Positions 1-64,000 of a stretch of DNA of 64,000 nucleotides are shown one piece after another; position 1 is the first letter of the stretch, and every line of letters begins with the position of its first letter. Both the position numbers and the translations under genes were made by a program. The notes beneath the pieces were generated by a model. The model was not told the origin of the DNA and did not search any database. It saw only the letters and a list, made by a program, of their open reading frames with translations. The DNA is from Mobula hypostoma (lineage: Eukaryota), in NCBI RefSeq assembly GCF_963921235.1, contig NC_086108.1, positions 77,626,001 through 77,690,000 on the forward strand, given 5' to 3'.

Positions 1-3000
1 AATTAAAAATTACATCTAGTAGATTCTTACCAGGACTTTTAGGAAATGTACATATTTGAGAGAGTAATAAGTCTCTTATTTGTAGGTATCGAAAAATGTG
101 AGTTTTGAGTAAGGTATATTTAACTGACAGATGCTCAAACGAAAGGAGACTTCCCTCCACAAACAACTCCTGTAAGCGTTTAATACCTAATCTATCCCAT
201 TCTTTAAAAGCCACATCTATCATAGAAGATTTTTTTTAAAATTAGAAAAAATGGGACTTGAAAGAGAGAATCTCAATAAGCCAAAGTATTTTTGGAATTG
301 TACCCAAATTCTCATAGTATGTTTAACTACCAAATTGTCAGTTAACTTACTCAGGGATAAGGGAGATGAGGATCCTAGAAGAGAAATAATAAAAAATATG
401 TTAACAGAGTTAGCTTCTAAAGAAACCCACATCGGACAATCCTCACGATTAATGTAATATAACCAAAATGTAGGATTACGTATATTACCTGCCCAATAAT
501 AAAACCTAAAGTTTGGTAAAACTAGCCCTCCATTCTTTTTAGCTTTCTGAAGATGAATTTTGTTTAGTCTAGAACGCTTTTTTTTCGTTATATAGGATGA
601 TATAATAGAATCAAGAGAATCAAAAAAAGATTTTGGGATAAAATAAGTTAATGTCTGAAAAAGATATATAAATTTAGGTAAAATATTCATTTTAATAGAA
701 TTAAATCGACCAATCAATGATAATGAAAGAGGCGACCAATTTGATAATATCCTTTTTACATAATTCAATAGGGTAAGAAATTTTTCTTTGAATAAGCACT
801 TTTAATTTTTAGTAATTGTTATACCTAAGTAAGCAAATAGGTTTCTTACAATTTTAAAAGGAAGGATGGAATTAGTTGATATCCAATTATTCAAAGGAAA
901 AAGTTCACTCTTATGTAAATTCAATTTATAACCTGAGAACTGGCTAAAACAGGAGAGTAAAGAAAGCGTATGGGATAATGAAGTCTCGACATTAGAAATA
1001 AAGAGCAATAGATCATCAGCATAAAGCAAAACTGTGTGGATAATGCCTTTCCTTAAAATACCAGTGATATCATTAGATTCTCGAAAGGCTATGGCTAAGG
1101 CTTCTGAAGTCAGATCAAAAAGCAAAGGAATCAATGGACAGCCTTGTCTGGTACCACATTGAAGCTTAAATGGTTTGGAGTTCTGAGAATTAGTGATAAC
1201 CCTAGCGGAGGGAGCTAAACAAAGTAATTTAATCCATTAAATGAAATCAGGTCCAAAATTGAATTTTTCTAAAATGTTAAATAAATAATTCCATTCAACT
1301 CTGTCAAAAGCCTTCTCAGCATCTAGGGATACCACACATCCCGATATCTCCTTAGAAGGAGAATAGATAACATTTAGTAAACGACGATTATTAAAATGAG
1401 AATATCGATTTTTGTTAAGTCTAGTCTGATTATCAGAAATGACAGATGGTAAAATATTTTCAATCCTATGGGCCAAAACTTTAGATAGAATCTTAGTATC
1501 AACATTAAGTAAAGAAATTGGTCTGTAGGAAGAGCATTCAATTGGATCCTTATTCTTTTTGAGGATAAGCGAAATGGAAGCCTCATAAAAAGATTGAGGC
1601 AGCCTGCCCAACTTAAATTAATCTGAAAAAAACAGAACATAAATGAGGTATAAGCAGTGAGGAAAAGGTCTTACAAAACTCTCCAGAAAATCCATCTGGA
1701 CCCAGAGCTTTCCTCGAGTGCAACAAGCGTACAGCCTCGACAATTTCCTGAAAAGGAATAGGTTGTACCAACTGCTTTCTGTTGTCAACAGAGATTGTGG
1801 GAATGTTAAATTGGTCTAAAAAATTGTTCATTACAGTGTTATCCTTAGGAGAGTCAGAGCTATAAAGTCCAGAATAAAATTCTCTAAAAGTATCATTTAT
1901 TTCTAAATGATCAATTGTCCTATCACCGTTAGTTTTACGTATTTCTTTAATCTGCGGTTTAGCTATAAAGGTTTTAATTTGATTAGCCAATAATTTACCT
2001 TTATCTTTTAGGAGTTGAGTTTCAATTGGATAAGTTAAAAGGAGATCATATTTAGTTTTAATTTCAACACGCTTTTTATATAAAGCAGAATCTGGAACCA
2101 AGGCATACTGTTCGTCTAATTGTTTCAACTGGTTAGCTAAATCACTTCTCTCTTTATTAGCTGTTTTCTTAATACTTGCAGTATAAGAAATAATTTGTCC
2201 TCTAGTATATGCCTTAAAGACTAGAAGTCTCCGCTAACATATTCTCTTCAAAAAAAAGAGTAATTTGTCTCTCCATAAACTTTATAAAATCTTTATCAGC
2301 TAACAAAGTTAGATTAAAACGTCAAAACCTGTTTGTTTGAAGAAGGCCAGGGAGATCTAAAGATAAAAGCACAGGATCATGATCTGAGACAACAATCTCT
2401 TTATATTCACAGGATCGAACTAATGGAATCATTTGGCTATCAACAAAAAAGTAATCAATCCTGGAATATGTATGATGAACATGAGAGAAAAACGAATATT
2501 CTCTGTCTACTGGATAAAAAAATGCCAAACATCAACAATACCACATTTCATTAGAACCATAGAACACTACAGCACAGAAACAGGCCTTTTGGCCCTTCTT
2601 GGCTGTGCTGAACCAGTTTTCTGCCTAGTCCCACTGACCTGCACCTGGACCACATCCCTCCATACACCTCCCATCCAAGTCCAAGTTTTTCTTAAATGTT
2701 AAAATTGAGCCCACATTTACCACTTCATCTGGCAGCTCATTCCACACTCCCACCACTCTCTGTGTGAAGAAGCCCCCTTTAATGTTCCCTTTAAACTTTT
2801 CCCTCTTCACCCTTAACCCAAGTCCTCTGTTTTTTTTCTCCCCTAGCCTCAGTGGAAAACACCTGCTTGCATTCATTCTACCCATATCCATAATAATTTT
2901 ATATACATCTATCAAATCTCCCCTCATTCTTCTATGCTCCAGGGAATAAAGTCCTAACCTATTCAACTTTTCTCTGTAACTCAGTTTCTTAAGTCCCGGC

Positions 3001-3806
3001 AACATCCTTGTAAACCTTCTCTGCACTCTTTCAAAGTTATTAATATCCTTCCTGTAATTTGGTGACCAAAACTGTACACAATGTTCCAAATTTGGCCTCA
3101 CCAATGCCTTATACAACCTCACCATAACATTCCAACTCTTATATACTCAATACTTTGATTAATAAAGGTCAATGTACCAAAAGCTTTCTTTACGACCCTA
3201 TCTACCTGTGACGCCACTTTTAGGGGATTTTGTATCTGTATTCCCAGATCCCTCTGTTCTACTGCACTCCTCAGTGCCCTACCATTTACCTAGAAAAGAT
3301 TTAACAAACACAGCTGATTTATTTGGTATCACTAGTTTAGAAGATGTACAATCTAAAGCTGGATCTAAACAACAATTAAAATCTCCTCCCATCACCAATG
3401 AGTACAGACTTGGATCTGGCAAAAATGAATAAAAACACTCAAAGAAGCCTGGGTTATCTATATTCGGAGCGTACACATTGGCAAATGCCATTAATTTGTT
3501 ATCTAGCTTCCCCGATACTATAACAAAATGCTCATTAGTATCAGAAATTACTTTATGTTGAACAAAGGAAACTTTATTATCTATAAGGATTGAAACCCCT
3601 CTGGCTTTGGTCTGAAACAGAGAATGGAAATGAAATCTTCTCCATCAATTAAAAAGGCATGAATTGTCACAATTACGTACATGAGTTTCTTGAAGAAAAA
3701 GAATTGGTACCTTAAGTTTTTTAATATAGGCAAAAATCTTATTTCTTTTCACAGGGTGATTTAGCCCTTTCACATTAAAATTAAGTAAATTAATACTTTG
3801 ATCCAT
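1..3806 (-). pseudogene. L1 ORF2p (APE endonuclease + reverse transcriptase), multiple stops/frameshifts
   Basis: Track ORFs 3645-3866, 3279-3491, 2322-2528, 1613-2128, 1237-1611, 802-1134, 220-768 are consecutive pieces; starts MDQSINLLNFNVKGLN. Confidence 0.92.
2557..3290 (-). mobile_element. 5'-truncated CR1 LINE inserted in the L1 endonuclease domain
   Basis: LYKALVRPNLEHCVQFWSP..ERVQRRFTRMLPGL..RRMRGDLI..FFTQRVVGVWNELP; TAGAA duplicated at 2552-2556 and 3291-3295; excision restores L1 frame VKSFLMKCG. Confidence 0.95.
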
Positions 3807-4199
3807 TTTTAAACTATTTATAAGAAAGGTTAATGTAACAATCAAAGGAATGTATATTAAACCCAAATGATAAACCTTGAGATATGGTAACTAGGCAACA
3901 GGGTTGACAAAATTTCCAAATCAGCTTCAAGAATAAAGAACTCCCCATCCCCCTCCCTCCTCCCAAAGAGAGAAAATCGGCCAAAAAGCAGCCGACACCT
4001 ACCCTCACTAATATCATTCCCCCAGAAAAGCCTGCTGGGACTGCTCCAAAAAATTCAAGGTTGATTACTGTTCCAACCAAGACAAAGCAAAATGCAGTAA
4101 AAAAAAAATAAGCTTATACAGTTTTACCAAACAAAAGAAGCGATTATTTATACTGAAAAATATTAAAGTTATATTTCTAAGTCTAAAAATTTCAGAGCC

Positions 4200-4944
4200 T
4201 CTTCATTCATAAGAAACCATTTCTTTGAGCCATCTTGCATTGTAATTCTCAGCCAAGCCGAATAGCGAAGAAAAAGTTGAAGTTTTTGCTATAAAGTTCC
4301 GCCGTAACTTTTTAAAACTTAGCACGTTCTTCCATAACATCTGATGAGAAATCTTCAACAATACAAATCTTCTGACCCTTGTAGTCAATCATACTTTTAT
4401 GACGGGATTCACAAATCAAAAGATCCTTTATTTGAAATTCATGAAAGCTTATAATGACCTATCTTGGTCTTGATTCTGAAGTCGATCTATAAATAGGCGA
4501 TCTGTGAACACGATCAATCAAAGATAAAGACTGTATAATATCAGGAAATAATTCCATCAGAAGGTTTGCAAAGAATTCCTTAGGATTATCTCCTTCTGTT
4601 AACTCTTTAAGTCCCAAAATTCGTAAGTTGTTTCTCCTACTTCTATTTTACAAATCAATAATCTTCTCTCTCAGTTTTCCATTAGACCTGGATTGTTTTT
4701 CATACAGCTTTTGCAGATAATCAGTTTTCTTACTCAGTATCGTTATAATCTCTTCATGCTTGAGTAAAGTTTCTTGAATAACATCCAGTTTTGTACCTAT
4801 TTGTTTAACTTCAAAGCTGATTTGTTGTGAATCAGCCAACACTTCTTTTCTGAACTGATGAAACTCCTCGGTAAGTTTTTGCGAGCCTGTAGAAAGCTTT
4901 TGAAGCAAGCCCATAATAGATTCTAAAGCTGTTTTGGTAGCCAT
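4200..4944 (-). pseudogene. L1 ORF1p (coiled coil + RRM-like region), frameshifted
   Basis: ATG at 4944 (MATKTALESIM...), heptad-rich segment, then RRNNLRILGLKE and IDRVHRS..RPR in shifted frames. Confidence 0.8.
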
Positions 4945-5194
4945 AGTAAGATAATAACACATTTAACAGTAATATTTCAAAAGGTTGGAAACAAAAAAGG
5001 AAGTAAACTAGGAGCACTGGGAAAGACCTGTTACTCCATCAGCGACCAGCAGACAAGTCTGAGTTCATTGTCAAAGTCAAGATTATTGTCATATGCACAA
5101 GTACATGTATGCTGGGTGGAATGGTAATCTTACATACAGCAGTACCACAGGCACGCAGACAGCAGGCACAATGTAAACATAAATATAAACTATT

Positions 5195-5447
5195 TCCATT
5201 TCTGATACCTTGCTCTCTTTCTCGATCTTGCTGCCTCCAACTCTAGAGACAAACTGTCTACCAATATCTTTTATATACCTATCAACTCTCATGGTTATCT
5301 TGACTACACCTTTTCTCACCCAGTCCCCTATAAAAATGTCATTCCATTCTCTCATAACCTTCATCTCCACTGCAACCGTTCTCGGGATGAGATTTTCATC
5401 TCCAAGACATCAGAGATATCCTCCTTCAAATAACAGGGTTTCCTTTC
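5195..5447 (+). mobile_element. Penelope-like element, RT C-terminal fragment (continues at ~8350)
   Basis: LSFLDL..STNIFY..NSHGYLDYTFSHP..KNVIPFS, typical of the PLE RT thumb region. Confidence 0.8.
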
Positions 5448-5647
5448 TGTAATGTTTTGTAACTTCAAAACCTTAAATTAATTCAAAGGAAGACATGGTG
5501 AGTCCAAAATATGGGTCTGACTTTGTCTTTTACATTAAGCGAGGTGCACCCTTTTCATGTGGTAGTGTGATAATGTATGCAATTAATGTACTTATACATA
5601 TAACCCGTAATGAAATATTTAAATGAACACAAATGCTGAATCAAACT

Positions 5648-5677
5648 CTATATATATATATATATACACACACACAC
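5648..5677. repeat. Compound (TA)n(CA)n microsatellite
   Basis: Directly visible. Confidence 0.9.
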
Positions 5678-6080
5678 ATCTTGCTGTTTAACTATAAACT
5701 CCAACTCAATAAAGAATGCAACTCAACAATATACACAGTATACTATATGCTGTAACTACTATATACAGACATCCACAGCATAGTAAATTATAATTTGTCC
5801 ATTCAGGCCTAAATATTTAATTGCTGTGGAGGATTTTTTATTCCTGTGGGATAATGTCTTTGCTGACAAGGGAGATCAATCCACTTGTGGCTGTGAAGCA
5901 ATCTCAGGTTCTGGGACCTCTTCTGTGGTGGTTGCAGGTGTTGAGTCTGAGACTGCAGGAAGTGGTTCTGACAGCAGTAGCCACATTTATTCTAGTTTAT
6001 ACATCTTGATCTTGGGAAAGTGTATTTAGTTCACTGGAGTATTGCTCCTTTTACAATCTGATCCTTCCTTTTGGTTTCTT

Positions 6081-6200
6081 CATCGACAACACCATCTGAT
6101 GAATCTCACTCTTCCTTCAGTTAGTCCTGTCGAAGGGTCTCATCGACAACACCATCTGATGAATCTCACTCTTCCTTCAGTTAGTCCTGACGAAGGGTCT
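6081..6200 (+). repeat. 60-bp tandem duplication (2 copies, 1 mismatch) spanning the 5' junction of a Penelope-derived insert
   Basis: 6081-6140 equals 6141-6200 except ctgtcga/ctgacga. Confidence 0.95.
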
Positions 6201-6315
6201 CAGCCTGAAACGTCGACTGCACCTCCTCCTACAGATGCTGCTTGGCCTGCTGCGTTCACCAGCAACTTTGATGTGTGTTGCTTGAATTTCCAGCATCTGC
6301 AGAATTCCTGTTGTT
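6166..6315 (+). mobile_element. Short Penelope-derived (pLTR/3' end) insert with hammerhead motif
   Basis: Similar to PLE 3' end at 9455-9590; TGATGAATC flanks at 6157-6165 and 6316-6324. Confidence 0.85.
6183..6218 (+). ncRNA. Minimal type I hammerhead ribozyme motif (intact core)
   Basis: agtc CTGACGA agggtctcagcct GAAA c GTC gact: stem I agtc/gact, CUGANGA, stem II hairpin, GAAA, palindromic ACGU in place of stem III, GUC cleavage triplet. Confidence 0.75.
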
Positions 6316-7199
6316 TGATGAATCCTTTGTTTTTGTACCTCCATTGACTCCTTTCTTTTTCACCTTCCAATCATCCAGCTGGGCTTTGGTCCTGGATCTA
6401 TTTTCCAAGCAGTCTTTTGTCTCCCATTTCAAGTTCATGCTATAACCTTACTGCACACAGAATAGATTCTGGTTCTTATACTCAGAAAAGCTGAATGCTT
6501 GCAACTTTCTTGAAGCTCTTTAACTCTCATCCAGCTTAAAACCAAACCGCATTTCACAAATAACTGCCTGATTAACATACCAGAATGTTCTCATATATGT
6601 TGCCTCCAAATACTGTTGTAGTTAGACCAGCATTTTCATCACTTTCATGATTCCTCTGAGCAGCATTGTTCTTCTTTGGTCCAATATGCTTTCCAACCAA
6701 AGCCACAGATGTTGGCACCAACATCTGTTTGTCCTCTGTTGGGCAACAGTTCATGGTGTTCAGCATGGATTAATTTGCTTTCAGTTGGCTTCATTGTGGA
6801 GGATGTGGCATGCATGTGGTGGATGGAGTTAAAGTTGTAGTTGCCTCAGCCAATCACATTCCCTCAATGCTTGTCCTCCTGTTTTTACCACAAGTTCAAT
6901 GTGGCTTGTTAGTTGCTGTATTTCATTCTTGTGAATGTATTCCCACAGGAGTTATCTTTTCTCCAATATAAGTTCTTAGTTGGATATCTGCAGGCTTTAG
7001 TTGGGTATCTTTAAAATGTCCACCATCCAATTCCATTTGAATTAATTTGACATTCACTTCTGGCATAAGCCCCATTGCTTGTCTACTGTTAAGTTTCACA
7101 CTGTAAACCTCAAGGCTACACAATTCTGTGTCACTCTCATCATTATCAAATTTTTCCATCAACATCATGCAGATTAGTGCTCCTTTTGAAACTGCAACC

Positions 7200-7945
7200 T
7201 GACTTTCTAGTATTTTCTCTTCCCTGTGTGGACCATTTATTTTTGTCTACCGATATACTCTTTGTATGTGTCCTACTTTGTTGCATTTTCTGCAAATTTC
7301 ACCTTTAAATCTGCATTTATTTGAGTGCACGTGAGTCCCTGCCACAATGGTAACATAATTTGTTTGGCCAGGCTGGTTTCTGTTTAGACGCTGCAATTTT
7401 ATTTACACTCACTTTCATTTCTGACTGCAACTCAATCGCATCTCTGTCTGCAGTTTCCGTTGAAACAGCTGTTTCCACTGCTCTTTTAAATGTGAGTTGC
7501 GCTTCTGTCAGGAGCTGTTTTTGAATGTTTTCTTTTAAGATTCCACAAGCCAAATGATCTCTTAATGTATCATTAAGCCAATTACTGAACTGACAATGCT
7601 TAGCCAATCTCTTCAATTCAGCCACTTACCCTGAAATGGGTTCCTTTTCCTTCTGATTCCGCTAATGAAACCTAAAGCCTTCTGTAATTAACAATAGCCT
7701 TGGTTCTAAGTATTCCAACATCACTTTTACAATATCTGCAAAGATAATTTCTGATGGTTTGGTTGGAACAGTCAAACTTCGAAGCAAACTGTATGCCTTT
7801 AAATCCAATGTGCATAGCCAAATTGGCATTTTCTTCTCATGAGTTATTTCATTTGCTTCAAATTACTGTTCCAATAGCTCAATATATATGAGCCAATTAC
7901 CCATTATGTAATCAAACTCATCAATCTTTCCGATGTAGTCAGCAA
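7200..7945 (-). pseudogene. Gypsy gag (capsid + CCHC zinc knuckles), disrupted
   Basis: ORF 7317-7625 plus flanking frames with stops and frameshifts. Confidence 0.8.
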
Positions 7946-8478
7946 TGTAGTCTGCTCTTTTTTAAATGATTATAATCACTCACTCTTTATGAAACTTGAG
8001 TTCTTCCATATACAGCATTTTTTTTCAAACTCAATGTCTCTCCATGTGCTGGGCTGGTTCTTCAACATTTGATCATTGTTCTCACTGTTCCTTTTTCAGT
8101 TCAAATGTCTCCTTGCTTTTAGCAGGTTGGTAGTCATCTCGGGTTCGTCTTAAAATGCCTCTACTGGTCTGACTTCGTCTTTTACTTTAAGTGAGGCATG
8201 CACGTATGAAGTGCTAGCATGATAACGTATGCAATTAGCATATTTATACGTCTAAACCATAACAAATTATTTTGACAAACAAGAATTCTTAATCAAACAA
8301 TATTTCTGCAAGATGTCTCAGATATTACTGAAATATTAAATACCCAATACCTTCCTACACCATTGATGCTGTCATCACCTGCATCTCCATTTTTGGACAT
8401 CCGCCTTCACCCCATCTTCCAACCATCTTAACAACTTCCTTTTGTCCTCACCTACCACCCCATGAGCCTCCACATCCA

Positions 8479-8595
8479 AGGGCCTCTGCCCCTTCCCTCT
8501 ACAGTCCTGACGAAGGGTTCTGGCCTGAAACGTCGACCGATCTTTTTCACGGATGCTGCCCAACCTACTGAGTTCCTCCAGCGTGTTGTGAGTGT
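8479..8595 (+). mobile_element. 117-bp hammerhead-bearing mini-insert within the Penelope ORF
   Basis: Perfect 14-bp flanking duplication AGCCTCCACATCCA at 8465-8478 and 8596-8609. Confidence 0.88.
8502..8539 (+). ncRNA. Minimal type I hammerhead ribozyme motif (intact core)
   Basis: cagtc CTGACGA agggttctggcct GAAA c GTC gaccg. Confidence 0.72.
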
Positions 8596-10469
8596 AGCCT
8601 CCACATCCAGTACATCATTTCCTGCAATATCTGCCATCTTCAACAGGACTCTACACCAAACACATCTTTACCTCCCCTCCACTCCCCACTCTCCTCAAGA
8701 TTTGTTCCCTCCATGATTCCCTAGTCCATTTGTCCCTCACCTCAAATCTCCCTCCTGGCACTTATCCCTGTAAGCAGCCAAAGTGCTATACTTGCCCATT
8801 CAGCTCCTCCCTCACCTTCATTCAAATCCCCAGACAGTCCTTCCAAGAGAGACAACATTTCACCTGCAAAGCTATTGGGCATCTACTGTACCCAGTGCTC
8901 CAGATGTGGCTCCTCATCTTTGGTGAGACTTGATGTAGATTAGAATAACACGTTGTCAAACACCTATGCTCTGCCTGCAAAATGCAGGATTTCCCAATAG
9001 CTAACCATTTTAATTCCAATCCCCATTCCTGTTCAGACATGTCAGTCCCTGGCCTCCTCTACTGCCACAATGAGGCCACTCTCAGGTTGAAGGAGCAACA
9101 TCTCATATTCCATCTGAGTAGCCTCCAACCTGATGGCATGAACATTGATTTCTCCAACTTGCAGTAATTTCCCCCCTTCTCCCCTCCACTCTTTTTTCAA
9201 TTCCACACTCTGGGCCCTCTCTTACCTTTTCTCTTCTCCTCGCCTGCCTATCACTTCCCCCTGGTGTCCTTCCTTTTTCCCTTTCTCTCCTAGTCCATTC
9301 TCCTCTCCCATCAGACTCTTTTCCAGTCCTTTACCTTCTCTACCTATCATCTTCTAATTTCTTACTTCATCCCCAATCCCCCTCCCACCTGGCTTCACCT
9401 ATCACCTTCTAGCCCGTATGCTTTCCTCTCCCCCCTCCTACTCCCTACTTCCTTTCCAATCCTGATAAAACATCTCTACCCAAAACATAGACTGTTTATT
9501 CATTTCCATAGATGCTGCCTGACCTGCTGAGTTCCTCCAGCATTTTGTGTGTGTTGCTCTGGATTTCCAGCATCTGCAGAATCTCTTGTATTTAAATGTA
9601 AATTATACCCAGTTCTTACAAGAAAGAACAGGATTAGAACAAAAAAGCCCATTTTAATGCCAAGTGATTATAATGTTGCTAAACTGTAGCGTTTAGGGTT
9701 TTGCCCAATATGAAATACTAACATTTCTCTTTCCAAAATAACTTGAATTTATATAGTGGAAATATGGAATATAGTGAAAATTTATAATATGGAAAAATTC
9801 CGAAGGAACTTGTATAAATTGTTTTAGGGGTGATTTAATAGTTTGGTAAAAGTGATGGGCTTAAGGAAGATCTTGCTTGAAGGTAGGAGTTAGAGAGGGA
9901 AATATTGAAGCATTAAGCTTAGAAACTGATATTTCTACAAGCAATGAAGTTATGGAAAATGCATAAAAGCTCATGATCAGAGGCACACAAAGGATTGAGT
10001 TCTTGTAGGATTTTAGAGATGAAAGATGTTTCAAAGATCAAGCGAGGCAAATATATGAAAGGATTTAATCAAGAAATTAGCTGTAACAGTCTTGATGTTG
10101 GATATTAAATTGTCATCTGAATTGTAGATGTTAAAGTGTATAGGACAGGGATCCTGGGGTGCTAGCAAGAAGAGCTGTGGAATAATGAAGTCTAGTGACA
10201 AACATATAGATAAGAGTTTCAACAGCATGTAGACTGAGACAGTGATGGTGGATATTCTGCAAATATCTTTGCTTAACTGTTGCTTGATATTAGCCTATGG
10301 TACACTAGAAAGTGAGCCAGTAATAATCTTCAATGTGCAGCTGAAGTACCAGAATATCATAAATGAATACTATTGTTGTAACACTATGCATTACTTTAGC
10401 ATTCAGATCACAACCTAACTCTGATGAAAGGTGGACATTTGCACAGGTATTTAATGAAAGTGTTCGAGC

Positions 10470-11428
10470 TGCTGCTTCATGACTGTACAGCCAGATTCAG
10501 CTCAAACCACACAAAGTTCACCGATGATTGGCCTCATCAGCAACAACGACGAGTCAGCGTACAGGGAGGAGGTAGAGAGGCTTGTCAAGTGGTGTAAGAA
10601 TAACAACCTGAATCCTAATGTGGACAAGACAAAAGAGATGATTGTGAACTTCAGGAAGGCACAGGCCGACCACTTTCTATTGCATATCAGTGGGTCTGCA
10701 TGGAGAGAGTGGAGAGCACAGAGCTCCTTGGTGTGCACGTATCTAACCTGGACCCACAGCACTGCCTCAGTAATCAAGAAGGCACAGCAGTGTTTACACT
10801 TGCTGAGGAGATTGAGGTGTGCAAGGCTCTCTGCCCCCACTCTAACAACTTTCTACAGGAGCACAGTCGAGAGTGTCCTGTTTGGCTGCATTATTGTGCG
10901 GTATGGAAACTGTAAGGCATCGGATTGCAAAACTCTACAGAGGATTGTTAAAACCGCCAAGACGATCACTAGGGTCTCCACCCCCCCTGTCCCTGCAACT
11001 ATTTGTGACATTTACCAGGAATGTTGCAGACAAAGGGCCCAAAGCATTCTTGAGGGTCTCTACCACCCACCTCACAATCTCTTTGACTCACTACCATCAG
11101 GAAGGAGGTACAGAAGCATCAGGACTCGGACTGCCAGACTGGGTAACAGCTTCTTCCCCCAGGCTGTGAGACTAATGAATACCCTTCCATCACTGAGGTC
11201 TCATCACTAGGACTGCGAGCTGTTTACTGTTTATCTGTGCTGTGTTTTACTACATGTGTTTTGAATTATAATTTGTTAACTTATTTATAGAATAATATTT
11301 TGGTTTATGAGCTGTGTGTGAAATATGTTGTGTAGATGTACCATGGTCCAGAGGAACATTGTTTCATTTGCTTGTATATATAGTAGGTACAGTCAGCAAA
11401 CATCAAACCTGAACTTGAACTTGAACTT
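10470..11428 (+). mobile_element. Rex1/Babar LINE 3' portion
   Basis: GLISNNDESAYREEV..NVDKTKEMIVNFRK..FYRSTVESVL..LPSGRRYRSIRTRTARLGNSFFPQAVRL; tail (CTTGAA)n at ~11405-11428. Confidence 0.92.
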
Positions 11429-11724
11429 AATCTTCAATGCATTTCCAGTGAAGACCAGCGTTCTGGTCTGAAATCGGATACTCTTCACATTCCTTTTGAA
11501 AGCCGGTTAATATTTTTGTGAACAAGTAAATGGGAATGTTGAAGATAGTGAGGAATTGTTTGCACCGTAGTGCAGTCAGATAATTTCAGTGTGTTGTTAA
11601 TGTTCCCTTTCTGCTGTAAGAAGTTTGGGAAGGGGTGTTGCGCTTGTTAGAACTTGGATGCCAGGAACCCAGTAGGAATGCTGGCTGCTTGAATTTTTGC
11701 ACAATGTATTTTTTGTTTCAGTTA

Positions 11725-12240
11725 CTCTCCTTCATATGATTTACCAGTCTATTGTTGCCAGTACAGTCTTCTATGTAGTGACGTGCTGGGGCAATGGCAT
11801 CAACGCGGGTGTCGCCAACAGGCTCAATAAACTGATTAGAAAGTCTGGCTCTGTTATAGGAGTCAAACTGAACACACAAGAGGCTGTGGTAGAACAAAGG
11901 ACCCTACAGAAAATCCTGGCAATTCGGTACAATGTTTCTCACCCTCTGCATGCCACCTTGGCTGAAAAGAGGAGCACTTTTAGTAATTGACTAAGACAAC
12001 TGTACTGCTCCAAAGAGTGTTACATGAGGTCAATCTTACCCTTGGCCATTAGGCTCCATAATGAGTCAACCTATAACCTTGGAAGTGATGACCCTCTCCT
12101 TTTAGACTGTTTGAGGTAACTTATGTTTTATTCTTTCTTACTTCTCTTCTAATATTTGTATATCTGTGCACCTGTAATGCTACTGTGACACTATTTCCTT
12201 TGGGATTAATAAAGTATCCATGTATCTATTTATCTATCAT
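11725..12240 (+). mobile_element. Rex1/Babar LINE 3' fragment (different subfamily)
   Basis: YQSIVASTVFYVVTCWG..RLNKLIRKSGSVIG..SHPLH; AATAAA + (TATC)n-like tail. Confidence 0.85.
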
Positions 12241-12314
12241 TGTACAATTGAAGCCTGAAGAAAGGTGAAACAAAAATCATGATTTCCAGTAATCCACTGA
12301 TAAGATAGCCGATT

Positions 12315-12510
12315 TTTACAGGGCATTGGTCAGACTGCACTTGGACTATCATGAGCAGTTTTGGCCCCTTACCAAAGAAGAGAAGTGCTACCATGGCAGA
12401 GGGTCCAGAGAAGGTTCATGAGAATGATTCTGGGACTGAGTGGTTAACGTATGAAGATCACTTGAAGGCTCTGGGACTGTACTCGTTAGAGTTCAGAAGA
12501 ATGAGGGAGA
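12315..12510 (+). mobile_element. CR1 fragment
   Basis: LTYEDHLKALGLYSLEFRRMR. Confidence 0.7.
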
Positions 12511-14482
12511 ATCTCAAAACCAAGGAGCTGGTTGTGGACTACAGAAGGAATGGAGATAGGCTAACCCTTATTGACACCAAGGGATCTGGGGTTGAGAGGG
12601 TGAGCAGCTTTAAGTTATTCACTGAGAATCTCACGTGGTCTATACGTACTGGCTGTGTGGTGAATAAAGCACAACAGTGCTTCTTTCACCTTAGAAGGTT
12701 GAAGAAGTTTGGTATGGGCTCCAAATTATAGAAACATAGAAACATAGAAAACCTACAGCACAATACAGGCCCTTCGGCCCTCAAAGCTGTGCCAAACATG
12801 TCTTTACCTTAAAACTACCTAGGCTTACCCATAGCCCTCTATTTTTCTAAGCTCCATATACCCATCCAGGAGTGTCTTAAAAGACCCTGTCGTTTCCGCC
12901 TCCACCACTGCTGCTGGCAGCCCATTCCACGCACTCACCACTTTCTGTATAAAAAACATACGCCTGACATCTCCTCTATATCTGCCTCCAAGCACCTTAA
13001 AACTATGCCCTCTCATGCTAGCCATTTCAGCCCTGGGAAAAAGCCTCTGACTATCCACACGATCAATGCCTCTCACTATCTTGCATATCTCTATCAGGTC
13101 ACCTCTCATCCTCCATCACTCCACGGAGAAAAGGCCGAGTTCACTCAACCTATTCTCATAAGGTATGCTCCCCAATCCAGGAAACATCCTTGTAAATCTC
13201 CACTGCACCCTTTCTATGGTTTCCACATCCTTCCTGTAGATGGGGACCAGAACTGAACACAGTTCTCCAAGTGGGGTCTGACCAGGGTCCTATATAACTG
13301 CAATATTACCTCTTGGCTCTTAAACACAATCCCACAATTGATGAAAGCCAATACACCGTATGCCTTCTTAACCACAGAGTCAACCTATGTATCAGCTTTG
13401 AGTGTCCTATGGACTCAGACCCCAACATCCCTCTGATCCTCCACACTGCCAAGAGTCTTACCATTAATACTATATTCTACCATCATATTTGACCTACCAA
13501 AATGAACCACCTCACACTTAGCTGAGTTGAACTTCATCTGCCACTTCTCAGCCCAGTTTTGCATCCTATCAATGTCCCGCTGTAACCTTTGACAGCCTTC
13601 CACACTGTCCACAACACCCCCAACCTCTGTGTCATCAGCAAATTTACTAACCCATCCCTCCACTTCCTCATCCAGGTCATTTATAAAAATCACAAAGAGT
13701 AGGGATCCCAGAACAGATCCCTGAGGTACACCACTGGTCACCGGCCTCCATGCAAAATATGACCCGTCTACAACCACTCTTTGCCTTCTGTGGGCAAGCC
13801 AGTTCTGGATCCACAAAGCAATGTCCCCTTGAATCCCATGCCTCCTTACTTTCTCAATAAGCATTGCATGGGGTACCTTATCAAATGCCTTACTAAAATC
13901 CATATACACTACATCTATGGCTCTAACTTCATCAACGTGTTTAGTCACATCCTCAAAAAATTCAACCAGGCTCGTAAGGCGCAACCTGCCTTTGACAAAG
14001 CCATGCTTTCTGCAGGGGCACAGTTGAGAGCATCCTAACTGGCTGCATCACTGCTTGGTATGAGAACTATACTTCCCTCAATGGTGGTGCAGACAGCCCA
14101 GTGCATCTGTAGATGTGAACCTTCCACTAATCTGGACATTTACAAACACAGGTGTGGAAAAAGGGCCCAAAGGGTTGTTGGGGACCCGAGACACTCCAAC
14201 CATAAACTGTGCCAGCTGCTACCATCCAGGAAACAGTACCACAGCATAAAAGCCAGGACCAACAAGATCTGGGACAGCTTCTTCCACCAGGCCATCAGAC
14301 TGATTAATTCATGTGGATACTATTGTATTTCTATGTTATATTGACTGTCCCGTTGTACATACTATGTATTATAAATTACTATAAATTGCACATTGTACAT
14401 TTAGACGGAGATGTAACGTAAAGATTTTTTCACCTCATATATATGAAGGATGTAAGCAATAAAGTCAATTCAATTCAATTCA
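12511..14482 (+). mobile_element. Rex1/Babar 3' portion, split by a CR1 (12728-14006)
   Basis: KTKELVVDYRR..LRRLKKFGMGSK resumes as FCRGTVESILTGCITAWY..LLPSRKQYHSIKART..SFFHQAIRL; tail (CAATT)n at ~14465-14482. Confidence 0.88.
12728..14006 (-). mobile_element. 5'-truncated CR1 LINE (RT to 3' tail)
   Basis: YMDFSKAFDKVPH, SGVPQGSVLG, KFADD; tail (ATAGAAAC)n on + strand at 12728-12750. Confidence 0.95.
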
Positions 14483-14650
14483 AATATTGAAAGGTGTAGA
14501 TAGAGTGAGTGTGGAAAGGATGCTTGCTATAGTGGGTGAATCTAGGAACAGAGGGCACAAACTCAAAAGAGAAGGATGTCCTTTTAGAACAGAGACGAGG
14601 AGAAATTTCTTTAGCCAGAAGATGGTGAATCTGTGGCATTCGTTGCTAGC
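14483..14650 (+). mobile_element. CR1 fragment
   Basis: KGVDRVSVERML..SRNRGHKLK..RRNFFSQKMVNLW. Confidence 0.8.
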
Positions 14651-14811
14651 TGCTGAAGCTTTGATTATGACTGTGGGACTACAATATGGCATGCATGCAA
14701 CACAATACAACTGTAGGAATACAATCAGAAAATGAAAGTCAGTTGAACTCAGGGGTGGGATTTGTGAAAGGTGGTGACAAGTGATGATTGTTTTGGTTTT
14801 TTGAGCTGGTG

Positions 14812-15005
14812 CTTATTTATTTATTGAGATATTGTGTGGATCAGGCCCTTCCCGCTGTTTGAGCTGTTCTGCTGTGCAACCCCCGATTTAACCCTGTCCT
14901 AATCATGGGACAATTTATAATGACCAATTAACCTATGAACCAGTATGTCTTTGGTCTGTGGGAGGAAACTGGAGGAGAATGCACAAACTTGTTACAGACA
15001 GTGTT
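14812..15005 (-). mobile_element. V-SINE (HE1-like) partial
   Basis: gggacaatttataatgaccaattaacc..tctttggtctgtgggaggaaactgg, antisense of the SINE at 60196. Confidence 0.7.
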
Positions 15006-15199
15006 GGTCCACTCACTGCAGCATTTTACATCAGCGGAGATGGTATAAAAAGTAGAGAGGCTGGGGGCTTGAGGGGGGTCTTCGAGGGTTCACTGAGAGG
15101 CTGGTCATGAACAGCACTGTGGATCGAGTGGAACTTGTGCTGCAGTGAGAGGGGCCTACACACACCTAGATAAGTCTTTTATTGCTTGCAATTCTGTCC

Positions 15200-15655
15200 T
15201 AATCAAGTTTATTGTCATTACATGCAATAACCTTTAAAGGTAAGGATAAAATCTACAGATGAATCATGCATAAATCACAAACTAAAGTACATAAATTAAA
15301 TATTTTAAGCTACAGAATAGATTAACCAGTGACGCTTTGAATGAGATGCAGCAACGAGTTCAGAAGCCTAATGGCCTGATCGAAGAAACTGTTTCCCATC
15401 CTGACCATTCTTATTTTTGTACTTTGGAGTCTCCTGCCTGATGGTAGAAAATCAAAGAGGATGCTGGATGGATGGGTGGGATCCTTAATAATACTAAGGG
15501 CCCTGCCTATGCAGCGCTCCTGATAGAAGTCTCCAATGAATGGTAGGGAGACCCTTATGATCCTCTCAGCTGTTCTCACAACCCTTTGTTGGGACTTCTG
15601 GTCCGATACTTGGCTGCTCCCATACCAGTTGGAGATGCAGCTTGTCAGATGTAGT
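15200..15655 (-). mobile_element. Rex1/Babar 3' fragment
   Basis: RTAERIIRVSLP..IIKDPTHP..LPSGRRL..NSFFDQAIRLLN. Confidence 0.88.
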
Positions 15656-16113
15656 TCTAAGTAGATAACTGGATTTTGTGTCCTTCTGCCTTACCAATCC
15701 AAATCTGAACCTTTTGTTGTAATGTAACAGCCAAGACCCTTCATCAGGGTTTCTCTTTGTCATTTTTAACATATACTCAGTTTCTGTCTTGGGAATAGTA
15801 TATATGATCTTAATCTGTCATTCTCAGAATCACCAGGCAAAGATCGTTAACCCACAGCTAATATTCACCATTTTCGCCAACCTGAACAGAAGGGTACTTT
15901 GAAAGTATAGTATAATCATTGTTATAACGTTAGCAAGAGCCTCTGATTTCTGTCTTGCAGGAATTAACCAGTTCAGCTAGGGACTTAAGATATGACTGTA
16001 GAACTTATCTCATTTGCTATTTTTCTTCTTAATAGGTCTTCATATCCATCTTCTGTAGAAGCCTTCCTGAACTTATCACCAAGGGCAAAGACAAAAGTAT
16101 TCCAGACAATTAC

Positions 16114-16159
16114 CATACAGATACTTGGTTCTGTATGATGAAGGCTGCTCTTTGGACAA
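16114..16159 (-). CDS. Candidate host exon (46 nt, LSKEQPSSYRTKYLY), unverified
   Basis: ttttcattatacag acceptor, G|gtaatt donor, open in phase 0 matching the candidate at 16935-17017. Confidence 0.2.
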
Positions 16160-16934
16160 CTGTATAATGAAAACATCATAACAAGTTTTTTGGATAAATG
16201 ACATCCACATCCATATTATAAATTTGCAGGATGTTAATTAACTTAAAACGAATCTATTCAGTAATGGATTGCCACATGGTCATAGTGCCACATGCATTCT
16301 AAGTGTTGCCTCTTGTAATATGTAATGAATGAATCATGTACCACGTTACCATGAACCATGAACCATGTTATCCCATAGAGCTGCACAGATCAATGTCACT
16401 CCTTCTCTCTGCTTTTTTTTTAGAAAATATGACTTGCATAGCTTTCCAGAATTGAATATCAGGGATGGCCCAATATTGCTTAACAGTAGTCTAATTAATG
16501 TTGCAAAGATCAATTGTTACAACCAGGAATGTCATATTCTGCCCCAACCCACCAGCCCCACGCTCAGTTCTGTAAATTACCTTTCTCATCTTCTGGTCCC
16601 AGATCAAAGTAGATATAATTAAACATACTGAAATACGAGCTTGCTTTATTTGGCAAAATAAAACTTTATCCAAAATGCATGGAATGTGATTTGGGGCATT
16701 GAAATATTAAACACGTGGAAAGCCATGTTACTGCAAGTCATCTGTAAATGCAATTGACGCTACATGGCAAAATCTCAGAGAAAGAGAAAAACAATACTTA
16801 ACTTTCACTGCCTTATATTTGCAGTTAAATACACTTAGTAAATCCTCACGAGATTTTTTAATGGTTTGAAATTTGATTATTCAATCAATTCTCTTGATCT
16901 AATCAAAATAAATACCATGATAGTTAGAGCTTAC

Positions 16935-17017
16935 TTCCTCCATGAGTTTGGCACTGGTTAAAAGAGCTTGTCCCAGATTGGGTGTCATCCTATTGAGCTG
17001 CTTTGTTTTCCCCTGTC
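16935..17017 (-). CDS. Candidate host exon (83 nt, QGKTKQLNRMTPNLGQALLTSAKLMEE), unverified
   Basis: gtaac-tctttctgtattttcaacgtcatctctag acceptor, GAA|gtaagc donor, open in phase 1, non-repeat context. Confidence 0.33.
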
Positions 17018-17174
17018 CTAGAGATGACGTTGAAAATACAGAAAGAGTTACTGATCTCCACAGTTATATATGACAGTCAAGTATAAACACAACAAAAAAA
17101 AACCCAGCATTTTTTTAATTTTAACGGTGGATCTTCATAATAGTGGTGGGAAATCTTGGATTGAGTATGATGTT

Positions 17175-17550
17175 CTCCAAAGGGGTTATTCCTTTAATGG
17201 AAAATGCCTGCACATGACTTTGTTTAACATGGGGACACTGATGGAAGAACAGCAACCAGACAGTCCTTGACGGATGAGCATCAGGGTCCAGTGGCATGGA
17301 ATGCAAGATGACTGGGGACTCCTCACTGTCGCAGCCTTCCTCCGCTTTCACTGCCATTGCGATGTATCATCATCTTCCACCAGCTCCACCACTAAGGTTT
17401 TGGTTGGAACACTCTTTGTATGAAACCTTCTCCTTGACCTTACTTCCATAGGTGACCTTACCAAGAGCAAAGCTCCTGATGGCATTGCTCTTGTGATCTC
17501 AGGAACTCATAAGCTTCTCCACCGTGACAAGGTGACAATCCTCAGAGAAG
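17175..17550 (-). mobile_element. RTE-clade (Rex3/Expander-like) 5'-UTR-derived non-coding repeat
   Basis: Minus strand caccttgtcacggtggagaagctt..ggtaaggtcacctatgg..aaggtcaaggagaagg resembles RTE 5' UTRs; no ORF follows. Confidence 0.6.
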
Positions 17551-18429
17551 TTGTACACATCTACCAGTGTAAAGAAGAACTTGTTAAACAGTAAAATTGA
17601 CTCCATTGTTAGTGAGATATTGAATTTATTGACGTGCCATTCAACCAATATACCAGGGTCTTCTAGCTATTAACTGAAGCCTATATCTTATGGCATTATG
17701 GTCAAACAAAATCATTCTTACTCTTCATAAAATAACAGAAGCAAAGAGTGGAAAACAAACCAACCAAACCGGTACGTTGCTAGCTGCTAACCAATTCAGG
17801 AAGGGACCTCACTGGAATAGAAGCAAGCATCTTCTATACTATACATCCAAAACTAAGGATTATACGAATTATTGATTGATGAGACTTTGGTTCATTCCTA
17901 GCATTCCATGTACTAGGTCTCAGCTACAAAGAGGAAACTTGGGAGGTCACATACTATCTCAAAGGGAGGTGGAGACTCAGACGGTTGTTCATTTTAGGAG
18001 CGTTGATGCCTCCACCATAGATATGGCGCAGTCAACTTCACGACTAAATTCTGAAAGAATGCTTGATGAGCTATGGATATGGTGTGATACAAGAAGACAT
18101 TGGGAGAAGGAAAGTGTAACAGACAGCAGCAGGAATTGAACCCGGATTGCTGATGCTGTAAAGCATTATGCTAACCACTGCAATTGAGAAGTAAATTTGC
18201 GCACAATGCAAGATGAATTTCTACAGATTACAGGACTTGTACTCGAACCAGGTTTCACCCCAGATTTTGCACTCTCTCAAGGTAAATGATATAAATGGGT
18301 CTCCACTGTCATCACACAAGAGGTTCAGTGATTTCTCCAATGGAGGGCAATATAAATCGGGTGGACTAATGCAATGAATTTTAGTTAACATTTTACTTCA
18401 GTGTTATAAAGTCAACAAGAAGAATGGTA

Positions 18430-19975
18430 ACAATTGCTTATGTGCAATAGAGGGATAACTTATTTGGAGGCAGGAACTAATTAGGGATTGTCAACAATGC
18501 TTTGTGCATGGTAGATCATGTCTAAAGAAACACCTAATGAAGTTACCTGGAAAGTTGATGAAGGCAAGGCAGTGGATGTTGTCTTTGTCGACTTTAGCAA
18601 AGCTACTAACAAGGTCTCACATGGGAGGTTAGTCAAGTAGGTTCAGATGCTTGGCATTCAGGATGAGGTAGTAAATTGGATTAGACCATGCCTTCACAGG
18701 AGAGGCCAGAGAGTAGGAGTAGATAGTTGCATCTCTGACTGGAGGTCCATGACTAATGGGGTGTCACAGGGATCGGTGCTGGGTCTGTTGTTTTTTGTCG
18801 TTTACAATATATTAACTATATGGATGACATCAAGATTGGGTGTGTAGTAGACAACAAGGAAGACCATCAAAGCTTGCAGGGTGACATGGATCAGCTGGAA
18901 AAATGAGCTGAAAAATAGCAGAGGGACTTTAACGCAGACAAGTGTGAGGTGTTACTCTTTAGGAGGACAAACCAGAGTGGAACTTACACGGTGAATATTA
19001 GAGCACTGACTTGTGTGGTAGAACAGAGGGATCTGGGAATACTGATTCATAATTCCTTGAAAGTGATGTCGCAAGTCATCAAGAAAATTTCTTTCATTTT
19101 GGCTTTTATAAATCAACGTATAAGGTACAGGATTTGGAATGGCATGTTGAAGTGTATATGATGTAGGTGAGTCCTAATTTTGAATATTGTGTTCAGTTCT
19201 GGCCCCCTATCTACAGGAAAGATGTAAACAAGGTTGAAAGAGTGTAGAAAAAAATTACAAGGATTTTGCCACTACTTGGGGACTTGAGTTATAGGGAAAG
19301 AGTGCATAGGTTTGAACTTTATTCCCTTGGAGCATAGCAGAATGAGAGAAGGCTTGATAGAGGTATTCAAAATTATGAGGGGTACAGGTAGGGTAAATGC
19401 AAGCAGGTCTTTTCCACAGAGGTTGGGTGAGTCTAAAAGTAGAGGTCATAGGTTAAAGGTGAAAGGTGAACCATTTAAGAGGAACATGAGGGAAAGCTTC
19501 TTCACTAGAGGGTGTTCATTGTGTCGAATGAGCTGGCAGTGAAAGTGGTGGATTTGGGTTCGATTTCAACATTTAAGAGAATTTTGGATAGGTACATGGA
19601 TGGAAATTGTATGGAGGGCTATGGTCTAGGTGCAGGTCAATGGGATTAGGCAGATTAATAGTTCAGCACAGACCAAATGGGCTAATGGGCCTGTTTCTGT
19701 GCCACACACATCAAAGTTGCTGGTGAACGCAGCAGGCCAGGCAGCATCTCTTGAAAGAGGTACAGTCGACGTTCCAGGCCGAGACCCTTTGTCAGGACTG
19801 GCGAAGGGTCTAGGCTTGAAACGTCGACTGTACCTCTTCCTAGAGATGCTGCCTGGCCTGCTGCGTTCACCAGCAATTTTGTTGTGTGTTGCTTGAATTT
19901 CCAGCATCTGCAGAATTCCTGTTGTTTGCTGTTTCTATGCTGTTGTGTTCTATGACTCCAGGACTCCATGACTCT
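18430..19975 (+). mobile_element. CR1 LINE (RT to tail), decayed; 3' UTR interrupted at 19703-19928
   Basis: DFSKA..GVSQGSVLG..GLIEVFKIMRG..SRGHRLKVKG; tail ttctatgactc-like repeats at 19948-19975. Confidence 0.9.
19703..19928. mobile_element. Palindromic (head-to-head) Penelope-derived insert with two mutated hammerhead motifs
   Basis: 19704-19795 is the reverse complement of ~19798-19889; 12-bp flanks CTGTTTCTGTGC (19691-19702) and CTGTTTCTATGC (19929-19940). Confidence 0.88.
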
Positions 19976-20077
19976 AATGATACAGAGATGAGAGACAGCA
20001 TGGGGCCCAGTTTTAACTTTCACCACTTGGTGCAATCATGACAATAGTACAGATAAAATGGCATTTCAGAACTACTA

Positions 20078-20285
20078 AGAGAAAGTCTGCAGATGCTGGA
20101 AATCCAAGCAACACACTCCAAGTGCTGGAGCAACTCAGTAGGCCAGGCAGCATCTATGGAAAAGAGTAAACAGTTGACCTTTCGGGAGCTGATGAAGGGT
20201 CTTGTCTGTTAAATGCCAGCTGTTTACTCTTCTTCATTGATGCTGCCTGGCCTGCTGAGTTCCTCCAGCATTTGGTGTGTGTTGC
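20078..20285. mobile_element. Second, more diverged palindromic Penelope-derived unit
   Basis: gcaacacac..ggccaggcagcatctatggaaaagagtaaacag versus ctgtttactcttcttcattgatgctgcctggcc..gtgtgttgc, central ctgatgaagggtct. Confidence 0.8.
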
Positions 20286-20704
20286 ACAGTTACCAGTTTA
20301 TCACTATTTTGAAAGAGGATTATTTGAACTACTGAAATAACTATCCTTTCAGGAAATTATTCCTTTTAATAAGCAAATTATGGTCTTGAGTAGTTGTATC
20401 TTAAGGTATGAACCTGTTAGGTTAAGAATTAGATAAATAATGCATACCAAGAGGAGGAAATAACAAATAGCTGAAAATTTTATTGAAAACTACATATGTT
20501 GGAATTACTCAATAAGTCAGTTAGCATTAGTTAAGTGTATTTCTGAAAATAACCCTCTAGTAGAATATAGGTGAGTAAGGATTCTACCTGCTTCTGCTAT
20601 TTACTGGTGTTGAATAGTTCAATGTATTGTCCAATATTTTCAGAATTTGTTCAAAATACTGTATTGAAGAAACACTGTAATAAACGTACTAAGCAAACAC
20701 TCAC

Positions 20705-20757
20705 TCCACAGGTTTCAATAAGAATGCCATGTGTAGAAGGAAATTACTTGTCCTCTT
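20705..20757 (-). CDS. Candidate host exon (53 nt, KRTSNFLLHMAFLLKPV), unverified
   Basis: ttgactgttttatttcctcag acceptor, GA|gtgagt donor, one open frame. Confidence 0.2.
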
Positions 20758-21634
20758 CTGAGGAAATAAAACAGTCAAACTGGCAAAGTTAAAGCCATGT
20801 ATATAAAAGTACCCTTTGGGGGCAAGCATGTACTTAGAGTAATGAGGCAATATTTGCATGGTTGATGATAACCTTGTATTATATTTTCTATTAAAAAGAT
20901 TAATCAGAGTAGGAGGGTCACACTCTGTTGATCATTCTCAACATTAGGTTTGGTCCTTTGACCGAATGATCGAAATTAGTCTGGTAGGTTTAATATATTT
21001 GAAATTTGATAAGAGAACAACATGGAAGATGTAAACGTCACCCGAGGGAAAAAAAATCACATGATTTATCTATTTTTGTCCCATTAGTATTAATTTTCTC
21101 TCATGCTGTTCGTTTTTTTTTCTATATTGTACTTTCTTTGACACTGATCTTGCAGTAAAGTCAACTGCTGCAGGCAACAAGAGCTTCATAAACATTTTGC
21201 TGCCATTTAAATTCCTTGGTAACCAGCTTTTATTTTAACTCCACCTGCTGCAACACCTACCCCTCCTCCACAAATTCTCAGTCCCCTCAATTGGCTTTAT
21301 CACTTCAATTAGAATGAAATCTGATGGCAAAGGTTATGTTGAATCTTCAACAATTCACACTTTTTCTTTACTTAATAGTCAATACTTCACATCATCAGCT
21401 GCAATCAATTAAATGTCATTTGATGGACACACTCTATCAGAATCTTCATAAACTGTTGAACTTCAGAACCATAGATAACAGTATTTGTATTTATTTTAAC
21501 ACTTAGTGTCAAGAGAAATTTCAAGCAGATCTATTTGCTGACTAATCCAATTTATGCCAAGGAAAGGAGAAGGTTTTGTGTGCATTCATACACAACTTTG
21601 AGATTTACTGTTTTCTCAGGTGCTAGAGAACCTC

Positions 21635-22285
21635 AGAGTCAGTTTTATTATCACTGATATAGGTTATGAAATTTATTCTTTTGCAGCAGCAGTACAGCAT
21701 AAGACATAAAAATACTATAAGTTACAAAGATAAATAAATAGTGCAAAAGACAAAAAAAAGTATTCATGGGCCATTCAAAAATTTGATGGTGGAGGGGAAG
21801 AAGCTGCTCTTAAGAAGTTGAGTGTGGATCTTCAGGCTCCTGTACCTCCTCCCTAATAGTAGTAATGTAAAGAGGACATGGCCCAGATAGTGTGTGTCTT
21901 TAATGATGCCTTCTTCAGCCACTAAATTTTGAAGATGTCATCGATGCAGGGATGGGTTGTGTCTGTAATGGAAGTGGCCCAACCTTCTGCAGCCCCTGGT
22001 GATCCTATGCTTTAGAGGCTACAAACCAGGCTGTAATGCTGCCTATCAGAAAGTCTCCACCATATATTTGTAGAAATTTGCACGGATCTTTTGTGACATA
22101 CCAAAGCTACTCAAACTCCTGGTGAAGTAGAGCCACTGGCATGCCTTCTTCATGATTGCATTATTGTGTTAACCCAGTTAGATCCTTTGAGATGTTGATG
22201 CACAGGAACTTGAAGCTGCTCACCTCTTCCACCATTGCCCCCTCAATGAGGACTGATGCATGTTCTCCCAACTTCCTTTCTACAA
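21635..22285 (-). mobile_element. Rex1/Babar 3' fragment, old
   Basis: Same 3' UTR and LPSGRRY-type region as other Rex1 copies (ttcaggctcctgtacctcctccc). Confidence 0.8.
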
Positions 22286-22874
22286 GTGTTACCTTTGCAA
22301 TTTTCCATTGGTTCTGTAAGGAAAGTTAAAAAAAAATGATGGTGGTAATGGTACAAGTGACACTTCATAACTTGTGGATTATATCTCTACAAGTGGTCAT
22401 CCAAATGCCTTTTAATTTGGAAGAAAGTAGCTGCACATTGATTATCTTCCTAATCTAAGTTTGCCTAATCTAAGTTTAGTTAGAGCTGTGGAGATCCAAG
22501 GGAGTGATTTTGGGTGATCAAATTGGTGTTAATGGATAGAGTGGGGGAAAGGTGAAGTCTGAGGCAAATGCATCATCTATAGACTCTGAGAATAGGGTGA
22601 TCTGAGATGTGAAAAGCAGGACTAGGTATGAGGTTTCTGTCATCTCTTACAATTTCAGGCCTAACATTGGCCTTGGATTCAGTAATGGTGGCTTCAGTAT
22701 TGGTGAGCACTCTCTCTTGCATGGGAATAAAATGCATCTCCCCCTATCTCTGGGTGCTGGAGATGGCCCCTGATAGGGAGAGAGAGTTAATACAGCTACA
22801 TTTATGATGACCATGGATTTGATTTTCTCTCCATGACAGTGGTACCATGAAACCAAGTTTGTTATTTAGGGATA

Positions 22875-22995
22875 TAAGAATGTATCTGGACTCTCTTGCA
22901 GTTACAAACATCCTCTCCATGTCCACTCTGTCAAAGCATTTCAATATTCAGTAGCTTTCAATTAGATTCCCCATTCATTCTTCTAAACTCCATAG
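22875..22995 (-). mobile_element. CR1 fragment
   Basis: RMNGESN..KCFDRVDMERMF remnant. Confidence 0.55.
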
Positions 22996-23505
22996 AAAGG
23001 TGAATTGCTGTCCTCAGTTGCACAGTACTGTGAAAGATGTGCTTTGGTCTACCTGAAACTTGCTGGTCTTTCAATGAAATATCTGGAAGGGAGATTGCCA
23101 ATGGAACATTCCAGGTTGCAGGAGTACATGCTGAGGAGTACGGCTAGCAGGAGCCTGGTGTAAACAAAGAAAAGACCTTGTGGGGAAGTCCTTCTGCCAC
23201 TAGATTTTGAGGAGCTCTTTCAAACACGTGAAGTTTGAGGGCACATGAGTGGCAATGGTGGTCTGTACACACTGTGCCAATGCTACCAGAATACAGAACT
23301 GATAACACAATGAATGTATAAAATGAACTACATTATGAATGTAAATAAAACCTTGCACCTTTTTGTACGTAATGTATATATTTCAGGAATAAAGAGCATA
23401 GGGCAAATACAGGCACAGATCAAAACATAGTTTCAGTCACATATACAGGCAGAAAGTTAGGACAGGCACGGACAGACAAAACAGAGACAATGATAGGACA
23501 GGGCT

Positions 23506-23530
23506 GCACACACACACACACACACACACA
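23506..23530. repeat. (CA)n microsatellite
   Basis: Directly visible. Confidence 0.9.
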
Positions 23531-23604
23531 AAACAATGGCACAATGATAGGCCAAGCACAGAAACACACTTGTACACTAAGGTATGACAGGAATAGGTAT
23601 TAAT

Positions 23605-23820
23605 ACCTATTTAAAGATACATTGCAGAACAGACCGCACTGTCCAGCAAATCACCTATTTAACCCTAGCCTAATCACAGAACAATTTACAATGACCAATT
23701 AACCGACTAACTTATATATCTTTGGACTGCAGGAAGAAATAGGATCACTCAGCTGAGGGGAGGACATACCAATTCCTTTCAGAGGATACCAGAATTGAAC
23801 TTCAAATTCTGATATCCCAA
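23605..23820 (-). mobile_element. V-SINE partial
   Basis: ttaaccctagcctaatcacagaacaatttacaatgaccaattaacc..tctttggactg. Confidence 0.65.
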
Positions 23821-23825
23821 ACTAT

Positions 23826-25325
23826 CAGAGTCAGGTTTAATATCATTAGCATATGCATTGAAATTTACTGTCTTTGCGGCAGCAGTACAATGTAATACAT
23901 AATAATAGAGAAAAAACTGTGAATTACAGTAAGTATTTACATATACAGGTATATATATTCAAAGATTCAAAGTACATTTATTATCAAAGAAACTATAAAT
24001 TATACAACCTTGAGGTTTGTTTGCTAACAGACAGCCACAAAGCAAGAAACCCAAAAGAATCCAATAAAAAAAGGAGCAAACCCCAATGAACCCAGAGAAA
24101 GAGAGAAGAAAACACAAATCATGCAAACGACAGAAGCATGCATCAACACAGCATTCTGAACCAAATTGAGTCATTAGATCCAAATTCCCATTGCAACCGG
24201 GAGTAGGTCCACAGCCTCAGTATTCAGTTTACCATATTAGTGGGGCAAATCATCTCAAAGTTCGCAGACACAAAGCACAGCAGTTATGGGCAGTCTCACA
24301 GCCTCATCATTGTGAAAAGAGGAGCCCAGTCTATCTGGGCCAACGTTTAAATTGTCCGAACAGGGGATTGTACGTCGAATTAGGACCTGGGCTCCTCTGT
24401 GTCGAATCGCTTTGGGCCTAGAACATGCTGTCCAGTGATTCACTTCAGGCCCAGATTTCACTGCCAAAGAAGCCATTCTCGATCTCTCCAAATCAGCTCA
24501 GCATCCAGAGTGACCCAAACCTCGCCTGAGTCTCGACACCCTGCCTTTCCAGTCTATCAGGGCCAGTGTTTAAATTGTCTTAACAGCAGATTGTGCCTTG
24601 CGTTAGGACCTGGTCTCTACTGCAGCGAATCGCTCCAGGCCTAGAACGCAATGCCCAGCAATTTGCTTCAGACATATATTTCGCTGCTGAAGAAGCCATT
24701 CTCAACCTCTCCAGATCGGCTCAGCACTTAGAGCAATCACCCTCACACATGGGTTAGTTAGATGGGCATCAGAACTCTGTCTCGTCTTCTCCTCTACAAT
24801 TCGTTCACTCCAACCAGAATGGCTCCAACTCCAAGTGCATCAGTTTTGTACACAAAGAAGTGTAATTTTGCACAATTTATTTTGCCTTCGCTCACCTCTT
24901 GATTGTTTATGGTGATAGTTTACCATGATTTACTTCAAAAAAGTGTTATTAGTAATGTTTTTAATCAAATTCCTTTGTGTTCGAACTACCAGTAAACTGT
25001 TGCATACCTTCAATAGCGACTTCTTAAACCGGACTTATATATATAATATAGTTAAATTAAATAGGTAGTGCAAAAATAGAAATAAAAAAGTAGTGAAATA
25101 CTGTTCATGGGTTCAATGTCCATTCAGAAATCAGATAACAGAGAGGTAGAAGCTGTTCCTGAAGTGTGTACCTTCAGGCTTCTGTACCTCCTTCCTGATG
25201 GGAGACATGACAACAAGGCATGACCTGGGTAGTGGGGGTCCTTAATAACGGACACCAACTTTTTGAGGCATCGCTCTTTGAAGATATCCGAGATCCTGTG
25301 GAGGCCAGTGCCCATGAGGGAGCTG
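23826..25325 (-). mobile_element. Rex1 3' fragment (23826-23950 and 25040-25325) split by a non-coding insert
   Basis: IKDPHYPGHALLSCLPSGRRYRSLK; 3' UTR resumes left of the insert. Confidence 0.78.
23955..25035 (-). mobile_element. Putative non-autonomous, non-coding retroposon with Rex1-like tail and internal 223-bp tandem repeat
   Basis: Minus-strand 3' end aataaatgtactttgaatctttgaa; repeat units start at 24326 and 24549; (TA)n flanks on both sides. Confidence 0.55.
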
Positions 25326-25878
25326 ACATGATGGAGATCATGGTGTCAAACTACTTGCTGCACAGCTGTGACTCCCAATATTAATGTAGGAACACAAATG
25401 TTAACACAAGCACAAATATAGGGCAATTGCAGATACCAGCAGACATAGAAACAGAAAGAGGTATAGTCACAAACACAGGTGCAGATGTGGGAACAGACAA
25501 AGCAGGGGTATGTCCAATGGCAGAGACTAGCTTAACATCCAGAACCAGAATTTAGCCAACTGCTGAAAGCAAGTGTGTATTTTATGTTTGCCAGAGTAAT
25601 ATTCAGAAACAGTGAAGTGCTACAATTGTGTATCAATATCCCAATTAGCACATCCAAGAGGAACCAGGAGAAGACCGATTCTCTGAATCTCCTTGGATGT
25701 CACTCTACTGAGCACTAACTTTGGACCTGGTGATCAATGGTGGTAGGCCCAAGCTTTAGTTTTTGCTTTTGCCCTATTTATTAAGTATTTGTGCAGAAAA
25801 TCAGACTATTTTGCTAAATTGGTGAAAATGATCTCAAGGACAAGATGCATTATGCAGAGAAAACAAACTATAAACTTG

Positions 25879-26280
25879 AGAAAATCTGCAGATGCTGGAA
25901 ATGAAAGCAAAACACACAAAATGCTAGAGGAACTCAGCAGGCCAGGCAGCATCTATGGAAAAGAGTACAGTTGACATTTTGGGCCGAGACCCTTCAGTAG
26001 AACTGGAGAGAAAAAGATGAGGAGTAGATTTAAAAGGTGGGTGGAAGGGGAGGAAGAAACACAAGGTGATAGGTGAAACTGGGAGGGGGATGGGTAAAGT
26101 AAAAAGCTGGGGATTGGTGAAAGAGATACAAGGCTGGAGAAGGGGGGGAAGGCCATGGGAGAAAGAAAAGGGGGAGGAGCACCAGAGGGAGGTGATGGGC
26201 AGGCAAGGAGATAAGGTGAGAGAGGGAAAAGGGGATGGGGAATGATGAAGGGGAGGGAGCCATTACCAGCATTACCAGAC
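25879..26280 (-). mobile_element. Penelope 3' UTR/pLTR insert with degenerate hammerhead
   Basis: Antisense match to 9170-9590; perfect 13-bp flanking duplication AACTATAAACTTG at 25866-25878 and 26281-26293. Confidence 0.88.
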
Positions 26281-27184
26281 AACTATAAACTTGTTAATTT
26301 TCCTGCCTAAACCATGAAGTGCTTTCCACAGTTATTCACTGTTTGTTTCATAAATCTGATTACATGAGGTATGGCACTTTATCTGACACTAAAATCAGAT
26401 GCATATCTACTGCTTTCTGTGACTCATGAACCTGAGTAGATTGTGTATTTGGAGCTGGAACATACTTCACTGAAATTTATAGATAAAATATTTCACTTAA
26501 CAGCAGTGAAGACAACTGGAAAAGTTAGAAACGAGATAAATTCTGACAAATAAAAATGCCATGTCTACTGCGTAAACATATATTTTTCAGATAAAATCAA
26601 GCGATAGAGAGCCTTTAAGTAATCATTAACAGTATGCATTTTCCTGAGTGCTACTACAGGAACCATTACTCTTCCCTCCTACACAGCCTTCTTTCCTTTT
26701 GTAGATCACTGATGTATTTGTGACCTGTCTATTCCAGGCTGTAAGAAGATGGAGTTAGTTCTATTGTTTGCCATTTTTCTTCATAGGCAGTCTCATATAG
26801 AGTAAACTCTGTTGTCTTGGGTACCGGGGTTTTGTTGTCCCATGAAAAGCCCTGGCTTTTCCTATACTGTTTGCAGTCTCTTTTGTACATAAAGAAATGT
26901 CTTAAGCTCTGTTTGTTTTGCTTCTTGTTCTCACTCATTGATGTTTTTTTTACACTTTAGTCCAACCACACTTAAAAAATGTGGGGGATAATAAATGCAG
27001 TTCATAAGTTTTATTTTTCATGATCTTCCAAAGTTTGTTCTCGACTGGGCTTCTCACAAAGGGACAGTCTTTCATTAAGTTGCTTTGCCTCCCTTGATAA
27101 GCCAGTTATATTCACTAAAAAATGGTTTTGACAGGATGGATTATGTGAGAGTCAACAACTGTGTGCTTTCATTTAAAAGTAAGG

Positions 27185-28090
27185 GCATAGAGTCACAGAG
27201 TAACACAGCACAGAAACAAGCCCTTCAGCCAAACTGGTCTATGCTGACACCAGTATCCTCCCTGCCAGTCCCGGTTATCCACACTCAGCCCATAACCCTC
27301 CAAACTCTTCCCCTACATATACATATTCAAATGCTTTTGAAATGTACCTTTCTCAATTACTTCCTTGCGCAGCTCATTCCAGGAACTCACAACTCTCTAT
27401 GTGCAAAGAAGTTACCTCTCAGGTCTCTTTAAACTATCCCCTGTCTTATCCTGTATCTGTGACCTCTTGTTTTTGACTCTCCAACTCTGGGGAAAAGACT
27501 ATGACCATCCACTTTATGCATACTCCTCATGGCTTTGTATACTTCACCTCTCATTCTCCTAAGTTTCAAGGAATAACAGTCCAACATGACCAAACACTCC
27601 CCATAACTCAGGCCCTCTAGTCCAGGAAACATCCTTGTAAGTCTCTTCTGCACGCTCTCCAGCTGGATAACGTCTTTCCTATAACAGGATGATTAAAAGG
27701 ATACACAATATCCATGTTAGCTGTCACCAATAACTTATATAGTTGCAATATAACGTCCCCACTCCTAAATTTGATGCACTGACTGATGAAGACCAGCACG
27801 CTGAACGCCTTGTTCACCACCCTGTCTGATTGTGCAATTATTTTGTGCATTTGTACTTCCACGTCCCTCTATTCCACAACACTAGTCAGTACCCTACCAT
27901 TCACTGTAAGTCCTACCCTCGACTGACTGTCCAAACCGCGTCACTTCACACTTATCTAAGTTGAAATCCACCTGCCATTCCTTAGCACATCTCCCTAATT
28001 GATCATGATCTCTGCAATTCATTGCAACCTGCTTCACTATCAACAAGACCCCCTAATTTGCATCACCACCAGACTTGCTAATCAGGACAT
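27185..28090 (-). mobile_element. CR1 LINE 3' portion, decayed
   Basis: QKRLTRMFPGLEGLSY..RRMRG..SKTRGH. Confidence 0.88.
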
Positions 28091-28829
28091 GTACAGGCGT
28101 TGCCCAGGTAAGATAGTGGAGGTAATTGTTTTTCATTGAGAGTTGTGAGTCCTTAGAAACCTCTTCCTCAAAAGGTGGTTGAGATATTTTTAACAGTTTT
28201 TATTATTTTAAAGGCAGAGTTGGATAGATTCCCGATAAAGTTTCTGAGCGTAAGAGAGAAAGTAGTTGTTAGCATTATTTTATCCACAAGCTTATTCAGT
28301 ACCAGAGTGATCTCAAGCAGCTCATTCCTGCTCCTAACGTAAAGGCTCACATTTCACAGGAAATGGAAATGAGAATATTGAGACAGATTTAGCCAGGAGG
28401 GAGGAATCAAATGACCTGCAGCAAAGCAGCAGCTAACCAGTGCACCAGGAAGACAGTGACCTATCTGCTGGGTCCATCATTTCATCTTCCTTAGACACTC
28501 CAGACTAAACGACATCTAGCCTAATGGCAAATCATTCCATAATGCCCACAGTAATCTAGTAGATCACCATCAGAAATGTTCTTTCAGCCCAGCATCCTGC
28601 CAACCAGCCAATCTTATTTTGGTGTCTGTCTTGTGAGGACAGTGCCAGGGGGTCATGGTAGAGATACAAGAGGCCTCTGTGAACTGTCATAATGTGAAAC
28701 AGCATTGAGTTATCACTGGGCCAGAGGTGCAAAGGAGTAGGGAGGATGTCTGCTCTTAATGATGGCGATAGGGCTGATAAGCAGTGCCCCAGTCTGTTTT
28801 AACTTCTAACATATGTAAATAGCCGCCAG

Positions 28830-29165
28830 GAGTGCAGCTGGTAGAAGTACTGCTTCACAGCTCCAAAATCCTGGGTTCAATCCTGACCTTGGGTGAAGTC
28901 TGCATGAAGTTTTCATATTCTCCCTGTGACTGTGTGGGTTTCTTCCATGTGCTCTAACTTCACTCCTTGCCCCAAAGACATGCTTATTGGTATATTAATC
29001 GGTCATTATAAATTGACCATGGTACATAGACTCTGGGGAAGTTGAAGCAAGTATGGGGAGAATAAAAACAAGGGATTAACATCAGGTTAGTGCAAAGAAA
29101 ATGTGTGGTTGATTTTGGTGCAGTGGGCCACACGACCTGTTTCCTTGCTGTATTTCTCCATGACG
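28830..29165 (+). mobile_element. tRNA-head V-SINE
   Basis: B-box-like ggttcaatcc at ~28875, V-domain ttctccctgtgactgtgtgggtttc, CR1-like tail. Confidence 0.7.
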
Positions 29166-29924
29166 ATAATCGACCAGTTGAGTCCGCTCTGAGTCCCAGT
29201 AGGCAACTCCATCAGTTTCCATTATCTACTCCCCTTGATTCTTCCCCACGACAGCCGAGCAGCACATCTTTAAAATCTGGGAGGGAACAGGAGTAGCTGG
29301 AGAGAACCAGCAGAAGAACATGCAAACTTTATCTCGACAGCTTCCGGGATCATGATCAAACTCGGACGTTGGAACTGTGAGGCAACATCAGTATCTGGTG
29401 TACTACTTGGTAATGCCCCCGGGATGTTGATGTTGGGTCTTAGTGATGACTATGGGGTTGAATCTCACTCAATGAAAATACCATTGTATGTGTGAGTTGA
29501 ACCTTAACGGGCCCTGTCTGAATATTGTTTGGGTCTTGCTTGACACAGCAATTGACAACTGTCTCCCACCTGGATATCATCCTTTGTGCACTCCACCTTT
29601 GCAGACCTGTTCTGTTGGTGAGTTGGGGCATACTCTAGAATTACAAATAGAATGAAATATTTTGCATGATCGGTAAGTATGTTCACTTCTGACCCTGTTC
29701 AATGGCAAAGTCACTGAAGATGGTTGAACACAAGGTATTGCCCTGAGGAGCTCCTGCAATAATATTGTTGAGCTGGGCTGATTGACCTCCAGCATCCAAA
29801 CTATCTTCCTTTCTGCTAGCTACCCACCCATAGAAATGTTTCCCTTGATTCTTATTGACATCAGCTTTATTTACTTCAACTCTTTTATGCTGCGTTTTAT
29901 TAGATTATTCCTTGATGTCGTTTG

Positions 29925-32900
29925 AAAGGGTTTGACGATGTCGTTCATCTGAAGCTCATCCAGAAGATTAAGGTGTATGGGATCCATGCTGAATTGACCA
30001 TTTGTATTCTGAACTGAAATGTCCGAAGAAGACAGAGTTTAGTGGTCGAAAGGAATTTTTCTGACAGGAATTAGTGGTGGTATAGTTTTTTTTCTCACCT
30101 TTTATGGGTAGTGTGCATGTGTATTTTTCCCTCAATCTCTGCTCCTCTACCAGAGGCCTGGAAGCTTGAACGTTTGGCGCATTATCCTTTCTTTTCCTAG
30201 TAGTGCGAACTTCTGGACCGAGATCTCCATTGTTCCCGTGATTTGTTGGAACCACTCTCCCAGTCCAGGTGTCACAATTCCAAGTGCTCCTGTCACCACC
30301 GGGATTACTTTGGCTTTAATCTTCCACATCCTTTCTATCTGCTCTTTCAAGCCCTGGTATTTCTCCAGCTTCTCATCCTTCCTTCCTGATGTTACTGCCA
30401 TTGGGGATTACAATTGCTTTCTTCTGTTCCTTGTCCAGTATTACTATGTCTGGTTGGTTGGCTGGTACCTGTTTATCAGTCTGTATTTGGAAGTCCCTCA
30501 GGATCTTATCTCAGTCATTCTCCACGACCTTCTCGGGTGTTTCCCATTTGGATTTGGGAGTGTCCAGTCTGTACTCAGTGTAGATGTTCCTGTACACAAT
30601 TCCTGCAACTTGGTTCTGCCGTTCAGTGTATGCTGTCCCTACATACATCTTGTGTGCCCTGCTAATATCTGCTCGGTGGTTTCAGCGGATCCCTTGCACA
30701 GTCTGCATCTTGGGTCTTGTCTGGTGTGATCGACCCCTGCTTCCATTGCTCTTGTGCTCAGCACCTGTTCTTGTGCAGCCATGAACAGTGCCTCTGTGCT
30801 GTCCCTCAGCCCTGCCATTTCCAGCCATTGGTAGGACTTTCTTACATCAGCCACCTCAGATATTTGGTGATGGTACATCCCAAGCAGTGGCTTGTCCTGC
30901 CATGGCCTCTGGTCCTCTGGCTCTGCTTCACCCACTTCCACTTCCATGTCCCCTGCCTGCTGTCTGAGGTTTTCTCCTAACAGGTCATCCTTAGGGGCCA
31001 TCTTCCTGACATACTCATGGATGTTTCACATTTCTTTCAGGACTATGGGCTTGACACTTCCAAGTCCCCATTCTCCTTTATTCCAGTGGGTGGGTATACA
31101 GTTGCTCGACATTGGTCTTTGAGTGGAATCCTCCATGTATTGTTAGTAATTTCGGGTTCTTGATGTCAGCAGCTTCCAGTTCATTCCTTGGCCAGCACAC
31201 CATTGCAGCTGGATATCTGATGACTGGTAGGGTGAATGTGTTGATGGCTCTGATCTTGTTCTTCCCATTCAGCTGGCTTTTTCGGTCCTGTCACAGTCTT
31301 TGGAGGTACTTAGATGTTGCAGCCTTCCTTGTGTCCTTATCATGGTGTCTATACACCTGCACGATCCCCATACCATCCTACAGGCAACTCAGCTCCTTCA
31401 GTCTGGATGAGTTTGCCTCTTTTCATTACCATCTGGCTGCACTTTTCCAGTCCAAGTGACATCCTGATGTCTCTGCTGTACACCCTGGTCAGGTGGATTA
31501 GTGAGTCAATGTCTCTTTCATTTCTGGCATACAGCTTGATGTCATCCATGTACAGGAGGTTGCTGATGGTCACTCCACTCTTGAACCTGTACCATATCCG
31601 CTCTTAGAGATGATCTAGCTGAAGGGGTTCAAGCCTATGCAGAACAGCAGTGGGGATAGTGCATCACCCTGGTATATTCCATGTTTGATGGACACTTGTG
31701 CTATTGGCTTTGAGTTACCTTCTATCCTCCAGTAGCGCATTGAGTTCTTGATGAAAGGTCCTTAGTGCCTTGTTGACCTTGTACAGAGACAGGCATTTCC
31801 AGGACCATTGCATGGGGCATTGAGTCATATGCTTTCTAATAGTCTCTCCAGGCTATACTTAGGTTGGTTTGCTTGGTCTTGGAATCTCGCATGCTTGAAG
31901 CCTCTGGTTCCATCACTAATCTCCCTCTGAGCAGCCCTCAGGAATTTACACACATGCTCCTTCAGCTTGGTGGCTATGATTCCTCATAGGAGCTTCCACA
32001 TTGTTGACAAGCAGGTTATAAGCCAGTAGTTTGATAGTGTTGCTCCTTTGTAAGGATCCTTCATTATGAGTACCATCCTTCCTTGAGTTAGCCAGTCAAG
32101 GTGGGAGTCTGCTTCGAGCAGCTGAGTTCATTTGAGCTGCCAGTCGTGTATGTAATGCTGTTAGTTTTTTCAGCTAACAAACATAGATCACGTCTGGCCC
32201 TGGTGTCGTCCAGTTCTCCATACTTGCTACCTATTGCCGGACATCTACTGCTGTGATGGTGACTGGTTCTTCCTCTGAGGGATTGTGGAGGCTTGCTTGT
32301 CGGTCTTTCAGCCTTTGGGCACTGGTGTTATGTGATGCTTCTTTCTCCCATATACTCTTCCAGTGTTCCTCAGTTGCTATTTTGACTGGTTCATGCACTG
32401 GCATGTTTTTACTCTGGACCTGTGCGAATACTTTTCCTGGATCTTTGGAGAAGAGTGCATTTATTCACTTGGCCTGTTAACTGTTGCTTGACAGTTTCCA
32501 GGGCTGCGGCTAAAGACATACCTCTGTACTTCTTTAGTAGCCAAAATGAGTCTTTGGTCTTCCCACCTTTCCACCTTTCTGCAGCTCACTTAGTCTGCTG
32601 ACCTCTGCCCCTGTGGTTTTCACCTTGGCTTTTAATCGTCGTCTCCGGGGGGCAGGGTGCAGGTTATAACAGTATTTCATTTTGTAGTCCAGAATCTTTA
32701 CACCTCTGCTGCCGGTGTATGTATCAGGTTATTGGTCTCAGTTATGTTGGAGGTTGCAATTGTGAATAGTGCTTCATTGGCTGCTTCTAGCATGTTCTCT
32801 GATAGAATCTTATCACTAAGTTTGGGGAGCCTAGATCATTCATTAACAGTCACCAGTTTAGCCATGATCTTCTCTCTGATTGTAGCAGCCAGCATTCATA

Positions 32901-34565
32901 AGCCACAAGATGAGGTTCGAGCTTACATTTCCCATGTACAAGGTGATGCTATTACCTTTGCACCATCTGTGAGTTGTGGAGGTGGGGTTTGAGCTTGTAT
33001 TTCCCGATCGGCTCAGATCTGCAATGATGTTGCTTTGGTAAATCATGATTGTATGCCTTCTGGTTCAAGATACGAAAGCAATCCTCAGTTGCCAATGTTC
33101 GATTACAGGGTAACCAGTTGTTTTTCTGTGAATGTGGACAATTGTCTTCGTTTTTGCCAGAGCCCCTACATGCACTTGACGTATCCTCCTTCTTATGGGT
33201 TGCTGTTCCAGTAGCATTCCGTTAATTCCATGTTGTCCAGTCTCGTCCATTTGTGGTTTGTTCTGGTAGCAAATTTATCATCAGATGGTCCCGGTTCCCC
33301 AAGCATTGGCTTGGACCTTGTTAATCCGGGCAACATCCCAGCCAGCATGACTCTTCCTGTTCTTGTCACTCTCATCCAGAGACTTTTGTGGGCAGATGTA
33401 GTGTGAGCGCGAGGGGTCCAGCCCAAGACCTACTGCTGGGACCCAAATTCCAAACCCCCACAGCAGGGGGAGCTCAGACAGTTCCCGGTGTCGCCTCTGC
33501 TCCCGGCCATCTCAGGCTCGGCCCAAGTACAGGCAGTGTCCTGCTGATTCTTCTACCCTGCGGCCTTGCAGCGGTCGCGCTACCTGGGTCCACTTAGACG
33601 GTCTGGATGAAAATGTAGATGGATGGTTCGGTAAGTTTGAAAACGATATGAAGATTGGTGGTGCTGTGGATAATGTAGAAAACTGGCAAAGAATACAGTG
33701 GAATATAGATCAGTTGAAGATACAGAGAAATGGCAGATGGAGTTTAACCCGACCGAATGTGAGGTTTTGCACCTTGGTAGGGCAAACTTAAAGAGATAGG
33801 ACACTGCTGAGGGCAAGACCCTTAACAGTATTGATAAACAGAGGGGTCTTGAGGGTCCAAGTGCATAACTCCCGTAAAGGGGCTACACGGGTTGATTTGG
33901 TGGTTAAGAAGGCATATGACATACTTGCCTTTTTTAGTCAAGGCATTGAGTTTTCAAAAGTCAGGAAGTTACATTGCAGCTTTATAAAACTCTAGGTAGG
34001 CTACATCTGGAGTATTGTATTCAGTTCTGTTCATTCTGTTACTGGAAGGATATTGAGGCTTTGGAGAGGGTGCAGTAGAGGTTTACAAGGACGCTGCCTG
34101 GATTAGAGGGCGCACGCTATAACGAGAAGTTGTTTACTCTGAAGTGATTGAGGCAGAGGGGAGATCTGATAGAGGTTCATAAGATTAAGAGAGGCATAGA
34201 TAGAGTAGAAAGACAGTAATTTGTTTTCCCCAGGGTTGAAATGTCTAATACCAGAGGGCATGCATTTGAGGTAAGATGGGTAAATTCAAAGGAGATGTGA
34301 GGGGCAAGTTTTAAACACAAAGAGTGGTGCGTGCTTGGAATCCACTGCGTCAGGTGGTGACAGAGGCAGAAACATTTGAGACTTGTAAGAGATGTTTAGA
34401 TAGGCACATAAATGTGAGGAAAATTGAGGGATATGGACATTGTGTAGGCAAAAGGGATTAATTAAGTTGGCCATTTGATTACTAATTTAATTGGTTCGCT
34501 ACAACATTGTGGGCCAAAGAGCCTATTCCTGAGCCGAACTGTTCTATGTTCTATATTTTGTTTTC
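29925..34565 (+). mobile_element. CR1 LINE (29925-30080 and 33596-34565) split by an R4-clade element
   Basis: KLIQKIKVYGI.. resumes at LDENVDGWFGKFEND..; tail ttctatgttctat at ~34543-34570. Confidence 0.85.
30085..33595 (-). mobile_element. R4/Dong-clade (Rex6-like) non-LTR retrotransposon with C-terminal restriction-like endonuclease, near full length, decayed
   Basis: N-term WTRLDNMELTECYWNSNP; RT YQGDALSPLLFC, LYMDDIKLYA; AAQEQVLSTR; zinc knuckle CRLCK..ETTEQILAG; RLE NQPDIVILDK, EKLEKYQGL..VIPVVTGALG. Confidence 0.9.
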
Positions 34566-35159
34566 TATGTCAATGCAATGAAAATTAGTGGTGCCTCGGA
34601 AATCTATTCCTTTGTCCATATTTAGATCAAGACCATAATAAGGCTTAGAGCCAACTGGTGAAAGCCATGGTGACCTTCAGTGTGCACATTATTAATAAGT
34701 AAATATCACAATAGCATTGTTGCCATGTCTTCTATCAATTAATTGATAATTAAGAATAGACGAACTAACTGGGTTGATTTGTAGTATATTTTTGGACTGT
34801 TCAAAGAGGAACATATTTCATAAAGTCAGGTAGATGCTAGTGTACTGAAATAGTTGATAAAAGGCACGCCTACTTCTGGAAAGCATGTCTCCTGGACTAC
34901 TGCCAGTGAGATGGAGCTGGCTGAAGTCTACAGCACTATGCAGCCTCTTTCAATCCTGTGCATTGGTGCCTCCATACCATATGTTAATGCAATCAGTTAG
35001 AAAGCTCTCTGCTAAATATCATAGAAATTTGCTAGAGTCCTCAAATTCCTAATGGCGTAGAGCATGCAGATGTGCCTTCTTCATAAATCTTTTCTGGATT
35101 TATCAATATTATCGAGGACAGATGAACCTGCCACATGTACATACATTAGAATCAGTTCC

Positions 35160-35620
35160 TGCCTAAGCAAGAACATAGTTCTGCTGCAATTTGTCTATCA
35201 CCACAATAGGTTTACTGTAGATGTCATCTCACTGGCTCTCCACTTGGCCTTGGATCATTTAGACAATAACAATACCTTTGCCAGGCTGTTATTTATTAAT
35301 TACAGTTCAGCATTCAATGCCATCATAACCTCAGTACTAAATAAAAAGCTGCAAAACCTGGGTCTCTGGTCCTCCCCATCACCATCAGATTTCTGAATGG
35401 GCAATGAACACACGTATACAACCTCACTATATTTTTTCTTCTTTTTTGCTCTCTTTTTGCACTATTTAATTCATTTAATTTTAAGTATCCTATGTAGATA
35501 TTTTTCTTCTTGTAATTTATGATTTTTATTATGTATTACAATGTACTGCCGCCACAAAGCAACATACTTCACAACATATGCCAGTGATATTAAACCTGAT
35601 TTTAACTCTGATTTTGATTG
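35160..35620 (+). mobile_element. Rex1 fragments (RT piece fused to 3' UTR)
   Basis: LQFVYHHNRFTVDVISLALHLALDHLD..RLLFINYSSAFN; tail aaacctgattttaactctgatttt. Confidence 0.75.
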
Positions 35621-35624
35621 TGAA

Positions 35625-36150
35625 AGTCCTGGCAAGATTCTTATATATCTTCTTTGCACTCTCTCCAAATTATTGATACCTTTCTGATTATAGGATGACC
35701 CCAAAACTGTCTGCATTACTCCAAGTGTAGTCTCACCAACACCTATTCTACTCAATAACCTGACTAATTAAACCAGCATGCTAAATGCCTTTCTCGTCAC
35801 CCTGTTTATCTGTGTGACGACATTTTCAAAGAAATCTGTACTTGTATCCTTAGGTTCTTCTTTTTCAGAATATTCCCCATGGCGATACAATTAACTGTAG
35901 AGGTCCTACCCTGGTTTGACTCCCCAAAATGCAACACCTCACATTAATCTTTGGCCCACTTAACTAGATAATGAAGATCTCCATGTTTGAGATTGAAAGG
36001 TGATAGTGTTTAGGGGGACCTGAATGTCTTTGTTTACAATTCACTGCAGGCTAACTTGCAGGTACAGAATACAGTGAGAACAATCAATGACATTTTGGCC
36101 TTTAATTGCAAAATTTGAGTACGAAAATAAAGGCATCTCACTCCACTGAT
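35625..36150. mobile_element. Old CR1 fragments in both orientations
   Basis: NNLERVQRRYIRILPGL on - strand; decayed CR1 on + strand after 36000. Confidence 0.6.
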
Positions 36151-36304
36151 ATCATCTTACATTTTAAGCAGTCTGTTAGAATTGTGACTGATGTCTGAGG
36201 TGACAGATAAGGCTAAGATGTGATCTTCAGACTGCCATAGATGGGGCAGGAGGTGCCTTATGGGTCCAGCGGATAATAACTTGTGAGGCAATGTGCTCCT
36301 TTCA

Positions 36305-36865
36305 CCACTTATCCTGGGCCCAACACTTTGATGTAATCATGAAGAAGGCACACCAGTGGCCATACTTCATTAGGAATCCGAGGAGATTTGGTATGTCAAC
36401 AAATACTCAAGCTACTTTCTACGGATTTACCGTGGAGAGCATTCTAAGTGATTGCATCTCCATATGGTATGGAGTCTCCAATGAGAGAGGCTGCAGAGGG
36501 TTGCAGATTTAGCTGGTTCCATCATGGACACAAGTTTCCCCACCATCCAGGACATCTTCAGAAGTTGGTGCCCCAAGAAGGAGGCATCCATCTTTAAGGA
36601 CCTGCACCCCCTCTTGTCATTACTACCATCAGGAGGTGTACATACTTGACAACCAAAACTCAGTGCTTTAGGAACAGCTGTTTCCTCTCTGTCATCAGAT
36701 TTCTAACTAGTCCATGAAGCCATGAACACCTCCTCGCTATTCCTCTTTTGCACTATTTATATATTTTTTAATTGTAATGTAATTACTTATGTTTCACACT
36801 GTACTGCTGCCACAAAAGAACAAATTTCACGGGATATGTCAGTAGTAATAAACCTTGTTCTAATT
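36305..36865 (+). mobile_element. Rex1 3' portion, old
   Basis: LSWAQHFDVIMKKAHQWPYFIRNPRRFGM..VESILSDCISIWYG. Confidence 0.82.
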
Positions 36866-38974
36866 TAAGCTGTCCATCGGATAGATTGGTCGTCAGATAA
36901 AAGATCATCTATGATTTCATCGGATGGCAGAGCAGGCATTAAAGGGCCAAATGTTCTACTCTTTCTTCTAGTCTTATGTAGTCAAAGTAGTTTGCTGAAT
37001 ATGGCAATTTGGGTATCCACTTCTTGTTCTGGGAAAAGATTAAGAGTAGTCAGTCTCCACCAAAGCTGGATATAGTAATGCATAGGAGTTCTCAAAAATC
37101 ACTTTAGTTCCATCAATAATGTCACCCTTTTGAAGAAGCAGTCACCACCTTAAATACATGCAGTACATTCTCATCTCATTTGTTTTCCTGTATCTTCTTC
37201 ATCAAACAAAATGAACAAAAGATTTGTTAGTACAATCTCCGGGGTCCAAAGAAGCAGTCTGATTCTTCAGTCACTTTGCACTTTCAGCAATTAGCTAAGC
37301 CTTGAGGTTGGAAGATATGTTAAACAGCAGCTGTACTAATGTTAGCAGTGTTATCCTCAGACTAGTTCAAAGAGCAAGCCATCCTGTACAGCTTTCATGA
37401 AGTATAACACCTGCTATTAGTGAGGTGTTAATACAAGCCTGAAGTGATGCCAGAATCTGTTAATGAAGTATGGCTCTCACTAATGCTGTTGCAATCATGT
37501 GAGCACATCCAGTAATAGCACAATGTTAAACCATCACCTATCCATCATCTTTGCCTGCTAAGCCTGGTATTACACATGATAGACCTTCCTTCAGCTAAAA
37601 TCATTTCTGGTCAGATCATTCACAGCTCTGCTCCACCCTTCTCTCCTTCCCACTATTCCAACCCCTACCCCACCCCCACCTTTAGCCCACCAACCTCTCA
37701 GTTCACCTACCTCTTGATCTTTTTCATTTGATAATCTTGAGCTAAGCCAGAGGCTTGAGCCTAGCCAAGGATTCCCAGGGATAATTGTTCAGCTTTAAAG
37801 TAAATCTACAGCCTTTAATTACTAGCAGTAAACTTTTAAAATTGAGACAAATAATAGATTCTTCACCACAATTAGAATGTTAAATGTTTAAAAGTGTATC
37901 ATCATGGTTTTGGGGCATTTTCTGTTAGACTGAATTCCTGAAACAGTTTGACTTGAAGACTTAACTTCAGAGTACCTTGTAACCTGGGAAAGTTCTGCTC
38001 CAGGGAATGTTAAATTGAAAGATTTATTGGTTGTGTCTCAGTTCACAAACCCAACAAAACCACTTCTGTGTCACTTAATTTGGAAAACAGAACACTTTTG
38101 AAAGCATGATGGTATTTGCTTTAAATTTTATCTAATGTCCGTGGCTCTTGTATTTCTAAATACACACCTATTCACATCTGTATGAGACAAATCCATCCTC
38201 ATCCTTGATTCTATTCACTCATCTCAAAGTGGTGTTAACTCCATTTGAAATCAAATAAAACAATTTTCATGGTAGCCAGCATTAGCAAATCTCAACAATA
38301 GGCTTTAACTATTTAACAATTTTGTATTAAATAACAGTAAATGGTGAAAGTCTGAAATAAAATGAGATGATGGAAATGCATATATATTAACATGATTTGC
38401 TAAGAAAAAATAAAATTTACTGAGCTATTTTTGGTGTGTCATAAAATATAACCATAGATTGCCGGAAGTATTCCGTAGGCCAGGGGACATTTGTGGTGAG
38501 GGGAACCAAGCTTCAGATCAATGATCCTTCATCAGAACCTACAATAATAATCAAATGAGGTTGAATATTATATACCATTCTGGTCAGACTTTGTAGTGTC
38601 TGCAGTAGAAAGTACGAAGAAAAGCCTGGCAAACTTATAGCCATGAATGGAAAAGTTTCAACACTATGGATAGATTAGATAGCCTAGTGCAGATTTTAGA
38701 GAACTTCACATGATGTGGAGTATCATCCATCTCCAATGTGGTCTTATCCTTATGATTGACTATAGAATTCTGCAATATCTTCACCCCCAGATTACTCTTT
38801 GCTAACCTCCCACTAGAATCAAATGTGTAAAGCATGTTTCTGAATTTCCTCACTAATATTTTCAAGATAATTGGTACCTTGGAAGATATCTCATCTTCGC
38901 ATCTTTGACTTGCTCAGTACACAAAATCCCCTTTGTATATTGAACCTTTTCTCTTTATTTATTTTTATCATGAG

Positions 38975-39200
38975 TGTAATGTATTTCTTTTGGACCAATG
39001 ACCACTCCTCCAGTTAGCACTATGTATTGATCCATCGTCTGCACATGTGCTGTTGCCTGCACGTGCACATTTTTCTCTCTGTCTCTCTCGCGGCAATGTG
39101 AATACACCAGTTAAAGCCATCTCCCATATATGTGCTTTTATTTAAGTGATATGTAGTTGTGCACAGACACAACAAATTGGCAATAAGTATGAACCTGAAT
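38975..39200 (+). mobile_element. Probable Gypsy-type LTR (TG...CA, ~200 bp) followed by a decayed primer-binding site
   Basis: TGTAATG at 38975, ACAACA end at 39174, then aattggcaataagtatg resembling a TGGCGACGAGG-type PBS. Confidence 0.45.
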
Positions 39201-39299
39201 GTCAGAAAATATCAGAAACTGCACTGGCAGTTAAGGCATGATTACGAGACAAAACAGCGAGAGTTAAACAGTAAAGAACGCCATCACAGACACTAACAA

Positions 39300-39915
39300 A
39301 TCAATAAATTAACGTATTGAGTACAGGAGAGGAAGTGTTATGTTGAAGTTGTATAAGACATTGGTGAGGCCTAATTTGGAGTACTGCGTACAGTTTTGGT
39401 CACCTACCTACAGAAAAGATGTAAACAAGGTTGAAAGTACAAAGGAAATCTACAAGGATGTTGGCGGGTTTGGATGACCTGAATTATAAGAAAAAATTTG
39501 AAAAGGTTAGGACTGTATTCTTTAGAACGTAGAAGATTGAGAGGAGATTTGACAGAGGTATACAAAATTATGAGGGGTATAGAAAGGGTACATGTAATTA
39601 GGCTTTTTTCATTGAGGTTGGGTGGACTACAACCAGAGGTCATGGGTTAAAGGTGAAAGGTGAGAAGTTTAAGAGAACATGAGGGGAAACTTTTTCACTC
39701 AGAGGGTTGTGAAGTGTGGAATGAGCTGCCAGCACAAGTGGTGCATGCAAGCTCAATTTCAATGTTTAAGAGAAGTTTGGATATATACATGGATAGTAAA
39801 CATCTGGACGCTATGGTCCCGATGCAGGTCTATGAGAGTAGGCAGTTTAAATGCTTTCGGCATGGATGAGGTGGGCTGAAGGACCTATTTCTGTGCTGTA
39901 TTTCTTGATGACCAT
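39300..39915 (+). mobile_element. CR1 3' portion
   Basis: LYKTLVRPNLEYCVQFWSP..RRLRGDL..FFTQRVV. Confidence 0.9.
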
Positions 39916-40137
39916 GGCTTTTCTTTCCAAATTCAGCTGAACATTTTGAGCTTCTTTACATCAGCATTTCTGCAGAAACATATGTGGTATACCATCATGA
40001 AGCACTTCAAGAGGCTGGATGTTAAATCCAACCTTTCAGACAACCTTAACCCACTGTAATTATATTCACCGCCTAGTGGGTCTACAGTGGATGCTTCCTC
40101 CTTGGCTCTGCATTCCGTCTCTGGAGCATTTACATTT

Positions 40138-40362
40138 GTTTTATTTATTTAACGATATAGCATGTAACAGGCCCTTCTGGCTCAACGAGTCCACGCTGCC
40201 CAATTAGACTCACGTGACCAACTAACCTACTAACATTTGCAATGTGTGAGGATACCATAGCGCCTGGAGGAAGATGACGTGATCACAGGGAGAACGTGCA
40301 AGATGGTAGCAGAATTGAACCCTGTTAGCTGGTGCTGTAATAACATTACACTAACCACCACT
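40138..40362 (-). mobile_element. V-SINE, decayed
   Basis: acaggcccttctggctcaacgag..cacagggagaacgtgcaa..gaattgaaccc. Confidence 0.6.
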
Positions 40363-40374
40363 GACCATTACTGT

Positions 40375-41218
40375 AATTCCAAGCAAACTACTACTTAACC
40401 TCTTAAACCTGGGGCTCAACACCACCTTTTGCAACAGGATCCTTGACTTCCTGACCAACAGACCACAATGATTAGGGTAGGCAGCAACAATTCCATCGCG
40501 ATTATTCTCAGTACTGGCACCCAAAATACTGCATCCTCAGCACTTTACCCTACTCCCTGTACACTCACAATTGCATGTCTAGGTACTGTTCTAACTCCAT
40601 CTGTAGATGATACCACCGTAGTGGGCCATATCTCAAATAATGATTAGTCGGAATACAGAAAGGAGATAAAGGGCCTATTGACATGGTTCCCTTAATGTTA
40701 GCAAAACAAAAGAGAAGGGCAGTGCACTTGCTCCTGTCTACATCAATGATGCTGGGGTAGAGCGGGTTGAGAGGATTAAGTTCCTAGGAGTCAACATGAC
40801 CAGTAGCCTGTCCAGGTTCAACCATGTTGATGCCACAATCAAGTCGACTCACCAGTGCTTCCACTTCCTCTGCATGCTAAAGAAATTTTGCATCTTCTTT
40901 TTGAACCTCACCAATCTTTATTGATGCACCATAGAAAGCATCCCATTGGGATGCTTCACAGTTTTGTATGGCAACTGTTCTGCCAGTGGCTGCAAAAAAA
41001 TGACAGAAAGTTGTGGCCACAGCTCAGCACGTTATGGAATCTAGCCTCACTTCCATGGAATCTGCCTATACTTTGCGCTACATCAGTAAAACAGCCAAAA
41101 TAATCAAAGATTCCACACTCCCCAGACATTCTTCCTTTTCCTCCCATTGGGCAGGAAATACAAAAGCCTGAGTGCTCCTACAAAAGGCTGCAGGACAGCT
41201 TCTATCCAGCTGTTATAA
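40375..41218 (+). mobile_element. Rex1 RT fragment, decayed
   Basis: ILDFLTNRPQ, DDTTVVG, KFLGV, LPLGRKYKSL remnants. Confidence 0.82.
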
Positions 41219-41219
41219 G

Positions 41220-41430
41220 GAGGGAGGAAAAGATGGCGGCGCGACGCAGTGCGCACGGCCGTTCTGAATGATATCGTATCTGTGAAGTAGGATGCCGTGC
41301 ACAATCCTGATTTGATAGAGACAGACGTGAAGATGCACGGAGGAACATCTGGAGAAACATCTGAAATGCCTGCTTCACTGCCGCTGCTACTGTGCGATCG
41401 AGAATCTCCGGATGAGAAGACTCCAAATTT
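41220..41430 (+). mobile_element. CpG-rich retroposon 5' end with YY1-type motif
   Basis: AAGATGGCGGC at 41230-41240 followed by dense CpGs, abruptly ending the preceding Rex1. Confidence 0.5.
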
Positions 41431-41526
41431 TCAAACATTTTGTGAAGTTCTCAGATCTTCCTACTCTGTGGATATTGTAACGGCATTACTCTGATTGCAC
41501 AAAACAAAAAAAAAATCGGAGCCCTT

Positions 41527-41750
41527 ATAGATAGATAGATAGATAGATATACTTCATTAATCCCGAGGGAAATTTGGTTTCGTTACAGCCGCACCAACCA
41601 AGAATAGAGCGTAAATATAGCGATACAAAAACCACAAACAATCAACAACAAAATGCATACTATGCCAGATGGAAAATAAGTCCAGGACCAGTCTATTGGC
41701 TCAGGGTGTCTGACCCTCCACGGGAGGAGCTGCACATTCGTTGTAGCCAT
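41527..41750 (-). mobile_element. Rex1-type 3' end with (CTAT)n tail
   Basis: (ATAG)n at 41527-41550 then acttcattaatcccgagggaaatt. Confidence 0.7.
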
Positions 41751-42199
41751 GGTTCCCTGCAATACTGTAGGTGAAATTTTACCTCAGGTAGTTTTGCAAC
41801 AACTAAGCTAACACTGCTTTAAGGATATTCATTGCCCAGTGTACTGAATTTAACTGCCTGAACATAATCATGAGACACGTCCAGTTTAGAGAAGACCTTT
41901 ACCCTATAGACACATTACCCACTGCTCTTTTAGATGTCACTTGGTGCATGATGCCTTTTAATGCCTACATTTGAATTCATAAACATGTCTTTCACTGTGT
42001 TTCAGAAACTTCTTAACACATGGACTATATTCATGTTAAATATAATACATCCTTATTTTTAAGCTAATTTTCTTCAGCAGGTTTGTTCTGAAGACAAAAG
42101 CAACCTCAGTAATCAGTGGCCTTGCTTTTTGCAAGAATATTGTATTTATGCTAGTACTTTCAGGGTCTCACCAAAACATACTCTCAGTTTTACTCTACA

Positions 42200-42370
42200 T
42201 CCAAAAAGTACTGGAGGAACTCAGCAGGTCAGGCAGCATCTACGGAGAGGAATAAGGGCCCAAAACATTGGCTCTTTATTTCTCTGCATAACTGCTACCA
42301 GACTGCTGAGTTTCTTCAGCATTTTGTAGGAGTTACTTTCAATTTCCAGATCTGCAAAATCTGTTGTGTT
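42200..42370. mobile_element. Decayed palindromic Penelope-derived unit
   Basis: ctggaggaactcagcaggtcaggcagcatc ... gactgctgagtttcttcagcattttg. Confidence 0.6.
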
Positions 42371-43199
42371 CTCAGTTTTACGCTGCTCTTTCTTAATGAC
42401 ACCTGACTGACATTCTAATCATACCTATCCCTTCCATGACAGAGCAGTCTATGGTTGTTTCAACACACATATCAAAGCCTTGTTTTGGTATTTTCTTTCT
42501 AATTTTGAAACTGCTGCTATCTACATCACTGTGGGTTTTATACTATTTGAAATACCCTTCTTGCATTACTGATGTTATGTAAATCCCACTTCAGATGTAG
42601 GCAATGCTTGACTGCCAGTTCGTTTTAGCCTTGCATGCTGAAGTTATGCACATTTGCTTACTATAGTAAAGTAACCAGTTGCTCAGAGCTGCCACATCTG
42701 TGTTGAATGATTTCTATTACAGTATTGGCTGGGTGTCCTGCTACTCCTTCATTTCACATGACTCATGATCGTATGAACTAAAATAGATGCTGAAGATCCC
42801 AACTTGTATCTACCTGCCATCGGTCAGTATAGCATTTTTCAATGCCAGACAAAATTCCTTTACATTTTAGAGATCACTTAAATGGATGTAGTTACTTCGC
42901 ATGACAATTGAAGCTATAAATTTGGAATATTTGATATTTTGGACTGTAAATCTTCATCCAATAATATACACTGAAACCCAGTGTGCAGTTTGCAATCTAC
43001 AGATGCAGCACAATTTCAATGCAGTAACATATTGTTTAGAATGAAAGTCTAGTCCCTAATCCTCTTTTCTGATCTCAAGCTTGTAAACCTTCCTCAATTT
43101 TTAATGCAGGACTGAAATTACTTTACTGTTTTTCTGTTATTTTATAAAATGGGACATTTATTGTAACTTCTGTCATTATCATATAAATATATTGCCTAA

Positions 43200-43592
43200 T
43201 TGAAATCATGGGGTCTTCCGGGGCTGAGGGAGATCGTGAAGGTGCCCCCATATTTTGACAGTCAAAGCAAGCATAAAAGATATTGAGCTCATGTGGGAGC
43301 GAAACCCTGTCGTCACCTATGTTGCCTGGTTTCTCTTTGGAGGAGGTGATAGCATTCAAACCCTGCCATAGCTGTCCAGCATCCTTCAGTAATTCAAGTT
43401 TGGTCCAGAATTGCTTCTTCTCATGTGAGAAGGTTTTATGGAGTTTGTATCTGCTCCTTTTGTATTTTCCTTGGTCGCCAAACCTGAACACCATTGATCC
43501 GGCCCTCAGCAGACTGCAGATCTCCTGGTTCATCCAGAGCTTCTGGTCGGGAAAAGCTCTGAATGATTTTGTGGGGACACACTCATCCACAA
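43200..43592 (-). mobile_element. Rex1 ORF fragment (region upstream of RT)
   Basis: DECVPTKSFRAFPDQKLWMNQEI..LWQGLNAIT..LPHELNIFYACFD. Confidence 0.82.
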
Positions 43593-44319
43593 CTTATGAA
43601 GTCCATTTCTTACTGTGTGTTGGTATCGGAACCATAATTTGCCATGATCTGCTCATGTTCCCTTTACTGTATTGCTGTGTAGTCTCCCCACATCCCTAAT
43701 GTAAATATTGCAGATTCCAGAGACAGGAATCACAACCGATTTGTTACTCAAACAAATTATGTGTAGTTTATTTAACGGTACTTCAGACTGACTATGGATC
43801 TTTCAAAAATGCTAAGAGTTAGGGAAGGACATAAAAGAGAAGGGTGGCTAATTGGTGTTCAGACATGGAATTCTGGTGGTCTAGATGGAGCCCATCCTTG
43901 TGACAAATGGAGATATGGGAGCTATAAACTTAAAGTGGAATTGAAGAGGACAGTGTTTTGCAGACACAGTAATCCAGTGTGAATCTTTTGATGGAAGGGA
44001 ATTGTTGAGAAGCTAATGAAATTTCTGGCAATGCTGAAGATGATTGTTTCCATTGCTTAATTACATAGACTGATGCAGGTTCTTTGGCTCATTGTTCCTA
44101 TGCAAAATTAGAGTTGGTGTGGGAACAGGGAATTTATTCATTTGAATAGAAAGGAATTGCAGTGAGGGCAAAGGGTAAGTATAAGTCAATCTGTCTTTTT
44201 TGATTCATCTGAGTTAATTTTAATGTACTTTAAGTTTCTGGTGGATTTAAGTGTTTTACTTTTACTATTTAAAAACTTTATTTTAATGCAGTGTTTAATT
44301 TCAAATAGTTTTGATTATG

Positions 44320-45710
44320 ACTCTCAGTTCACAATCTCAGAGATCTTAAGGTAAAAGAAACCTTAAGGGAAAGTGATGATAATATGATTGAATTCACCCT
44401 GAAATTTAAGGAGAAGCTAAAATCAGATGTATCAGTATTACAGTGGAGTATAGGGAATTACAGAGGCATGAAAGAGAAGTTGGCCAGCACTGACTGGAAA
44501 AGAATACTGGTGGGGATGACGGCAGAGAAGCAATAGCTGGAATTTCTGAAAGCAGTTCAGAAGGCACAGGATAAAGAGTAAGAAGTATTCTGATGGAAAA
44601 ATAACACAACCATGGCTAACAAGAGAAGTCAAAGCCAACGTATAAGCCAAAGAGAGGGCATATAATAGAGCAAAAATTAGTTGGAAGTTGAAGGATTGGG
44701 AAGCTTTTAAAAATCAACAGAGGGCAACTAAAGAAGTTGTTAAGAGGGTAGAAATGGAATACAAAAGTAAGCTAGCCAATAAAATTAAAAGAGGATACCA
44801 AAAGTGTCTTCAGGTACATAAAATGTAAAAGAGAGGCAAGTGTGGATATCAGATCACTGGAGATTGATGCTGGACAGGTAGTAATGGGGGGTGGGGGAAG
44901 GCAATGAAACAGCAGGTGAACAGAATAAATATTTTTGTATCAGTCTTTACTATGGAAGTTCCAGGTGTCAGGGGGCATGAAGTGAGTGAAGTTACCATAA
45001 CTAGAGAGAAGGTTCTTGGGAAACTGAAAAGTCTGAAGGTAGGTAAGTCACATGGACTGGATGGTGTACACCCTAGGGTTCTGAAAGAGGTGGCTGAAGA
45101 GCTCCTGGAGGCATTAGTAATGATATTTCAAGAATCACTAGATTCTGTAATGGTTCTGGAAGAGTGGAAAATTGCAAATGTCACTCCACTCTTCAAGAAG
45201 GGGGAGAGGCAGAAGAAAGGAAACTATAGGCCAGTTGGTCTGACTTCAGTGGTTGGGAAGATGTTGGAGTTGATTATTAAGGATGAGGTTTCAGGGTACT
45301 TGGAGGTACATGATAAAATAGGCCATAGTCAGTATGGTTTCCTCAAGGGAAAATCTTGCTTGACAAATCTGTTGGGATTCTTTGAAGAAATGTCAAACAG
45401 GATAGACAAAGGAGAATCACTTGATGTTGTGTATTTGGATTTTTAGAAGGCTTTTGACAAGGTGCCACACATGAGGCTGCTTAACAAGCTACGAGCCCAT
45501 GGTATTACAGGAAAGATTCTAGCATGGAAAAAGCAGTGGCTGATTGGCAGGAGGTAAAGAGTGGGAATAAAGGGAGCCTTTTCTGAGTGGCTGCCAGTGA
45601 CTAGTGGTGTTCCATAGGGGTCTGTGTTGGGACTGATCCTTTTACGTTATATGACTAAAATTTGGATGATGGAATTGATGGTTTTCTTGCAAAGTTTGCA
45701 GATGAAGCAA
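44320..45710 (+). mobile_element. CR1 ORF2 internal fragment (EN end to RT)
   Basis: PLFKKGERQKKGNYRPVGLTSVVGK, GKSCLTNLL, DVVYLDF*KAFDKVPH, KFAD. Confidence 0.92.
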
Positions 45711-46002
45711 TTCCCCAATTTACGATGGGTTTCCCCAATGTAGAGGAGGATGCATCTGGAGCACCAGACACAACAGATTCATCTGGAAGAAATGTTTGGG
45801 ACCCTGACTGGAGGTGAGGGAGGATAAGTTTGTATACAGTTCCTTTTTGACCTCGAGTATTTTGAAGTGGCCTACAGGCAACGAAGCACATGTGAAGTGT
45901 AGACATGGTTGTAATTTCTGAAATTCTAGGAATCTAACCCATCAAAGATGAAGGAATGGTAATTTATTTCCAAGTGTGTGACTCAGAGGAAATCTTGGAA
46001 AT

Positions 46003-47492
46003 AGTTAGATTTTAGATTAGATTAGATTCAACTTTATTGTCATTGTGCCGAGTACAGATACAAAGCCAGTGAAATACCATTAGCATCTAACCAGAAATGC
46101 AAAGAATAGTGTTATTTACAAAATAACTGCGAATAAAAAGTAAGTGCTACAGTACACAAATATAAAAGTACTGAGACAGTACAATATGGATGCAATACTG
46201 CTTAGCGCTGTGATGTGAGGTTCAGCAGGGTCACAGCCTCAGGGCAGAAGCTCTTCCTGTGCCTGCTGGGTCAGGAGCGGAGGCTCCTGTAGCGCCTACT
46301 GGATGGGAGGAGAGTAAAAAGTCTATGGTTAGGGTGAGATGCATTCTTGATAATGCTTTTCTTCCTGCTCAGGCAGCGTTTATGGTAGACTTTCTCAATG
46401 GTGGGCAATTGGGTGCGATAATCCGCTGGGCAGTTTTTACCACAGGCTGGAGTGCTTTGCGGTTCGATACGGGACAATTGCCATACCACACTGAGATGCA
46501 GTTGGTGAGTATGCTCTCAATGGTACAGTAGGTAAAGGTCCGTCAGTATCCTGGACCAGAGGTGAGCTTCCTTGATGCTCCGCAGGAAATAAAGGCGCTG
46601 TTGCACCTTTTTGATCGGGATGGAGGAGTTCAGGGACCAGGTGAGATCCTCGGAAATGTGGACACCAAGGAATTTGAAGCTTGATACATGCTCCACTACA
46701 GCTCCGTTGATGTAGATGGGGATGTGGGTGTAGCTCCTAGCATGCCTGAAGTCCACAATGATCTCCTTGGTCTTCTGGATGTTAAGGCCAGGTTGTTGTC
46801 GGCACACCATGCGGCCAGGTGCTGGACCTCATCCCTGTAAGCCCTCTTGTCATCCCCTCTGATCAGGCCAACCACCCTGGCGTCATCTGCGAACTTGATT
46901 ATGGAGTTAGAACCATGTACAGGAAAGCAGTCATAGGTGAAAAGGGAGTACAGAAGAGGGCTCAGCACACAACCTTGAGGCACGCCAGTGTTCAGGGTGA
47001 GAGTGGAGGAGAAGAGGTAGTCTAAATCAACTCATTGGGGCCTGTTAATCAGGAAGTCCAAGGTCCAATTGCAGAGGGATGAGCTGATACCAAGCTGGCG
47101 AAGTTTGGTGATCAGCTTGGAGAGGATCACAGTACTGAATGCCAAACTAAAGTCAATGAACAGTATTCTGACGTAAGAGTTGGGGCTGTCCAGGTGGGTC
47201 AGGGCAGAATGAAGTGCCGTGGAGATGGCGTCCTCTGTTGACCTGTTGGTGCGACAGACAAATTGATGGTGGTCCAGGGTAGTGGGCAGACAGGATTTCA
47301 GATGTGATAGAACCAGTCTCTCAAAGCACTTTGCAATGATGGGGGTGAGTGCAACTGGGCAGAAGTCATTCAGGCCCGTGGCAGTGGAATACTTCAGCAC
47401 TGACATGATGGTGGCGATCTTGAAGCTTGTGGGGACAACTGCCTGGGCCAGGAACAGATTAAAAATGTCTGTGAAGACCCCGGCCAACTGAT
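46003..47492 (-). mobile_element. Rex1/Babar LINE, 5'-truncated, relatively well preserved RT
   Basis: [46 protein letters not shown]; tail (AATCT)n at ~46003-46030. Confidence 0.93.
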
Positions 47493-48959
47493 CATGCTGT
47501 TGTGAGCTGATGTAGCTGCTATTCTGTTCCTTCAGGCAGTAGAGGTCTATAAGTTTGGAAGGTAAGATCAAAAAAGTTTTGATGAAATTGTCAATTTTGT
47601 AGATTGCATCACAGTATTGTGGTTGAGGTAAGATGTGAACTGAATGTCAGTCAGTTCTCTGATTTGTCTTAAATAGTATTCAGTGAGCATTGATAGACCT
47701 GGGTATTCTATTATATTCCTGTCTTGTACCTTCCAGATGAGGAAAGCTTTAGAGAGTCAGAAGACGTCTCGCTTACCACAGCTTCTGAATTACTCTTCCA
47801 GACATGAAAGTCACTGATGATTGCAACTGAAGATGGCTGGACCCAAGGCCTTTTCCTGAACATTTCCTACAACATTGTCTTGGGGTTAGGATAGTTGGCT
47901 TCAATAGGATCTTTCTTCATAAGGAGAATAATTCTATCCAGAAAAGAAATACCCCTCCTGATTTTTATCAACTTCATTTTTTCTAAGGTTCTTTCATGCT
48001 ACACTCAATCAAATATTGTCAGGTGCATTTAAAGAGTAAACTTCTGGTATTTAACTCTTTTGTCCTTGCTAGAGCAAAGGCTTTAATGGGGTCTGAATCC
48101 AAGTAGATTATTGATAAGTGCAGCTGTGGAACTCTTTACTGATACCTTAGATGAAACGAATGTAATAAATAGCTGGATAGCATTTGCCCAGATTTTTGTA
48201 AAAACTTAGCTTTATAATCGTAAAAATATGACTTTAATTCCCATCACGAAGCTTCAGATTTAGTTAGAATAAAGTAAAATTAACCATGAAATTGTTGGAC
48301 AAATCTCCTGAAGGAAAGAAAACTGATCTATATCCTGCCTGTAGTCAACTCTTAGCTGCCCTCAAGTGGTTCAGCAGTCTATTCGGTTGAATCAGACCTT
48401 GCATCAAGTAGACAGCAGTGGCTTAAGGAGATTCGCTGGACAATCAATTCTCAGCAATGGAAATGCACAGATCCCAGCGATGAACACTGCATAAAAGATT
48501 CTGATTACAAAAATGAAAATTGGCGGTAACTGTTAGATAGAAGAGCAAGTGAGTGACAGATGCCTGCAACACATAACAATATCACTGAAAGGAGAGCTAT
48601 GTCTCCATTGAAATAGGGAGTTATACAACAAGGGGAAGCTGTGATGACTGCACTGGGATTTTAGTAAGTTTCTTGCTTTCTTTCAAGAAAGAAATTTTTG
48701 TTAATTGAGTAACAGGAAATAATTTTGACTTCATGTAATGCAGATAATTGCATATTGGCAGTAGGGTTTACAGAGGGAAAGGAAAACTGAGAGTGACGCA
48801 AATCAGGCTATTTATCCCTATCACTTGACTTATGCAAAAACACTAAGTTTGCATTAGCTCCCTAGTCCACTTTAAATTAATTGCTTTTGGAAAGCATAAT
48901 TATAGAAGAGAAGTCAAAGTTTAAACAAAAATGGTCTGTAATAAATTTAGAGAGAATGC

Positions 48960-49350
48960 TAGAAATCAGTCAGAGCAACGACAAAGAATTCTTTGCTTAT
49001 GTTCAGAGTCAAAGGTCAATTAGAGATGATCACAGGATAACTTGGGGAAAGTTATAAATGACGTAAGCTATTGGTACCTGTTTTCATAATTGTGAAGATC
49101 TGATCTGTCCCTTGCCTCGAAGCTTGAATTAAAAACCAGAGTCTGTTTGCAGGTCACAGGGGAAAAGTTGCTGCTAAACTAAAAAGGCTGAAGCTAGGAA
49201 AGGTGACAGTGCCAGACAATTTATACTCAGGTGCCGAAGAAAATAATGAAGGCAGTAAAGGTTCCTTGACATTTATTTAATTATTTACTGAGAGCAGGAC
49301 ATTTAGGAAGAAATCATATGGGCCCTCTTAACGTCAAATGTAGGAAAATC
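48960..49350 (+). mobile_element. Highly decayed CR1-like fragment
   Basis: KEFFAYVQS, KLKRLKLGK..PDNLY remnants. Confidence 0.45.
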
Positions 49351-50058
49351 TATAGGCCCTCATTTCTAACCCAAAAAAGATAATTTATAAATAAGTATAT
49401 AGGATATATAAGGATTTTAGTTATTTCACTGCTATTTCAAAAGACTACCGTCGTGCTTGACAATACAGTGAATGGGGGATTTGTACAATATGTTAGTAAT
49501 TAGCTACACGTCATATATGGCTAAATGAAAATCCAATTGGTATTAACTATGCTTATTTGATTAAAAATAAAATCAAAGACATGGTCATTATCACTTGACA
49601 TGTGATCTCAATGCTTATTTTCAGAGGAGATATTTGCATACTTCAGTCTTTTCAAGAATTAAAAATGGCAAAACAGAATGCAGTGTGAGAACTTGAGGAG
49701 CCAAACAAATGGTAGCTATTTCAGATCATGTTTTGCTAAGTTCCTCCTGCAAATTGTCTTATTACTAAGGTACTCTTATGTCTGCAGCATGAGAATATTG
49801 TTTTTTGATTGTGGTTTGTGCCTTATTAGCTATCTATTAAAGTAGTGTGCAACATAATTGAAAACAGGAAACCTAAATATTATTGAAACACTAGCAGCAA
49901 TTTATGAAGAGAGAAATTGGAATCATTGGCAGCTCAAGCAAGCATAAACAGTTTCAGTAAAGAAACTCTTAGCATGGGGGCAAGAATATACAATCATATT
50001 CTAGATGCATGGAGCGGGAAGACAATAAAATGACATTTCGTTTTCTCTGATGAACAAT

Positions 50059-50532
50059 ATACACTCACTGGCCACTTTATAAGGTACCTCCTGTACCTAA
50101 TAAAGTGGCCACTGAGTGTATGTTCATTACTTTCTGCAGCTGTAGCCCATTCACTTCAAGGTTCAATATGTTGTGCGTTCAAAGATGTTCGCCTGCACAC
50201 CATTGTTATAATGTGATTATTTGAGTTACTATTGCTCTCCTGTCACCTTGAACCAGTCTGGCCATTCTCCTCTGACTTCTCACTAACAAGGTGTTTTCAC
50301 CCACAGAAGTGCTGCTCATTGGGTGTTTCTTTTACAATTCTCTGTAAACTCTTGAGGCTGTTGTACCTGAAAATCTGAAGAGATCAGCAATTTCTGAGAT
50401 ACTCAAACCACCCTGACTGGCAGCAACAATCATTCCACAGTCAAAGTCACTTAGATCACATTTCTTCTCCATTCAGATATTTGCATTAACCAACAGGTAT
50501 ACAGGTGTACCTAATAATGTGACCACAGTGCA
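50059..50532. mobile_element. Tc1/mariner-like non-autonomous DNA transposon (MITE) with an extra internal TIR
   Basis: TA-CACTCACTGGCCACTTTATAAGGTAC at left; complementary GTACCTAATAAAGTGGCCACTGAGTG-TA at 50093-50120 and decayed copy at 50507-50532. Confidence 0.78.
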
Positions 50533-50654
50533 TCTTCCATTAAAAAGGAAAGTGTGAGTTTTAAACATAACCAGATTAAAAATATCTAATAGATTATTGG
50601 TTGTGACCTCACTAGTGTTGTGGACAAATTGGCTGGTATTTTTTTCCCTGATAA

Positions 50655-50920
50655 GTGGGCAGCTCAGTAGCATACTGGTTTGCCCAATGCTATTACAGCT
50701 CAGGGTGTCGGAGTTCAGAGTTCAGTTCCTGCATTATTTGGAATGCACGGGCTTCCTCCGGGTGCTCCGTCTTCCCCCCACAATCCAGACATACCAGTTA
50801 GTAGGTTAATTGGTCATTGAAAATTGTCCTGTGGTTAGGCTAACGTTAATCCAGGGTTGCTGGGTAGCGCAGCTCGAAAGGCTGGAACAGCCTGTTCCAT
50901 GCTGTATCTCAATAAAATAT
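50655..50920 (+). mobile_element. V-SINE
   Basis: gggcttcctccgggtgctccgtcttcccccacaatcc..ggttaattggtcattg..aataaa. Confidence 0.75.
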
Positions 50921-50937
50921 AAACACTAAAGCACACT

Positions 50938-53930
50938 AAAGCTAATGCTATTGAGGAGGGTTTAAACTAGATTTGCAGGGGGGTGGGAACCGAAGTGAAG
51001 AGGCAGAGGACGGGGCAGGTTGGAGCACAAGTAGAGACAGCTTGTAGGGAGTTTGTGAGGAAGGACAGGCAGACGTTAGAGCAAAGGTGCACTCAGCCTG
51101 ATGGTTTGAGATATTTTAATGCAAGGAGTATCATAAACAAGGCGGATGAACTTAGAGCGTGGATCAATGTGTGGAACTGTGACATTCTGGCCATTACAGA
51201 GACTTGGATGTCTCAGGAGCAGGAATGGCTGCTGAGTGTGTCAAGGCTTTAGGTATTTCAAAAAGAACAGAGAGGAAGGCAAGCAAGGTGGGGCGTGGCA
51301 TTGCCGTTTACGGATAGTGTCACGGCTGCAGAAAAGGAAGAAGTCACAGAGGGATGGTCTACTGAGTGAGTGTGGGTGGGTCAGAAATAGGAAAGGGGCA
51401 ATAACTCTATTGGGTTTTTTAAAGACCCCTCCCTAATATTAACAGGGATATTGAGGAGCAGATAGGGAGGCAGATTCTGGAGCGGCGGAATAATAGTAGG
51501 ATTGTTGTGATAGGAGATTTTAACTTTCCTAATATTGATTGGCATCTCCTTAGCGCAAGGAGTTTAGATGGGGTGGAGTTTGTTTGGTGTGTTCAGGAAG
51601 GTTTTCTGATCCAATATCTAGATTAGCCAACTAGAGAAGATGCTGTACTTGATCTGGCATTGGGAAATGAACCTGGTCAGGTGTCAGATCTTTTTGTCAG
51701 AGAGCATTTTGGAAGTAGTGACCACAACTCTATCTCCTCCGCTGGAGAAGGATAGGAGCAGACAATTTGCGAAAACATTTAATTGGGATAGGGGGAAATA
51801 TGTTGCTATTAGGCAGGAACTTGGGAGTATAAATTGGGAGCAGATGTTCTCAGGGAAATGCATGGCAGAAATGTGGCGTTCTGCATAAGTATGTTCCATT
51901 GAGGCAGGGAAAGGATGGCAGAGTTAAAGAACCATGATGTACAAAGTATGTAGAAAATCTAGTTAAGGAGAAAAGAAAAGCTTACAAAGGGTTCAAAAAC
52001 TAAGTACTGTTAGAGCTCTAGAAAATTACAAGGTTGCTAGGAAGGAGCTTAATAATGGAATTAGGAGAGCCAGAAGGGGCCAAGAGAATGCCTTGGTGAG
52101 CAAGATTAAAGAAAACCCCAAGGCATTCAACAAGTATGTGAAGAACAAGAGGATGAGCCATGTGAGAATAGGACCAATCGGGTGCGATAGTGGAAATGTG
52201 TGTATGGAGTTGGAGGAGGTAGCAGAGGTACTTAATGAATACTTTGCTTCGGTATTCACCAGGGAAAAAGACCTTGGGAATTGTGGGGATGACTTACAGC
52301 GGACTGAAATGCTTGAGCATTTAGAGATTAAGAAAGAGGATGTGCTGGAGCTTTTGAAAAGCAGTTTTAGATAAGTCACTGGGACCAGATGAGATATACC
52401 CCAGGCTACTGTGGGAAATGAGGGAGGAAATTGCTGAGTCTCTTGTGATCAACTTTTCATCATCAATAGGGACAGGAGAAGTAACAGAGGATTGGAGGGT
52501 TGCAAATGTTGTTCCCTTGTTCAAGAAAGGAAGTAGTGATAACCGAGGAAATTATAGACTAGTGAGTCTGACTTCAGTGGTGGGCAAGTTGTTGGAGAAG
52601 ATCCTGAGAGGCAGGATTTATGAGCATTTGGAGCGACATAATCTGATTAGGGATAGTCAGCATGGCTTTGTCAAGGCCAGGTTGTGCCTTACGAGTCCGA
52701 TTGAATTCTTTGAGGAAGTAAGAAAACACGTTGATGAAGGTAGAGCAGTGGATGTAGTGTATATGGATTTCAGTAAGGCATTTGATAAGGTTCCACATGC
52801 AAGGCTCCATCAGAAAGTAAGAAGCATGGGATCCAAGGAGACCTTGTTTTGTGGATCCAGAATTGACTTGCCCACAGAAGGCAAAGGGTGATTGTGGATG
52901 GTTTGTATTCTGCATGGAGGTTGGTGACCAGTGGCATTCATTAGGGATCTGTTCTGGGACCTCTCTGCTTTGTGATTTTTACAAATGACCTGGATGAGGA
53001 AGTTGAAGGGATGGGTTAGTAACTTTGCTGATGACACAAAGGTTGGGGGTGTTGTGGATAGTCTGGAGGGTTGTCAGAGGTTACAGAGGGACATTCATAG
53101 GATGTAGAACTGGGCTGAGAAGTGGCAGATGGACTTCAGCCCAGATTAATGTGATGTGGTTCATTTTGGTAGGTCCAATCTGAAGACAGAATATAATATT
53201 AATGGTAAGACTCTTGGCAGTGTGGAGGATCTGAGAACTCTTGGGGTCTGTGTCGATAGGACACTCAAAACTGCTGCGCAGGTTGACACTGTTGTTAAGA
53301 AGGTATATGGTGTGTTGGTATTCATCAACCATGGGATTGAGTTCAAGAGCCGTGAAGTAATGTTATAACTATATAAGACCTTGGTGGGACCCCACTTGGA
53401 GTACTGTGTTCATTTCTGGTCACCTCACTACAGGAAGGATGTGGATACCGTAAAGAGAGTACAGAGGAGATTTACAAGCATGTTGCCTGGATTGGAGGGT
53501 GTACCTTATGAGAGTAGGTTGAGTGAACTCGGCCTTTTCTCCTTGGAGTGACGGAGGATCAGAAGTGACACGATAGAGTGGCATTGATTATGTGGATAGC
53601 CAGAGTCTTTTTTCCAGGGCTGAAGTGGCTAACACGAGGGGACATAGTTTTAAGGTGCTTGGAAATGGGTACCGAGGGGATGTCAGAGTTAAGTTTTCCA
53701 CATAGAGAGTAGTGGATGTCTGGAATGCACTGCCAATGGCGGTGGTGGAAGCGGATAAAACAGGGTATTTTAAGAGCCTCTTAGATAGGTACACAGAGCT
53801 TAGAAAAATAGAGAGCTATGCAGTAGGGAAATTCTAGGCAGTCTCTAGAGAAGGTTACTTGCTCGGTACAACATTGTGGGTCAAAGGGCCTGTAATATGC
53901 TGTAACTTTCTATGTTCTATGTTTTATGTT
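50938..53930 (+). mobile_element. CR1 LINE: ORF1 end, complete but disrupted ORF2 (EN-RT), 3' tail
   Basis: gggtttaaactag ORF1 end; YFNARSI..AITETW, GDFNFPNIDW, NYRLVSLTSVVGK, MDFSKAFDKVPH, FADD; tail ttctatgttctatg. Confidence 0.95.
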
Positions 53931-53969
53931 CACAATAAAAGACAGGACTTAAACTTAGCATTCCTAAAA

Positions 53970-54385
53970 TAAAGGTCCTCCACCAGGCCTGCCCTCCAAC
54001 AAAGATCCAAGATGAGGCCCTGGACCATTTCCCATATCTCACCACTCAGCAAAGGGACCGTTGATGATGGAATATCATCTTCAGTATATCAGCACACTGA
54101 GAAACAGGAGTGTTTGAAGATTGAAACAGAGGATTTTAAACTGATGGAGTACCAAGAAGCAACAACACTCCTTTTTTTTTGAGTGTATCTGAAATCTAGA
54201 GAGACACCACTGATGTTGTTTCCACAGACTTCTTCCAAATCCAGTGACACGAGTAGCAAGCCAGTTTCAGCATCCTCTCTGAGTCCAGTCTCCACAGCAC
54301 TCTCTCACTGGCCGTAAGTTCTGTTGGGCAGGCCACGTCATTCACGTGCCTGACACCAGACTCCAAAATGGACACTCTGTTCTGT
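53970..54385 (+). mobile_element. RTE-clade LINE fragment, highly decayed
   Basis: KVLHQ..LDHFPYL..SAKG..DD remnants of the RTE RT C-terminal region. Confidence 0.55.
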
Positions 54386-54449
54386 GTAAATAAGAATCAG
54401 GAAAAATACAAACACTAGAGATCTTGAAATTAAAACAGAAGTGGAGGCT

Positions 54450-54552
54450 GCTCTCAGTTCTGTTGAAGGGCCTCAGACGTGAAATGTTAACTTTATTTCT
54501 TTCCACAGATGCTGCCTGAATTGCTGAGCGCTTACAGAATTTTCTGTTTTAA
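54450..54552 (+). mobile_element. Decayed Penelope-derived unit with degenerate hammerhead
   Basis: agtt CTGTTGA agggcctcagacgt GAAA tgtt aact..cagatgctgcctgaattgctgag. Confidence 0.6.
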
Positions 54553-55014
54553 CACTATTCTGAGCTTTGTTTTGTTAATAAATTACAAGAATGACATGAA
54601 ATATTCAGGAAGGCTGTCGGAATTTGCTGAAAGAAATTCATCATCCCTGTTGTCTATGCCTCATTGTTTACTATAGATTTCTAAAGTAACAATTAGTTTC
54701 TTTATTCAGTAAGAGCAAGAAGAACTGAGAAGATGGTTATTGCTAAAGTAAATTGGTTTCTACACAGTATAGATAATTAATCTTAGCAAACAGAAATTAA
54801 CTTTGTCATATGATAATGTAGGGATAAATGTTGTCTTTGGAGCAAAATTGAGAAAAAAATACATGGATTCAGATAATTAAAAAATGAGGAACATCATGAT
54901 TCCTTACATTCCAAATCATAAAACTTGAGGGGAACGTACTTTAATGTACAGTAAAACTGTTGATCCTGCACATTTAGAGCTTCTGTGATATTAGGCTCAG
55001 AAACAGTCTGGATT

Positions 55015-55450
55015 ATAGTCACTGAGTCTTACAATCGTATAGCACAAAAATGAGCCCTTTGACCCTCCACGTCCTTGCCTTTGTACACTAATCCCATTTT
55101 CCAACATTAGAGCTGTCTCCTTTGATACCTTGCTTGTTCAAATGCCTACCTAAAAATCTCATTCAGGGTAGTGGTTGCATCCTTTTCCACCAGCTCCTCT
55201 CTCAGTGCATTCCAACTATCAATCGCTCTCTATGTAAAACAAAAGTATCCCTGAGATCCCCTTTAGAACTCCTTCCTCACAGTATAAAACACTGCTCCCT
55301 CCATTTTGATACCCCTACCATAGGATAAAGACCATCTATGCCTCTCATAATGTTATATATCCTTATCAATTCAAAGTGGAGCATCTTTCTCTCTGGGAAA
55401 ATTAACCCCAGCATCTTCTGGTACCTAAGGTTTTCATTCCAGGCAACATC
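55015..55450 (-). mobile_element. Old CR1 3' fragment
   Basis: Decayed antisense match to CR1 3' end. Confidence 0.65.
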
Positions 55451-56011
55451 ATTGATTTGATAAGGTTTGATCCCAGAGAGAAAGCAAGAGCTCTCCTTGC
55501 AGAGACACTCCTGTCTGTAGAAGAGAAAGTGCCTAGGGAGCTGACGTTGGCCACGTCATACAGGATGCGCCTCTAAGAAGATACAGCATACACTTGATAG
55601 TTTCACCACAACATTGTGGGCAGAAGGGCCTGTTCCTGTGCTGTACCATTCTATATTTCATGTAACATCTGTTTTGTATGTTGCTCAATATACCAGATTA
55701 ACTAAACGTGTTAATTGTCCTCAATCAGTTGTTTTCCATCAACACTGATAAATTATCCAATGAAAACTAATGCAAACACTTTTAATGGAGTGTCAATATA
55801 CAAGGAAGTAAATACATATTTAATCGACTTGCCCCAATTTTATTGAATTTCTGTTAAGTGTATTGTTCTTTCCTGCTGCTTTTATCTTCCTTAGATTCAT
55901 TTGATTTTGCATCTGATGTTCATAATTATTTAAATTAACCTATACCACTGGGTGTATTTTGACAATTTGAATGTAACTAATGTCTGTATAAAATCATTTT
56001 GAATTACCTAA

Positions 56012-56685
56012 CACCTAGAACATCGAACACAGAACAGTCCTGTACTGTATGGAGCACTCAGCCCGTAATGTTATGTAAGAATATCTGCCTCTGACATCAT
56101 CCCAAACTTTCCTCCATTCACCTCAAATAGACGTCCTCTGATATCGGCAAGTGCACACTGGGAAAAAGTTTATCTTTGCCTCTCATAATCTTATACATCG
56201 CTCCAAAATGAAAAGCCTGTGATCATTTAGCCTTGCCTCATGGGTTGTGCTCTCTAATCCATTCAGCATCCTCGCAAATCTACTCTGCACCCTCACTAAA
56301 GCTTTAACATCTGTAAGACGAGAAGAACTGAACACAATACTCCAAGTGTGGACTGACTAGAGTTTTATAGAGTTTCAACATTACTTTGTGGCTCTTGAGC
56401 TCAATTCCCCCTACTAATGAAGGCCAACATACCATATGCATTCTTATCCACCCTATCAACATAGGTGGCAATTTTGAGGGATCTGTAGATCTGGATCCCA
56501 AGTTGCTGATTCCACCATGCTTAGAATCATTCCATCAACATTGTACTCCGCCTTCAAGTTTAATCTTCCAAAGTGAATCACTTCGCACTTTTCTGGATTG
56601 AACTTCATCTGCTACTACTCTACCCAACCTACTACAACCTTCTACACTATCCACAACACCTTCAAACATTGTGTCATCTTCACAC
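56012..56685 (-). mobile_element. Old CR1 3' fragment
   Basis: VMLKLYKTLVSPHLEYCVQF. Confidence 0.8.
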
Positions 56686-56899
56686 TATCTAATTTTACTT
56701 TCCAGTGAAAATCGGCATCATGTTCTCAAGCAGTTATAAAGTAAATTATTAGTAGGACTGGTACAAGGGCCATTTAAATTCTATTGTTGGAATTATTTTA
56801 ATGAATTGAAACCTTCTACTTTCTCCTTCCTCTCTCATAACTGTTCTTACTCACTTTTATCGTAAGATGATAAACTTTCTTCCCAGAAAGCAAAAAGCT

Positions 56900-57085
56900 C
56901 TGCGTGCAAGAAATCTGAAAGAAAACAGAAAACACTCCACGTACTCAGCAGGTCAGGAAGTATTTATAGAAATGGAGAAACAGATCAATAGGTTTCTATC
57001 TGGCCCTAAATGTTAATTTTATTTCTCTGTCCATAGGTGCGGCCTGACAGGTCAATTACTTACAGCATTCTTATTTTATTTCCAG
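56900..57085. mobile_element. Highly decayed palindromic Penelope-derived unit
   Basis: actcagcaggtcagg ... ctctgtccataggtgcggcctgac. Confidence 0.45.
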
Positions 57086-57099
57086 TTACTTTTTTCCTC

Positions 57100-57640
57100 T
57101 ACTCATTACAAACTATGGCAGTTGTGGCAGTTGTCTATCATGTCCAATGATGGAAGCCTGTGAGGGAGAGTTGTTAAAGTGGAAAAGCCATTGCACAGAG
57201 GCAGTTCCACTCTCTTCAACTCAAAATCCCAAGTCCAGTGGTAAGGACAAGCGTCACAAACTGCGGTCTTCCTTGGTTGCAATGGATGACCATAATGTCT
57301 TCTGTGCCTTGTCATTCCCTTCATTCTCCATGGAGTATTGCTTCCTGGCTGTTGGATCTCACTGTAGATCTCATCTGCCCAGCCCACCGGAGCTATCTTC
57401 GCATGCTGGGACAGGCACATCTCTAACTCACTGGGGTATAAGACTGTTGGCTACTCTCACCTGGTTTAGCCCACCTGTCAAAGTGGTGTACTGGGGTGCA
57501 GCCATTGTTGTATGCAAACAGCTACATGGAGCCACAGATGGGAGCCGTGTGTCTGGTGGGGACCAAAGGTGACTGAGCTGCCCTGGAATGGACATGACAA
57601 GCCCCTTCACCAGCGGTGCTACCCCTCCCTGGATACCCCA
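57100..57640 (-). mobile_element. ORF-less RTE-type 5'-UTR repeat
   Basis: GC-richer block with sharp edges; minus strand gctaaaccaggtgagagtagcc..ccactggacttggg resembles RTE leaders. Confidence 0.6.
57454..57639 (-). ncRNA. HDV-like self-cleaving ribozyme topology (degenerate)
   Basis: P1 ggggtat/gcacccc, P2 ctcccatctg/caggtgagag, P3 tggc/gctg with UCC after it, P4 ccac/gtgg, J4/2 GCUAAA, all in HDV order. Confidence 0.5.
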
Positions 57641-57704
57641 TGCGCCCCATAACAAGCTGCAACTGTACAATATGGAATGATTATATCCTTGTCCACTCTC
57701 CATA

Positions 57705-57900
57705 GAGTCTGTGTGTACTCAGTTTCCTCCTATGCTCCAAAGACTTGCTGGTAGGTTAACAGGCTACTATTAATTCCCCTTTGTGTTGAGTGTTGGGGAA
57801 AAAATCCAAAGAGAGTTGATGGACATGTATGAGAGAAGAGATGTTCCCACGATTCTGCACAAATGGGTCTAATAGAATTGCATTTGTGCGAGCCAGTAAG
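57705..57900 (+). mobile_element. Decayed V-SINE
   Basis: ctcagtttcctcctatgctccaaagacttgctggtaggttaa. Confidence 0.5.
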
Positions 57901-59145
57901 GAACTGATGACCTGAAAGACACTTCTGACTACCTTACAGGTAAAGTCCTACAGAATAATGTAGATAAATGGTTTCTAGCTACAACTTGTGCAACTTTGTA
58001 AATAAAACATCAAAACAAATAAGTACCTGTACATCTCTGATTGTGTCATTGCTGTAGTTGTGGCAATGGTGAACACCACTTTAACTAATGTTGTCGACAA
58101 TGCTGCTTCGACACAAGTGTTATAGTTTATCTCACCACACCAAAGAGCTTACAGCTCAATCATACTCGTAGTATGCTAGTTTAGAATGTAACTGAAAACT
58201 CTTCCAGTGTATGCATAAGCAGTTACACCAAGGCATTACAGCAATTCAGTCTACCAAATCACACTACTCAATGCATACATTTCTGACAGACCATATGACT
58301 CTTGGTGCCTTCTGGAATGACCACAGCAAATGGGAGCTTGGTATTCCTGCTTGATTAAGCAGTCTTTATCAACATGTTGCTCTTCTAACTTCTTCTGTTG
58401 ACTACTCTTCTTCCAAATCCAGCAAAATGTCTTACATTTCTTACCATGAAATCTTGTTGCATTCCACTCATTTTAAAACATAAGCCTCTGACTGGTAGGC
58501 ATGTATTGGCATTCCAATCTTCTGAACATTGCCAGATCCTAAACTCCTGATACCTGATAATCCAATGTAATTTTTTATCCTATGTGTTCTGAAAACTTGA
58601 TTCTGATTATGTACTCTCAATATTCAGAAATCTTAACATTTTGGACATGCTCAGAAAATTGTACCTTGCCCTAACATAGTTCAAAATGCAATCCTAATGT
58701 TAAACATTTACTTTTTCATAGTTTCATCTACTGAGTTCCTTTATTCATTATGATGCTTTGTTTCACATTACAGTGATTTTGATTTGACAAAACAAAATCT
58801 TTCAATTCCAGAGCAGCCTTCACAAGATGGCAAGGCCCTTTTTAAATTGCAGACTTGCTACTGTCTGGGTCTTGGTGAAGCTTTATAACATCCACTGTTC
58901 AAACAGACATGCTGTCCTGGCTGTTATTGTTCAGCTGCAGATAAAATAGCCATTTAAAGCTCCAAGAGTTTAAAAGGCATCAGTAGCCTGAGGGTAAGTG
59001 ACTTGCATTGTCTGTGAGCTTCATTAAAGTGTATTAAAAACAGACTGCATCACGGAAGCTTCTTTGTGGACGGTTATTGATGGATTACCACCTTCTTTCT
59101 CCGAGACTGCTTTTCGCAACTAAAAACCTCAGCGCCCCATAATAC

Positions 59146-59187
59146 CTTTAGATCCTGATGGCTTTGGATCATGCCACTGGTTGTCTG
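59146..59187 (-). CDS. Candidate host exon (42 nt; NAGNAG acceptor), unverified
   Basis: cttcaccctttcag|CAG acceptor, AAG|gtatt donor; reads QTTSGMIQSHQDLK or DNQWHDPKPSGSK. Confidence 0.3.
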
Positions 59188-59281
59188 CTGAAAGGGTGAA
59201 GTTTTCAAGAAAGATAAAGCTCTGGCAGCCAAAGTTGCCTCTTAATCATTGCACGCTATCCCAAACAGTACAACAACATAC

Positions 59282-59305
59282 CTTTCTCTTCCCTCTTACA
59301 TTGGA
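59282..59305 (-). CDS. Candidate host microexon (24 nt), unverified
   Basis: tctattttctgtatgcag acceptor, AAG|gtatgt donor; reads SNVRGKRK or QCKREEK. Confidence 0.3.
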
Positions 59306-60195
59306 CTGCATACAGAAAATAGATTGTGATACTTCTGGGAAAGGATAAGAAAGATCTCTAATGCAAAGAGTATAAATCACAGATATAAATGTTTCACTGT
59401 CTATTGCTTCCTAAGTACTACAGAGCACCTTTGATTTCTGTATAGTACAAGAAAACTGAAGTAAAGATGTTAAGTTGCAGGCCATGGTGTATTGGTGTTT
59501 CAGTGGAAAATGTACAATAAGGTCCATAATCATTTTTATAGAATCTTTATTAATGTTCAAGCAAACATAATCTCAAATGTGTCAAGTTGCCTTTTTCTTT
59601 GCTTAACAATTTTGCAATTGTATAATTGAATCGCAATATTACTGAGCGGATGCCTCTCCTCTGAAAACAAATAGTCCAACCTGGATATACTTCAAGAAAA
59701 GTAATCTGTGCTTGGTAAAAAAAAATACATCTATCATATTTTCTGAAACAAGCAGGAATATTAGATATTGCAAAACATCTGATTTGGGCTTGTCTACAAG
59801 AGAGGAGTCTAAGTTCCAAATGCTGTCACTACCCCTTATGTTGATGAAGGTAAATTGTAACTGAGGCAAAAACAGAGGAAGATACAGGTATTGTGGTGTG
59901 GTGGTTTAAGTACTGGAGAAGCATCTGGGGATTTAATCTCAAGAAATGACGTCAAATTACTGACTCTCTCCGTCCAATGGCCTCCAGATTAACAATTGAC
60001 ACTCAGTTCATTTTTAAAAAGTGATCATGAAATGATTGGATTGTCAATGAAGAAGGTTTCTGAGATCAAACACATCGACCATCATTGTATTCTTGGGAGG
60101 AATTCTCCCTCAACATTGACTCTTGTCTTTCATCTTTAGTACCCCTTAGATTGCATCCTCTCAGGAACTACCTCCCAAATTTGTACCATTGGACA

Positions 60196-60487
60196 CCACT
60201 ATAGCGTGGTGGTTAGTGTGACACTATTACACCTCGGGGCATCAGAGTTCAGTTCCAACATCACCTGTAAGGAATCTGTATTCTTTCTCCGTGAAATATA
60301 TGGGTTTCCTCCAGGTGCTCCGGTTTCTTCCCACAGTTCAAAGATGTACCGGTTGGCAGGTGAATTGGTCTTTGTAAACTGTTCCGTGGTCATGCTGGAA
60401 CTGGGTGGTGGATTGCTGGGCAGTGCAGCTCAAAAAGTCAGAAGGGCCTATTCCGCACTGTATCTCAACTGAAAAAATAAATAAATG
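60196..60487 (+). mobile_element. tRNA-head V-SINE, full length
   Basis: tagcgtggtggttag A-box-like, gagttcagttcc B-box-like, V-domain gggtttcctccaggtgctccggtttc, (TAAA)n tail. Confidence 0.82.
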
Positions 60488-61109
60488 AAACACATTTGGT
60501 TTACTAATGTTCTTGATGAAAGAAATCTGCTGCCTGTACCAGTCAGGCTGATATATGACCCTAGACATATCAATGTGGTTAACTCTTGCCTGACTGCCCT
60601 TTGAAGTGGCTGAGCAATCTGTTCTATTCAAGAGGTAATTGGGGATGGGCAGTAACTATTTACCCCACCACTACCATTCATATCTTCAGTACAACTTCAA
60701 AAAATGGAAAGCCTTGAAACTTACAGCTGCAAAGTTCTTCCTTGTTTTTTATTTTTGTTCAGCTTTTCAGTTTTCCAGCTTTATTTACACTTTTATTATA
60801 ATGAGGATACTTGATGATTATGGGTATTTCTCCTCCTCATATCTCAACAACTGGTATTGATTTTGTGAATGAGCGCGAGATCTCAGCCGAATTCTAGAAA
60901 TGAAGCGAGAGTTAACTGCTGAACACGAAAGGTGTGAGTGCATCAATACAGCAATGAATCCGGGGGATCAGTCATGGTCTGAACACTAGGTTGCCCTTCA
61001 AGGAAACTGCACACTCATCCTGTATCTGTGGTCTTGTGAGCTTTTGTTCACATTCTTGATACAGCTTCAGGCTTCCTTTCTGAAATCCCCAGGGCATTAG
61101 TGCTTAGTC

Positions 61110-61530
61110 CTTAGCTGCAGCTGAATGAATTGGCTCTAAAATCTGATTCCAAACACTTTGAGTTGAAGTGTCACTTGTGAAGCTCGGCACAAAAATTTAG
61201 ATGTGTATCTCAGTGAATTACTGAAGTTATGCTAAAGGTTCCACAACTGGTTGAAATGATAAAACAGAGACCTTCCTGCTCTAAAGGGTAAAGGTAAATG
61301 ATCTCATAACATGGTTCTGAAAAAAAGAATGTTGTTATTGGTCATTATTAATCCCTTACTCAGAATGACTGTACAGATTATCTGGTCATTATTCAAGTGC
61401 TGTTTATGAAAGTGTGCTAAGCACAAAGCCTCATCTACACTTAAGAATATCAAAGACTATAAGATATATTGGAAAGTCCTCAAAGGATCATGAACAGCAA
61501 TATATAACACACAAGTCTTTCTCTTTTTCA
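61110..61530 (+). mobile_element. Ancient Deu-domain SINE (SacSINE1/AmnSINE1-like), highly decayed
   Basis: cagattatctggtcattattcaagtgctgtttatg resembles the Deu-SINE core; 3' end tatataa..caagtctttct. Confidence 0.5.
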
Positions 61531-61544
61531 ATTTGATAAATGAT

Positions 61545-62090
61545 CTTGGTCAAAGTGGTCCAGTTAATAGTGCTGTTGCCTTACATTTCAAGCAGTCCCT
61601 ATTCAATCCTGACCTTAAGTGCTGTCTGTGTGGAGTTTGAATGCTTTCCCTGTGACTGTGTGCATTCTGTGAGCAATACAACGTGCTGTAGGCTCTTTCA
61701 GCCCTTTGAGCTGCATCACTCCAGCAATCCCCGACAACCCCGAATTTAACCCAAACTTAATCACAGGACGATTTCCTAACTTAATCACAGGACAATTTAC
61801 AATGACCAGATAACTGACCCAGTACTGTGGAAGAAACCTGGAGTACCCGGGGAAAAGCCACACATTCCGCGGGGAGGACATTCGGATTCGTTACAGATGA
61901 TGCCAGAACTGAACTCCGAACTCCGACTATAAAGGCATCACACTAACCACAGGGTACCATGGCAACCTTCTGGGTGGTCTGGTTCTCTTCCACATCCCAT
62001 AAACATGGGGGTTGGCTAATTGGCCACTGAAACTTGGCACTAGTGTACACTTTGAGGGGAATTGATGGGAATCGGAGCAAACATGTAAGA
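61545..62090 (+). mobile_element. V-SINE split by a second antisense V-SINE (61670-61967)
   Basis: ctgtgtggagtttgaatgctttccctgtgactgtgtg resumes as gggtggtctggttctcttccacatccc; TTCTG on both sides of the insert. Confidence 0.78.
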
Positions 62091-62364
62091 AAGGAAAGGC
62101 AGTGTAGCAGCAGGATTGCTCTGTGAACTGAATGGCCTCCTCCTCTGTGGTAAAGAAGTATGCATGATACATACGAATCATAAATTTGACACAGGTTTCT
62201 AATGGGGACATACTTGGGATGACTTCTCTGTCATGTTAGGAATTGGCAAGCATACCCAAATTTGCCATTTTCATTCAGAATTTCAGCATTTGTAATGTTT
62301 AAAAATTATATGTATTTCTTTTAAACAGCAGTATTTGTAGGGGGAAATCTCTAAATTATGTATA

Positions 62365-62492
62365 ACTTAAGATTATGTTATGTTTTCCCTTGTCTTGCAG
62401 TGTTCTATTCTGCTGCAAAAAGCCAGTTTTCATTGCTTGTATACCCTGTATATGTACGCCTATGGCAGCAATAAATTTGAACTTGAACTTGT
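62365..62492 (+). mobile_element. Rex1-type 3' tail
   Basis: aataaatttgaacttgaactt. Confidence 0.65.
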
Positions 62493-62827
62493 TTTTCATG
62501 CTAAGCATTGGTTTTACGTGTTTTGGTAAGGTTCTTTTGCAATTAAAAGATAGTATGATGCTATAGGGTACACACAATGCTTTCCAAATATTCATCAGAA
62601 ATAATATCTGATTTCAAGCACAAAATCATGTGGCTTAACCAAAAGGAAATCCCAACGAGATTCTGGTCTTAAGTTTCTGAACATTAATGTAGCCTTGTTT
62701 TTCTTTATTTCAGCAACATCCTCTGAAGTAAAGCATCAATCTTCTCACTGCACAACTCAACTAATATACTGCACGAGTTGAACTTGACCCCAGCTGAATA
62801 CTGGAAGTGTTAAGTCGTTCCATTAAG

Positions 62828-63019
62828 CTCCTAAAACGTCCTGGTCCAAATAGTTCACAAATTACGATTTCAGTCACTTAGCCGCACCTTTACAAAGATC
62901 TTTTACTTCCACTCCCATAACAATGTCCTAACCTGTCTCTCCTTCATCTGCTTCTATGACTTTCATCCTGAGCTTTGCTGTCTTTAAACTTGACAATGAA
63001 CATTTTTGGCCTGCCTGTA
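62828..63019 (+). repeat. Direct repeat copy 1 (~190 bp L2 fragment), duplicate of 63335-63532
   Basis: ctggtccaaatagttcacaaattacgatttcag ... ctatgactttcatcctgagcttt ... cctgta present twice. Confidence 0.92.
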
Positions 63020-63334
63020 AGGTCGTGGCAAGGTTGGCATGGAGGTTGCTGCCTTGATGAACAAAGCAAGATCAAGGCAGCTCACAGGATGAGGAAGGAA
63101 GCAGAAAGCATCTCCTACTGGATATGAAGCAGGCAAGGGGAGTTGAGCTGGAAGTTAGGAGCGGATGAGCAGTGACTTGGCCACCACGGCTGACCCACCG
63201 ACTGGAGAGTGTAGTGGTTAAGGGCCAAAATACTCTATGAAGTTTGGGCATTACCTGACAGCATATGCTGCTGGCCAAAGGCTACAGTTACCTCATCCAG
63301 TAACTGCAGAGAGCACCCCGGTGTATGATGCAAT
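63020..63334 (+). mobile_element. 3' end of an RLE-type (HERO-like) non-LTR retrotransposon
   Basis: From 63071: IKAAHRMRKEAESISYWI*SRQGELSWK, resembling the AExASxWxW C-terminus of HERO-type ORFs, then a 3' UTR. Confidence 0.5.
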
Positions 63335-63900
63335 CTCCTAAAATATACTGGTCCAAATAGTTCACAAATTACGATTTCAGCCACTTACCTGCACCATTAC
63401 TAAGATCTCTGATTTCCACTCCTGTAACATTGTCCTAACCAGTCTCTCCTTCATCTGCTTCTATGACTTTCATCCTGAGCTTTGGTGTCTTTAAACTTGA
63501 CTATTACAATGCACATTTTTGGCCTACCTGTATGTTCTCCATTCCTGCCATGTCTTGATTCATATCAAGTGTAGTTTATCCATTACTCCAGAGTTCACTG
63601 AATGTATAGTCGGACTAATGCACGGTTTTTAAAATTCCCATCTTTTCAGGGTCCGTCAAGACCCACTCTTCCCTAACTTTGCAAATTTTTCCAGCTAGAC
63701 AAAGCTCAAAATACCTGTGTTCCTCAGACGCTGGCTTCTAGTTCATCTCCGAATTTAATCACTGCACCATTGTCAGCCTGCCAAACCCTAAAACCTGGAA
63801 TTTCATCATTAAGCCCTTTTAGCTTTCTACTCTGTATCTTTACCTATGAGTCATCTGTAAATGTATCATTTTAACCTCATCTTTCATCAGTTCCATTCAA
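63335..63900 (+). mobile_element. Old L2-clade LINE 3' fragment
   Basis: FGVFKLDYYNA (cf. SRLDYCN), ITP, CSSDAG, PKTWN remnants. Confidence 0.62.
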
Positions 63901-64000
63901 TTTTGTTATGTGGCCCAGGAATTTATTGTAGAGCTTGTTTTGAGGTTACTTGAAATGTCAGGGAAATTCCTGAATTCATTATTTCATTGTAATTTTTTTT

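What the first reader, a model, noticed from the sequence alone, without database searches (positions are those of the whole stretch)
6166..26280. Family of short, independently inserted hammerhead-ribozyme cassettes derived from Penelope, each with its own 9-14 bp TSD
Seen: four non-coding inserts (6166-6315, 8479-8595, 19703-19928, 25879-26280) share the PLE 3'/pLTR sequence and a CUGANGA-stemII-GAAACGUC motif. Each has a flanking duplication of 9, 14, 12 (1 mismatch) and 13 bp respectively. Older copies lie at ~20080, 38510, 42200, 54450 and 56900. Known: Penelope-like elements carry minimal type I hammerheads thought to cleave as dimers, and non-autonomous hammerhead retroelements (retrozymes) exist in other taxa. 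Inference: these may be a retrozyme-like non-autonomous family mobilised by the PLE RT/GIY-YIG. Three of the four begin within ~25 nt of the hammerhead, which hints at a defined unit rather than random truncation.
Basis: partly seen in the sequence, partly recalled or inferred. Interest (0 to 1): 0.72.

Follow-up and report, generated by a model that had tools for sequence, protein, structure and literature searches.

The report
Truncated Penelope retroelement ends with hammerheads
The short inserts are real, but they are the broken-off and often mirror-doubled end pieces of a very abundant Penelope-like jumping gene in a ray-like fish, a known kind of insertion and not a separate ribozyme mini-element.

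Summary
All four inserts and their 9, 14, 12 (1 mismatch) and 13 bp duplications are real. Only two of the four keep an intact minimal hammerhead core. They are not one family: arms are 58-92% alike, and a single clade of short copies is modestly rejected (AU p=0.032). One short palindrome is 85-89% identical to the long copies, one of which follows a Neptune-type RT/GIY-YIG ORF remnant. Four loci are head-to-head palindromes, one arm with a 33-40 nt tail and one without. That is the published signature of Penelope-like element (PLE) insertion. No tandem hammerhead units and no fixed 5' end were found in the window. Contigs from three organisms show a huge family that also covers the upstream UTR, with a sharp tail-less 3' end. 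One point remains open: 8 of 10 loci stop 13-55 nt upstream of the cleavage site, more than simple exponential truncation gives (post hoc, small n). The hammerhead region may be a stall or fold-back hot zone. The scan reached the same reading on other pieces of this genome and in other genomes.

The parts
6166..6315 (+). I1: 5'-truncated PLE 3' end, tail-bearing; intact minimal hammerhead core 6187-6214; starts 48 nt upstream of C17
6080..6202 (+). 60-bp tandem duplication covering flank, TSD (6097-6105 and 6157-6165) and the 5' part of I1; right TSD 6316-6324
8479..8595 (+). I2: 5'-truncated, tail-less PLE 3' end of a different sequence type (63-75% to the others); intact core 8507-8534; 14-bp TSD; inserted into the ORF remnant of an older PLE
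5218..5448 (+). upstream piece of the old PLE ORF remnant (matches P0001 aa 76-153)
8349..9592 (+). old Neptune-type PLE 3' part: decayed linker with CX4CxxC and GIY-YIG region to the stop at about 9167, 3' UTR, decayed hammerhead (C17 about 9489) and tail; the start coordinate is approximate
19703..19928 (.). I3: head-to-head palindrome; left arm (minus strand) tail-less, right arm (plus strand) with tail; centre at 19796-19797 between CAG and CTG at the core start; both cores mutated; 12-bp TSD with 1 mismatch; sits in the 3' end of another dispersed repeat
20077..20289 (.). older palindrome; left arm with tail starts in stem II (about -11), right arm tail-less starts at about -29; 85-89% identical to I4 and the old PLE; no TSD found
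25879..26280 (-). I4: 402-bp copy spanning nearly the whole 3' UTR (5' end about at the ORF stop), decayed hammerhead (C17 at 25973) and 33-nt tail (25879-25911); 13-bp TSD; junction contigs in three organisms
38457..38538 (-). very old copy, alignment ends only, no TSD found
   Evidence: E=2.8e-4
42197..42369 (.). old palindrome without a complete hammerhead: left arm tail-less from about +7, right arm with tail from about -16; 15-bp TSD with 1 mismatch (42182-42196 / 42370-42384)
54453..54550 (+). old copy, decayed hammerhead; a possible short inverted tail piece just upstream was not established
56884..57087 (.). very old palindrome (arms 54% alike): left arm with tail-like end from about +2, right arm tail-less; weak 10-bp TSD candidate with 1 mismatch

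Best explanation
The inserts are ordinary products of endonuclease-bearing, Neptune-type PLEs from several subfamilies of different age in a batoid-like fish. Shown: each is a piece of the PLE 3' end (3' UTR, minimal hammerhead, about 60-70 nt, optional 33-40 nt tail) with its own 9-15 bp TSD; some are single truncated arms and some are head-to-head pairs. From published work on the class: the GIY-YIG endonuclease nicks the target, and the RT starts cDNA at one of two internal RNA sites, which gives tailed and tail-less ends. Inferred: synthesis usually stops after about 60-150 nt. The end is then joined to the second nick (single arm) or to a second cDNA or a fold-back copy (palindrome; one tailed and one tail-less arm fits priming from both target strands). 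The hammerhead is a passenger of the pLTR, and the copies decay after insertion. Inferred with less confidence (about 0.45): the structured or protein-bound hammerhead region is where RT tends to stall or snap back, which would give the loose clustering of 5' ends without any separate mini-element.
For: TSDs real and above chance. The same 3' sequence follows a PLE ORF remnant in the window, 54-67% identical to Hypanus sabinus proteins. It matches 883-946 aa RT + GIY-YIG proteins with the CX2-5CxxC linker, which PMC8557442 gives for Neptune/Nematis. Two 3' ends occur (+61 to +72 and +94 to +103 from C17). The largest loose-end row shown in each of the four runs is the tail-less end at 25912 (1338, 1371, 1352 and 211 contigs, flank agreement 0.40-0.42). 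In 4 of 4 palindromes one arm has the tail and one lacks it (the 56.9-kb case is decayed). Opposite-strand joints 25949/25996 and 25902/25959 occur in all three DNA runs (2-6 contigs each). Short copies are not one clade (p-AU 0.032, 11 rows). The upstream UTR is covered by contigs far above flank depth (bins 2e4-1e6 against about 6 in X1), so long copies are common. Literature: inverted 5'-truncated copy, 30-40 bp tail, 8-10 bp TSDs and palindromic junctions (PMC3846280; PMC8557442); two RT start sites and extension of both strands (PMC11167929); min-HHRs mostly single and 'probably related to truncated PLEs', some 100-700 bp apart on opposite strands (PMC4209133).
Against: 5' ends are not smoothly spread in this window. 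8 of 10 loci reach -13 to -55, none stops between -56 and -300, and no arm with E<=0.008 starts later than about +7. Exponential nulls give P<=0.037 at their most favourable settings. No long copy of the I1/I3 or I2 sequence types is in the window, so their link to an autonomous master is inferred, not shown. The tree is weak (1 starred branch of 8; 136 columns). The stall and fold-back step is inferred from junction sequences only.
Confidence: 0.82

Rival explanations
1. A distinct non-autonomous, retrozyme-like or SINE-like family: short hammerhead cassettes transcribed as their own unit and mobilised in trans by the PLE protein.
For: 5' ends cluster near the hammerhead. I1 and the two I3 arms form a starred clade (100/99) with no long member in this window. 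Non-LTR retrozymes related to pLTRs, with dispersed monomers, are reported in vertebrates including one chondrichthyan (10.64898/2026.07.22.740005). Putatively non-autonomous PLEs exist in Chlamydomonas (PMC8557442).
Against: No shared 5' base among the copies. At least four sequence types. Short 20080 arms resemble the long copies (83-89% to I4). No tandem hammerhead units: same-strand arms lie 386 bp to 22 kb apart and belong to separate insertions. No A plus B box in 7 arms and no tRNA gene in the window. The tail/no-tail ends and inversions are those of PLE integration.
Confidence: 0.08
2. Hammerhead self-cleavage in vivo trims the PLE RNA, and RT run-off at the cut sets part of the 5' ends and junctions.
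For: One contig of the RNA-guessed run X22 joins 25973 (C17 of I4's GUC) to the tail end 25879 (depth 880.8; absent from the DNA columns). The left arm of the 56.9-kb palindrome starts at about +2. An earlier scan note (e1-7790562, not checked here) reports a 63-bp TSD-flanked copy starting at the cut.
Against: 0 of 5 well TSD-bounded loci start at +1; four keep sequence upstream of the cut and must come from uncleaved RNA. The joint is one contig in one run, the letters between are not known, and DNA joints were under-counted. For an Anolis PLE, hammerhead mutants did not change insertion in vitro and no RNA-seq reads began or ended at the cut (PMC11167929). min-HHR monomers showed no cleavage in vitro (PMC4209133).
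Confidence: 0.1

Closest known systems
Insertions of endonuclease-bearing PLEs with pLTR, inverted 5'-truncated copy and optional 30-40 bp tail (PMC3846280; PMC8557442; PMC11167929)
   Same: Variable 5' truncation, head-to-head inversion with palindromic junction, tail on one arm only, TSDs of similar size (8-10 bp in the passages read, 9-15 bp here), hammerhead in the terminal repeat.
   Different: Here most insertions are only 60-230 bp stumps and the family is extremely abundant. The passages read do not describe 5' ends clustering at the hammerhead.
Minimal type I hammerheads (min-HHR) of metazoan PLEs, including fish Neptune, Poseidon and Xena (PMC4209133)
   Same: Short helix I, an extra base between positions 9 and 10.1, G10.1, palindromic 15.2-16.2 with no loop 3; mostly single dispersed motifs, some on opposite strands.
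   Different: Cartilaginous fishes are not named in the two parts read. In I1 and I2 position 11.1 is U (a wobble with G10.1). Cleavage was not tested here.
Metazoan non-LTR retrozymes (PMC7229834; 10.64898/2026.07.22.740005)
   Same: Non-coding, type I hammerhead, related to PLE pLTRs, TSDs longer than 4 bp, dispersed monomers exist. I4 (402 bp) is near the 363-bp mean consensus given for the one chondrichthyan.
   Different: Those are defined by tandem head-to-tail units each with a hammerhead and by monomeric circular RNA. Here there are no tandem units, no fixed monomer, and inverted rather than direct repeats.
Putatively non-autonomous PLEs such as Chlamydomonas MRC1 (PMC8557442)
   Same: Share 3' ends with autonomous PLEs.
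   Different: [quoted passage not shown] The copies here are simple sub-segments of the 3' end, from several subfamilies.

Membership tests
EN+ Penelope-like element (Neptune type) | ORF with RT followed by C-terminal GIY-YIG endonuclease upstream of the terminal repeat | tested here: met
   Remnant 5218-5448 + 8408-9164 matches RT/GIY-YIG proteins P0006-P0018. Shown for the old copy only; the RT catalytic core is not in the window.
EN+ Penelope-like element (Neptune type) | CX2-5CxxC Zn-finger-like linker before the endonuclease | tested here: met
   CKQPKCYTC in window 8619-8930, also in 7 of 7 relatives checked; definition from PMC8557442. The motif is shared with Nematis.
EN+ Penelope-like element (Neptune type) | Placement in the Neptune clade by RT phylogeny | not tested
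   No named reference PLE RTs were held.
EN+ Penelope-like element (Neptune type) | Optional 30-40 nt 3' tail (two 3' ends) | tested here: met
   Ends at +61 to +72 or +94 to +103; loose-end peak at 25912, 33 nt inside the tail end, in four runs.
EN+ Penelope-like element (Neptune type) | 5' truncation with inverted head-to-head copies | tested here: met
   4 of 10 loci are palindromes; opposite-strand joints in three DNA runs.
PLE minimal hammerhead (min-HHR) | CUGANGA, extra base, helix II, GAAA, palindromic dinucleotide, UH, flanking helix I | tested here: met
   Met in I1 and I2 (2 of 7 arms). At four I4 deviations (25972, 25976, 25980, 25998) most summed depth in X1 and X5 reads the canonical letter.
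PLE minimal hammerhead (min-HHR) | Self-cleavage as a dimer | not testable with these tools
   Monomer folds are no better than shuffles (z -0.57 to +1.07, 6 of 6), as expected for a motif lacking helix III; no activity assay.
Non-LTR retrozyme | Tandem head-to-tail repeats with a hammerhead in each unit | tested here: not met
   None in the window. The 'goes back' joints shown for run X11 start at 25949-25967, downstream of the hammerhead (most joints were hidden).
Non-LTR retrozyme | A defined monomer with shared ends and its own family sequence | tested here: not met
   5' ends differ; one clade of short copies rejected, p-AU 0.032. Window only.
Non-LTR retrozyme | Abundant monomer-length linear and circular RNA | tested here: inconclusive
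   Only contigs of one RNA-guessed run were laid; one joint from the tail end to C17. Contigs cannot show ends, strand or level.
SINE | Internal Pol III promoter or small-RNA-derived head | tested here: not met
   No B box in 7 arms, one loose A-box match (recalled consensus); no tRNA gene; no Rfam match reached its gathering score.

The most novel reading that the evidence does not exclude
The hammerhead region of these PLEs sets where reverse transcription stops or turns back, by structure or bound protein and perhaps sometimes by cleavage. Most insertions would then be hammerhead-bounded stumps or palindromes, and the very large number of copies would be an in vivo record of what the PLE hammerhead does. 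I3 turns exactly at CAG-GA-CTG, formed by helix I and the core start. 8 of 10 loci stop within 55 nt upstream of the cut, and one RNA-run contig joins the tail end to C17.
Probability: 0.3. Interest if true: 0.5.

Novelty: new member of a known kind. Interest (0 to 1): 0.2.

Why it matters
As read here it is an ordinary, very abundant PLE family in a ray-like fish. Its value is as material: the role of PLE hammerheads is still open (PMC4209133, PMC11167929, PMC8557442), and a genome with on the order of ten such insertions per 64 kb would let 5' ends and inversion points be mapped against the hammerhead with great statistical power. A separate retrozyme family would be more surprising, but the evidence here is against it.

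Tried and rejected
No genome is held, so the genome-wide 5'-end plot could not be made. DNA pattern scans for outside copies: 31-mer hammerhead pattern, 0 hits in viral, genome and metagenome contigs; 22-mer, 0 in viral and genome contigs and 2 in metagenome contigs. Those two (L001, L002) share nothing else with the window and are chance matches. Rfam gave no hammerhead family up to E=1; its 6 hits (5 miRNA, 1 sisRNA) are all under gathering score, and three fall on the palindromes, so a miRNA reading was rejected. Pfam did not recognise the two decayed window endonuclease pieces. Run search: no RNA holder listed. Depth along I4 was not used as a truncation curve, because the tool says contig depth cannot rank parts and it tracks I4's local likeness to other subfamilies. 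No loose-end peak upstream of the hammerhead is among the 24 rows shown, but 2152 rows were hidden and some were not counted, so this is no evidence. No empty site for I4 was seen: organisms A, B and E all carry it. The U-A pair at the base of helix I in I4 was considered as covariation and rejected: most laid depth in X1 and X5 reads other letters at both sites, so it is decay. No TSD was found for the 20080, 38510 and 54450 copies or the old PLE. A short inverted arm at 54.4 kb did not align; if real it would be an arm starting well downstream of the hammerhead. The arm-level clustering test used hand-read ends and non-independent arms and is superseded, whose ends for 3 of 10 loci are also approximate. 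PMC12602865 held nothing relevant. PMC5785218 is not held. Repbase and Dfam are not available.
Full report
Observation. Each has a flanking direct repeat: 9 bp (6157/6316), 14 bp (8465/8596), 12 bp with one mismatch (19691/19929) and 13 bp (25866/26281). In random position pairs from the same window with 20x20 boundary offsets, an exact match of 9 or more arose in 20 of 4000, of 13 or more in 1 of 4000, and a one-mismatch match of 12 or more in 6 of 4000. With 60x60 offsets the counts were 23, 1 and 18 of 1000. Four such repeats at homology boundaries are target-site duplications. A fifth, 15 bp with one mismatch, flanks 42197-42369. A profile built from nine arms found 14 arms at 10 loci with E<=0.008, two weak pieces (6122-6164, the local duplication, E=0.055; 15729-15749, E=0.17) and three hits at E>1; the reversed control gave two hits at E>4. 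The hammerhead claim needs trimming: the full core is intact in 2 of 7 arms tested (I1, I2). I1 also has a 60-bp tandem duplication over its left junction.

What the inserts are part of. I2 sits inside an older element whose remnant ORF (5218-5448, then 8408-9164) matches Hypanus sabinus proteins at 54-67% and unnamed 883-946 aa proteins at 27-41%. Pfam finds GIY-YIG in 5 of 5 of those long proteins and RVT_1 in 4 of 5, several below the curated cut-off. The window remnant has CKQPKCYTC before the endonuclease, the CX2-5CxxC linker that PMC8557442 gives for Neptune and Nematis (passages). This ORF is followed 322 nt after its stop by a decayed hammerhead and the same 3' sequence as the short inserts. 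So the short inserts are pieces of the 3' end of a Neptune-type PLE. The host is a batoid-like fish by these hits; the clade was not tested by RT phylogeny.

Anatomy. Measured from the predicted cleavage site (C17 = 0), 3' ends fall in two groups: +61 to +72 (I2, I3 left, 20080 right, 42200 left) and +94 to +103 (I1, I3 right, I4, old PLE, 20080 left, 42200 right) (values for the 20080 and 42200 arms read by hand from the alignment). Four of ten loci are head-to-head palindromes, and in each one arm has the tail and the other does not (the 56.9-kb case is decayed, arms 54% alike). The junctions differ. I3 turns at CAG-GA-CTG at the core start. The 20080 arms start at about -11 and -29. The 42200 arms start at about +7 and -16, so that insertion never held a whole hammerhead. 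Single-arm copies start at -48 (I1), -55 (I2), -307 (I4, about at the ORF stop) and more than 1.1 kb upstream (old PLE).

One family or many? Pairwise identity of the arms is 58-92%. I1 and I3 group at 88-92%; the 20080 left arm, I4 and the old PLE at 82-89%; I2 is 63-75% to all. In a tree of 11 arms (38510 and both 56900 arms left out as too decayed; 136 columns) only the I1/I3 branch is starred, and holding the nine short arms as one clade is rejected at p-AU 0.032. That is modest, but it agrees with the identity table. No hammerhead-bearing tandem was found, no B box in 7 arms (recalled consensus) and no tRNA gene.

Evidence from outside the window. No genome is held and pattern scans gave nothing useful. 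I laid 4 of the 24 listed runs on 25700-26450 at 86% likeness; all are contigs. Between 118,054 and 132,511 contigs were laid per DNA run and 12,128 for the RNA-guessed run, against a flank depth of about 6 (X1, X5) or 21 (X11). The family is huge, though the tool gives no copy number. The upstream UTR bins are also covered at 2e4-1e6 in X1, so copies reaching far beyond the hammerhead are common. The largest loose-end row shown in every run is 25912, with unlike flanks (agreement 0.40-0.42): the tail-less 3' end, 33 nt inside the tail end. The loose ends at 25959-25971 continue as hammerhead sequence of other subfamilies, so they are mostly not truncations. Opposite-strand joints near the hammerhead occur in all three DNA runs (2-6 contigs each). 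Contigs cross both I4 junctions in organisms A, B and E, the last differing at 17 of 203 letters on the left piece, so I4 predates their split. Against my reading, or at least open: one X22 contig joins 25973 (C17) to the tail end 25879 at depth 880.8, with zero in the DNA columns. The letters between are not known, DNA joints were under-counted, and 698 joints and 2152 loose ends were not shown.

Is truncation smooth? Not in this window. Taking the longest arm per locus, 8 of 10 stop between -13 and -55, and no arm with E<=0.008 starts later than about +7. Exponential nulls with detection floors of 40, 50 and 60 nt give at most P=0.0025, 0.009 and 0.037. The interval was chosen after seeing the data, three ends are alignment ends, and real truncation need not be exponential. 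A loose zone of ends in several subfamilies is better explained by a stop or fold-back zone in the shared template than by a defined unit.

Mechanism. Shown: structure, TSDs, two 3' ends, inversions, several subfamilies, decay. Taken from the literature on the class: PLE protein nicks and extends both target strands and starts reverse transcription at two internal RNA sites whose spacing is the tail; hammerhead mutants did not alter insertion in vitro (PMC11167929, parts 1-2 of 4 read). Insertions are highly 5'-truncated, often with an inverted truncated copy and a 30-40 bp tail at one end (PMC8557442, passages). Head-to-head repeats with palindromic junctions were read as self-priming, with 8-10 bp TSDs (PMC3846280, passages). 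Inferred here: early termination, joining of a tailed and a tail-less cDNA, and stalling or snap-back at the hammerhead. Confidence is 0.82 for PLE stumps, 0.08 for a separate non-autonomous family and 0.10 for cleavage-set ends as a main cause.

Comparison with what is known. min-HHRs in fish Neptune, Poseidon and Xena elements, mostly single, widespread and probably from truncated PLEs, some close together on opposite strands, are in PMC4209133 (parts 1-2 of 4). Non-LTR retrozymes are defined by tandem units and monomeric circular RNA (PMC7229834, passages). A 2026 preprint derives them from pLTRs, finds them in one chondrichthyan, and notes that most PLE insertions are 5'-truncated with a single terminal repeat (10.64898/2026.07.22.740005, parts 1-3 of 5; its supplements were not seen and may list related families). 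PMC6765202 (passages) reviews dimer cleavage. The inserts work like, and are, PLE insertions; they fail the two retrozyme features testable here. I found no paper on this family in cartilaginous fishes or on 5'-end clustering at PLE hammerheads in searches (0 papers) and 73, which cover only open-licence text; Repbase and Dfam were not available.

Earlier scan notes. My reading was on record before I saw them (which returned nothing). Searches show several follow-ups on this and other genomes reaching the same conclusion. One note reports a copy starting exactly at the cut, and another reports no genomic sign that the cut is used; neither was checked here, and none is counted as support.

Verdict. 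A real observation with an ordinary explanation: a new member of a known kind, interest 0.2. The most novel reading not excluded is that the hammerhead region sets where reverse transcription stops or turns back (probability 0.3, interest 0.5 if true).

Noticed in passing
window 5449-8348: About 2.9 kb splits the old PLE ORF. It has 133-bp direct repeats near its ends (5514-5646 and 8166-8298, 75%) and a decayed minus-strand reading with Cys/His knuckle-like motifs. It looks like a Gypsy-type LTR retrotransposon (label from recall). Nesting order: old PLE, then this element, then I1 inside it.
   Followed up: partly
window 6080-6202: A 60-bp tandem duplication (1 difference) copies flank, TSD and the first part of I1, including half of the hammerhead. 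It may be post-insertion slippage or a template jump at integration.
   Followed up: partly
window 25973 to 25879 (run X22): One RNA-run contig joins the tail end to C17 of the hammerhead, depth 880.8. It could be a transcribed genomic partial tandem, run-off from a cleaved template, or a circle.
   Followed up: no
window 25949-25955 to 25880-25884 (run X11): 'Goes back' joints with a few letters between (depth up to 1001.6) suggest partial tandems of the last ~75 nt that lack the hammerhead.
   Followed up: no
window 26280: I4's 5' end falls about at the ORF stop codon of the old PLE (307 against 322 nt from C17) and has a small 9-nt duplication.
   Followed up: partly
window 50056-50124: Near-perfect 68-bp palindrome scoring 50 bits against mir-9256 (gathering score 80); probably a small inverted-repeat element (inference).
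   Followed up: no
window 45692-45881 (-): Another decayed PLE endonuclease fragment; the profile search found no 3' arm near it.
   Followed up: no
window 2568-3290, 12732-14071, 18990-19702, 27205-27904, 33603-34570, 39304-39900, 52487-53931: Dispersed LINE-like repeats, some with RVT_1 frames. I3 is inserted in the 3' end of one of them (CR1-like by recall).
   Followed up: no
window 62825-63532 and 24326-24726: Local direct duplications of about 200 bp (88%) and 178 bp (77%).
   Followed up: no
window 10458-11210: Open frame with an ALKBH8_N (PF09004) match, E=7.5e-13; by recall this domain often marks the end of fish LINE ORFs.
   Followed up: no
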